From Leucoraja erinacea (lineage: Eukaryota), in assembly GCF_028641065.1 (NCBI RefSeq), contig NC_073387.1, positions 15,748,001 through 15,812,000 on the forward strand: 64,000 bases of DNA, read 5' to 3'. The position numbers and the translations under genes are program-made. Under the pieces are notes generated by a model that was not told where the DNA came from, did no database searches, and saw nothing but the letters and a program-made list of their open reading frames with translations. Each line of letters starts with the position of its first letter. Within the stretch, counting starts at the first letter, position 1. Of this stretch, positions 1-64,000 are shown one piece after another.

Positions 1-960
1 CAGTAACCCATTAATAATCAGATACACCAGAATGACCAGGAACATGGTTTCAGATGTGTCAGAGACATTTAATGGTGGGATAAGACCATGTGTATAAAAT
101 CAGAGTTCATAGAAACAGTGTTTCCTAAATTACGACCATATTAGGATGGTACACAAGGCAAAGTTTTCACTTTATCTTAAGTGCAGGAGACAATAATAAA
201 CCAATGAATGTCAACTTCATTGTGAAAGTGCCGGCACATTTCCCAGTCTAGAATTCCAATAGCTCAGAATGAATGAACTTCAACAGGTTTTATCTGGGCA
301 AATGTGACACGTCCTAACCATAGTAGGCTTAGTCCTGGCTATTGTTCATTGAAGATCTTCAGTAAAATGTTTGTGATCCTGTGGGTACTATTATCTGGCA
401 TTTCAGAGAGAGGGCCTGAGGGGCAGCACTGACAGGAAGGCTGGCTGAGTGTAGTGGTAGGACCCAGTTGCAGACGGGTAGTTGGAGCATCAGCATTGAG
501 CATGGCCAGGCCAATATACAGATATTGTGGGCCAAAGGGCCTGTTCCTATGTTGTACTGTTCCATATTCCACATCTCTCTGTTGTCTTGAAAATCTCCGG
601 CGAGGATAGAGCTCAGAGTAAAGTATCTGTGTTGGGACTTTAACGTCAGCCAATGTGCCCATCCCCTAAAGATTCCAAGCCCTCTTCATAAATGTTATTG
701 TCAGAAGGTTGTGTTGTACAAGGAGGACCTTGGACTTCCATTCCTCATGGGAAGGCTAATTCTTGAATTTGTATCTGAAATTAGATCATTTTAGGGCTCT
801 TGGGCGAGGATGGGGAAGTGACATTTAATTGCTCTTAAACAGAGCTGGTTATGACTCAATTAGCCAGATTGCCTCATTCTTTACTGTAAGCATTCTGTGA
901 TTCTGGGATTTGCTGATGTCTCAGCGAAAGAGAATCATGTAAAAACTTGCTCCCATGCAC

Positions 961-1083
961 CACAGCTATACAACTGAGGTTGCATTGACTGCAGCTCCTC
1001 TGGAGAGGTGCTGACGGTTAAAGAGGAGCATTGCTCCTGTAGATGAACAGACAAGCCTGTTGGAGGCGAGGTGTAACGTTGCA
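961..1083 (-). CDS. Possible further cytoplasmic exon (VQRYTSPPT...QPQLYSC)
   Basis: Good acceptor (ccctattctcattatttctcag|), 123 bp open in phase 1, Ser/Pro-rich. The donor (G|gtgcat) is weak. Confidence 0.25.
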
Positions 1084-3406
1084 CTGAGAAATAATGAGAA
1101 TAGGGTTAGAGTGGACACAACATTACTTGATCTCAATCTGCACTCTGATAGAGTCTGTAGTGGACCCATTGCTTGGATTTTACTTTGGAGTCACGTGAGT
1201 GACTACATGAAGAAGCCCGCTAGGACGCATGCATGTCATTGCGCCACATGCATTCCGAAATGTCAGACGCGGTGGAAGGACGTTCCCCCGCGGCGGCAAT
1301 TTAAAAAGCCGCTATTGCAGGTAAGGTTTTTACTCTGCGGTCTTTTGCCTTTTTGCCCACTACAGACAGAGAATGGAGAAAGGGAAAAAGACAACGAGGG
1401 CTGTGACGAAGCTGGTCAGGGAGGACCGCGGAGCAGCGGACAGCCGGCAAAAGCAGCCGTCGGCACTAAGATCACCCGTAGTGGGATCAGCTGTGCCCTA
1501 TGTAGCCGCCGCGCCGGCCAAATCAACACGGCTGAGCGGCAAGGCAAAACACAAAACAAACAGAGTCGTGGACTCGGAGGAGTCCGACTCTGATACACCA
1601 CGGGAGGCCAACGACTGAGAATGCTGGACCCCTATGGAACGGTGTTTGGAGCATCTGCTCCAGCGTGACCGGCTCCGGGATTTGGAGTCAGGCCACTGTG
1701 GGCCCTATATCAAACCCACAGCAGTACCTTTCCAAGGGCTGCATAGTGTCTCCACCTTATCGGAGGGGAGCACTTCAAGTCAGTTCTGGGCTGACTTGGA
1801 AGAGGGGTCCGCGGAAAAACATACAAGTGTGCATGGCGTGCAAGAAAAAGAAAACTTGCTGGATATGGTGGCAAATTTCATACAGCCAGAACAAACTGGG
1901 GCAAATCTGGAGCCAAAGCTTGCTGCCAGCATTGACTATATGTCACTGAACCAGCTATAAGAACAGGCTGTAGTGGATACGACAGGAAGACATATGGCAC
2001 CAGGCAACTGCATTTCCCTAAACGTCCCAATTATTAACAGCTGCATCTGGAAACATATCGGACCAGGGGTCAGAAGTATGGACGTGAAACTTCAAAAAGT
2101 CCTAAAATTGCTGACTGCAGGAATAACGGCAATTGCCCGCACTGTGGACGACAGGGTTATGTCCCAAGATCAACAGGACGCGCTGGCACTGTTCTGCAAT
2201 ACGCAGCATGAATTAAACAGCATCAGAAAAAGTGCCATACAGCCGACACTTAATCCTAAATTCGCGGGACTGTGTAAACCTGGAGCCACCAAACCATCCA
2301 TTCTCCTGTTCGGAGGCAACTTGTTGAAGCAGGTAAAGGAGCTAGACGAAGAAGCAAAAACTTTGGGGTTAATAAAAGGAACAACCCACCCTGCAAAAAC
2401 CCACCACAGCCTATGACTGCACCCCTACGCACCCACCAGCGGAACTGGTGAGAGCTCGAGGGCACGGCACTCCAAACATGAGTCTTTTTTAGGCCATGGC
2501 CCAGGCTGGCCTTCCTGGAAAATGCGGGGAACCCCAACAACACCAGCAACCAACCCGAAAAACCAAGCACCAGCACAACAGCAACGGAAGAACTTTAGGA
2601 AGAAATAGTCCTGCCACTGGTAGCAATGGAGGTAGGTGGGTCTGGTTCCCCAAATAATATGGGAAGCATGGAGGTTGGGGGAAGACTATACTGGTTTTTG
2701 AATGCATGGAGCATGCTAACCACCAATACTTACATCTTAAGCAGTATCCAGGGATATACCATAGAGTTTATACAGCCCTCCAGTTCAACATAAACCAAGC
2801 CAAAAGTTTGTGCTCTCTGATAAGGAAAAAACAGAAGCATAAGCTGAACTGGAGCGGCTTTACATAAAAGGTGTAATTGAGCTAATGCGACATGAACCAT
2901 TAGAATTCGTGTCCAATATATTTACCAAAACCAAAAAAGATGGTGGTTGTCGCATCATCATAGGTCTAACAAAAGACCTTTGTACAATATATTCACTTTA
3001 AAATGGAAACCTTTGTTACTGCTAAACAACTAATTTCAAAGGGTACTTCATGGCTAGCATCGATTTAAAAGATGCTTACTATTCAGTACCCATACGAGGT
3101 GACCACAGATGTTACTTAAAATTCAACAGGATGGGACAATCTGACAATATAAAGCACTGCCAAATGGGCTAACATCAGCCCCCAGGCTGTTCACAAAAAT
3201 CTTGAAACCAGCCCTAGCGTTTCTACGGAAACGCCAACACATGATTATGGCATATTTAGATGACATACTCATTGTGGGCATAACTTTGGAATTGGCCATA
3301 CCAACTGTAACAGCCACAAAACAGTTGTTTGAACAACTGGGATTTATCATCCAGCCAGTTAAATCTAAACTAACACTGTCCACTACTATGGACTACTTGG
3401 GACTAT

Positions 3407-4258
3407 GTGACCATTGATTCAGTTCACATGACAGTGACACTACCTAAGGAAAAGGCCAGAGAAATAATAGAGGTATGCAGTAACCTCATTGACATCAGAA
3501 ACCCATCCATCAGATTGGTAGCTAAAGTAATTGGTAAAATGGTGGCTGCTTTCCCAGCCATACAATTTGGACCCCTACATTACCAAAACTTACAGAGAGC
3601 CAAAATTCAAGCTCTAAAAATTAATGCAGGTCACTTTGACAGACCCATGGGACTACCAATCCAAGCCAAAACGGAACTAAAATGGTGGGGGTTTGTGTTT
3701 TCCCTACACAGACTAACGTTAAAAACAGTCATGTTAATGGCATTGGTCATGGCACAGAGGGTTCAGTCACTGCACAAACTCAGACTGGACAACATGACCT
3801 CCTCACCTGACGATATTACGTTCCATATTTACGAACTAGTAAAACAGAACAGACAGGGATCAGCAGGCCTCAATATCCAATTTAGGTCATTCCCTGCAGA
3901 TGACCGCCTCTATATAGTTAAACATCTATCACTATACATGGAGAAAACAAAAATCCTAAGAGGCAATGAGAAGGGACTGCTGATCAGCCATAAAAAAACG
4001 CACAAAAAAGTGACGGTCCAGACGATCTCGAGATGGCTGAAACAGGTACTGACGCAGGCTGGGGTGGATACTAACGTGGTCAAATCTCATTCCACCAGGG
4101 CTGCAGCTACATCAGCAGCAGTACAACTGGATGTGCCCATGGACCAAGTCCTCGAAGCAGCAGGATGGACAGGGGAAAGAACTTTCCAGTTATTTTATAA
4201 TAAGCCAGTGAGGAAAACTGGAACATTTGCAGAAAAAATTTTAAATTCTGTAAATTAA
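3407..4258 (+). pseudogene. DIRS chimeric ORF: late RT/RNase H region fused to the tyrosine recombinase C-terminus
   Basis: MTVTLPKEK...IGKMVAAFPAIQFGPLHYQNLQ...ELKWW switches near 3690 to LTLKTVMLMALVMAQRVQSL...HSTRAAATS. Confidence 0.75.
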
Positions 4259-4414
4259 TTAAAAACCCATAAATGGGGTTATAATTTGTGTTAATAAATT
4301 TTATGATTTCAATAACGAATCATGTGCAATTATGTTAACACTATTCCTCCCACAGTCAAGGCAGACGTGTGCATGGACTCGTTTCCACGGCATGAAATCA
4401 CAGAGCTTTGAAAT

Positions 4415-4535
4415 CTTCACGTAGTCACTCACGTGACTCCGAAGTAAAATAGTAAGATTAAACAAGAACTTACCAGTTTGAAGTTTGATCTGTATTTTAT
4501 TCAATTTATTAGGAGTTACGATGAGGGATTACGTG
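4415..4535 (+). repeat. DIRS internal complementary region (ICR)
   Basis: cttcacgtagtcactcacgtgactccgaagtaaaa is the near reverse complement of the left end (1178-1212) and runs directly into tagtaagattaaac...tgtattttat, the reverse complement of the right end (about 4697-4750). Confidence 0.9.
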
Positions 4536-5289
4536 CCCTCCGCTCCCACCCTGATCATATACTTAACTGGTACCTCTTCTCTAATCTTACTATGTTTAGT
4601 CATTACAGTTATCTGTGAATTCACACCGCTGCTTTGAAGAATGACACGCATGCGTCCTAGCGGGCTTCTTCACGTAATCCCTCATCATAACTCCTCATAA
4701 AATACAGATCAAACTTCAAACTGGTAAGTTCTCGTTTAATCTTACTATTTATGACGTCTGCTTTTATGCTGCAGATGGAAAATTGAGACAAATTTTGTAA
4801 AGCTGCTAAATTTGAGATGGGTTCCCTACAATTGCCTTCATTTGGCAGAATCAATGGTGAGAAAAGCCACACACATTGGCTAATGTTTCTCCCTGCATTT
4901 TGCTGCACTGTTCTCAGGAGCCACCTCAATTAAAGCTCAACCAGCTTCACATGACATATAATGTCATCTGGATGTCGGATACCAACCTCTGGGACAGGCA
5001 CGTTACCCCGAGTTCTGTCTTGGTGGGTAAGCGTTTGATGGCACAATTGTGATCTTAGGGTCGTGCGTGATCAGACCATCGCATGCTCTCAGTTTAGGAA
5101 TGTTCCTCATTTATAAGACCAACAATTGTAAAGAAGGACTATGCAGGAGATTTGTTTGTAACAAAATAAAATCACAATTCTTCTACATTTTAAATGTACT
5201 TTTAAATTACTAATGGCAGAAAGAATAGGAATGAGAAAATGGACACAAATATTATGAATTTTCTCTTATGCTTCTTGTTTTCACATTAC

Positions 5290-5382
5290 CTGCCATCTGC
5301 TGAATTTCATCAGGGTTGCCATAAAGGTGAGATTCGCCTTCTGTTTTTCTTTTTGATCGTGGAGCTTTCTGACTTTGATTGC
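5290..5382 (-). CDS. IgSF receptor exon: cytoplasmic, with Tyr motif HLYGNP
   Basis: Acceptor ctttag|, donor GCAG|gtaatg, 93 bp, phase 1-1, open: GNQSQKAPRSKRKTEGESHLYGNPDEIQQMA. Confidence 0.7.
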
Positions 5383-6172
5383 CTAAAGCTGTTCAGAAAG
5401 AGGACACCATTTAAATTGTTTTCACCTTTTATAAAGTCAAAGAGTCATAGAACCGGGTCCTTTAGCTCAACTAGTCTATACAATCCAAGCTGCCCCATCC
5501 AAGCTAGTCCCGGTTGCCTGCAATTGCCTGCTAGTCCCGGTTGCCTGCAAGTTAATATAAACATCCACTTCAGCTGATTCTCCACATTCTTCACTGTGAT
5601 GGGAGGCAATAAGTCTAATCTTCTTTACTCTTTATTCTCCCGCGGTCGGGGCAGTCGAACCATTCGCAGTCAGGGCGATAGAAGCTCCTGCAGCCGACGA
5701 TTGAAGCCTCCAGGTCAGGGTGGTCGAAGCTCCTGCAGCTTGGAGCTCCCGAAGTCAATCCCTAACCAAGGGACCGTGAGCTCCACGATGTTATATCCGC
5801 AGGCTCCATGGTTGGAGCTCCCAAAGTCAATCCCGCACAGGGACCACCAGCACCTCGATGTTAGGCCACAGTGCAGATGGAGATACGATACAGAAAAAAA
5901 AAAAAAGCATCTTCATCGCGGTAACTGCATCAGATAACTGCAGAAAAGCACCTAATGTCATTAAGCATTCTCCGCATGGCAACACAGGTAGACAGGACAA
6001 TCCACATTGCATAAATAATGTTTTAAAGACCACAAAAGGTCTGAAATCAATTTCTCAATAACATAGGTACAAACCCAAATATATTGTTCTTTTCTCCTTG
6101 TAACAAAGGTAACATTGTCATTGATAATTTGGGGGATCTGTGCTGCATTCAGGATGTCTTCATGTACTTTAC

Positions 6173-6280
6173 CTGTAGGCTTGCGTTTTCTTTGACAGAA
6201 CACCACTGCCAGTATAATGATGAGGAGAACAGCCAGACTCCCGATAATTACAACAATGGTGAATATAATGGTGTAATTCT
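6173..6280 (-). CDS. IgSF receptor exon: transmembrane segment with basic stop-transfer
   Basis: Acceptor attttgacag|, donor ACAG|gtaaag, 108 bp, phase 1-1. NYTIIFTIVVIIGSLAVLLIIILAVVFCQRKRKPT. Confidence 0.85.
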
Positions 6281-6404
6281 CTGTCAAAATAATAAACACA
6301 GAGTTCACATTTGTAGAATAAATGGACATCATTCAATAGCTCCTCCAATGACCAGGCATTAACCACACTGACTAATTTTGATCAGAAGTCTTGAGTTTAA
6401 CTTG

Positions 6405-7438
6405 TGTAAGTTATTGGGGCAAATCCTCCAAAATTATGGAAGAACTCGGATAAGGACATGGATATTTTAAAAAGACAGATTTGCTGGCTGCAACGGAAAA
6501 AACCCCAATCTACAGAAAGATTCAAACCTGACTGGCCTGTGGATTTGGGCATCACACAACTATGCGAATGATGTGGACAGGAAGGGCTGAGACAGAGATA
6601 ATGAGATCATCTTGGATAAACAAAGGAAGGAACCAGCCTCAGCAGACGGTGGTAAACAGGCCAGCCCAAGCTCAATCACCATCTTGGACGACCCATCCAT
6701 CGAGACAATAGGAGCCCATCCAGGCGATGGGATAATGATCAGGCTAAGGGATCATGACATCAGCAAACCCCTTATCATCGGAAGCCTATTGTTCATGCCA
6801 GATCGAAACTGGGAATCATCAAAAGAACCCTTTTATCCAGAGGACCACCTGGGGGTTTCAAAGGAAGCTCAGGTATAAAACAGGAGTCAAGCCAGAACTC
6901 TTTCTCTCTTTCTGCTCTGCTGGTCGGCTCGTGAGCCCAACTATAAGTCTCTCTTTCTGCTCTGCTGGACGGCTCATGAGCCCAACTGTAAGTACCCCAG
7001 TGACCTGGTGAAATTCCCGAAATAGGATAGATGTTGAGAAGATAAAGGGAAAGGGGGGTAAAATTGTGTAAAGTAAGTTTTACGACGTGCCCGATAGTTT
7101 TCCGTCCATAGTCTTAGTTTAAAGCATAAGTTTAGCCACATATTATGTAGTGTTGGTGAGATTCGATTTCTTATTGTTTAATAAAGCCCGTAAATTTTAG
7201 ACTTGCTTTGAGTCCATCTTGGTTTCTGTTTTCCCTCATCAGCACACTGGTCAATTCAACCTTTTATCATATCCCACCATAATTCCGAGGTCTAGAACTA
7301 GGGGAATCCCTTTTGTTGTATTCTCTCTCTTGGAAACCGCTCGAGTGGAGTGGTTGCCGTTTGACCCTCCGACAAGGGAGAGAATAACTCGAGCAGTTGG
7401 GCCCGAAGTGAAATAAAAGGAAACGCAAAACCCCTACA
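6405..7438 (+). mobile_element. Solo LTR (ERV/Gypsy type)
   Basis: Termini TGTA...TACA, 4-bp TSD CTTG (6401-6404 and 7439-7442), TATAAAA near 6875 and AATAAA near 7180. Confidence 0.75.
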
Positions 7439-7532
7439 CTTGTGATCCAGATTAACTGAGACACAAAGAACTGAAGATGCTAGTTTAGCAATAAAAGTGT
7501 TGGAGAAACTCGGCTGGTTAGGCAGGTGACAT

Positions 7533-7990
7533 TTCGGGTCACAGGCCTTTAGTCTGATGGAGGGTAGTGCGTTCGGCCAAACGCACTATGGGAACTTCAC
7601 TCGCCCCCCTGCAGGAACTATACATCAGGAGGTGCAACTCCAGAGCCAACAATATCATGAGAGACCCCTTCCACCCCTGCAACAGACTGTTCCAGCTGCT
7701 ACGGTCAGGCAAATGCCTCCGTTGCCATGCGGTGAGAACGGAGAGGTTGAGAAGGAGTTTATTCCCAGAGGCCATTCAGACTGTAAACGCCTATCTTACC
7801 AGGGACTAACTCTACTGAACGTTTTTCCTTCCATTATTTATTATGTAAAAGAATATGTGTGTTATGATTGTGTTTATAGCTTGTTTGGTTGTTTGTCTTT
7901 TTGCACAAAAGTCCATGAGCATTGCCACTTTCATTTCACTGCACATCTCGTATGTGTATGTGACAAATAAACTTGACTTGACTTGACTTG
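7533..7990 (+). mobile_element. Rex1/Babar-like LINE 3' fragment
   Basis: RSAKRTMGTSLAPLQELYIRRCNSRANNIMRDPFHP; (CTTGA)n tail; same family as 20050-21135. Confidence 0.75.
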
Positions 7991-8839
7991 GGGTGCGGAC
8001 CCAAAACCTCACCTATCCATGTTCTCCAGAGATTCCACCTGACCCGTTGAGTTACTCCAGCACATTACGTCTTTTTTTTCCAGATTAATTGACCTGACTC
8101 AGAAAGATCAGAGAGCCACAACTTGCCTCAGTACCCATCAGTTAGAGACTATAAACATTCACACAAGTTTCTATTTCTTGGTTACAATCAGCTGACTTCC
8201 TCATGCAGGAGATGGGAGCTGATGGTTGGCTGATAAAGTTGCTGATTCAGCTGTGATACTTCCCACTGTACAATGGACAAATGTCTACCATAGTCTGAGC
8301 CAGCAACAATGGTTGAATGAGCAATGCTGAAAACAGAGAGGATATTGACCGTGAACTTCAATCCTCTCTAACCAGGAGCACAAATACTATAAACGTTAGA
8401 AATACTCAACCATTTGAGCAGTACCCATGGAAAGGGAAATAAGTGAGTTCATGTTTTATGATGAAAAAAAGTTGTCAGATTCAAAGAACGGACGTTTGGC
8501 TTGCTCCTCTTTGCACAGTTCCTATCTGTCCTGCTGATTATTATGATAATTCAGATTTTCAACTCCTAAAATTATTTTTGGTCTTCAAGTACTAAAACTG
8601 TACTGTGCATGTAACCATTGCCTACTGATGTCAATGAGGTTGAACGCACTATTATTGCAATCCTAATGAACACATCATCATGTGTTTTTAGTGCAAAATT
8701 GGAGATGGTTGATCCATGCATTAATTCCACACACCAACAAATCTATTCACACACTGATTATTATCTCTGGCCCTCTAAGGACAGCTCAACACACAGTCTG
8801 CAAGTAGACCAAATGATGGAGAGTTGCTGCCTTACAGTG

Positions 8840-9100
8840 AATGCAGTGCTGGAGACCCTGGTTCGATCTAAACTACTGGGTTCTGTCTGTACTTTCTCCC
8901 CGGGACCTGCGTGAGTTTTCTCCAAGATCTTCGGATTCCTCCCACACTACAAAGACGTACAGGTTTGTAGGTTAATTGGCTTGGTAAATGTAAAAATTGT
9001 CCCCAGTGGGTGCAGGATAGTGTTAATATGTGGGGATTGCTGGTTAGTGCAAACCCGGTGGGCCGAAGGGCCTGTTTCCACGCTGTATCTCTAAACTAAA
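8840..9100 (+). mobile_element. SINE copy (elasmobranch tRNA/V-SINE-like)
   Basis: ctgggttcgat...gggacctgcgtgagttttctcc...gggccgaagggcctgtttccacgctgtatctctaaactaaact. Related pieces occur on the opposite strand at about 9840-9975, 10290-10460, 47090-47380 and 62590-62855. Confidence 0.6.
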
Positions 9101-10879
9101 CTGTAAACATGGCTGGTAATCATTGATATTCTTTTTATGGCTGTTCTCTGTCCAGTTATTACAATGGCACACTGAAGAGAGAGTTTAAGGACAAGAGTCA
9201 ATAATGTTCTTTCATCACAACAATGCATCATTTATTCAGTCTGAACAGAATGGATTGTGGATGGATGCTCCCTTCAGTGGAAAGGCTGAGGACAAAAAGT
9301 TATAGGTTTAAAATAAGGGGAAACATTTTAGAATGACTTTAGGAAAATCTTTTTAGGGAACAGGTAGTTGGAGTCTGAAGTGTACTATCTGTATCAGTTG
9401 GGGAGCTGGGTTCTATTGTGGCTTTCCAAAGAGAATTGAATAAATATATAGTGCTGAAAAAGCTACAATCTAATGGCAAAAGGAGAGGGGGTAGAATTAG
9501 CGAGTTGCTCTGGATGAGAGTTAGTGTAGATATGATGGGTAAAATTGCCACCTTATGTGCTACAACCATTTCACAATTCTATGATTGCACGATGTCATTA
9601 TCTGGGAGGAATTAAAGTGTTCCTGTTGGGACATTGATATATTCCACTGTGCTTCACTGACTCTTCATTGATCGATGTGTGGTGGAGATTGTTTCTTTGT
9701 GCCTGGGTGTTTCCAGTAGGGATCAGTGCTTTGCCTTCTGTCAGCATTATACAAAATGTCTTTCACCGAGGCTTGGGGGCCACATGATGGGCAAAGATTA
9801 ATGGATGGGTGGGAATGGGAGAAAAGGGTGTGTTTATTTTAGTTTAGAGATATAGTGCGGAAACAGGCCCTTCGGGTCGCCGAGTCCACACCGACCAGCG
9901 ATTCCCGTGCACTAACACTATCCCACACACACCAGGGACAACATACAATTAAACCAAGCCTATTAACCTACAAACTTCAGTATCAGTATCAGTATATCTT
10001 TATTGTCATTTCCTGAGTACTCACATACCAGAGGAAACAAAATAATGTTGCTCAACCAGTGTCCATTCAGTGTGCAGTACAAATAACAACAAGTAAATAG
10101 AAATAAAAATACATATATCATGAACAAATTAAATTAAACACTCTACTCTCTACTAAACATCAACAGGCGTTCCGATCGACAGCTGCTGCAGTGTGTCCAG
10201 GTTGATTGTTGGTGCGCGATACTTTGGCAGGGGGCTAAGTCCATTTATCAGTCTTATAGCCTGCGGGAAGAAGCTGAGGAGCATCCTGCTAGTTTTGTAC
10301 GTGTTTGGAATTTGGGAGAAAACCAGAAATCCTGGAGAAAACCCATGTAGGTGATGGGATGAACGTACAAACTCCATACAGACAGCATCTGTAGTCAGGA
10401 TTGAACCTGGGTCCCTGGCGCTGTAAGGCAGCAACCCTACTACTGCGCCACCATGGTCAGACAAGGTGAAGACATCAGTATTCCCTCCCTCACGTCTTCT
10501 GTTCTCGCATGGCAGCCTTTGGTGAAGTTATTGTGGATGCTACAAGCACTGTAATGTTTTACGGCACAAAACAGGTGAAAGAAACTTGTACAACTATTTT
10601 TAAGGTGATTTTCACTACTTTTGAGACCTTTAAGGTCCACAGTTTCGGTGTCGTGGCAAAGATCTTCCACCAAGCTGCCCCATGGCCGTCCGAAGGAGGG
10701 GTGCGTTGGGTGTGACCGCACCCCCCTTTTTTACCCACAGAGTAAGAAAATCCCAAGCAAGCAGGAAAGAAAAAAAAAAAAAAAAAAAAAAAAAAAATCG
10801 GAAAAATTTCTGGCTCTGGATAAGGGAGAGACCGCCCTCCCCTCGCTGGGTGGGAGTGGCTGAATCTGAACCCAGTGGC

Positions 10880-11615
10880 TGTAACCCTAACACCAGCGCT
10901 GCAGTGGCGGGGCCCGCTCCCCTTGGGCTGTAACCCCAACACCCCGCCACCCCCGCTGGGCCCAAGCCACCCCCACTGGGCCCAAGCCACCCTTGCAGGG
11001 CCCACACCACCCCTGCTGGGCCCAGGCCACCCCTTCTGGGTCCAAGCCACCCCCCCTGCTGGGCCCATACCACCCCCGTTGGGCCCACGCCACCCCCACA
11101 CTCACCCCCCAATGGGTCCATGCCACCCCTGCTTACCCCCGCAGGGCCCACGCCACCCCAGCTGGGCCCAAGCCACCCTTGCTGGGCCCAAGCCACCCCT
11201 CGCTGGGCCCAAGCCATCTCCGTTGGGGCCCAAGCCACCCCGCTGGGCCCACACCACTCCCCGCTGGGCCCCAGCCACCCCCACTGGGCCCAAGCCACCC
11301 CTGCTGGGCCCATACCACCCTCGTTGGGCCCACGCCACCCCCACTGACCCCCAATGGGTCCATGCCACCCCCTGCTGACCCCCTGCTGGGTCCAAGCCAC
11401 CCCCTGCTGGGCCCAAGCCATCCCCTGCTGGGCCCAAGCCATCCCCTGCTGGGCCCAAGCGACCCCCACTGGGCCCAAGCGACCCCCACTGGGCCCATGC
11501 CCCCCACTGGGCCCAAGCCACCCCCGCTGGGCCCACACCACCCCCGCTGACCCCCACTGGACCCACGCCACCCCAGCTGACCCCCACTGGGCCAACGTGA
11601 ATCCCGTTGGGCCCA
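10880..11615. repeat. GC-rich minisatellite with CTGGGCCCA core (units about 20-30 bp)
   Basis: Dozens of degenerate ctgggccca(a/c)gccacccc units; related array at 35475-35810. Confidence 0.9.
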
Positions 11616-11839
11616 CGCCACCTTCATCTTCGTCGCCCCTGCCAGAAAGAGGGGGGGATGTGGGAGGGGGAGAGAGAGAGGGGGAAGGGAGGGGAGAGAG
11701 AGATGGGGAGGGAAAGGGGATTATCTTTAGTGAGATTGCAAAATTAAGGTAGGTTTTAGAACTATTATATTTTCTCCTCCATATGAATAATTTTAAACAA
11801 TATCAAATAATATCAAAAAGAGTTAAAAGATAGCTTAAT

Positions 11840-14050
11840 CGATGAAGAGCTGAGAAGAGGAATCGGAGCTGCCAAGGAAAGGTACTCTGAGAAGTTGAGG
11901 AGCAAGTTCTCAGCTAGTGACTCTTCTTCAGTTTGGATGGGCAAGCAAGAAATCACCAGCTATTAGAGGAAAGCCCCCCGCTCTTTGGACAATCATCAGC
12001 TGACAAACTACCTGAATTAGTTTTACTGCAGGTTTGAAAATCAGAAACGTAACCCTGGTACCCCCTAGCCACCAAATACAGCCTGCAAAGAATGGACCCT
12101 GTACCCTCTCCTTTCCATTCACCACCTCACACCTGGCAAGACTCCAGTAATGAAAAGGGTGGACCCTTTTCCATCCCCACCAACACTTCACACCCAATTA
12201 CTAACTTTTAATAAGTACCTGCAAAGATGCACTGACCCTGCCTGCTTCAAATTCTCCACTATTGTCCCTGTACCCAAAAGGTAAGGATTACTGGTCTTAA
12301 TGACTACAGGCTTGTCGCACTGACCTCTGTAGTCATGGGGACCGTTGAAAGGCTTGTGCTGGCCATGCTGAAAAACATCACAATCCCTCTGCTGGACCCT
12401 CTGCATTTTGCATATTGGGCCAATAGATCTGTGGATGATGCAGTCAATCTGGGCCTACGCTTCATCCTCCAGCACCTAGACTGCCAGGGGACCTATTTCC
12501 GAGGATTTTGTTTGTTTATTTTAGCTCTGCATTCAACACCATTGTGCCAGAGCTACTACGCTCCAAACTTTCTGAGTTGATTGTGCTTGAACCCCTCTGT
12601 CGGTGGATCACCAGCTTTCTGACTGACAGGATACAGCATGTGAGACGGGAAAGCACATCTCGGACCCACAAACGCTCAGCAAAGGAGCAGCGCAAGATGC
12701 GTACTCTCCCCTCTCCTCACCAATGACTGCACCTCCACAGACACCTGTCAAGCTTCTCAAGTTTGCAGATGACACAACCCTGATTGGACTGATCCAGGAT
12801 GGGGATCTCTGTACTCTTTTCAATTTGACATCTTTCCTATAACATGATGCCCAGAACTGAACACAATATTCTAAATGTGGTCTCACCAACGTCTTATACA
12901 ACTGCAACATGACCTCACAACTTCTATACTCAATACTCTGACTGACGAAGGCCAAAGTGCCAAAGTACGCTTTGACCACTTGATATACCTGCGACACAAC
13001 CTTCAAGGAACCATGCAACCATCAACCATTCCTCTGCCCACCATCTAATTGATCCAGTTCCTGCTGCAATCTTTCACAACCATTTTCACTATATGCAAAA
13101 CCACTCATATCTGTATCATCAGCTAACTTGCTAATCTTGCCCTGTTCTCTGATGTTTCACCGAGTGCTGGAGTAACACAGCGGATCAGGCTGAGTATAGA
13201 GGTTGGGAGGTCATGTTGCAGTTGCATAAGAAGGTAGTGAGGCCACATTCAGAGTATTGTATTCAGTTCTGGGCACCATGTTATAGGAAAGATATCATCA
13301 AACTGGAAAGGGTACAGTGAAGATGTACGAGGATGTTTCCAGGACTAGAGGGCCAGAGCTATAGGGAGAGGTTGAGTAGGCTGGGACTCTATTTCATGGA
13401 GCACACAAGAGGATGAGGAATGATCTAATAGAGATGTAAACACTGTATAAAATCATGATTTGAATAGATATTGTTGTCTTTTGCCCAGAGTAGTTACATC
13501 GAGGCGCAGAGGACGTAAGTTTAAGGTGAACGGTAAAAGATTTAATAGGAATCTGTGGGGTATGTTTTTCACAAAAGGGGTGGTAGGTGTTTGGAACAAG
13601 CTGCCAGAGGAGATAGTTGAGGTGGGAACTATCGCAACATTTAAGAAACAGTTAGACTGGTAGGACAGGTTTGGAGAGATATGGATCAAACGTGGGCAGG
13701 TGGGACTGGTGTAGATGGGACATGCTGGGCCGAAGGGCCTATTTCCACACTGTCTCACACTATGGCTCTATCTATCCTTCCCTCTCAAACACATTTTCCT
13801 GCCTTCTCCCCATTACCTCTGACACCCGTATCAATCAAGAATCTAGCAATCTCCTCCTGAAAAATGTCCATTGACTTGACCTCCACAGCTGTCTGTGGCA
13901 ATGAATTCCACAGTTCACCACCCTTTGACTTAAGAAATTCCTGCTCATCTCCTTCCTAAAGGAATGTCTTTTAATTCCGAGGCTGTGGCTACTGATCCTA
14001 GACGCTCCCACTAGTGGAAACATCCTCTCCACATCCACTCCATCCAGGTT
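11840..14050. mobile_element. Mosaic of Rex1-like RT fragment (+, about 11840-12800) and CR1 3' fragments on both strands
   Basis: STIVPVPK...DYRLVALTSVVM...LDPLHFAY and KFADDTTLIGLI (Rex1-like); [19 protein letters not shown] (CR1). The same mosaic recurs at 41370-43680. Confidence 0.75.
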
Positions 14051-14692
14051 TTTACCGGGCTGGGACAGACTGCAACAGCTTCACACCGCGTCCCAAAGCT
14101 TGTGCCTGTCTTGCATCACCCAAGGCAGCAGAGACATTATAGGAGAGGGCAAGCACCGTAACAAAGTAGCTCACGATGGTTTGGGTAACATTCAGGAATG
14201 TCTATTCATGCCACATCATGAATATTACTGAAGAACGGTCTTGACCCGAAATATAATCTCCATGTATGCTGCATGACACACTGAGTTACTCCAGCACTCT
14301 GCGACATGTCATCTATCCATGTTCTCCAGAGATGCTGCCTAACCCGCTGAGTTACTTCAGCACTCTGTGAAATGTTGCCTATTCATATTCTACGCAGATG
14401 CTGCCTGACCCACTGAGTTACCCCAGCATTTTGTGTCTATTTTCCCTTCACCCATCTGCCCAAGCCCACTCTCCCCCCTCCTTTCTTATATTCCTTTCCA
14501 CCCATAAACCTCTCTCTGCCTTTACATTTCACTCCTCTATCAAATCTACTCTAGTTATCTACATGCATTTTTCATCTTAACTTTTTAGTCATAGAATGAT
14601 GCAGTGTGGAAACAGGCCCTTCAGCCCAACTTGCCCACACAGACCAACATGTCCCATCTAAACTAGTCCCACTCACACGCGTTTGGCCCATA

Positions 14693-15708
14693 TCTATATT
14701 ACTAAAGGTCTGATCTTGACTGCTTTTGTCTCGCTGTACTGTGATTTCCGCGAGAACGCCACGACCTACAGCCGTCATGTTTGGCCACCTCGCTCAGAGC
14801 CCCTCTCCGCCTTCCTGGACCAGAGGATTTTTCCCATCGATGAAAAATCTGAGAGATATGAATTTTTTTTTTTTAATCGCCATTCTCTCTGCTGCCCCTG
14901 CGGGAGGGAGGGGGAGGGACTATAAAACCAGGAAGTGGTGTGCCTCACTCATTCTGCAAGATGGAGGAAGCCAGAGGGTCACGTCTCTCCGAGCTCTGAA
15001 TAACACTGAACACATGTCTACTGAACTGTGAGTGCCCTTAATATGGTTTGAAATTGAAAATATTGTTGGTTTGAAGTGCAAATTGTTGTTTGGGGGGTTT
15101 GGGGTTTGAAGTAAAAAGGCACTGCAAATGGTTGTTTGGGGGGGTTTGGGTTGAAGTAAAAAGGCACTGCAAATTGTTGTTTGGCTAATCTTGACAACTT
15201 CCTGTTTGCACTATATAGATTTTAGATACAATGCTACCACTTACGGCTGTGATTTTTGGCCATCTTAATCAGCCTCCCTCTGCTCATCAGGTGCAGAGGA
15301 TTCTTCCCATCAATGAAAACTAAAAGTGTTATTAGTGTTTAAAAAATGTTGAGAATCTCTCTCCTGTCAATCACGCCATGAAGGCCACATCTTTTCCGGT
15401 GGGAGGGGGAGGGATTATAAAACCCGGAAGTGTGGGTGTTGCTCAGTCTCTGCATGATGGGGGAGGGAGAGGTCACAACTCTGTCTGAGCTGTGAATCAA
15501 CTGAACATACTGAATGTCTATTGAACTGTGAGTATGGTGTTTTGTGTGGCTTTATGGTGGTTTTAAGATGGTTTCATCTTCACCCCCCCCCCCCCCCCCC
15601 CCCCCCACCACTGGCCACCAATATTGGAATTGGTGGAGAGGTGAAATTTTGCGTTGGGGGACCAGCCCTCCCATGTGTACATGGGACCCAACGGGTTCCA
15701 CTTAGTCT
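14693..15708 (+). mobile_element. Non-autonomous Helitron-like element
   Basis: Starts A|TCTATATTACTAAA and ends with a hairpin (gggacccaacgggttcc) followed by acttagtct. Absent from the duplicate block at about 44330. Confidence 0.55.
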
Positions 15709-16432
15709 CTTAAACTTTAGGATAGTCCCAGCCTTAACTACCTCCTCTGGCAGCTTGTTACATGCACCCAGCACCCTTTGTGTGACAAAGCTACCTCTCA
15801 GATTCCTGTTAATTTCTGAAATATTGGTCAAAGATTTGGTGCAAAAATGGTCCAAAATAAGGCTCAGAATGCATCAGAGAGCATCTAAAACTACAGAGCT
15901 TCCAGGGCCCTTAAGCGAGCCCTGGGCCCTGGCATCCAGGGACTTCATGCTTCGCGCTCATGATTTGCGCAGTGCACACACTATTTCACATTAAATTTTT
16001 TGTAATCCTGTCATGCCATCCCCCAGTTTGGAAAGCTTCGTACTATACTATATTGACCTTTGACAAAAAGGTTCACAGTGACACACTGGTTTCCATACTA
16101 CTGGACTAGTTTTCATACCTTTGGAGACACTTATCAACAAGGACAGACATTGATGATGAAATTCACGATCACCTTCAATGAGATCGCCAACACAGGTCTT
16201 GGTCAGTGGTCTGCCAGCAGTAGTGATCCATGTGTTCCCATGTGCTTCAGGGACTGGACTACTTATAATAGAAGTGACCTTATAGGCATGGACAAAAGGT
16301 TTGAAGGAAATGTCTATGATTGAGCTCTACTTGCAGTAAGACATGGAATGTTAAAAGTTATCCGAAAAGAATAGCAACAAGTGACAAGACCTCTGTGTCA
16401 CAATCACGAAGAGCAGGAACTAAGACACTTAC

Positions 16433-16702
16433 TTTTAAACTGCAGATAATATGGAATGAAAACCTTGGGTGTGCTTTGATGAAACAAAACACATGTCCAG
16501 TTCCTTCTTACTCCATCAACTTTTGCAATAATCAGCTGCAAAAAATTGTCCTCCTGCTTTGTTTGCATGAGATTTTTCTCCTCTACAACTTTGCCTTCAT
16601 CGTTGATCCAAACCAGTCTAATTGGCTCAGTGACATGAGACACAGAGCAGGTCAGTGCAATGTTTCTTCCCTCAGTTACTGCACCAGATGGTTCAGTTGT
16701 GA
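16433..16702 (-). CDS. IgSF receptor exon: domain 8, C2-type Ig with WxC (paralog of D4)
   Basis: Acceptor tttccacag|, donor AAAA|gtaagt, 270 bp. IALTCSVS...RLVWIN...RNWTCVLF. Confidence 0.88.
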
Positions 16703-17531
16703 CTGTGGAAAGAAGAAAATTGTAAAACAATGAATTTTGTCTGGATTGTGTTGTGTTATTCCCAGTACATTGACACCAGTATCTGACGATCTAAGTGTGT
16801 AAAATTATATTGCACGACAAGAGTTAGAGTCATAGAGTCATACAGCATGAAAACAATTCGGTCCATTCAGCCCAACTCGTCCAAGATGCTCCATCTAAAA
16901 TATTTTCCCACATTTGGCCCATATCCCTCTGCACCTTTTCCCATCCATGTACCTCTCCAAGTGTATTTTTCATGATCATTCACAACAGTTTTGAACTCAT
17001 GATACTAAGAGCAACCACTGCCCATAACATAGTCTCTGGCAACAGAGCTGGCCAGAACATTGCCACTGGCCACGTTGCTGGCCATAACACTCATCCAGGT
17101 GAAAATTAATTGATCAATTCCACAAAATACATTCAGCCTCCAGTGAGCCTTCAAAAATTAGGATGGGTCATTTGGGGTCAAAGAAACTTGGGGAACGTGT
17201 TAAGAGAAGTTGAAGAATTTTTAAAATATTTTCGATAGAAGCTCATTTGCACCTACGCGAATCACATTTCATCATATTCCCTCTCTTATGTATAAAACAG
17301 AATGCGTTTTCAGCAAAATAAATGAAAATAACATTTTGATGTGCTTCCCAATAACGTTGGTTTAAGGCAGCTTTTGAGTTCAGCAAAATACAAATAAGTT
17401 GAATAGGAAGCTCTGGATATAAAATAATTATTCAAACTAGGGAATTTCTGCTGACATTGCAGTCTGTACTCAGATTAGAAACTCTACACCAGTAACTTGA
17501 TTATTGAAAGTAGTGACATCCAGTCTCCTAC

Positions 17532-17858
17532 CTGTAACTGTGATTAGTTCAATGGTCACATATTTATTTGATCCCGTGGAACATGTGTAAACTCCAGCAT
17601 CTTCGAACTGCATGGGGACAATCCTCACATGGAGATTCTTGTCATTCACATTTCCCTCTGTGGTTTCCAGACGATTCCCAAAGTAGCTCCTGTTGACATG
17701 GATCAGCTCAGACCTGAGAGTAGACTTCTCTTTATTCTGGAAACGTGATCTCCAAGTCCATTTGGTTTCACTGAGCTGAGGAGAAGCTTCACAAATCAGG
17801 ACGAGTTCGCTGTGACCCGTGACTGAGCGATAAACTGTGTACGTCTTGTTGTGTAAAT
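17532..17858 (-). CDS. IgSF receptor exon: domain 7, V-type Ig (paralog of D3)
   Basis: Hand translation from ctctcttgcag|: DLHNKTYTVYRSVTGHSELVLICEASPQLSETKWTW...FGNRL...LHVRIVPMQFEDAGVYTCSTGSNKYVTIELITVT; donor ACAG|gtagga; 327 bp. Confidence 0.88.
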
Positions 17859-20049
17859 CTGCAAGAGAGGTTCAGGGAACAATAATTAGATTTCCACAGA
17901 TGCTGAGATACAGATGTTCTGTGTTTGCACAGGAACAAACCCCCGGCTCTGGGATATCAGCTGGGAAGCTGGTTCTGGACTCCCCGAACATGGGGGAACA
18001 TTTTTCCTGCATCTAGCCTGTCCAATCCCTTCACAACTTATATGTTTCCCCTCTCTCCTTCTAAATTTCTAATATTATAAGATACCCTCTCTCCTTCTAA
18101 ATTTCAGTGAACATATGCCCAGTCGATCCATTCTTTCATCATACCTCAGTCCCGCCATCTAAGGAATTAATCTGGTGAACTTACTCTGCACACTCTCGAT
18201 AAGAAGAATGTCCTTTCTCAAACTAGGAGACCAAACTGCACACAATACTTCAGGTGCGGTCTCACCAGGGCCCTGTCCAACTGCAGTAGGATCTCTATTC
18301 TCCTCTATTCAAATCATCTTGCTATGAAGGCCAAAATACCATTTGCTTTCTTCACTGTCTACTGTACCTTCATGCTTACTTTGTAATTATGCTGCTAAAT
18401 CTCACCCCGTTAGTCAACGCAACGTTAGTCAATTATGCTCCTAAATCTCACCCCTGGATCAACTAAACTTCTTTATTCTCAATCACAAACAAAATTCCTA
18501 TACAATACCTAACCAACACTGTGGGTCCGATCCTTGTCTCTACGCATCCAAGCACTTCAGCCTCATACAAATTGACACCTCCAGATGGTCAGCACAGTCT
18601 CAAGTGTTACCCGAGAAGATTGGCCCCGATCCATGTGGTGTCCCCTCTTATATACAAAATATGTATACACAATGTAATGGCTGCTGGAAGCCCAGCTGTT
18701 CACAGAACTCTTTAATATTCTGCCGAATAAAATGTGGACTGTTGTCTGACCTAAGTCGAATAGGGATACCAAATCTAGGGACAATTTCTCTCATTAACAC
18801 CTTGACAACAGTAGCCGCTACTTTATCAAGTGTTGGATAGGCCTCGATCCACCGGCTGAATACATCGACTATTATGAGTACATATCTGTATCCCTGGCAT
18901 TTCTCCAACTCTATATAATCCATTTGTAAAGTTTCAAAAGGACCCATGGGCAAAGGTGTCTTTCCACCTCCACACCCTACTCCTTTTCCAGGATTGTACT
19001 TCTGGCAAATCAGGCAATTGCTACACACTTTGTGGACCAATATTTGTAATTTCGGATGCCATCAAGTAGCTCAGAGCATGTCTCCAATGGCTGTTGTGCC
19101 GCAGTGAGTTGCAAAATGTATGACTCTTCAACCCAAACAGTAAGGGGGTCTGTCATGCACGTCTGCCCTGCCGGAGCAGTTCATATTCCCTGTTCCAATG
19201 ACCCAGCTGGTTACAATTAAAGCAAGCACCTGATGCTACTATTTTATCAACTTTAAAATATCTCTTCGGGGAAATATGGGGCTGTCTATTATCTTTCCTT
19301 GATGTGGGAGTATCCTTCATTAACTTCTTCCTTGCTCAATTTCTAATAATTAATGTGATGGCATGTTTAATTTCTTTATCGTGATACATTATTTTGATTG
19401 GTCCAGGGATAAGGGTCAGGCAATCTTGTCCATTGACTTTCGACAGACTGGCTAATCAGGACTGTGAAAATGGATTGGTCTGAGAAAAAGGTGTCTGTCT
19501 TCTCTGTACCTGATTTCCTGGCCAGCTCACTCTTTGCTCTCTCTGATCACTTTGGTCTCTGAAATCTCTGATCCCTCTGCTCGAAAATTTCTCTAATCTC
19601 AAAAGTCTCCACTGAGCCCTTCCTTCACTTTATCACACAGTCGGACATGCCCAACTCCAGTCTCCTGTCCCACTTCAAGTATAGCATTGGTCTGGTTCTA
19701 GTATGTTATTTCTTCTCCAATTATGTCTCGGGAAAATTGGTTCTAAAGCAGGCATCATATCATCTCATATCTATCTATCCTATCTATATACTTTTAAAAC
19801 TTTGTGTGTATGTGTGTGTGCACGTGTGGGTGTGTGTGTGTGTGTCATTTTGCGTTTGAAACGTATCACCTCGAAAACCAGAAGCAAAAATGCGGAGATG
19901 TTTACATATTTCGATACGGATTTAACATGATTTCAGAAATCCACTCCTCTCTAACTTTGGTCAATTATTTCCCCAGATTTTGAATAAAATTGTTCATAAA
20001 ACTCACGTTTTAAAAAATAATCTCTCTCACTCTTTGAGAGGCTGGTCAA

Positions 20050-21135
20050 GTGTGCCTGGGTTCTGGACTTTCTCACGGCCAGGCCACAGGTAGTCAAGAT
20101 GGGTGGAAATACATCGAAGTCCCTCACCCAGAGAACAGGATCCCTCCAGGGTTGCGTCCTCAGCCCCCTACTATACTCCCTGTACACCAGGACTGTGTGG
20201 CCAGGTTCAGCTCCAACTCGATAATCAAGTTTGCTGATGACACTGTGGTGGTGGGCCTGATCTCGGATAACGATGAGAAGGCCTACCGGGAAGAGGTGGC
20301 TGAACTGGCACTCTGGTGTCAGGACAACAGCCTCCTCTTGAATATCAAAAAACTAAGGAGCCGATCGTGGACTTTAGGAGGGCACATTATCCGAGGACGT
20401 ACACACCATTGAAGATAAATAGGGAAAACTGTGGATAGAGTGAGCTGTTTTAAATACCTGGGAGTCCACATCTCTGAGGATATGACATGGACATCACATG
20501 CTGCAGCACTCGTGAGTAAGGCAAGGCAGAGCCTTTACCATCTCAGGCAATTGAGGAAATTCAGAGTGTTTCTGAGGATCCTCCAGTGCTTCTACTCAGC
20601 GGCCGTGGAAAGCATCTTGTCCGGAAATATCACAATTTGGTTTGGGAATTGCTCTGCCCAGGATAAGAAAGCTCTGCAGAGAGTAGTGCGTTCGGCCGAA
20701 CGCACTATGGGAACTTCACTCGCCCCCCTGCAGGAACAATACATCAGAAGGTGTAACTCCAGAGCCAACAAGATCATGGGAGATCCCTTCCACCCCAGCA
20801 ACGGACTGTTCCAACTGCTACATTCAGGCAAATGCCTCCGTTGCCAAGCTGTGCGAACGGAGAGGATGAGAAGGAGTTTCTTCCTGGAGGCCATTAGGAC
20901 TGTAAACTCCTATATCTCCAGGGAATAGCTTTACTGTACCATTCTACTGTTGTGTGGTGTCTTTTTTAAATTGCTGTTTTTCTCCTTTTTCTTCCCTCCC
21001 TCCCTCAAATATGTGACATGTGAATATGTGATTCTGTTTGTTGTTTGTTTGTTTTTTGCACAATTCGCAATCATTGCCACTTTTCATTTCACTGCACATC
21101 TCATATGTGTATGTGACGAATAAACTTGACTTGAC
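20050..21135 (+). mobile_element. Rex1/Babar-like LINE, 5'-truncated
   Basis: IIKFADDTVVVGLISDNDEKAYREEV, FKYLGVHISEDMTW, ESILSGNITIWFG; (CTTGA)n tail. Confidence 0.85.
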
Positions 21136-22464
21136 AAGTTTGTTCCCAAACAATGGGCAAAATCTTTACAGTGCGCCTGTAAGTCACTTACACAATCAGC
21201 CCACAATCAATCCTTCCAATCTGGGTACCCCAAAAGGGCCTGACCCACTTACGTGTCTATGGCACGCAAATTACGTGGTCCTCGTGGTCGCGTTGAGCTG
21301 AGACGGTCGAGCGAAGGTCAGGCGAGATTACATGCGCCCGCTCAACAGTCTGGAGCGTGTGACGTCATTTGAAGATGGACACAAAATGCAGGAGTGACTC
21401 AGCGGGACCAGCAACATCTCTGGAGAGAAGCAATGGGTGATGTTTCGTGTCGAGACTCTTCTTCAGTCTGAAAAGAAGGGTCTTGACCCGAAACGTCACC
21501 CATTGCTTCTTTCCAGTGATGTTGCCGGTCCCGCTGAGTTCCTCCTGCATTTTGTGTCTATCTTCAATTTTCTTTGCCCCGCTCTGGGAGTAGAAGTGGG
21601 GGCGGATCCGGACCACAACGGCCGTGAGCCCCAGGCCGAGCTCGTTTGCCTGCTTCTGCTGCTGTTGGAGGTGAGACATTGCGTCGCGCCAGGGTCTTGG
21701 GCCTGTCCCACTTTGGCCGTCAGTTCCACGACAGGCCGGTGGCGCACAAAGATTTTGTTCACTTCAAGAATTTCAGAGCCCTGCGCGATGTCAGCACCAG
21801 CCCTGCAAAACTCCATACCCATCTGCGCTTCTAAGTGGGACCGGCCTTGCGCAGCCATAGGATGCCCGTACGCCTCAAGCGACCACGAGCCAAGGACGCC
21901 TAAGTGGGACAGGCCCTTTACACACAATCTCACACACAAAAATTCACACAAGCTTCCAATCCTGTAAACAATTTTAAAGTCTGTAAACAATCCTAAATCG
22001 TAAACAATCTAAGGTGCTTTAATCTAAGGTGCAAAGAAGCAATCAAACACACTTCAGCAGCAAATCTCCTACACGTAGCACTTCAATCTAGACAAAGGCA
22101 AATTAGCTCATAACACGCAAGGAAAATCGTACTCAAACAAGAGATTTTACTACATATCACTATCAAGCAAAAACACACCCCAATATAGAACACAAGTATT
22201 CGTTGAATATCACATTCGCTAACTGTACAAAACAAATCACAGTCCTTCAATATGAAGCCCTGAATTTGGTCGAATTTGAATCGAAGAAATTTAGTCCTTT
22301 AACCCCATGTAATTATCCATTCCCAGTATTTTAACTCCTTTCCCACTAATCCGAATAATATCATTGACGCGTTTCCCCAATTTCAATTAATCCTCAGTGT
22401 TGCCTCAGAGAATTTTCAGCCAATTATAGCCAATCAGCCTAACCTAGACCAGTTAGTCTAACAT

Positions 22465-24690
22465 CGGTAGTGGGGAAACTGCTAGAGTCAGTTATTAAAG
22501 ATGGGATAGCAGCACATTTGGAAAGTAGTGAAATCATTGGACAAAGTCAGCATGGATTTACGAAAGGTAAATCATGTCTGACGAATCTTATAAAATTTTT
22601 CGAGGATGTAACTAGTAGCGTGGATAGGGGAGAACCAGTGGATGTGGTGTATCTGGACTTCCAGAAGGCTTTCGACAAGGTCTCACATAAGAGGTTAGTA
22701 TACAAACTTAAAGCACAAGGCATTGGGGGTTCAGTATTGATGTGGATAGAGAACTGGCTGGCAAACAGGAAGCAAAGAGTAGGAGTAAACGGGTCCTTTT
22801 CACAATGGCAGGCAGTGACTAGTGGGGTACCGCAAGGCTCAGTGCTGGGACCACAGCTATTTACAATATATATTAATGATCTGGACGAGGGAATTGAAGG
22901 CAATATCTCCAAGTTTGCGGATGACACTAAGCTGGGGGGCAGTGTTAGCTGTGAGGAGGATGCTAGGAGACTGCAAGGTGACTTGGATAGGCTGGGTGAG
23001 TGGGCAAATGTTTGGCAGATGCAGTATAATGTGGATAAATGTGAGGTTATCCATTTTGGTGGCAAAAACGGGAAAGCAGACTATTATCTAAATGGTGGCC
23101 GATTGGGAAAGGGGGAGATGCAGCGAGACCTGGGTGTCATGGTACACCAGTCATTGAAGGTAGGCATGCAGGTGCAGCAGGCAGTAAAGAAAGCGAATGG
23201 TATGTTAGCTTTTATTGCAAAGTATAGGAGCGGGTAGGTTCTACTGCAGTTGTACAGGGTCTTGGTGAGACCACACCTGGAGTATTGCGTACAGTTTTGG
23301 TCTCCAAATCTGAGGAAGGACATTATTGCCATAGAGGGAGTGCAGAGACGGTTCACCAGACTGATTCCTGGGATGTCAGGACTGTCTTATGAAGAAAGAC
23401 TGGATAGACTTGGTTTATACTCTCTAGAATTTAGGAGATTGAGAGAGGGATCTTATAGAAACTTACAAAATTCTTAAGGGGTTGGACAGGCTAGATGCAG
23501 GAAGATTGTTCCCGATGTTAGGGAAGTCCAGGACAAGGGGTCACAGCTTAAGGATAAGGGGGAAACGTACGACATACGCTCATTCACTTTAAAACATTAC
23601 ATAGATTATACTATTCAAAAACTAAATTAAATAAAATCTTCCCTAATGTTTCACCAATCTGTGATAAATGCCTGTGTCAAGAAGCTACCATAGCGCACTC
23701 TTTTGTTTTTTGTATAAAAATCAAAAAATTCTGGTATGAAATATTTGATATTTTTTCAAAATTGATCAAAATAAAACTGGTACCAAAACCAGAATGGATT
23801 ATCTTCGGAATATAGGAAGGTAACCCTGAATTAAACGTGTTTCAGAAGAATTTATTTAATTACGGGCTAATAATGGGAAAAAAGCTTATACTTAAATTCT
23901 GGAAAAATGCGCCGACACCAACAATAAAAATGTGGATATCAAATATGTTTGAAACATTACATCTGGAAGAGATGAGATTCCTCCTAGCCGGTAAAGCAGA
24001 CCAATTCCAAAAGACGTGGTCTATGTTTCTGGACCTATTACAAGTATGAGGTGCAATAGTCAGGACCTGGTAACGGGAGGTAAAACAACAAAAACAGACT
24101 TGGTTGGTAGTCCCCTTTCTGCGGAGTTTAATGTTATAATAGAGCGATTGTTTCTATTTTCTCTTTCTTTCTTTTCTAGGGTCTATTTTCTCACTTTACT
24201 TCCTTCTCTAACTTCTTTCCTAAGGGGCTTTCTTTTCCCAACACTCTTGCACTTCACGACTCTCTTGCACTTTCTTTACTTTCCTTACTTCTACCTTTTT
24301 CTTAAAGCTCAAAAAAAAATGAAGCGGTACAAAAAATGTATTAAGATATATGTGTTATGTAGGATTGTAATTTACCGTACTTCTAATAAAAATAAAATTA
24401 AAAAAAAAAAAGGATAAGGGGGAAATCCTTAAAAACCGAGATGAGAAGAACTTTTTTTCACACAGAGATTGGTGAATCTCTGGAACTCTCTGCCACAGAG
24501 GGTAGTTGAGGCCAGTTCATTGGCTATATATAAGAGGGAGTTAGATGTGGCCCTTGTGGCTAAGGGGATCAGGAGGTATGGAGAGAAGGCATGTACGGGA
24601 TACTGAGTTGGATGATCAGCCATGATCATAATGAATGGCGGTGCTGACTCGAAGGGCCGAATGGCTTACTCCTGCACCTAATTTCTATGT
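22465..24690 (+). mobile_element. CR1 LINE, 5'-truncated, interrupted by an L1 fragment
   Basis: ORF 22470-23237 with QHGFTKGKSCLTNL, YLDFQKAFDKV, GVPQGSVLGP, KFADDTKL; ends in a ttctatgtttctat tail near 24690. Confidence 0.9.
23566..24410 (+). mobile_element. L1-like LINE 3' fragment with poly(A) and TSD
   Basis: C-terminal ORF2 remnant (CDKC...HSFVFC...W...LILKFWK), AATAAA and poly(A), TSD AGGATAAGGGGGAAA (23551-23565 and 24411-24425). Confidence 0.85.
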
Positions 24691-26503
24691 TTCTATAGTC
24701 CAACACTGGTTTCCCAGTACTGTAACGGAGTACTCGAACTTATCTGAAGTTTTAATACTACTCACACAGGCGGGGCCTTCAAACCCCTGGGCTACTTTCC
24801 TTCCAACCTGTTAGGTACTGCACGTGTCCGCTTCGCGTTGGCTTTCGATGCCGATCCTTAAAAGTGTCTTTCCAAACGCACTCTCAGCACCGATACAGTA
24901 CTTCTCCGCTTTCTTCTGTTACCTACTCTGTCCTGTCTCTTAAGATACCCCAGCCAATTCAGATATCCCTATCTGAGTGGGATCTTCAACCCCTGAAATC
25001 TTCTTTGGTGTCAGGCCACCTCAATGGTACCCGACCACAACAGCTGTTGACTAACTAAGGTGTGGGGACTTTAACCCGCTAGAGAAAAGCCATGTGAGGC
25101 TAACCCCCACAACACCCTTAGGCAAGAACTCTCTCTCTCCAAGCCATCAGTGCTTGCCAAACTACTATTCTCTGATCTCATCGGGAACCCCAATGCAAGC
25201 ACGCAAATGATCGATTTGTCCCGATCAGCGAAGCGGGGAAAACCGATGTAAAAACCACACTGTGGTGCCAATTTCTCCTCTCGCAATCGCAAACTACTCA
25301 ACTCCCTGACTGCAAACTGTGTCTGGGGCTCCGTTGAGATCCCGGATGAGCCCCCAAAGTAATTATGCTCACCCCATTAGTCTGGTCCAGTAAAACACTG
25401 AGTCAAGGACTGGATCAACTAAACTTCTTTATTCTCAATCACGCACAAACTTCCTATACGATACCTAACCACACCATGGGTCCGATCCTTGCCTATACTC
25501 ATTCAAGCCCTTCAGCCTTGTGCGACTGGACACCTCGAGATGGTCATCATGGTCCCAAGTGCTACCGCAGAAGATCGACCCCAACCCATGTGGAGTCCGC
25601 TCTTATATATAGTATCGGACCCGTGGCGTGAAATTAATGGGGGGGGGGGGGGGGGGGGGGGGGACTCCTACAAACCAATCCTAAATAAAGATCATACAAC
25701 ACATTAATTGACAGTTCCCTAACCCAATCACAAAATACCCCATTACATTGTTTCTACATAAAGTTTCTAATGGAAGACAGTTCCCTTAAGTAAAGAAACA
25801 TTTATCCAGGTAACATAAACAATTCGAGCAAGGCTCCATGCCTTGACCAATCACAAGATAACAGTGCAAAGACCCTGCAACATAGTTAACAGTTGTATTA
25901 TAACCTACCTGTCCCCAACCAATCCCATTTATGCATTTGCAGCATGGTCAGCTCTTTCTGCAAAATCTTCATATATAGTGACAAAAGAGAGGACATTGGG
26001 CCATCACCCTGTGCTTAGCTTCCTCCAGGACCCAGACATTCTGGAGCCATGAGCCTCATGGCTTTGCAGTTTTCCCAGAATGATGCCAAGCAGGTTCTGC
26101 AAAGGCAGAAAGCCTCCATTTTGTCACATACTAAATTGGCCAATATTATCCACTTCAGCACGATGTCCAAGTCACCCTAATCATAACAGCTGGCATCCTT
26201 AGTGACATCACAACAACCTGGAGCTCATTGCTCTTAGGACAGTCGAATTGGTCGTAGACTTTAGGAGACAACAAGTTGATTTGATTCATGCAGGTGAACT
26301 GAAATGAATCCCTTGATTCTCCTGTGTGGCTCCATCAATCTTAGTGCCACCATTTTATATTTACACCATATCCCAGGGTAAAGGCTATGTCCACGTCTTG
26401 CAGTAAAAGCCCACGGGTGATGTCAGTGCTCACTGTACAATATGTGGAACAGTTTGATATCAGGAACTATTTAATACCTGCTGCAAAGCAGCTTTGGACT
26501 CAC

Positions 26504-26776
26504 CCTGATCCACTTCAACATTGGTGTCTCCAGTTAGAACAATGGAGCCATTTTCCTGCACTTCCCACGTGTACAGATTGGGACTTCCTGCTCCGACGTG
26601 TTGGACCATCAGATAGACGGTGTTATTCAGATGGATCTGATCAGTGTTGTTCCTCCTGTTTGCCTGAAATAAGCCTCTTGGTTTCCAGTGAAGACTGACG
26701 GTATCTGGGTGTCTGGAGATGGTACAGCTGAGGATGATGTCGCTGCCTATTACTGGCCTCGGTGAGTCTGCCTCAA
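26504..26776 (-). CDS. IgSF receptor exon: domain 6, C2-type Ig (paralog of D2; F-strand Cys replaced by Trp)
   Basis: Acceptor gtttccacag|, donor CAGG|gtgagt, 273 bp. IILSCTIS...SLHWKP...NLYTWEVQ. Confidence 0.85.
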
Positions 26777-27516
26777 CTGTGGAAACAAACACATGGTTCA
26801 GTTCCCCACCAGCTTTCTGAACTGCTGCGGGCAGAATTGTCTTTTTCCTGCAAACAGACAGTCGGCCGAATGTTGAGCTGCCACGCTGAGTGATGTCATC
26901 AACACTTCCAGGTAGTGACCACCTGTCCCCCTCGTCACCCACATCAAGAATTCCAGGTAGGGATTTTTTTAGTACAGGAGAAACACAGAACTGCAGATGC
27001 TGGTTAATATATAAATGGACATAAAATGCAGGAGTAATTCAGCGGATCAAGCAGCAACTACAGAGGACATAGATAGGTGACGTTTCAGGTCGAGACCCTT
27101 CTTCAGACTGATTATTTTTCTTCGATGTCTTTTACTAAGGGGTGATCATATTGGGGTGAATCATGAGAGGCATATCTATAGTAAATGCACATGGCCTTTT
27201 TTCCAGGGTTGCTGAATCAAATACTAGATATGTTTTTGGTGAAGGGGACAGATGTGATATACCCCATAATATGAGGGGCAAGTTTTGACAAAGAGGGTGG
27301 TACATGAACATACTTTTTGGAAAGATCGAGCAGAGGAAGTGATTGATGCAGGTACAGCAAAATTTAAAATACATTTAAACAGATATATGGAAAAAAAGGT
27401 TTAACGGATAAGGCCCAAAGAGGGCAAATTGGACGTTTAAATGGGTAGTTTGTCAGTGTGGATGAATTGGGCCAAAGGGCCTGTTTCAGTGCTGTTGGAC
27501 CCTATGACTCTATTAC

Positions 27517-27861
27517 CTTTGATCCCAAATAGTTCCCACTGTCTCAGGGTTTTCCCAGCGGGCTCTGTTTGAGTCCAGGTGAATAGTCCTGCAAGTTCAA
27601 AGGTGGGCTTCCTGATCCTCAGATTAAGGGTACCCCAGTCCACACGCATGCTCTGGGAAATGCCTGGTATTTGATTGTACTCATCACTCCATTGTACAGC
27701 CCACCGCTGATCTTCTCTGTGAAAAGTGGCCAATTGCTTTGTGGTTTGTTGCCCTGAGTGTGGCCTCCATTCCAAGTCAATGGGGCCATTTCCAGGACTG
27801 TCTGGTCCTTTCATTACAAAGTTGCCTTCCTGGTGGAAAAAGTAAATAGAATCTCCACATC
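27517..27861 (-). CDS. IgSF receptor exon: domain 5, V-like without canonical cysteines (paralog of D1)
   Basis: Acceptor ttcttttcttttccaacag|, donor AAAG|gtaata, 345 bp. GCGDSIYFFHQEGNFVMKGPD...LEWRPHS...LNLRIRKPTFELAGLFTWTQTEP...WELFGIK. Confidence 0.82.
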
Positions 27862-28565
27862 CTGTTGGAAAAGAAAAGAATCTTTATTAAATAGTACATT
27901 ATAATTCATAACCTGGAACAGCATAGAAACAGGTACTCTGTAGTAATCTGTCAACGCAGACCAGTGGGTATCCTTCCACGCAGACACAAGAAAATGCAGA
28001 TTATGGAATGTTGATCAAATGCTGGAGTGCTGGAGAAAATCAGTCAGGCAGAATCTGTGGAGGGAATGGATCGATGATATTTCGTGTCACGCCCCTTTTT
28101 CAGACATGGAATGGGAGAGTGAAAGCTGGGGAAGGGAAGTAGGCATGAGGCAAAGCATGATGAGTGATAGGTGGATACAGGTGGGAAATGGTGATGAGTA
28201 GATGGATGGAGATAATGACAAACGCGAGGGGTGAAATGGAAACCGAAGGTTGTCAGATCCATAAAAGAGGGAAGGATATTGGTGGAAGTGGAGCAAGAAC
28301 ATGAAAGCAAAATTGTGCAATTGGAAGGGGGATGTGGAAAGAGGAAGGGGGAGGGAATAGGGTAGTTTGGTGGTGAGATAAATGTGTGCACAATGAAGTG
28401 GGGGGAGAAATGGGGTTCGGGATGTTTTATTTGAAATTTGAGAATTAATTGGTCATTATAGAGTTAGACCACTCACAAACCAGAAGACCATATTCCACTT
28501 TCAAATTTCAGGGCATCAAAACTCAATCATGATGAAGTATGAAGAGCAAACCCTGAGTCACTTAC

Positions 28566-28826
28566 CACGTGGCTCCTGATAATACGGGACAAAAATCCGG
28601 GGCAGGTCTTGATGAAACAAACCACATATCCAGTTCCCTCTGCCTCTCTCAACTTTCTGAATAACCAAACTATATGATTTTTCTTTCCCAGTCAGCGTAT
28701 TTTCTCCAACACTTTTGCCATCGCCATTGATCCAAACCAGTCTTATTGATTCATTGATGTGAGACACAGAGCAGGTCAGTGTAACGTTGTCTCCCTCAGT
28801 CATTGCATCAGACGGTTCAGCTGTGA
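28566..28826 (-). CDS. IgSF receptor exon: domain 4, C2-type Ig with WxC
   Basis: Acceptor tttccacag|, donor CGTG|gtaagt, 261 bp. VTLTCSVS...RLVWIN...GNWICGLF. Confidence 0.88.
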
Positions 28827-28904
28827 CTGTGGAAACAAGCAGGTTGTTTAGATTTTAAACATTGAGTTCATCAGTAAAAACACTGCCAACATTATGTCTC
28901 CTAC

Positions 28905-29243
28905 CTTTTACTGTGATTAGATCAATGGTTGGAAGTTGAAGTGCTTCCATTGAACATGTGTAAAGTCCGGCATCTTGAAAAAAAATCGGAACAATCCTTA
29001 CATTGAAATCCATGCCATTGAAGTGTTTCACTGAGGTCATCAATCGATTCCGGAAGTAGGTCCGGTTGACATTGATGGGCTGAGAGAGTCCGGCAGATGC
29101 TATTACTTTCTGCTGTTGTTGAAGGCGACGAGATGTCCAGGTCCACCGAGCAGTGGAATAGTGATACGGCCAATAACAAACGAGGTGAAGTTCATTGTGA
29201 TCTGTGCTGGAGCGGTAAAGCGTGTACCTCCCATTATATAAAT
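28905..29243 (-). CDS. IgSF receptor exon: domain 3, V-type Ig
   Basis: Hand translation from gatacag|: YLYNGRYTLYRSSTDHNELHLVCYWPYHYSTARWTW...FRNRL...FNVRIVPIFFQDAGLYTCSMEALQLPTIDLITVK; donor AAAG|gtagga; 339 bp; DAGxYxC motif. Confidence 0.88.
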
Positions 29244-30139
29244 CTGTATCAGTGAGTTAGAAGATAACTCCTTTCAGTATTAGTTATTCTCATCCGCGTT
29301 TCAAATGTAACATATTCCATAAATGCCGCACCAAAACTCATGAGATCTTTATAAAATAAAATGTCGTGTACAGCAGTAAATTGCAGTGAAGTTTGGATAT
29401 TCGACTCTACATTTCAACATTAGGTTCGCCCCCACACCCGACTGTCCGGGGATCTCCCGGGATGGAATGAAACCTCCCGGAGACTCCCGAGAGCGGCCCG
29501 GGAAGTGAATCTCTCTGTCAGTCTGCAGGAGGTGGTGCAGGTTCAGGCTGCGGAGAGAAGCAGCGCAGTGGACGTCTGCGCGGGGCCCGATCCGGACAGG
29601 TTGGCAGGTCAAGTAGGTCGGGTCTTCCCGTCCCATCAGTCCCACCATCCCTCTCCCATTCACACCCATTGATTCCCTGTTCTTCCCTGTCCCGGGTCCT
29701 GCTCCCAGCTCAATGCTGATCTGAAGCCCGAGTCTGCTGCAGCTGGAATCGCTTCAAACAGCAGCAGGACTCGGAGAGAAGGGTCAGTGAGGGGAGAGGG
29801 GACGGATTGTTGTTCAGTGCTGATGTGTGCACCGGGATCCCCAGTGTGAGTGTGAGCAGCAAGTGCTGGTGGTTGTCATGGTGACTACACTTTCTATCTG
29901 ACACTTTGACGTGAGTCCTGTATCAATATCTCAGTCTCAGATACTGGAGCATTGATGGCAAGTTAAAGTGACAAAATACTTTACTGAACAATAGTTACAG
30001 AAATACATCCCCCTCCTGTGCTGTGTGTCTGTCACACAGAGACAAGCAGGCAGCTGCCCCACAGAGAGACTTTCTGGAAACTTCTCCCTGATCATTGCAG
30101 CATTTTATACACGAGAGCAGTTGGTCACTATCCACAGTT

Positions 30140-30485
30140 CTTCACTTGTTCCCGATGTTGGAGAAGTCCAGAACAAGGGGTCACAGTTTAAGGATAAAGG
30201 GGAAATCTTTTAGGACCGAGATGAGGAAAACTTTTTTCACACAGAGAGTGGTGAATCTCTGGAATTCTCTGCCGCAGAAGGTAGTGGAGGCCAGTTCATT
30301 AGCTATATTTAAGAGGGAGTTAGATGTGGCCCTTGTGGCTAAAGGGATCAGGGGGTATGGAGAGAAGGCAGGAACAGGATACTGAGTTGGATGATCAGCC
30401 ATGATCATATTGAATGGCGGTGCAGGCTCGAAGGGCCGAATGGCCTACTCCTGCACCTATTTTCTATGTTTCTATATTTCTATGT
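30140..30485 (+). mobile_element. CR1 3' end fragment
   Basis: LFPMLEKSRTRGHSLRIKGKSFRTEMRKTFFTQRVVNLWNSLP and ttctatgtttctat tail. Similar pieces at 50250-50840 (+) and 56740-56905 (-). Confidence 0.85.
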
Positions 30486-30569
30486 TTCACAGGGCGCACG
30501 CACAATATTACAAGAAGCACCGTGATACAAGTGTTTACTTGATATGTAATGGGAGATGTTTACACTTAC

Positions 30570-30839
30570 ACTTGTTTACAGTAAAATCTCCACTACTGGT
30601 GTGAACGATGTTTCCGTTTTCCTGCACATCACACACATACAACTTCCCATCCTCCACTGTAACATGTCGGATCATCAGATAGACCGTGTTCTTCAGGCGG
30701 ATCTGATCAGTGTTGCTCCTGTTCTTCTGGGATGAGTCCATTGGTCTCCATTGAAGACTGACTGTATCTGAGAGTCTGGAGATGGTGCAGCTGAGTGTGA
30801 TGTCACTGCCCAGCAGAGGGCGCTGTGGACTTGCCTCAA
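30570..30839 (-). CDS. IgSF receptor exon: domain 2, C2-type Ig
   Basis: Acceptor tttttcacag|, donor AAGT|gtaagt, 270 bp. ITLSCTIS...SLQWRP...KLYVCDVQ shows the C-W-YxC Ig pattern. Confidence 0.88.
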
Positions 30840-31500
30840 CTGTGAAAAACAGATGAATGAGATTCAGAGTGAGTAGTGGTGTGTGCAGTCCAATGACTGG
30901 GCTCAAGGCTGACAGCCTGGCTGAAAGTCAGGACAACTTCTCCCCCAGTGCTCTCAGACCCCTGACATGCGTGGCTGAACATATTGACGCAGCGAGATGC
31001 CGACAGTTCACCGTGGGACTGCTGGTGGAACCGGCAACATTCAGGCTTTGTTTTATTTTAAAATGCATCTATTTCCACTCCTAAATTGATCTGATTGCTC
31101 TCAAGAGGTGAAGTCTATGGCTGAGCCCAAGTTCCACAGACGATGAACTTCCATCGACAAGGTAACATTAAGCAGCAATGTCACCCCGGAGCCACGGCAC
31201 GGAGACATTGGTTTCATACCACCTTGCCGCGATCACCTTACCGTGTGCCGGCGAGAAGACCATGGTATTCGCTGCGGGGTGGATTCATTGATTTGCTGTT
31301 CCCAGTGAAGTCATCAAACTATTTTCACTCCTGCTGATCATTTCAGTATCAATGAACATAAACACTTCCCCAGTTGTTTTACTGGGAGATTCTCTTTTCA
31401 CCGTGTGGAAGAAGTCTCACATTTCCCGCCATCTCTCATCATTATAGGCGACAATACAGAGATAAATTAAGCATTATTGATCCTTATCGCACCCACTCAC

Positions 31501-31839
31501 CTTTGGTCCCAAATATTTCATATTGTTTCAGGATTTGCTTTCTCGGTTCTGTTTGAGCCAAAGTGAAAAATCCCGCCCATTTAAATATGGGTTTATAAAT
31601 TGTCAGATCAAGTGTATGGTAATTGACAAACGTCTCCGGGTACAAGTCCACATTCTCGCCAGCGGACTTCTCTTTGATCCAATTGTCCCTCGTTCTTCTA
31701 AAAGTCGTCAATTTTCCGATATCCTTCTCTGAGTGTGGTTTCCATTCCCAGACAACAACAGAGTCTTTCTCAGGATTGTCCGGTCCGTTTAAAACAATCT
31801 TGACTCCGTTATCCAAGAAATACGTTTGACTTCTATTTC
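31501..31839 (-). CDS. IgSF receptor exon: domain 1, V-like without canonical cysteines
   Basis: Acceptor tttgtaacag|, donor AAAG|gtgagt, 339 bp, phase 1-1, open. RNRSQTYFLDNGVKIVLNGPD...VWEWKPHS...LDLTIYKPIFKWAGFFTLAQTEP...YEIFGTK; homologous to the exon at 27517-27861. Confidence 0.8.
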
Positions 31840-32539
31840 CTGTTACAAATACGAACAATGAAGAATTAACATTTATAACACATTTTCCCCACCCCATATC
31901 TGTAATCATTAATTTTGAACAATGCAATTCCAGACAGTTGTGATCATCCTTGGAAACCCCAGCGAGCAAGATACGGTTTGTGAAGAGATGTCTGTCTGGA
32001 ATAACCTGGCCTGATCCAGGGATATTTCATCACATGAGAGGAGCGAGTGGGAGGGGGTCGGAGGTGGGGATAGGGGTTTGTGGTGGGGCAGTGGATGAGC
32101 TCCACCCGGTTTTGAAGGAACTTTGCAGGAGCGCGAAGTGAAGACATTGCGTGTGGTTCTCGGTCTGCGACTGGATCGATAAGTTGAGGGCAGTTCCACC
32201 AGCCTACACTGTGGTGGGAAGGTGTTGGGGAGGATGGTGTTGACAACAGTGTTAAAGGCTACAGAGGCTGAGTGGGATGGGGAGGGAGAGTTTAACTCTG
32301 CAACAAGCTCACAGGAGGCAATTTCTGACTTTGATAAGGACCGTGTCGGTGCAGGAGGAGAGTGAGTTGATGGGAGGGGCTTAAAAATAGACTTCCAGCA
32401 AGGGATGGCATGGATTTGTGAGGCAGCAGCACATTCAGGATGTGGAGAGGAAAGCGAGATTGACAATGGGGTGTGGCTTTACACGGATAATGATAACATA
32501 ATGCATGGTGATTGTGACCGGTGAAGAGAAAGCACTTAC

Positions 32540-32636
32540 TCTGAGTTGAAACAGGTCGCAGCAGGAAAACAAAGTAACCGAACATCAAACCAATTGGCAA
32601 ACTGCCGCAGAGAAACCTCGGCCTCATTTTGTGCAT
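32540..32636 (-). CDS. IgSF receptor exon: signal peptide (MHKMRPRFLCGSLPIGLMFGYFVFLLRPVSTQ)
   Basis: ATG at 32636 (second in-frame ATG at 32627), hydrophobic core, donor CAGA|gtaagt in phase 1 matching the next exon. Confidence 0.8.
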
Positions 32637-32697
32637 TCTCTGTTTGGAAATAACGTGCAGTTTTAGACTTTGATCAGTAAATTGGTAGTTGGCAAAT

Positions 32698-33520
32698 GTT
32701 GTATTGAGTACAGCCAGTTTGAAACTCCTGACCCAGGAGCACTTTAGAATTGGCCGCACACAATGACACGGGGAAAATACACTCGCTTGCTGGACACTGC
32801 TGCTGGAATATTGTCACTTCTGTAATCTGGGATTTCACGACCATATTAAACCGCTATCTGTTGGCCTTGTCCGAAATCACTCATCTGAACTCCGCCTTTT
32901 TAAATTTTTGACCCAATTACTTCCGACTACTCGGTAAAATAGTTTCAACTAAATCGGACATTGCTATTGAGTCAATGAACAGAGAAGGCAACAGAATGGC
33001 AAGGGACATTAAATATTCTCAGACGGTCCCAGGAAGTTGACGGTGAAACGGGAAAAATATTTAATTTAGATTGACTAGGAAACCAGTAGGTAAATGGCAT
33101 ATGCTGGTCATTTAGCTGTGAGAAACACCCTCCATTCAGTTACTGGGGAATAAAGGAGTCAAAACGAACTTAATAAAGTTCTTGTAAATCCAAAGTGGAA
33201 CAAATTGATTGAACAAGTGATAAATCAGTTTACAGGACATCCAACGTTGTTCAGTTTCTGGATACCTTTTAAACCACTCTTTTACATGAAATGAGACTGA
33301 AGTGAGGTCGCCCACTTTGTGAGAAGAGAATGAAGGTGAATGACTACAGAGATTGCGGCAAAGCTCCAAGCACGGCGACACACTGAGATTCACAGTCTCA
33401 CTTGATGATTTACACAGTTTCTTTGGAAAGGCAAACACCCTTCCACTTTCTTTCCAGCTCAGGATTCTGACACCATTTGTGTTGATAATGTTTGCGTCAG
33501 ATTAAAAATCATCTTGTAAA
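32698..33520 (-). promoter_or_regulatory. 5' UTR/promoter region of the IgSF gene (copy A of a repeated unit)
   Basis: Lies directly upstream of the leader ATG. Contains an AGATAG (about 32855) and an ACTTCCTG ETS-like core (about 33030) on the minus strand. Promoter function is inferred from position only. Confidence 0.45.
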
Positions 33521-33524
33521 GGAT

Positions 33525-33930
33525 GGAGTTGAAGTGCTGAGCCACCGGGAGGTCAGGTTGGTTATTGTGGACCGAGCGGAGGTGTTCGGCGAAATGATCG
33601 CCCAACCTCCGCTTGCGCTGAACACCTCCGCTCGGTCCGCAATAACAAACCTGACCTCCCGGTGGCTCAGCACTTCAACTCCCCCTCCCACTCCATATCC
33701 GACCTCTCTGTCCTGGGTCTCCTCCATGGCCAGAGCGGGCAAAACCAGAAATTGGAGGAACAGCACCTCATATTCCACTTGGGGAGTTTGCATCCTGGGG
33801 GCATGAACATCGAATTCTCCCAATTGTGTTAGTCCTTGCTGTCTCCTCCCCTTCCTCAGTCCTCCTGCTGTCTCCTCCCATCCCCCAACCTTCGGGCTCC
33901 TCCTCCTTTTTCCTTTCCTCTCCCCGCCAC
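33525..33930 (+). mobile_element. Penelope-like element 3' fragment (GIY-YIG region) with inverted 5' duplication
   Basis: AEHLRSVRNNKPDLPVAQHFNSPSHSISDLSVLGL...KLEEQHLIFHLGSLHPGGMNIEFS; 33525-33591 is an inverted copy of 33616-33682. Confidence 0.75.
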
Positions 33931-34384
33931 CCCCGATCAGGCTGAAGAAGTGTTTCGGCCTGAAACGTTGTGTGGTGCGTGGGTCTCAAAAGGAGGCACG
34001 AAGTCCAGTGTTTTGAGAAGCACCTTTATTGTATTCCTCCCGGTTGAAGGGAAGACGAAACCAGAGGAAGATGGCACCCAAACCCTGCCTTTTAAACCCT
34101 CCGGCTGAGGGCCGCCTCCGGACTGCAACACTCCTGTGCCGAGGGGTTCGGCAGTATAATGGCATGACCCGTTGGAGCCGCCACAGTTGCCTATTTCCTT
34201 CACTCCATAAATGTTGCTGCACCCGCTGAGTTTCTCCAGATTTCTTTGTGTACCTTCAGCTATTTATCGTCGGGTTACTCCCAAGTAAACCAAATCATAC
34301 TTAAAAATGATTGTTCATCGTGTGATCTTGAACGGAACAGGGGCACTAAAAATTTGCAAAGGAAAAGCTGCAGTAAGTTGCTAA

Positions 34385-35473
34385 TTGGCAAGTGTTGTAT
34401 TGAGCACAGCCACTTTGAAAATTCTGGGCCCGGACGATTTGAGAATTAACCGCACACAATTACACGTGGAAGGACAGTTCCTCTGTGGAATCTGCCACTG
34501 GAATATTATCACTGCTGTAATCTGGGATTTCCACAACCACATTCAGTCGGTTTGCCTTGACTGAAACGACTCATCTGCACGCCGACCTTTTAATTCTTGA
34601 CCCACTTCCTTCCTGCTTCTCGGTAGAGTGGTTTTTAACTAATTTGTTCCTCACTAGTCAGTCAATTAATTGAGCAGGTAATAGAACGGCGAGGACGTTG
34701 AACATCCTCAAACAGTCTCAGAGGATTGCCGGAGAAATGGGAAAAATAAAATCCACATTGGCATGGAAACATTAGATTGACCAGGCAACAAATAGGAATG
34801 CCCAAATGGGTAAAATGGCAGATGCTGCTAATGTAGCTTCATTAAGTTTCTACTGGAAATAATGGAGACAAAAATACATTGATAAGGTATCGTGTTGGAA
34901 GGAACTTCAAATGCTGCTTTATACCGAATATAGACACAAAAGTAACTCAGCGGGACAGGCAGCATCTCTTGGAAGAAGGAATGGGTGACGTTGCGGGTCG
35001 ACGAAGTCTGGGTCTGAAGAAGGGTCTCGACCCGAAACGTCATCCATTCTTTCTCTCCAGAGTTGCTGCCTGTCCCGCTGAGTTACTCCAGCATTTTGTA
35101 TCTTTCATTATTAATTAAGTTTCTATGTCCTTGTAAAATCTAAAGCAGAACACACTGTAACAGTCTAATAAATGGTTACAGGAGTGACATATCACACGTT
35201 GGAAATTAATTAACACTAAGATCCGTTTCTAGATGCAATTTAAACCATACCTTTACCTGAAGTGAACCTGTAGTAAGGTCACCTACCTTGTGGGAAGAGA
35301 CTGGTGAACAAGTCCAGAGACTGGGCAGCAAAGCTCCAAGCACTGAGTTCCCCAGTCTCGCTTTGCACAATAACTAACGCTGTGTCTTATGAAACCACAG
35401 GACCTTCCTCTTCCTCTCCTGCTCAGGGTTCAGACATCACTTCTGTTTAAAATGTTTGCGTCAGTGTAAAATC
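34385..35473. repeat. Copy B of the gene 5'-flank unit
   Basis: Homologous to 32698-33520 at both ends (gttgtattgag...; gtttgcgtcag) and to 45304-46120 throughout. Confidence 0.8.
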
Positions 35474-35474
35474 C

Positions 35475-35810
35475 GCCGGGACCCAAGCCATCTTCCCCTC
35501 ACATCCCCGCTGGGCTCACGCCACCCCCGCTGGGTTCACGCCACCCCTGCTGGGCCCACGCCAACCCCAATGGGCCCATGCCACCCTCGCTGGGCCTACG
35601 CCACCCCTGCTGACCCCCGCTGGGTCCACACACCACTCTCTGACCCCAGCTGGGCCCACGCCACCCCCTGCTGGGTCCACGCCATCCCTGCTGTCCCCCG
35701 CTGGGTCTTCGCCAACCCTGCTGGGCCCACACCACCCCTGCTGGGTCCATGCCAACCTCGCTGACCACCACTGGGCCCACACCACCCCCGCTGGGCCCAC
35801 GCCACATTCA
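35475..35810. repeat. CTGGGCCCA-core minisatellite, second array
   Basis: Same unit family as 10880-11615. Confidence 0.85.
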
Positions 35811-36004
35811 TCCCCCCGCCCGCTTTGCCCGCACCACCATCATCTTCGCACCCCCCCCCCCTCCATATGAATAATATTAAACAATATCAAATAATATCAA
35901 ACAATTGGAACTGCTTTCTTTTGTATTGTTATCAAGGAAAAGAAAACTGCTTTCTTTTCCTTGATAACAATACAAAAATGAATGTGAGAGGGGGTGGGGG
36001 GGAG

Positions 36005-39000
36005 TGTTACATATGCTACATATTCATTGTAGCAGTCCCAACCTCCTGCACTACTTTGTATCAGGCACACTCACCACACACACACACACACTGTGATTAG
36101 GTATGTAAGCACTTTAGTATTACTACGCCACACAGACAAAGGAGCTGAATAAAGGAGTACAATAAGGCAACTGAAACAACCTGAATTGTGTCGTTTATTA
36201 TCAGGATATCAAACACGAAGACACAACATGGTGGCAGCGGTGACTTTCGAGTAAAAAACCGCGCTATTGTGAATCGCTATTGGGAATTAGGAACAGCGGC
36301 TGCAGAGAAATTGATTTTTTTTTTGTGCACCCGCCTAACAACACAAGATGGCGGCCTCCACAGCGGCTGTTGCCGCAGCAATGAACCTCCACCCTACGAT
36401 GAACTGGGACGCCGATGACGTGGTGGAGGCGTTCAAGAAATTCAAACAAAAGAGCCAGCTGGCATTCAAAAGCTTCCTGAAAGGAACTACAGATGAAGAG
36501 AAGGTCAGTTATATTTTACTATGGCTCGGGGAGAAGGGTCTAGACATTTTTAACAGTTGGAGCTTAACAGAGCCCGACTGCAATAATCCGGGAATAGTCC
36601 TTGAAAGGTTTGCGAACCATATGGAGCCCAAATCAAACCACAGAATCCATCGGTATGAGTTCCAAGGGCTAAGACAAGACCCACAAGAAACAACCGACAC
36701 TTTCCTGTCGAGACTAAGGAACGTGGCCAAGAAATGCAGATTTGGTGATGAAGATGACAGAATTGTCGACCAGCTAATATGGGGGTGCGCCCACCAAGAG
36801 GTCCAAAAGTCCCTAATAGGGAAAGACACCCTCAACCTAAAAGACGCCGTAGATGCTGCCAGAGCTTTCGAAGCCACAAGGAAACAAATGTCCTCCCTCT
36901 CCCTTCAAGTTGGCTCATCTCAGAGCAGCACCAAAGTGAATATAGACGCTCTCTCAAAACGTGACCCTGGCTCCACCTTAAAGGCTCCAAAGCAGACATT
37001 TTCTAGGCATGCAAACAAACAAGCAAGCCAAAGAAGCTGCTGGAACTGCGGTACAGAGCATGCATTTGATGATCGCAGGGAGTGCCCAGCATACGGGACT
37101 ACCTGCAACTCCTGTGGGAGGCCTAACCACTGGAAGAAAATGTGTAGGTCAACAAAATCATACAGCACCAAGCCAAAGCAGCAATGGTCAAAGAACGATA
37201 GAAATACGAGAAGGAAACAAATACACGCACACGTCCAACAGGAAGAGGAGATAACCTCAGATACCTCTGAGGAAGAATTCCTTTCCGTTGGGACCATTGA
37301 CGTCCATGAAATGGGAAACAACAAACCACATAGCAACAGAGATGAAGCATATACTATAATACAACTACAGAAAAAAGTGGGAAAGAAAAGAACAACGATT
37401 AATCTAAGACTCAAAATTGATACTGGAGCCCAGAGCAATATCTTACCAGTCAATCTTTACGGAAAGATATTCCCTGAACACATGACAAAAGATGGCAGCG
37501 TCAGGAAAGGAATCCTTGGAAGTAGCGATGTAGTCCTAGCTGCATACGGAGGTTCCATAATCCCACAGCTAGGCAAAACAATCATAGCAGGAACATACAA
37601 AGGGAAAGAAGTGAAATGCCCCTTCTACATCACTAAATCGAAAGGACCTGCTATTCTCGGCCTGAACACGTGCCAAAGACTGAAGATTGTGTCAATCAAC
37701 CATGAAATCAAGACAAATTCCTGCAGAATTGACAGAAACATATCCATCAAAAACCGGCCGCCCATCAGGAACAAAGAAGAATTGATTGACATGTACCCAG
37801 AGTGTTTTGACGATACCGTTGGTTGTTTTGAGGAATACGAATACCATATCACAGTAGACCCCAGTGTGAAACCAGTGATCCACCCACCCCGCCGTGTTCC
37901 CCTTGAACTGAAAGAGAGGCTAAGGGAACAACTAAACGAAATGGAAAAAAAGGGCATCATCACAGCAATAACTAAACCAACTGATTGGGTAAATTCAATT
38001 GTTGTCAAAGAAAAGCCAAACGGAAAACTAAGGGTATGCCTTGATCCCAGGGATCTGAACAATGCATTGAAGCGCGACCATTATCCAACTCCAACCCTTG
38101 AAGAGATCACACCAGCACTGGCTGGTTCCAAGGTGTTCAGCAAGCTGGATGCTAGCAATGGATATTGGAACATCAAAATAGACCGAGAGTCATCAATGCT
38201 CACCACTTTCAACACGCCATTTGGCAGATTCAGATTCAACAGGCTCCCATTCGGGCTGAAGGTGAGTCAAGATGTCTTCCAGCGGAAAATAGATGAAACA
38301 TACAAAGGCTGTAAAGGGGCAATCGGGATAGCAGATGATATCCAAGTATACGGCAGAGATGAAAACACGCATGATTACAACCTCCATGAGGCTATGGAAA
38401 AAACTTGAAGAGCCGGCATAAAGCTCAATGCAGACAAATGCATAATCAAAGAAAGGGAGTGCAAATTCTTTGGACTGATTTACTCTGCAGAAGGAGTGAA
38501 ACCGGACCCTACAAAAGTGGATGCTATCAACCACATGGAGGAACCCAAAGACAAGAAACAGCTAAGAAGTTTCCTAGGGCTCATACAATACATGGGAGTC
38601 TTCATACCTAAGCTTGCTAATCACACAGCAAATCTCCATGAATTGATGAAAGACGACGCTGAATTTGATTGGTGTGCTTCACATAGCCAAGATTTTGGAA
38701 AAATAAAACAACTCATCAGCAAAGAAACGATCCTGCAGTACTATGACAGGCAGAAACCTGTAACACTCCAAGTTGATGCCTCCATGAGAGGAGTTGGAGC
38801 AGTACTGATACAAAATGGCCGACCTATTGCGTATGCATCCAAAGCACTCACTCCTACAGAATCAAGGTACGCAAACATAGAGAGAGAACTCTTAGCAGTA
38901 GTCTATGGCTGCGAGAAATTTCACACTTACCTATATGGAAGGTATTTCGACATTGAAACAGACCACTGCCCTCTAGAACAAATCGAAAAAAAAAACCTCA

Positions 39001-40997
39001 CCAAAGCACCAGCCAGACTACAGAGACTATTACTGAGGCTACAGCACTACGACTACAACATCAGATACAAGCCAGGAAAAGACCTGCTGCTAGCTGACGC
39101 CCTATCCAGACTATCAACACATGACAAACAAGAGATGGAAGGGCTGAGCATAAAGATCCACCACATTGTGAGTGTGACAAGCGTGAAGCTGGAACAGATC
39201 AAAGAGGAAACAGCCAGAGATGAAGAACTCCAGCTCCTCACCCAAATGGTAATACAGGGGTGGCCAGAAAAGAGACAACAAGTTCAGCCTCTCCTCCGCG
39301 AATACTGGACCATCCGTGATGATATTTCGGTAGAGAATGGAGTCCTGATGGCCGGATCACGAATCATCATACCCAAGTCCATGCAAAAAGAAATCCTCGA
39401 AAAGATCCACCAGGGACACTTAGGAATGGAAAAGTGCAGACTCCGTGCTAAATCCGCTGTGTACTGGATAGGCATGTACAAGGACATAGAAAAGCTGGTA
39501 TCTACATGCCACATATGCCAAAAATACAGGAATTCACAACAGAAGGAGGAAATGACACCCAGTGATATCCCAAGCCGGCCATGGCAAACCATCGGAGCAG
39601 ACCTGTTCACAGAGAACCAGCAATGGTATTTGATTATGGCCTGCTACTACTCCAAATTCCCATTTGTGAGAAACGTAAAGGATTTGAAAGCTAAAACAAT
39701 TGTGTCAATTGTTAGAGGGTTGTTTGCAGAGCAAGGAATACCTGAGCAGATCGTATGTGACAATGGAACCCAATTCACATCTCGGGAATTCAGAGAGCTA
39801 GCCACCGAATACGGGTTCAAAATCACAACATCTTCACCACATTACCCAAAGGGCCATGGGTTTATTGAAAGGCAAGTACAGACAGCCAAGAAAACACTAA
39901 TAAAATGCCGAGAGGCAAAGGAGGATCCAAACCTGGCACTTTTATCCTTAAGGGCAACTCCACTAAAGGCTGACATGAAGTCTCCTGCAGAAATGCTAAA
40001 TGGCAGAAAATACAAAACCACCCTGCCAAGCAAAATCCAACCCCCTATCGACCAAGAAGAAACAAGGGCAAAATTGGCAGCTGCTCAGGAGGAGGGGCTG
40101 AAACAATACAACAAAAATGCACAGTACTTGCCTGAACTATTTCAAGGCCAAAACGTACATGCTCAGGATCCAACAACAAAGAAATGGACCCCAGCACAAA
40201 TCACCAGCAGGGCTGGAACCCCAAAATCATATATCATAGAGACAGAACCGGGCAGGCAGTTGAGACGAAACAGAATTCACATCCGCCCGACACCTGAAAT
40301 GTCAACACCTGCAACTTCAAAGACAACACCAGCAACTCCTAGGACACCACCCACAGCAGCAGCAACACCTACCATTGATGACAACACATTCTCACAAACT
40401 GCTACCAGTGAGTCATATAGTCAACCAGCACCAACCAATGGCCAGGAAACAACTCAACAAGTTACCAATACATCGAGTGCAACACTGCAGGCAACAACCA
40501 GATCTACTAGATCCAGGAGCAACATCTTACCCCCAGCGCGTTATCGCTAGCACTGGAAGGGACAAGTCACGCCAAGACATGACTCTTGACTGGCTACACA
40601 CTACCTGAAAGAAAACAAGCTGCCATTATATATTTTGTTGTGTAGTATATTAGAAAGCAGAATGCCAGAATGTGGGCAGAATAATCCCACGGTATCTGCT
40701 ACAGGATTGCCACCCTCGCTCTGGCAATCCTCTAGTGTCACTAATTTTTGTTCCTTTCTTTTGAGAAGGGGGGATGTTACATATGCTACATATTCATTGT
40801 AGCAGTCCCAACCTCCTGCACTACTTTGTATCAGGCACACTCACCACACACACACACACTGTGATTAGGTATGTAAGCACTTTTAGTATTACTACGCCAC
40901 ACAGACAAATGAGCTGAATAAAGGAGTACAATAAGGCAACTGAAACAACCTGAATTGTGTCGTTTATTATCAGGATATCAAACACGAAGACACAACA
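36005..40997 (+). mobile_element. Full-length Ty3/Gypsy LTR retrotransposon
   Basis: LTRs 36005-36228 and 40775-40997 (TG...CA), TSD GGGAG, PBS TGGTGGCAGCGGTG (tRNA-Leu-like) at 36229, PPT gagaagggggga at 40763-40774. Confidence 0.97.
36348..40550 (+). pseudogene. Gag-Pol polyprotein with a single in-frame TGA at 38406-38408
   Basis: Zinc knuckle (CNSCGRPNHWKKMC), protease IDTGA, RT IADD, RNase H (DAS...ERELLAV), integrase (H..HLG..C..C, D, DNG, E). ORFs 36348-38408 and 38496-40550 are in the same frame and the sequence between them is open. Confidence 0.93.
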
Positions 40998-40999
40998 GG

Positions 41000-43900
41000 G
41001 AGAGAGAGGGGGAAGGGAGGGGAGAGAGAGATGGGGAGGGGAGAGAGAGATGGGGAGGGGAGAGGGAAAGGGGGATTATCTTTAGTGAGATTGCAAAATT
41101 AAGGTAGGTTTTAGAGCTATAATATTTTCTCCTCCATATGAATAATATTAAAAAATATCAAATAATATCAAACAATTGGAATTGCTTTATTTTCCTTGGT
41201 AACAATACAAAATGAATTCCATAGTTTGTGACATAAATACACATTTTAATGGGATCATTATATACAGATGTAACATTTCTTTTTCGAGATCGGGGGGTGG
41301 GGGGGGGGTGTTGGGGGCAAATAAGCGTCAAGCCGATAGCCTAATCGTTAAAGAGTTAAAAGCTAGCCTAATCGATAAAGAGCTGAGAAGAGGAATCAGA
41401 GCTGCCAAATAAAGGTACTCTGAGAAGTTGAGGAGCAAGTTCTCAGCTAATGACTCATCTTCAGTTTGAAAGGGCATGCAAGAAATCACCAGCTGTAAGA
41501 GGCAAGCCCCCGCTCTTTGTGCAATCATCAGCTGACGAATGACCTGAATGAGTTTTACTGCAGGTTTGAAAATCAGAAACGTAACCCTGGTACCCCTTCC
41601 CCAACAAATACAGCCAGACCCCAGTTTGCAAAGAATGGACCCTGCACCCTCTCCTTCCCATTCACCACTTCACACCTACTTAAGGCAAGACTCTAGTATG
41701 GTAAGAGTGGACCATTTCCCACCCCAACCAACACTTCACACACACCCACAGCCTGACCTCAGTCTGCAAAGACTGGGCCCTTCTACACTCACCCCACTCC
41801 AATCACCACTTCACACCCAATTACTAATTTTTAACCTGCAAATATACACTGTCCCTGCCTGCTTTAAAGTTTCCACTATTGTCTCTGTACCCAAAAGGTA
41901 AGGATTACTGGTCTTAATGACTACAGGCTTGTCGCACTGACCTCTGTAGTCATGAAGACCGTTGAAAGGCTTGTGCTGGCCAAGCTGAAAAATATCACAA
42001 TCCCTCTGCTGGGCCATCTACATTTTGCATATTGGGCCATTAGACCTGTGGATGACGCAGTCAATCTGGGCGTGCACTTCATCCTCCAGCACCTAGACTG
42101 CCAGGGGACCTATGTGAGGATTTTGTTTTATTGATTTTAGCTCTGCATTCAATACCATTGTGCCAGAGCTACTACGCTCCAAACTTTCTGAGTTGACTGT
42201 GCCTGAACCCCTCTGTCGGTGGATCACCAGCTTTCTGACAGACAGGAAGCAGCATGTGAGGCGGGAAAGCATATCTCGGACATGCAAATGCTCAGCATAG
42301 GAGCACCGCAAGATGCGTACTCTCCCCTCTCCTCTACTCTACTCTCGCCACACCAATTACTGCACCTCCACAGACACCTCTGTCAAGCTTCTCAAGTTTG
42401 CGGATGACACAACCCTGATTGGACTGATCCAGGATGGGGATATCTGTACTCTTTTCAGTTTGATATCTTTCCTATAACATGGTGCCCAGAACTGAACACA
42501 ATATTCTAAATGCGGTCCCACCAACGTCTTATACAACTGCAACATGACCTCACAACTTCTATACTCAATACTCTGACTGATGAAGGCCAAAGTGCCAAAA
42601 TACTTTTTGACCACCTGATATACCTGCGACACGACCTTCAAGGAACCATGCAACCATCAACCATTCCTCTGTCCACCTGGCTAATTGATCCAGTTCCAGC
42701 TGCAATCTTTCACAACCATCTTCACTATCTGCAAAACCACTCACTTCTGTATCATCAGCATATTTGCTAATCTTGCCCTGTTCTGTGATGTTTCACAGAG
42801 TGCTGGAGTAACTCAGTGGGTCAGGCTGAGTATAGAAGTTGGGAGGTCATGTTGCAGTTGCATAAGAAGTTGGTGAGGCCGCATTCAGAGTATTGTGTTC
42901 AGTTCTGGGCACCATGTTATAGGAAATATGTCATCAAACTGGAAAGGGTACAGTGAAGATTTATGAGGATGTTGCCTGGATTAGAGGGCCAGAGCTATAG
43001 GGAGAGGTTGAGTAGGCTGGGACTCTATTTCATGGAACACAGGAGTTTGAGGGATGATCTAATAGAGGTGTATAGAATCATGATTTTAATAGATATGGTT
43101 CAGTCTTTTGCCCAGAGTAAGTGAATTGAGGGGCAGAGGACATAAGTTTAAGGTGAACGGCAAAAGATTTAATAGGAATCTGTGGGGTATGTTTTTCACA
43201 CAAAGGGTGGTAGGTGTATGGAACAAGCTGCCAGAGGAGGTAGTTGAGGCAGGGACTATAGCAAAATTTAAGAAACAGTTAGACACGTACATGGATAGGA
43301 CAGGTTCGGAGGGATATGGATCAAACGTGGGCAGGTGGGTCTAGTGCAGATGGAACATGCTGGGCCGAAGGGCCTGTTTCCACACTTTATCACTCTATGA
43401 CTCTATCTTTCCATCTCAAACCCATTCTCCTGCCTTCTCCCCATTACCTCTGACACCCATATCAATCAAGAATCTATCAATCATCTCCTGAAAATGTCCA
43501 TTGACTTGACCTCCACAACTGTCTGTGGCAATAAATTCCACAGTTCATCACCCTCTGACAAGAAATTCCTGCTCATCTCCTTCCTAAAGGAATGTCTTAT
43601 AATTCTGAGGCTGTGGCCACTGGTCCTAGACTCTCCCACTAGTGGAAAGATCCTCTCCAAATCCACTCCATCCAGGTTTTTACCAGGCTGGGACAGACGG
43701 CAACAGCTCCACACCATGCCCCAAAGCTTGTGTCCTGTCCTGCATCACACAAGGCAGCAGAGACATTATAGGAGAGGGCAAGCACTGTAACAAATTAGCT
43801 CACGATGGTTTGGGTAACATTCAGGAATGTCTATGCATGTCACATCATGAATATTACTGAAGAACGGTCTTGACCTAAAATATAATCTATACCTTTTCTC

Positions 43901-44690
43901 CAGAGATGCTGCCTGACCCACTGAGTTACTCCAGCACTCTGTGACATGTCTCCTATCCATGTTCTCCACAGATGCTGCCTGACTTGCTGAGTTACTCCAG
44001 CACTCTGTGAAACGTCGCCTATTCATATTTTCCGCAGATGCTGCCTGACCCACTGAGTTACTCCAGCACTTTGTGACTATTTTCCCTTCACCCATCTGCC
44101 CAAGCCCACTCTCCTCCCCTCCTTTCCTATGTTCCTTTCCACCCATAAACCTCTCTCTGCCTTTACATTTCACTCCTCTTTCAAATCTGCTCAACTTATC
44201 TACATGCATTTTTCTTCGTCACTTTTTAGTCATAGAATGATGCAGTGTGGAAACAGGCCCTTCAGCCCAACTTGTCCACACCGACCGACATGTCCAATTA
44301 AACTAGTCCCACTAACACGCGTTTGGCCCATATCCATCTAAACCTGTTCTATCCATTTACGTGTCCAAATGCCTCTTAAACATTAGGATAGTCCCAGCCT
44401 TAACTACCTCCTCTGGCAGCTCGTTACATAAACCCAGCACCCTTTTGTGTGAAAAAGCTACCTCTCAGATACCTGTTAATTTCTGAACTATTGGTCATAG
44501 ATTTGGTTCAAAAATGCTCTAAAATAAGGTTCAGAATGGATCAGAGAGCATCTAAAACCCCTGAGCTTCCAGGGCCCTGGACCCTGGCATTGAGGGACCT
44601 CACGCTTCGCGCTCGTGATGTGCGCAACACGCACATTGTTTTACATTAAGTTTTTTGTAATCCTGTCATGCCACCCCCCTTATTGAAAAG
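41000..44690. repeat. Segmental duplicate of intronic block about 11650-16030
   Basis: Same ordered mosaic of Rex1, CR1 and SINE pieces with the same junctions; lacks the Helitron-like insertion. Confidence 0.88.
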
Positions 44691-44705
44691 CTCCATAAGG
44701 GCCTG

Positions 44706-46960
44706 TAGTTGGGTGAATGTTGTATTGAGTACAGCCAATTTGAAACTCCTGACCCTGGGCCACTGTAGAATCGGCCGCCCACAATTACACGGGAAAATTA
44801 CATTCGCTCGGTGGACTATGTAACTGGAATATTGTCACTTCTGTAATCTGGGATTTCACGACTATATTCAACCGCTATCGGTTTGCCTTGTCCGAAATCA
44901 CTCATCTGAACTCCGCCTTTAAATTTTTGATCCAATTACTTACGATGACTTGATAAATGGTATCAACTAAATTAAACCTCGCTATTGAGTCACTGAACAG
45001 AGGCAACAGAATGGAAGGGACATTAAGTATTCTCAGAAGGTCCCAGGAAGTTGTCGGCGAAACAGGAAAATAAATATTTAATTTAGATTGACTAGGAAAC
45101 CAGTTGTAAACTGGCATATGCTGGTCATTTAGCTGTGAGAAACACCCTCCATTCAGTTACTGGGGAAATAAAGGAGACAAAACAAAATTAATAAAGTTTG
45201 TATACACTTGTAAAATCTAAAATGGAACAAGCTGATTGAACAAGTGATAAATCAGTTTACAGGACATCCAACATTGTTCAGTTTCTGGATACATTTTAAA
45301 CCACGGTTTGCCTTGACTGAACCGACTCATCTGTACGCCGACATTTAAATTCTTGACCAACTTCCTTCCTGCTTCTCAGCAGAGTGGTTTTAACTCATTT
45401 GTACCTCACTAGTCAGTCAATTAATTGAGCAGGTAACAGTCCCGGAGGATTGCCGGAGAAATGGGAAAAATAAAACCACATTGGCATGGAAACATTAGAT
45501 TGACCAGGCAACAAATTGGAAAGCCCAAAGGGGTAAAATGGTAGATGGTGCTAATTTAGCTTCATTAAGTTTCTAGTGGAAACAACGGAGACACAAATAC
45601 ATTGATAAAGTTTCGTGTTGGAAGGAACTGCAGATGCTGCTTTATACCGAATATGGCACAAAAGTAACCTGGCGGGACCGGCAGCATCTCTTGGAAGAAG
45701 GAATGGGTCGACGAAGTCTGGGTCTGAAGAAGGGTCTCGTCCCGAAACATCACCCATTCTTTCTCTCCAGAGATGCTGCCTGTCCTGCTGAGTTACTCCA
45801 GCATTTTGTATCTCTCTTCATTATTAATTAAGTTTCTATGTCCTTGCAAAATCTAAATCAAAACACACTGTATCAGTCTAGTAAATGGTTGTAGGAGTGA
45901 CATATCACACGTTGGAAATTATTTAACACGGAGTTCCGTTTCTAGATCCCATTTAAACCACTCCTTTTCCTGAAGTGAACCTGTAGTAAGGTCGCCTACC
46001 TTGTGGGAAGAGACTGGTGAACGAGTCCAGAGACTGGGCAGCAAAGCTCTAAGCACGGCGACACATTGAGTTGCCCAATCTCACTCTGCACAATACCAAC
46101 GTTGTGTCTTATGAAACTACTGTCAGTCTGCCCTCTCCTCATTCTCATCCACTTCACCTCCCAGTACTTTTCCACCGGTCCTTCCTTCTCCACGCCTGCC
46201 ACTCCCCTCTCATCAGCCTAACTCTCCTCACCTGTTGCACTCAGTTGCCTCTGATCACCTATTAACCCGGTATATATAGACTCTCCTCACCGTTCACACA
46301 GTGCCAGATTGTTCTCAGCATTCATGCAAGACTCTCCAGCGGTTTCCCAACTGTCTACACAGATTTGAACCAGTCTGCCCCTGACCATTCCGTCCTGTCG
46401 TCTTCCCGGATAGCACCTCAGCCTTCTGTCCCTGACCACGGCTTTTGTCCCGTATCTCCTGGTTTCTGTCTGCCTCTCTCCTGGGCTGTTTGGTGTATCC
46501 CTGCAACGGCTCCTCGACTTCCTGCCTGGCTTCGACTCTCCTTTCATCTGTCCCTCACTGGTTTGTTTGCATCGTGTGTTGGATCTCCTGGTTACCGGAC
46601 CTTCCGCTACCCCGACTACATCTCCTGCCTGCCCCTCTTTGGAACCCTCGCTCAATCCTGAGCCTCTGTGTGAGTACGGTGTACCCATTCCTGTGTTACT
46701 ACTCTGTGTTACAGTATCGTAATAAAGTTCATTACCCATTATACCTGCCTGATTCTGTGCTGCTATTGGGTCCAAGCTATACCCGTTACAACTACAGGAC
46801 CTTCCTCTTCCTCTCCTGCTCAGGGTTCAGACATCACTTCTGTTGAAAGCGTTTGCGTCAGTGTAAAATCCCATCTTGTAAAACCTTATTTCGGCAAAGT
46901 AAAATTGGAATTTACTGAGCTCATACATGCATTGGATGCGTTGAGATATGGAACCTCATT
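44706..46960. repeat. Copies C (44706-45303) and D (45304-46960) of the gene 5'-flank unit
   Basis: C matches 32690-33270 closely. D matches B and carries a solo LTR. Confidence 0.82.
46121..46790 (+). mobile_element. Solo LTR
   Basis: TG...CA termini, 5-bp TSD ACTAC (46116-46120 and 46791-46795), AATAAA near 46720. The empty site is visible in copy E (about 52500). Confidence 0.85.
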
Positions 46961-49740
46961 TTTCTAAAGGTTATTGGAGGATAACAAATGTCAATGGCAA
47001 TGGAAAATGAGAGAATCTATTGTTTTGTAATGATGAGTATGTGTCTTTTTTTTTGCATCTTTCGTGAGGTTCTGATTTAGTTTGGTTTTGAGGTACAGTA
47101 TGGAAACAAGTCCTTCAACCCTCCATCCACGCCGATCACTGATCACCCGTATCACTCTTGTTCTGTGATCTCACTTTCCCATTCACTCCCCACACTCCAG
47201 GCACTTTATGGAGGTCAAGTAACCTACAACCCAACTCATTCGTGGGATGTGGTAGGAAACTAATGCACCTGAATGAAATCCACGTGGCCACAGGGAGCGT
47301 GCTATCTACACCTACAGAGCACCCGAGGTCAGGATTGAACCCTGGTTTCCGGCACTGTGAGGCAGCAGCTTTGACATTTGTGCCACTATGGTGTGGGTGG
47401 TTTGGCAGTTTACAACAATGTGAGTTTTGGATTGAGGAGAACACAAATGAACAGATGTGATAATAAAATGCTGTATTATTCAGTTATTCCAACATTGAGT
47501 GTAATTATCTCCTGAGTTTCACACAAGGTAAAACCACCAGTCACCATTCTCATGATCATCTAATTTCTTCTCCAAATCAAACCGTGCAGTTTGCACCAAG
47601 ACCTTCACGACATCTGGGATTAAATCGTGTCCCTTCCAGTTCGATTCAGTTTAGTTCGGTGTCATGTATCTGAGGTAAAGAGAAAAGCTTTTGCTGAGTG
47701 CTAACCAGCCTGGGGAAAGACAAGTATCATTAATGCTATTCACAACTGGTTAGAATTGTTTCTTGTAACACATGTTCAAGCGAATGACTGTGTGATGTTT
47801 GAAATGTCTATGATAATTGCATAAACAGAATCTGTTGTTTTGTAATTAAGTGTACGGTCAACATTCTTGCCTGTTCATGCTGTAGCTGGTCCGATAGTTC
47901 AAACCGATATTCAATTACATCAGATCATGGTGGAGGTTGGACTTAGGAGGTCACAAATGAGCTGCATATGATAATCAAGCTATTACGATTTTACAAAGTA
48001 AGTCCAATACTAAGAGCAATTTTCTCCTGAGTTCTCAATTTCACTCAAGGTCGAACCTGTCATCAAACATTTTCACAATCACAAGTTTTTCCCGATGTCA
48101 TTTGGTGTTCTCCAAGCCTAACTCATGGTTGCACCAAGATCTTCACAGCCTGGAGATATAGACACGAGAGATACATTGTGTTCCAGGAGTACACTGGCCC
48201 TATTCCCGAACTCTATCCCCATTACATTGATGACTGCATCGGTGCTAGAAAATATATCCACTATATGCAAGCACAATCCATACCCAGAATTGCTTGGTCA
48301 AGTTAGCGGAGTGGCACAAGTTGACCCAGTTAGTCACCATCATAACTTGGAAATACATTGCTGGTCCTTCATTATTTGTGGGGCCTTTCTCCTATCATTT
48401 ACATTATTTATTAAACACCTCAGTGGTGAAATAAGGATGTTCACATCCTCATGGGTTAAAATTGGAAGCCTGAGCACTGAGGCCCACACCCAAAAACATT
48501 GACATAAGCAAAAATGTTGGAGGGAATCACAAAGTGCCGCTCATCATCAGCTCAGGAGTTAGTGTCATCCTCATCGTGACAATAATCTAATCCGTCTCCT
48601 TCCTTAATCCGAGTTAACAGCTCAATTCCCCCATATTGTGTGAATTCTGCAGAGAAATACAATTCATTTTTACTGCTGCTTCACCCTCTGTTTTGATATT
48701 TTTCCGCAGCTCCTGAATCTTTTTCTTCGTAATTCATCTCATCTCCCCCTCAATAGACACATGACCCAATGCACACATGCTGACCAACATGTCCAACTGT
48801 CCCCATCACAATTGACTGCGCCTGGCCCATGTCTCTCCAAACATGTCTTTGTGCTCTCCTTACCAGAGAAAGGGTTTTTTAGCCACAGAGATAATGCAGC
48901 CAAGGCTGACCAGACTGATTCCTGGCATGGCAGGACTAATGTGTAAGGAGAAGAAGAGCTAACTGAGCCAGTAGTCACTGGAGTTTGGAAGACTTAAACA
49001 CGACCTCTCCAAATTAAACAAAATTCAAAACAGAACTAGACAGACTATTACGTAAGGATATTTCCAGTGACTGTAGGATCTGGAACAAGGGGTTTTGGAC
49101 TCAAGATAAGGGGTGAGACATTTAGGTGCTGAGAATTTTTTTCATTGTGAATATGGTGAGCCATTGAAATTCACCCCACAGAAAATGGTGGATCGCAGGT
49201 CACTGAATCTAGGGAATGGATTTATTTGACATAAAATACTTCAAAATATATCTGGAGAGAATTGGAATATGAGATTGTTTTGAATGATTGAACAGGCTCA
49301 AAGTGACAAATAATTCACCCCCAATTCTCTTTTGCATGTTTCAATACGTTTGGGGATGGTTTGATGTTTTATTTGTCCTTCACACTTCTGATATTTATTT
49401 ACACATTGTGAAATGTAGTTGAGATAAAAAAAGAGGAAGTGAAACAGCCCAGAGGTCAGAATAGATGAATCTATTGTGGTTAAATTGTAAGACCGCTCTT
49501 CATGCAGCCTTGACCATTGCTCTGAATTTTGCATCAGGTCCTGAATGTGATATGGGGAAAGGCAGAATCCTTGCACCCTTAAAACCTCACATTTTTTATA
49601 TTCAAATATAAACTTTATTTCAGAATTAAACATAGATACAAAACTAGTCTGAAGGGTCCCAAATCAAAACTATCCTTGTCCTCCAGGAATGCTGCCTGAC
49701 ACACTGAGTTACTCCAGTATTTTATGTCTTTCCTTAGTAA
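46960..49740. repeat. Unit duplicated at 62470-64000
   Basis: Collinear homology, for example aaatgtcaa...aatgagagaatctatt and ttgcaccaagatcttcacagcctggagata. The second copy lacks about 48300-49190. Confidence 0.85.
48160..48250 (+). mobile_element. Penelope-like RT remnant
   Basis: Translates as FQEYTGPIPELYPHYIDDCIGA (YIDD motif); duplicated at about 63390-63470. Confidence 0.5.
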
Positions 49741-51723
49741 AACAGCATCTGCAGTTCCATATTTCTATACAAAATTAACACAAACACTCTTTGTGTCCAT
49801 ACATTCAATAGTGTCACACTCAGTTGTGTTTCCACCTATCTTTACACAATACACCCTTGGCTGTAATTTGCCCCCCTCCCCCCTGGGGTGATATTCCTTC
49901 CATTGTATGAGGGGTAACCCACTAGACTCAGTCTCAATGTCTGGAGGGGGTCAGGCAGCTCCTTTCCTAGATGGACCTCTCTTTGTCATATTGTTGTTTT
50001 ATTTCTCAGCACAGTAACAGTGTGTGGGACATGCGGCAATGTTCCTGTCCTCATAATCCAGCCTTTGACACACAATGGACTGCACCAGAACAAAAATAAT
50101 GCTTTTGAAGATTTGTCTTCAGAAAAAAGTAAATAGAATGATGTCTCTGTATCACCAGTGTCCTCGAGGAGAGACAACCTGCCATCCTTATACAGTCTCT
50201 GCTGTACATGACCACGGGGCACAGTTTTTCAACATGTTGAAAGATCTTCACGAGTTACCGCGTTTCCCAAGTACTTGCCGTTAGCGCTAAAAATGGCATG
50301 TTGGCCTTTATAACAAGAGGAATGAAATATAGGAGCAAAGAGGTCCTTCTGCAGTTGTACAGAGTTCTAGTGAGACTGCACATGAAGTTTTGTGTGCAGA
50401 TTTGGTCCCCTAATTTGAGGAAGGACATTCTTGCTATTGAGGGAGTGCAGCGTAGGTATACAAGGTTAATTCCTGGGATGGCGAGACTGTCGTATGCTGA
50501 GAGAATGGAGCAGCTGGGCTTGTACACTGGAGTTTAGAAGGATGAGAGGGCATCTTATTGAAACATATAAGATTGTTAAGGGCTTGGACACGCTAGAGGC
50601 AGCAAACATGTTCCCGATGTTGGGGGAGTCCAGAACCAGGGGCCACAGTTTAAGAATAAGGAGTAAGCCATTTAGAACGGAGATGAGGAAACACTTTTTC
50701 TCAAAGAGTGATGAGTCTGTGGAATGCTCTGCCTCAGAAGGCGGTGGAGGCAGGTTCTCTGGAATAGCGGAGTCAGGGGATATGGGGAGAAGGCAGGATC
50801 GGGATACTGATTGTGGATGATCAGCCACGATCACATTGAATGAATGTGATATAAAGTGAAATGGGTGTCAAATTAAACTTATTTTTATGCTTTATCTGAT
50901 GGGATAAATTGCAGACTTCATTTTTTTAATCTCAAAATTTTGTAACATTGTTAGAAAATGTACCTGCATCTTGGAGGCCTAAGGATAGGTTGGAAGCCAA
51001 GAAATATAGACCGTTATCCCTCAATACAGCAACATCAAGAACGAGATTGCTGTACTGAGGTATAGCCAAGTCTATCCCTCATTGCTAGCAGCTGATGGGA
51101 AGCAGCTGTAAAGTGGGCAGAAGGGTTGAGAAGGAGGGGGTCGGCCGGGGATCATCCAGCTCAAGAGCAGGTCAGCGTGCGATGGATAATAGGACAGCGG
51201 GCACTGGAGCTTACTTCATATGTCAGTGCCTCAATTGATCCCTTGTTCCCACTGACACAGGAGTAAGCTTCACCGCCCACTGTGATGTTATCCATCACCC
51301 GCTGACCCGCTCGGCTCTATGATCTTTGCTCTTCAGCTGGTCCCCTCACTGTTCAGACGGAGAGTACTGCCAGAGGTGAGCTGGCCGGCAGAAGGCACTG
51401 AGATGGCAGTCGGTTCCGCTGTCCGGAGATGGAGGCCGCTCGTAGCCACACAAGCTGCTTCCCTCCCTGGCCACAATGCGGTGGCGCCCGCAGCACCGCG
51501 GCAGCGGTGAGTGAGTATTACTGGCACCAACCCGACCCTCTCCATCTCAACGCTCCTTCCCTTCTTGCAACTTTACCCCTGGCTAGACTCCCCACACGCT
51601 GTGAAAGGAACTCTCGCCCGAATTGTCATGTTACTCACGCCACATGGCTCATTTATATTTATTTATTTATATATCTTCTGAAACAATTTCCCAATTGGGC
51701 CCCACACCTCTGAAGGCCGGCCC

Positions 51724-52680
51724 CGGGTAGAGTGGTTTTAACTCGTTTGTACCTCCCTAGTCAGTCAATTAATTGAACGGGCAACAGAACAACGAGGACG
51801 TTGAACATCCTCAAACAGTCCCAGAGCCCGAGGATTGCCGGATAAATGGGAAAAATAAAATCCACATTGGCATGGATACATTATATTGACCCGGTAACAA
51901 ATAACAAGCCCAACTGTGTAAATAGGCAGGTGCTGGTAATTTTGCTTCATTAAGTTTCTATGGGGAAACAATGGAGACAAAAATACATTGATAAAGTTAT
52001 GTGTTGGAAGGAACTGCAGACGCTGCTTTATACCAATTATAAACACAAAAGTAACTCGGCAGGAGTAACTCGGCGGGACAGGCACCATCTCTGGAAAGAA
52101 GGATTGGGTGATGTTTCGTGTCGAAGAGGTCTGGGTCCGAAACGTCACTCATTCTTTCTCTCCAGAGATGCTGCCTGTACTGCTGAGTTTCTCCAGCATT
52201 TTGTGTCTTTCCTCATTGTTAATTAAGTTTCTATGTAAAATCTAAAGCAGAACAGACTGCAACAGTCTAATAAATGGTTGTAGCAGTGGAATATCACACG
52301 TTAGAAATTATTTAACACGGAGTTCCGTTTCTAGATCCCATTTAAACCATTCCTTTGTAGTGAACCTGTAGTAAGGTCGCCTACCTTGTGGGAAGAGACT
52401 GATGAACGAGTCCAGAGACTGGGCAGCAAAGCTCCAAGCACGGCGACACACTGAGTTCCCCAGTTTCACTTTGCACAATAACTAACGCTGTGTCTTATGA
52501 AAGTACAGGACCTTCCTCTTCCTCTCCTGTTCATTATTCAGATGTCACTTCTGTAGAAAGCGTTTGCATCAGTGTAAAAACCATCTTGTATAACCTAATT
52601 TCGGCAAAGAAAAATGGGAATTTACTGAGCTGAAAATTGTGAGATGGAACCTCATTGAGACATGGAACCTCATTTAAAAA
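51724..52680. repeat. Copy E of the gene 5'-flank unit
   Basis: Collinear with 45380-46120 plus 46795-46960. Confidence 0.82.
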
Positions 52681-55600
52681 AAAAAAAAAAATAGGTGGAT
52701 CTGTTGGGGGCGACATGTTGAAGTAGTCGAACTTTTCCACGCTCCTGACCTGTTCACCTCCGACTTTTATTATAGCTCAGCCTACGTTTTATAACTACCC
52801 ATAAATATTTAAACACCATTGACTGCACCTCTCCACGCCGTAAAGATGCCAGGCAGAGGAAAGAAAGAGGAGCAAAAGACGGAAGACCCGACGACCAGCC
52901 TCGGCATGGCCACGCTAGCAGCCATGTTAACAGAGCACAAGGTATCGCTACTGGCAGAATTCAACGCAGCGTTCACCAAACGGGAAACGAAACTGGACAA
53001 TATCCAGACCACTATTTTAGATCACCAACACCGTCTTTCGTCATTAGAGTCTTTTGCCGATACCACCAGCCAAGACATACAAGCTATAGCGACAATGCTA
53101 ACTACGGTGACCGAAGAGAACGCCAAGCTAAAGTCTAAGCTTATCGGCCTGGACGGCAGGAGTCGCCGAAATAACAGAAGGATAGTCGGTCTCCCCGATA
53201 ACATCGAAGGCCCCCAAACAACAGCTTTTTTCTCTCAACTCCTGCTCGAGACTCTTGGCGAACACACACTGGAATCAGCCCCGGAGCTAGACCGAGCCCA
53301 CCGTACCCTAACAGCCAAGCCAAGCCCTGGTGAGAAACCCAGAGCAGTTGTGATTTGCTTCCATAGATACCAGATCTGCGAGTTGGTGGTGCGTGAGGCT
53401 CGGAGGCAGAGGGGTAAGCTGAAGTACGAGGATATCCCGATCCACATTTTCAAAGACCACTGTCCCGAGATAGTTGAACAATGCTCTGCGTACTGAGACG
53501 TTATGAAGGAGCTGTACAACCTGGGTCTCAAACCCTCTCTTCATTATCCAGCCAAACTGTTCATCATGGCCGGGGAAGGAAAGAGGCGACGACTAACATC
53601 TCCCGAGGACGCTCAGGATTTCATCTCATCTTATCGTCAACGCAGTCCGCGACCCACAGACGACTGACTTCGCTCGGTACATCTATACCCGAGTGGCAAA
53701 GGGGTCCGGTTAATCTACGGTTACACTATGGACTAACTTTAGCTTGACTGCTCTTAGCAACTAGCCACTACTAGCACTCGGCCTTGCTGATTATACTAGA
53801 CTATCTTATACCAACTTTTCCTTATAATGTTTATGTGTAATCATACTTGAAAGATTCTTCACCAGCACATGCTATAAAATTGGGCTTAAGGGATCCACTT
53901 TGTGGTTCGTGATCTGGTCTCTGCCTTCTTGTTTTTAGCAGCTGGCTGCTAATGCTGCCAGCATTCGGCTAGTTTGTTTACACTAGTCTTCCTAGCGGAC
54001 TGTCTGGGACTGATAAGAGCTCATTACAGCCATGGCTGTGTTATACCAATCTGCTCCTACAGCAGTTTTGTTTAACAATACTCAATTGATGTTCTTTTGC
54101 CCTGCGCTTTAATCCAAGAGCCCAGTTTGCAACTTGCTAACTTCTCTAACGCTAACTCTTTCTTTATACCTTGTCGATTTTAAGATATACTATGTAATAC
54201 CAAAGGAAGCTATTCTTGCTCCACTTATACGTTGGCTTGCTTATTTAGTATCACCATTTTGTTAATTTGCTTTGTCTTATTATTACTATCATCATTACTA
54301 TCATTACCATTAGTGTTAGCAATGACATTGGCAGTGCAACTGCTATGACTATTATTTCAATTTTGTATTTATTTATTTATGTTTACTTTACTTTATTTCT
54401 ACTTTCTATTTTTCAAATTATTATTATCATTGTTATTATTATTATTATTATTATACATTTCATTTTATGTTACTTTACTGACATTGAGCGATTTTGTTGC
54501 TTTGGGAGGTGGAAATATTGGGAGTTAATATCGGATATCTCCATGCGGATGCAAGGACAACGCACCTTGGTGCAATGGGCACTCAAGGTTCAGTTGGGAC
54601 ATGGGGGATCTCAGGTCCGGGGACTCAGGTTTGAAAGATGGCTAAGTGATATGTGTCCCATTTGTTTGTTGTGTGTATACGTGCGTATGTATCTTTTTTT
54701 TTTCTTCCTTTTTTTTTTTTTTCTATTTTTTTTATTACTCCCACCCCCCCCCCCCCCACATCCCCACTTTCTGCAGCTGGCTTCGATGTGCTCTTCCGTC
54801 TCGACTTGCAGTACTACAGCGCTCTGCCCACTTGCTTGGATATAGCTAAGTATGGCCAACGCAAACGACACTCTTAGATTTGTCTCGTGGAACGTGAGGG
54901 GGGTGGGAAGTCCTACCAAGACTGACTGGATCTTGGCCCACTTGCAACAGCTCAAAAGCGATATATTTTTTATTCAAGAGACCCATCTTCGCAACAGATA
55001 GGTAACACGGCTTAAGAGAGGTTGGATTAGCCACTTATTTCACTCGAAATTTAATGATAGGGCTAGGGGTACTGCTATCCTGATTTGTAAGAACGTTATG
55101 TTCGAACTACAGAAAACTGTGGAGGATCCTGCTGGCCGCTTTGTCATGGTGTCTGGCAAACTGCAAGACACACCTGTCATATTGACCAGCATTTACGGTC
55201 TCAACTGGGATGACAGCTCATTTGTAACCAAATGTTTTACATCTCTGCCAAATATTGAAAATCACCACGTCATTGTGAGTGGAGATTTTAATCTGGTCCA
55301 AGACCCTATACTGGACAGATCTTCGAACAAAGCCTCTACTTTAACTAAATCAGATAAGACTCTGCATGCTTTTTCCAAACAACTTGGCTCACAGACCCAT
55401 GGAGATATACATTCCCCACGACTAAATTATTTTCATTTTTTTTCCACATGCACCGTACCTATACCCTTATAGACTTCTTTCTCTTAGATAACAGACTGCT
55501 CTCCAAAATCAAATCCAGCGAGTATCAAAGCATTGTCATATTAGATCAGGCTGCAACCTCCCTCGATCTCCACTTTCGTAAACAAACTAACCCCTTTAAA

Positions 55601-56086
55601 CAGTGGAGGTTCAACTCCTCATTTCTAGCAGAGGCTCACTACATGCAATTCTTGCACTCCCAAATCACCTTATATTTTGAGCTGAATGACTCGCCGGACA
55701 TAGAAAGAGGTGTACTCTGGGAAGCTTCAAAAGCCTATATTAGGGGCCAACTTAACTCTTTTGTCTCCAACCTGAAAAGAACCGAGATGTCCCAAACGGC
55801 AGACCTGTTACAAAAAATAAAGGACATTGATGATAAATATGCATCTGACCCAGACCCTACTCTTTATAGAGAACGCCTTAGGTTACAAACAGACTTTGAC
55901 CTCACATCTACTAATAAAGCCAAGCTACGATTGCTTAAATCTAGGCAACACTTTTTGAATCTTGGGATAAAGCTGGAAAGCTTTTGGCCCATCAGGCCAG
56001 AACAGAGATGACTTCACGGCTAATTCCAGCCATTAGATCCAGCTTAGGGGAGATTCATACTGATCCTCTTAGAATTAATGAAGCAT

Positions 56087-59000
56087 GTCCAGAAATTCTG
56101 AAACTTTATTATTGTATATTAGCGTTTTCGATGTGTATAAATTCTTGTAAAATTGTGCAAATCTTTTATTGATATCATTAGGTAGTGTTAATAATCCCCT
56201 CTATCTGATTTAATCTTTAAAATTGCATGATCCTTTTCCCGTTTTTTCAGTGGGCGTGCCAAAGGTTTATGTGGTTTATCCTCAAATTCGAAATGTTCTT
56301 GTTTTGTAACTTGGAATAGTCTTATAACTCTCGCTAACAATAATTTATTTAGCTTAAATTTCAATATTTAAATTTTATTATGTTTATCCATAGTTGGATC
56401 TTTAGCATTATCTATATCTAGTTGTCTGATTTGTTCTTCTAATTGTTTTTGTTCATTCTTATTCTTTTTGCTTTGAAAAGCTTGATACAAGATAATGACT
56501 CCTCTAATAAATGCTTTGAAGGATTCCCATAATAAAGTGGGTGATATATCTGGTGTATCGTTTGTCTCAAAAAATAGGTCCATCTGTTTTTTAGATATAT
56601 ACTCCCTTGTGGATCTTTCAGAATTTGCGAGTTAAACCTCCAGAACGATTTTTTCGTAGACATTCCTTCTAATTTTAAAAAGAAAGTTAGCGGGGAGTGA
56701 TCTGAAATCATATTGGTGTGATATTTAGGGTTCATAGTAAACATAGAAACATAGAAATTAGGTGCAGGAGTAGGCCATTCGGCCCTTCGAGCCTGCACCG
56801 CCATTCAATATGATCATGGCTGATCATTCAACTCAGTATCCCGTACCTGCCTTCTCTCCATACCCTCTGATCCCCTTGGCCACAAGGGCCACATCTAACT
56901 CCCTCTTAAATATAGCAAATATAGTATAAGGGATTAGTTTTGTATCCACTAGGAAATAGTCTATACGTGAGTATGTTTTGTGTACCATTGAATAAAACGA
57001 GTATTCCCTTCCAGTCAGATTCGCGATCCTCCAAACGTCTGCTATATTTGTATTTTTTTATATATGTATTTAAGAGTTCACTAGTTTTAGATTTCATATT
57101 ACCTCTTTGTTTTTGCATCGATTTATCTAAGTACGGATCTAAAACACAGTTGAAGTCTCCCCCAATTATAACATTCTGGTAGTTAAATTGTGCGATTGTA
57201 TTCAAAATTTTATTGAAAAATTGAGGATTATCAAAATTGGGCGCATATATATATTTACCAAGGTGATTGGCGTAGCATGGATCTCTCCTGTAACTATAAG
57301 GTATCTCCCTTCCTTATCTGATATAATGTTCTTTGATTTGAATGGTATTCCTTTGCGAATAATAATTGCGGTGCCTCTGGATTTCGAAGTATGTGAGGAG
57401 TGAAATGTTTGGCCTATCCAATTCGCCCTCAATCTCATCTGATCTTGATGTTTAAGATGCATTTCTTGTAGAAAAGTAACGTCCATGTTATATGATTTCA
57501 ACTGAGCTAGTATTTTGCCCCTTTTAATTGGTTCATTAATACCCCTTATATTCCAGCTACAAAGTGTGATTCCTCCCATTTTCTTTTGTTTATCATCTTG
57601 CATTTTCTCTGATTTTAATACCCTTATTTATTACGGTACATCCATACCTCAGGACTGGATATTTGGGGGGCGCTTATATTACTAACTTCCTTGGTAGATC
57701 CTTTTGCGATTTTCCTTGAAACAAAAACACATAGTTGTGACGTGTGTATATGTATATGTATATATATATATCTATATCTATATCTATATATATTTCATTC
57801 AGACTTATCAGATCTTGTGTTCAGCTACTGTGAAATTTATATATCTAACACTTTCATCTACCGTTATACCTTTGATAATAGTAAGCTGTTAGCTGAAAGG
57901 GTTAACCAGAATCAGGCTCCTGGAATTATGCCAGGTGCCTGAGTCTCCTCCCTTCCCCACACAAACTACATAGCACTTAAACTGTCAGTATTATCTACGT
58001 TAATTCTAAAATTTGTTATTTATTATTTCTTTATCCCTGCTTAATTGTCTCGCTCTATATACGAGCTAGTCTGTCTTTTTAACACATTATTACATTTTGC
58101 CCATTATATAGTTCAGGTTAGTTTCCACTTATATTTCTATATTAGTATTGTTAATTCTCTATATTTTGTAAAGCTATTTTAAGATAGCCATTTTAACCGC
58201 CATTTGTCCTTGTGATATTTTTCACATTCGGCTCTGCTGTTCGTCTCTGTGTTGCTTATCAGTCTTTCTTTCATTTTGAACAAAGAATGTCCTTGAGTTG
58301 AAATCCAAAGCATCCAAAGGAGATCTTCTTCTTCTTTCCGTGTCTTTGAAGCTGGTTGGTTATATGACAGTTTCCCATTCCTTTAGACAGTCCTTTGCGT
58401 TTTTATTGAACACTGCAAGATCCTTTGGGCTGCACTGGTTGGGTAGTAGGGGGCAGACAAGGCAGTGCTGCATTGTATGGTCCTCTTCTCCACATTCACA
58501 GGTGATTTGGCCAGTTTCATAGCCCCATCTGGCCATGGCAGCTTTTGATCGCCCTGTTCCTGTTCTCAGGTGGTTGAGCATCTTCCACTGGACCCATGGT
58601 GCTTCTGAACCCGGAGGGAGGGCTTCAGAAGGAGGGATACTCATGTCAGTAGGAGGGGGGTCGTCCTCAAGCCTTTTTGTCCATAGTTGGAGTCTGGTTT
58701 CTTCCCATGATGCTATTAGAGGCTGGACATGGCTGAGAAAGCTTCTCCTGGACTTCAGCCGTTGGGCTGGGGGTACACGTCCGTAGAGGAGGTGGCGTTC
58801 ATCGTGGCCTTGGTCATCTCTACTCGGCTGGCGACTTCCCGTCTCATATCGGCTGGGGCAACGCCAGCGAGGAGGTGCAGGTTGTTTATGTTGGTGGGCT
58901 TCAAGCAGCCAGTGATTGAGTGGCAGGTGTTATTCAATGCTGGGTCTAGTTTCTTGGCATGGGATGATCTCTCCCAAACAGGATACGCATACTCCGCAGA

Positions 59001-59596
59001 GGAGTAGCACAGGGCCAGAGCAGTAGATCTTAATGTGTGTGCTGTGGCTCCCCATTTGGAGTTGGTCAGCTTCCGGAGGATGTTATTTCGGGAGTTAACT
59101 TTCAGTTTGGTGTTTTGTCCTCCAAAGGAGATAAGGTGTCTAGACCAGCGCATGTGAAAATGCTCTGCCATTTTAAACTTTTAGAGAATGGTGTTTCTTC
59201 CCTTATCTTCAGGTGTTCTCTGTGAAATAATAAAAGGAAATAATTTGTCCATGTCGTCCTGCTGCCTTGATTAATCTTCTGTTTCTGCCACAATCTCTTG
59301 GGCATATTTATAAGATGCGTCCGAATTAGTGAAAGTTTTCTCTTTTCCCTTGAAAGTAATGCGCATCCTGGCTGGATAAAAAACGTCACATCTGACAACT
59401 TTAACTCCATGGAGAATCTGTCTTGTCTGTGAGAGCTTTCTTCTCTTTTCCACGATCTCATAGGGATAACCCTGGAGGAGTTTGATAAAGTCGTTTCCAA
59501 ATGTCATCTTCACTCCGTATTTGATTTTTTTCATCAGCTCTTCAAGTGCTGAAATGTCCCGAAGTTTGACTATGATCTGTCGTGGGTGGGCTAAAT
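56087..59596 (-). mobile_element. Second, AT-rich L1-like internal fragment (element B): ORF1 C-terminal half to ORF2 endonuclease/linker
   Basis: ORF1 remnant near 59271-59590 (PRQIIVKL...YPARMRITFKG); APE domain 57603-56370 (CSWNIRGIN, LQEMH, GGDFN, ISDHSP); ends at INKRFAQFYKNLYTS...SEFLD. Confidence 0.82.
58325..59150 (-). mobile_element. I-group (Ingi/Vingi-like) LINE 3' fragment
   Basis: WGATAHTLRSTALALCYSSAEYAYPVW...TGCLKPT, LNHLRTGTGR, CECGEEDHTMQHCLVC, and an (AAG)n tail. The clade assignment is from memory of motifs. Confidence 0.6.
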
Positions 59597-62500
59597 TTGC
59601 TAAATTCTACGCTGAACTATACGCTTCCGATTGTCCTCCCACTGCAGGTGACATGCTCAGTAGTATGACATTTCCACGAATTGACGATGAAGCCACGAGA
59701 GACTTGGGTGGTCCCATAACTCTTGCTGAGATCCAAGCAGCCATCACATCGCTGAAAAGCGGAAAGTCACCCGGCCCTGACGGCTTCACTGCAGAATATT
59801 ACAAAGCTTTCTCTGCTCTCCTCGCACCAGTCCTGAGAGATATGTACAATGAGGCGTTTTTGCATCGTCGCTTACCGCCCACCTTGTCGTGGGCTACTAT
59901 CTCCCTAATTCTTAAAAAGGAGAAAGATTCCCTGCTTTGTAGTAGCTATAGACCAATTTCACTCCTGAATGTGGACCTCAAAATCCTCTCTAAAGCCCTT
60001 GCGCTCTGTCTTCAACAAGTGATGCCCTCTATTATCTCGTTAGAGCAAACAGGGTTCATACCAGGCCGATAGTCTTCCCACAATACTAGGCGTCTCCTTA
60101 ACATCATCCATTCACCGAGTAGTGAGACCCCGGAGATAGTGGTCTCCCTCGACATCGAAGGACAGGTTTGGCCTCGGTAACAGTTTTATTCTTTGGGTCA
60201 GTCTATTATACTCGTCCCCAGTTGCCTCAGTACAAACAAACGACACACTGTCGCCCCACTTCCCCCTTCAAAGAGGTACCAGACAGGGTTGCCCGTTATC
60301 ACCACTCCTGTTTGCTGTCACGATAGAACCCTTGGCGGTCTGGTTACGCTCAGAGAAGGGCTTTAAAGGTATTACATGGTTCGACACAACTCATAAAGTC
60401 TCATTGTATGCGGATGACCTGCTCCTGTACATCTCAAACCCAGTCAGCTCTCTCCCTGTGATTACGAATATTTTAGAATGGTTTGGTGCGTATTCTGGTA
60501 ATAAACTTAACTACCAAAAGAGTGAGCTATTACTGATTAACTCATTGGCTAAGCAGCTCCATCGCTCTTTAACCTCATTCAAATGGGCAGAGGACGGGTT
60601 TCGCAACCTTTGCGTCTTTATCACAACACCCTTATCTGATATGTTCCGCACAATCTTTCTGCCTCTGGTTGAGAAAGCTGAAAGAGGTTTTGACCGCTGG
60701 TCAGTTTTACCGCTATCCCTCATGGGCCGGATAAATCTGGTCAAGATGGTCGTCTTACCCAAATTCCTGTATCTTTTCCAGCACGTCCATATACTTATCA
60801 CTAAATCTTTTTTTGATAAATTAGAAAGGACAATATCTAAATTTTTATGGGGTAGCAAACCAGCTAAAATTCGAAAGGCGATACTGCAGCCTCCTAAGAG
60901 TGACGGTGGATTGGCACTTCCTGACTTTAGGCGATACTACTGGGCAGCTAACTTGCAAAAACTCCTGTATTGGATGAATGATGATTGCGACCACCTACCG
61001 ACCTGGGTACACATGGGAAAGGCGAGTTCACATCTCCCGTTGCAGTCTGTCCTATGCTCCCAACTCCCCCTTCCTATAACATCTGTGGGTGCAGGCCCAA
61101 TTGCGTCCCTCTCGCTCAAGATATGGAGTCAACTCAGGAAAAACTTTGGTTTACAAGGCCCTTCCATCTTGACCACAGTGCTTAAAAACCACATCTTTAA
61201 ATCTTCAAGTACATACCCCGCATTCAAAACCTGGCATAGCAACGGTATCAGTAGTATCAAAAACCTATACAAGGATGGCATCTTTTCGTCCTTTGCGGAG
61301 CTCTCGTCCAACTACAGCCTCCCAAACTCCCACCTTTTTCGTTTTTTCCAGATTAGGGATTTTGTGAAGAAGACATTCCCCCATTTCCCAAATCGCCCCC
61401 CTGAAACCCTGACCGATACCATCTTAGCTCTAGATCCCAACCGGAAGAAATGCATCTCTGTTTTGTATAGCTCGTTAGGGTCGGTTATATTGAAGCCTCA
61501 TACCTCATTAAAAGCTGCGTGGGAGGGTGAGCTGAATACGAAACTAACAGACCAGCAATGGGACTCTGCCTTGGATTTGATCCATTCTTCATCCATATGT
61601 GCCCATCATGACCTAATCCAATGCAAAGTCCTTCACAAAGTCCACTACACAAATGCAAGATTATCTAGAATTTACCCCGCTGTTAGGGACACCTACAACA
61701 GATGTAATCAATCCCCTGCCAACCATAGCCATATGTTTTGGTCTTGCCCTAAGCTAGCAGCCTTTTGGAGGAGTGCTTTCGACTTGATAAGCAGAGCCTA
61801 CGGCCAGACTATTCCTCCAAACCCACTGTCAGCCATTTTTGGTACCCCTCCCAACACCAACCTCTCTGTTGCGGTGAAACGGGTCCTAGCTTTTACAACC
61901 TTGTTTGCCCGGAGACTGATTTTGCTTAACTGGAGGCTCCCCTGTCCCCTGACACACGCCCGCTGGATTAAGGAGGTGCTTTACAATTTAAAGCTTGAAA
62001 AACTTAAGTTCTCTCACAAAGGCTCTACCAAGACATTCCTAGATACATGGAACCCTTTCTTTGAACTTGTTAACTCTCTCAACTTGTCCCCGGACTCGGA
62101 AGAGGACTGAACGCTTTCCACCATTGTCCTGCTCTACTGCAGCTGCTCTCCCCTTAACACCCCCCCCCCCCCCCACACTGATTTATTTAATTGCCTACTT
62201 ATTTACTTATTAGTGCCCTTTTTTTTTTTTTTTTTAGTACTTTTTGTTTCGTTTATCTTACCATATTTGTGTGGTTGTGTATGTATGTGAGTGTTGTTTG
62301 TCCCCGTTTGGTTCCGACCTGATTCGGGTGGGTTGAAGGTGGGTAAGGGTAAGGGCGTTGAGAGTCGCTTACATACTGTTGCACGATTATGCCGACTGTC
62401 ACTGTCTGTTATCATTGTATGTATGCAAATTGCTGTGAAATTCAAATAAAAAGATTTAAATGTGAAATGAGGAAAAAAAAGTTTTTTGGAGGATAAAAAA

Positions 62501-64000
62501 TGTCAACAGCAATGGGAAATGAGAGAATCTATTGGTTTGTAATGATGATTATATGTCAATCTTCTTGCATCCGTAGTGATCTGATTTAGTTTGGTTTTGA
62601 GATACAGCATGGAAACAGGCCCTTCAACCCTCCGTCCACGCCGACCACTGATCACCCGTTCACGCTAGTTCTGTTATCTCACTTTCCCGTCCACTCCCTA
62701 CACACTCCAGACAAATTATGGAGGTCAAGTAACCTGCAACCCCGCTCATTCGTACGATGTGGTAGGAAATCAGAGCACCTGAAGGAAATCCACGTGGCCA
62801 CAGGGAGCGTGCTATCTCCACCCAGAGAGCACCCGAGGTCAGGATTGAACCCTATATTTTGTCCCTTCATGTTCAATTCAGTGTCAAGTTTCTGAGGTAA
62901 AGAGAAAAGCTGAGTGCTAACCAGCCTGGGCAAAGGCAAGTATCATTAATGCTATTCACAACTGAACTTAGAATTGTTTCTTGTAACACATGTTCAAGCA
63001 AATGACTGCGTGATGTTTGAAATGTCTATGATAATGGCACAAACAGAATCGCTTGTTTTGTAATAAAGGGAACGATCATTATTCTTGCCTGTTCATGCTG
63101 TAGCTGGTCCGATAGTTCAAACCTATATTCAATTGCATCAGATCATGGTGGAGGTTGGACTGAGGAGGTCACAAATGAGCTGCATATGATAATCAAGCTA
63201 TTACAATTTTACAAAGGATGTCCAATATTAAGAGCAATCTTCTCCTGAGTTCTCAATTTCACTCAAGGTAGAACCTTCAGCAAACATTTTCACAATTATA
63301 AGTTTTTCCCTATGTCATTTGGTGTTCTCCAAGCCTAACGTCACAGAGTTGCACCAAGATCTTCACAGCCTGGAGATACAGACATGAGAGATACATTGTG
63401 TACCAGGCATACACTGGTCCTATCCCCGAACTCTATCCCCATTACATTGACGACTGCATCGGTGCTAGAAAATATATCCACAATATTCAAGCACAATTCA
63501 TACACAGAATTGTTGGATGGCAGGTCACTGACTCTAGGGGATAGATTTATTTGACATAAAATGCATCAAGATTTAACGGGAGAGAATTGGAATATGAGAT
63601 TGTTTTGAATGATGGAACAGGCTCAAAGTGACAAATAATGCTCCCCCATTCTCTTTTGCATGTTTCAATAGGTTTGGGGATGATTTGATGTTTTCTTTGT
63701 TCTTCACACTTCTGAAGTTTATTTACACATTGTGAAATTTAGTTGAGATAAACAACAGGAAGTGAAACAGCACAGAGCTCAGAATAGACAAATCATTGTG
63801 GTTAAATTGCAAGACCGCTCTTCATGCAGCTTTGAACATTTCTCTGAATTTCAAGCCTCACATTTTTAATATTCAAAAATAAACTTTATTTCAGAATAAA
63901 ACATATATACGAAACTAGTCTGAAGGGTCCCAACTCGAAACTCTCCTTGTTCTCCAGGAGTGCTGCCTGACACACTGAGTTACTCCAGTATTTCATGTCT

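Follow-up and report, generated by a model that had tools for sequence, protein, structure and literature searches.

We found that LOC129701493, a gene of the skate Leucoraja erinacea, probably encodes an inhibitory receptor from a paired immune-type family that is clustered, evolves fast and follows the fold plan of CD4 and LAG-3. The stretch of DNA analysed here (64,000 nucleotides; hereafter the window) derives from L. erinacea CM054017.1, with which it is identical in sequence, and carries the gene on its minus strand as 11 exons running from position 32636 down to 5290: a leader exon, eight immunoglobulin (Ig) exons, a transmembrane (TM) exon and a cytoplasmic exon, all bordered by AG/GT. 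Splicing these exons in phase 1 at exactly these limits gave 909 stop-free codons, in agreement with a first-pass annotation that had proposed this gene structure. A search of the window for other family genes or cellular genes returned retroelements only, and the window together with the fetched flanks contains family members and retroelements only.

The first exon (32540..32636; all exons are on the minus strand) provides the start codon (ATG at 32636), a hydrophobic leader as the signal peptide and a GTAAGT donor in phase 1, and its leader is 97% identical to that of the paralog model LOC129701495. The Ig exons that follow, D1 to D8, measure 339, 270, 339, 261, 345, 273, 327 and 270 nt, respectively, each length being divisible by three and each exon being in phase 1-1. 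D1 (31501..31839) is V-set-like, with a WEWKPHS motif and no Cys pair; D2 (30570..30839) is a C2-type Ig domain with YxC in strand F (Pfam ig/Ig_3); D3 (28905..29243) is a V-set domain with a Cys pair (Pfam V-set, E 2e-4); and D4 (28566..28826; Pfam ig) is a C2-type Ig domain with WxC (NWIC). The second set of four repeats the first: D5 (27517..27861) is a copy of D1, D6 (26504..26776) a copy of D2 with its second Cys changed to Trp (YTW), D7 (17532..17858; Pfam V-set, E 6e-7) a V-set copy of D3, and D8 (16433..16702) a copy of D4 with WxC (NWTC). The TM exon (6173..6280; phase 1) encodes an uncharged span (hydropathy 3.4) and then a basic stop-transfer stretch, and the first cytoplasmic exon (5290..5388), with its YxN motif (HLYGNP), closes in phase 1, which means that the gene continues past the window. 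No remaining tail exon was found inside the window; three further tail exons lie at L001 37891-40691, 76-2876 bases beyond window coordinate 1.

The RefSeq proteins of this gene are shorter than the structure described above. Both XP_055498692 and XP_055498693 begin at an internal ATG in D5 (at 27814 for XP_055498692) and omit D1-D4, over which no gene is called in the annotation, and the RefSeq protein P0089 matches our exons at 100% over D5-D8, the TM exon and the tail (D5 at its residues 1-99, the first cytoplasmic exon at residues 425-458). On this basis D5-D8, TM and tail would make up the membrane protein, with D1-D4 left as a relic in decay or made as a secreted four-domain product of their own by read-through of the D4 donor, an arrangement that we regard as unlikely. 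Read-through of that donor does meet a stop after 2 codons, with AATAAA ~130 bases downstream, and dN/dS of D1, D3 and D4 against the nearest paralog (0.6-0.8) is indistinguishable from 1. However, a type I receptor that started in the middle of D5 would be implausible, as it would lack a signal peptide and have its first domain cut short; from the leader through D1-D4 the frame is fully open, the splice sites are intact and the phases match; neither a TM exon nor a second leader exon was found in the 704-base D4-D5 intron; and D2 and D4 share 83-90% identity with paralogs without disruptions. Moreover, the D4-D5 junction falls at the same place in two modelled paralogs of the cluster (LOC129701495 and LOC129701496), in an Amblyraja fragment and in ~40 proteins of orthologous type from 20 species. 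Judging from these exons and models, D4 is probably spliced to D5 in LOC129701493 as well. Two short family fragments considered as transcript-derived contigs, P0012 and P0025, were rejected, both being Amblyraja genome models. We flag as a probable annotation error that the RefSeq protein of LOC129701493 is without the signal peptide and the first four and a half domains.

The paired domains are homologous yet diverged, as had been proposed, with identities of 38% (D1/D5), 56% (D2/D6), 49% (D3/D7) and 56% (D4/D8). Pfam assigns D2-D4 and D6-D8 to Ig or V-set and gives no match for D1 or D5, and single-domain sequence searches of Pfam and the PDB returned generic Ig matches only (best matches for D3: MXRA8 and CD226) and none for D1 or D5. 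The AlphaFold model of D1 (pLDDT 87) is nonetheless a V-set fold, without a disulfide, for which 2B4/CD244, Nav beta4 and MPZ match best among PDB structures. In a tree of cassettes, D1-4 and D5-8 form separate clades (support 96 and 89, respectively) with sharks and rays in both; the cassette duplication predates the shark/ray split, which bears out the earlier suggestion of an old event. Each cassette in turn derives from an older duplication of V-C2, the D1D2-type half aligning in register with the D3D4-type half (hhalign probability 98%, E 4e-13) and the cross pairs aligning much more weakly. We rejected an assembly artefact or chance as the source of the eight-domain structure because the copies are too diverged and the same architecture recurs in the multi-cassette proteins of the 20 species.

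That both cassettes have been kept under selection, as the first-pass annotation also held, is supported by all copies being open and by a dN/dS between the two cassettes of LOC129701493 of 0.37-0.64. Against LOC129701492, D1 gave a dN/dS of 0.28 and D3 one of 0.30 (p < 1e-5 in each case), and against LOC129701496 D1 gave 1.3. Ratios near or above 1 against close paralogs fit diversifying selection, but they fit relaxed constraint too.

The tail of LOC129701493, as given by P0089, contains HLYGNP, AEYMSV, IHYGSI and VIYAQI, of which IHYGSI and VIYAQI, encoded in the three exons beyond the window, fit the canonical ITIM (I/V/L/S)xYxx(I/V/L). Across the family, sharks to sturgeon, most members have motifs of the HLYGNP, IHYGSI and VIYAQI types, and YxN is kept as YSN or YAN across family tails. 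The ITAM pattern Yxx(L/I) x6-12 Yxx(L/I) was sought in the tail and not found, the tyrosine motifs being ~20-40 residues apart. Read from the motifs alone, an inhibitory function through ITIM and YxN is predicted. LOC129701493 would accordingly be a type I membrane protein of ~986 residues, with a signal peptide, two V-C2-V-C2 cassettes, an uncharged TM helix and a tail of ~117 residues that bears one YxN and two canonical ITIMs. Its membrane-distal V domain or domains would bind ligand, Src-family kinases would phosphorylate the ITIM tyrosines, and SHP-type phosphatases would be recruited, with Grb2 at the YxN, such that cell activation is damped; the second cassette may serve as a longer rod or as a second binding site. 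For LOC129701493, every step of this signalling scheme is inferred, as are its ligand and cell type.

The gene belongs to a large family in cartilaginous and basal ray-finned fishes and is not a skate one-off. At least two such cassettes are present in each of approximately 40 predicted proteins from 20 species of sharks and rays, the 8-domain form is the common architecture among elasmobranch database entries, and 12- and 16+-domain forms are also present; the known range of the family takes in sharks and rays, chimaeras, sturgeons, bichir, bowfin, eel and a loach (Triplophysa). We found no published description of the family in the literature on shark CD4/LAG-3, G6F-like, nurse-shark obscurin-like or elasmobranch paired ITIM receptors, so that the initial statement that no eight-domain form had been described stands for the papers searched but fails for the databases. 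One database entry, nurse shark AGQ17915.1/V9NJF3 (‘obscurin-like protein’, 2013), is of the same family, with 8 domains and the Cys-to-Trp change in D6, but has a short tail without ITIMs, unlike LOC129701493. In the skate, LOC129701492, 493, 495 and 496 are clustered within ~0.3 Mb of CM054017.1. The family also includes activating-type siblings, which combine a GYLxVKL or R-containing span with a short tail; K-type membrane spans occur in P0004, P0007, P0062, P0084, P0088, P0101, P0121 and P0038, and R-type spans in P0056, P0059 and P0060, all from Mobula. Absent from the first-pass annotation were the activating-type siblings, the tail with its ITIMs and the continuation of the gene beyond the window.

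The ~40 RefSeq relatives are entered as ‘uncharacterized protein’. Family members also appear in the databases as ‘obscurin-like’ or ‘vascular cell adhesion protein 1-like’, and these source names could be taken to indicate a structural or adhesion molecule rather than an immune signalling receptor. Long Ig rods are typical of adhesion molecules, and the profile search gave good scores to titin and NCAM. The names, however, are automatic best-match labels, and the conserved paired ITIMs, the charged-span short-tail siblings, the clustering, the copy-number variation and the fast-evolving distal domain are hallmarks of paired receptors, so that we consider an adhesion role very improbable.

Likeness to CD4 and LAG-3 was assessed at the level of both fold and sequence. 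The V-C2-V-C2 ectodomain of CD4 and LAG-3 arose by V-C2 duplication, and sharks already possess single-copy CD4 and LAG-3 (PMC10768021); the same plan from the same kind of duplication is present in the skate gene, with the whole cassette occurring twice (Pfam, AlphaFold, hhalign). When the AlphaFold cassette model (pLDDT 84, pTM 0.82) was searched with Foldseek against 350,542 PDB chains, LAG-3 took ranks 1, 2 and 4 (top LAG-3 fold matches 7tzg_D, E 4.5e-14, and 8dgg_A), four-domain CD4 took rank 5, and the top 50 were mostly CD4 or LAG-3; CD4 D1D2 superposed on the model with a TM of 0.67-0.70, normalised to CD4. CD4 and LAG-3 have rigid V-C2 rods in which V strand G runs on into C2 strand A. 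A continuous V/C2 strand of this kind is predicted at residues 288-303 across the D7/D8 border, while the D5/D6 border has two predicted strands, 89-95 and 98-102. In the family profile, the V-end and C2, WxC included, align with both halves of LAG-3. Titin, pIgR and NCAM, however, score equal to LAG-3 and CD4 in the sequence profile search, and homology to CD4/LAG-3 beyond the shared fold is therefore unproven.

The assignment to the CD4/LAG-3 ectodomain plan made at the outset thus holds, through the PDB fold matches, the D4-type WxC and the nested V-C2 duplication, whereas membership of CD4/LAG-3 proper does not. Such membership would make the gene a third, doubled paralog binding MHC class II like LAG-3, and could draw on the best PDB folds over all four domains being LAG-3 and CD4, on the alignment of the D4-type WxC with that of LAG-3, on the hhalign result, on the strand across the V/C2 border and on a LAG-3-like inhibitory tail. 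We nevertheless hold it to be improbable. WxC in both D2 and D4 is a feature of CD4/LAG-3, and only the D4-type half of it is present in the family studied here: strand F of the D4-type domain has W in 103/108 and C in 106/108 cassettes, while that of the D2-type domain has YxC in 68, YxW in 40 and WxC in none of the 108, the D6 Cys-to-Trp change recurring in 40 D6-type domains, shark and ray alike. Neither the Cx(C/H) of CD4 nor the (F/Y)xxL(D/E) of LAG-3 was found in the P0089 tail, the family is multi-copy and clustered whereas CD4 and LAG-3 of sharks occur in single copy, and sequence scores are no better than those of titin or pIgR. As judged by its D2/D6 and tail motifs, the skate receptor falls outside CD4/LAG-3 proper.

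Set beside LAG-3 directly, the receptor shares V-C2-V-C2 by old duplication, WxC in the membrane-proximal C2 and an inhibitory tail (predicted here); it differs in having eight domains instead of four, a D1-type V without a disulfide and without LAG-3’s extra loop, a D2-type domain with YxC or YxW rather than WxC, canonical ITIMs and YxN spread over several exons rather than a single-exon (F/Y)xxL(D/E), and clustered multiple copies rather than a single gene adjoining CD4. With CD4 it shares the four-domain rod plan, a strand continuous over the V/C2 border (predicted here) and one V domain without a disulfide, which in mammalian CD4 is D3; its differences from CD4 are a tail without the Cx(C/H) LCK-binding motif that is predicted to be inhibitory, not activating, a doubled cassette and many paralogs.

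To our knowledge, no close relatives of CD4 and LAG-3 are known besides G6F-like, and their origin is still open. The family described here has the unusual four-domain arrangement of CD4/LAG-3, together with their WxC and their nested duplication of V-C2, and adds to these paired-receptor traits and a cassette that multiplies as a unit. We can entertain, as a tentative and on balance doubtful extension, that it is a third ancient branch of CD4/LAG-3 (perhaps G6F), lost in tetrapods, which keeps an ancestral paired state and uses the cassette as its repeat unit (4, 8, 12 and 16+ domains). Should this be true, and should the ligands be MHC-like, the family would offer a view of MHC co-receptors before CD4 and LAG-3 specialised. 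Comparative immunologists in any case gain a concrete set of genes for studies of ligand (MHC-like or other) and expression.

Comparison with G6F raises a further alternative, namely that the gene is the cartilaginous-fish counterpart of the thrombocyte receptor G6F/G6F-like, expanded and doubled. Teleost G6fL combines four Ig-like domains with a single membrane span and carries a YxN Grb2 site that is conserved (PMC3528668), and the skate gene likewise has four Ig domains per cassette, a membrane span and YxN in its first cytoplasmic exon, a likeness by description, not alignment; YxN is kept in family tails, and the four-domain relatives in sturgeon, paddlefish and bichir end in YENx. In G6fL, however, an ITAM is divided between two exons, whereas LOC129701493 has two ITIMs and no ITAM, and the G6fL ectodomain has four domains where that of the skate is doubled, and we give the G6F reading little credence. 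Word-indexed protein searches for named teleost relatives (G6F-like, CD4 and LAG-3), started from a sturgeon member and from a family profile of 14 sequences, yielded nothing beyond close unnamed relatives and weak ‘CD22-like’ matches.

The reading that we prefer, an inhibitory member of a paired family, places LOC129701493 beside the paired activating/inhibitory Ig-type families KIR/LILR of mammals and NITR/LITR of bony fish. None of these is known to have a CD4/LAG-3-like V-C2-V-C2 repeat unit, and the family of LOC129701493 is likened to them by features, not by homology. These families are clustered and multigene, with ITIM-tailed members, variable domain number, short-tailed members with a basic residue in the span and a fast-evolving distal domain, traits that they share with the family of the skate gene, in which we found canonical ITIMs, basic-span short-tail siblings and clustered genes.

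We located the exons of LOC129701493 as open stretches carrying Ig hallmarks, and then set their borders by AG/GT sites and frame. On the minus strand, the gene comprises a leader exon (32636-32540), eight Ig exons (D1, 31839-31501; D2, 30839-30570; D3, 29243-28905; D4, 28826-28566; D5, 27861-27517; D6, 26776-26504; D7, 17858-17532; and D8, 16702-16433), a transmembrane exon (6280-6173) and a first cytoplasmic exon (5388-5290). Phase 1 holds at all joins, the Ig exon lengths are all divisible by three, and the spliced in-window exons give 909 stop-free codons; the gene limits proposed from sequence alone in the first-pass annotation were recovered at exactly the same coordinates. The pairwise homology it described between the two four-domain (V-C2-V-C2) cassettes was also upheld (identity 38% for D1/D5, 56% for D2/D6, 49% for D3/D7 and 56% for D4/D8). 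Pfam detected Ig or V-set domains in six of the eight, with no match for D1 and D5. A search of the 704-base D4-D5 intron for a leader or transmembrane exon found neither.

The fetched LOC129701493 locus of Leucoraja erinacea reaches past the window and is identical to it across 37,814 bases, which by coordinate arithmetic places the window at CM054017.1:15,748,001-15,812,000. This locus extends the gene beyond 5290 by three further tail exons, 76-2876 bases beyond window coordinate 1, which encode AEYMSV, IHYGSI and VIYAQI followed by a stop, for a predicted full product of 986 residues. The corresponding RefSeq proteins (XP_055498692 and XP_055498693; here P0089) are 100% identical to the window over D5 (from an internal ATG onward), D7, D8 and the first cytoplasmic exon, and residues 1-458, including D6 and the transmembrane exon, are found unchanged in our spliced model. 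These proteins begin within the D5 exon, at that ATG (window 27814, minus strand), and have no signal peptide. In the locus annotation, the leader and D1-D4 fall in no called gene. Either this annotation is truncated or it represents a true shorter transcript; the intact leader and the open exons D1-D4, in matching phase, lie 0.7-4.8 kb upstream of the RefSeq start, and the RefSeq proteins probably come from a 5'-truncated gene model.

In a maximum likelihood tree of 65 cassettes, elasmobranch sequences formed two clades, D1-4-type (SH-aLRT 96) and D5-8-type (SH-aLRT 89), with one half of the window gene in each; the two cassettes of Callorhinchus grouped together. Because both clades contain sharks and rays, the cassette duplication predates the shark/ray split, which occurred hundreds of millions of years ago. 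A derived character points the same way: D6 (26504-26776) keeps its first Ig Cys, but its second is replaced by Trp (YTW), a change shared by 40 D6-type domains from sharks and rays but by none of the D2 type. As the change is common to both groups, D6 has lacked its disulfide, and retained an unpaired buried Cys, since before that split. The tree and this character together bear out the old duplication first proposed.

The same proposal had named dN/dS between cassettes as a check on selection. Computed by NG86, this ratio was 0.37-0.64 between the window cassettes, with dS near saturation, and against LOC129701492 it was 0.28 for D1 and 0.30 for D3 (both p < 1e-5). Against the nearest paralog, LOC129701495, D6 and D7 gave about 0.4 and D1, D3 and D4 gave 0.6-0.8, not different from 1. 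Against LOC129701496, D1 reached 1.3 and the remaining domains 0.36-0.68. Judged from these ratios, LOC129701493 is under long-term constraint, with the fastest evolution in the membrane-distal domain. Synonymous divergence from LOC129701495 was about 0.015 in D2 and D5 (window 30570-30839 and 27517-27861 vs. 11934-12197 and 14531-14872 of the LOC129701495 locus), and 0.13-0.18 in D1, D3, D4, D6 and D7; window D8 is closer to LOC129701495 D4 than to LOC129701495 D8. Such a patchwork of exons suggests that cluster members have exchanged sequence by gene conversion or exon shuffling.

No cellular genes besides the receptor were found across the 64-kb window. The 8.6-kb length of the D6-D7 intron is due to retroelement insertions; within it lie a reverse-transcriptase ORF (22470-23237, plus strand; Pfam RVT_1, E 2e-27) and an integrase-core fragment (18651-19040, minus strand; rve, E 7e-18). 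At 36348-40550 (plus strand), long ORFs of 686 and 684 aa encode reverse transcriptase, RNase H, integrase zinc-binding and integrase core domains and together make up a Ty3/gypsy-type retrotransposon that is nearly intact. A 283-aa ORF (3407-4258, plus strand) in the intron that follows the first cytoplasmic exon contains a tyrosine-recombinase ('phage integrase') domain (E 8e-8) and probably derives from an element of DIRS or Crypton type. In the 10-kb D8-transmembrane intron, a 20-base unit is repeated about 30 times in a G+C-rich tandem array (10946-11549), so that both strands show long but spurious ORFs rich in Gly, Pro and Trp. Several LINE-type ORFs occupy 52819-62110, with weak RVT_1 matches at 59482-60069 and 60332-62107.

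A D1/D5 profile matched 39 of 1.84 billion representative proteins, and those whose source names were looked up were nearly all 'uncharacterized' and from cartilaginous and basal ray-finned fishes; a search with a 974-residue Mobula relative returned 62 proteins, P0089 among them. From both searches and a domain count, at least two cassettes occur in about 40 proteins of 20 shark and ray species, most commonly as eight domains in about 900-1030 residues (including nurse-shark GenBank AGQ17915.1, an 'obscurin-like protein'). Heptranchias has a 12-domain member, and a 1710-residue Scyliorhinus member consists of a partial cassette followed by three full ones. Four-domain relatives occur in elasmobranchs, Callorhinchus, sturgeons, paddlefish, Polypterus and Amia, and multi-cassette relatives in eel. 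LOC129701493 is a real gene, was read correctly, and belongs to an uncharacterised family. The first-pass remark that no eight-domain form had been described holds for the literature searched, in which we found no paper on the family, but not for the databases, which hold many predicted eight-domain members, one since 2013. In the skate, LOC129701492, 493, 495 and 496 all lie inside about 0.3 Mb. The LOC129701496 model has eight domains, ends soon after D8 without a membrane span, and has His for the Trp of WxC in D8; this paralog may be secreted or in decay.

The first-pass annotation had placed the receptor in the structural group of CD4 and LAG-3. We modelled a cassette (window D5'-D8, P0089:1-390) by AlphaFold with 108 cassettes as alignment (pLDDT 84, pTM 0.82), and a single continuous strand crosses the D7/D8 border. 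Foldseek against the PDB ranked LAG-3 first, second and fourth (E 4.5e-14), pIgR third and four-domain CD4 fifth, with CD4 or LAG-3 a majority of the top 50; CD4 D1D2 superposes on the model at TM 0.67-0.70. D1 alone (pLDDT 87) adopts a V-set fold, best matched by the disulfide-less or adhesion-type V domains of 2B4, Nav beta4 and MPZ. Against PDB sequences, the family profile placed LAG-3 (2e-11) and CD4 (7e-10) near the top, with titin, pIgR and NCAM scoring equally, and its V-end plus C2, WxC included, aligns with each half of LAG-3. The D1D2-type and D3D4-type halves align in register (hhalign, 98%, E 4e-13) and cross pairs are weak, so the cassette itself is a V-C2 duplication, as has been postulated for CD4/LAG-3 (PMC10768021). 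We conclude that the family follows their structural plan, probably by distant kinship. Membership in CD4/LAG-3 proper, however, is rejected: WxC, nearly invariant in the D4-type domain, is absent from the D2-type domain; the LOC129701493 tail contains neither the Cx(C/H) of CD4 nor the (F/Y)xxL(D/E) of LAG-3; and sharks already possess single CD4 and single LAG-3 genes (PMC10768021).

The tail instead presents YxN, then IHYGSI, then VIYAQI. From sharks to sturgeon, most members with eight or four domains keep YxN and two ITIM-type motifs; others combine a short tail with a membrane span that contains GYLxVKL or R. Gene clustering, a variable number of domains, a fast-evolving distal domain and the split between ITIM and charged-transmembrane forms together characterise paired inhibitory/activating immune-type receptors. 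Given this signature and its ITIM tail, we read LOC129701493 as a putative inhibitory member of such a family; its ligand, expressing cell type and signalling steps are what we infer. G6fL, with four Ig-like domains, a YxN Grb2 site and an ITAM (PMC3528668), resembles the family in YxN and differs in its ITAM, where LOC129701493 has ITIMs and no ITAM. Sturgeon, paddlefish and bichir relatives terminate in YENx, and G6F-like kinship, with G6F/G6fL compared by published description only, is a lead. LOC129701493 combines known kinds, a CD4/LAG-3-like fold and paired ITIM receptors; it is not a unique oddity, since databases already hold many predicted counterparts, nor a categorically new system.
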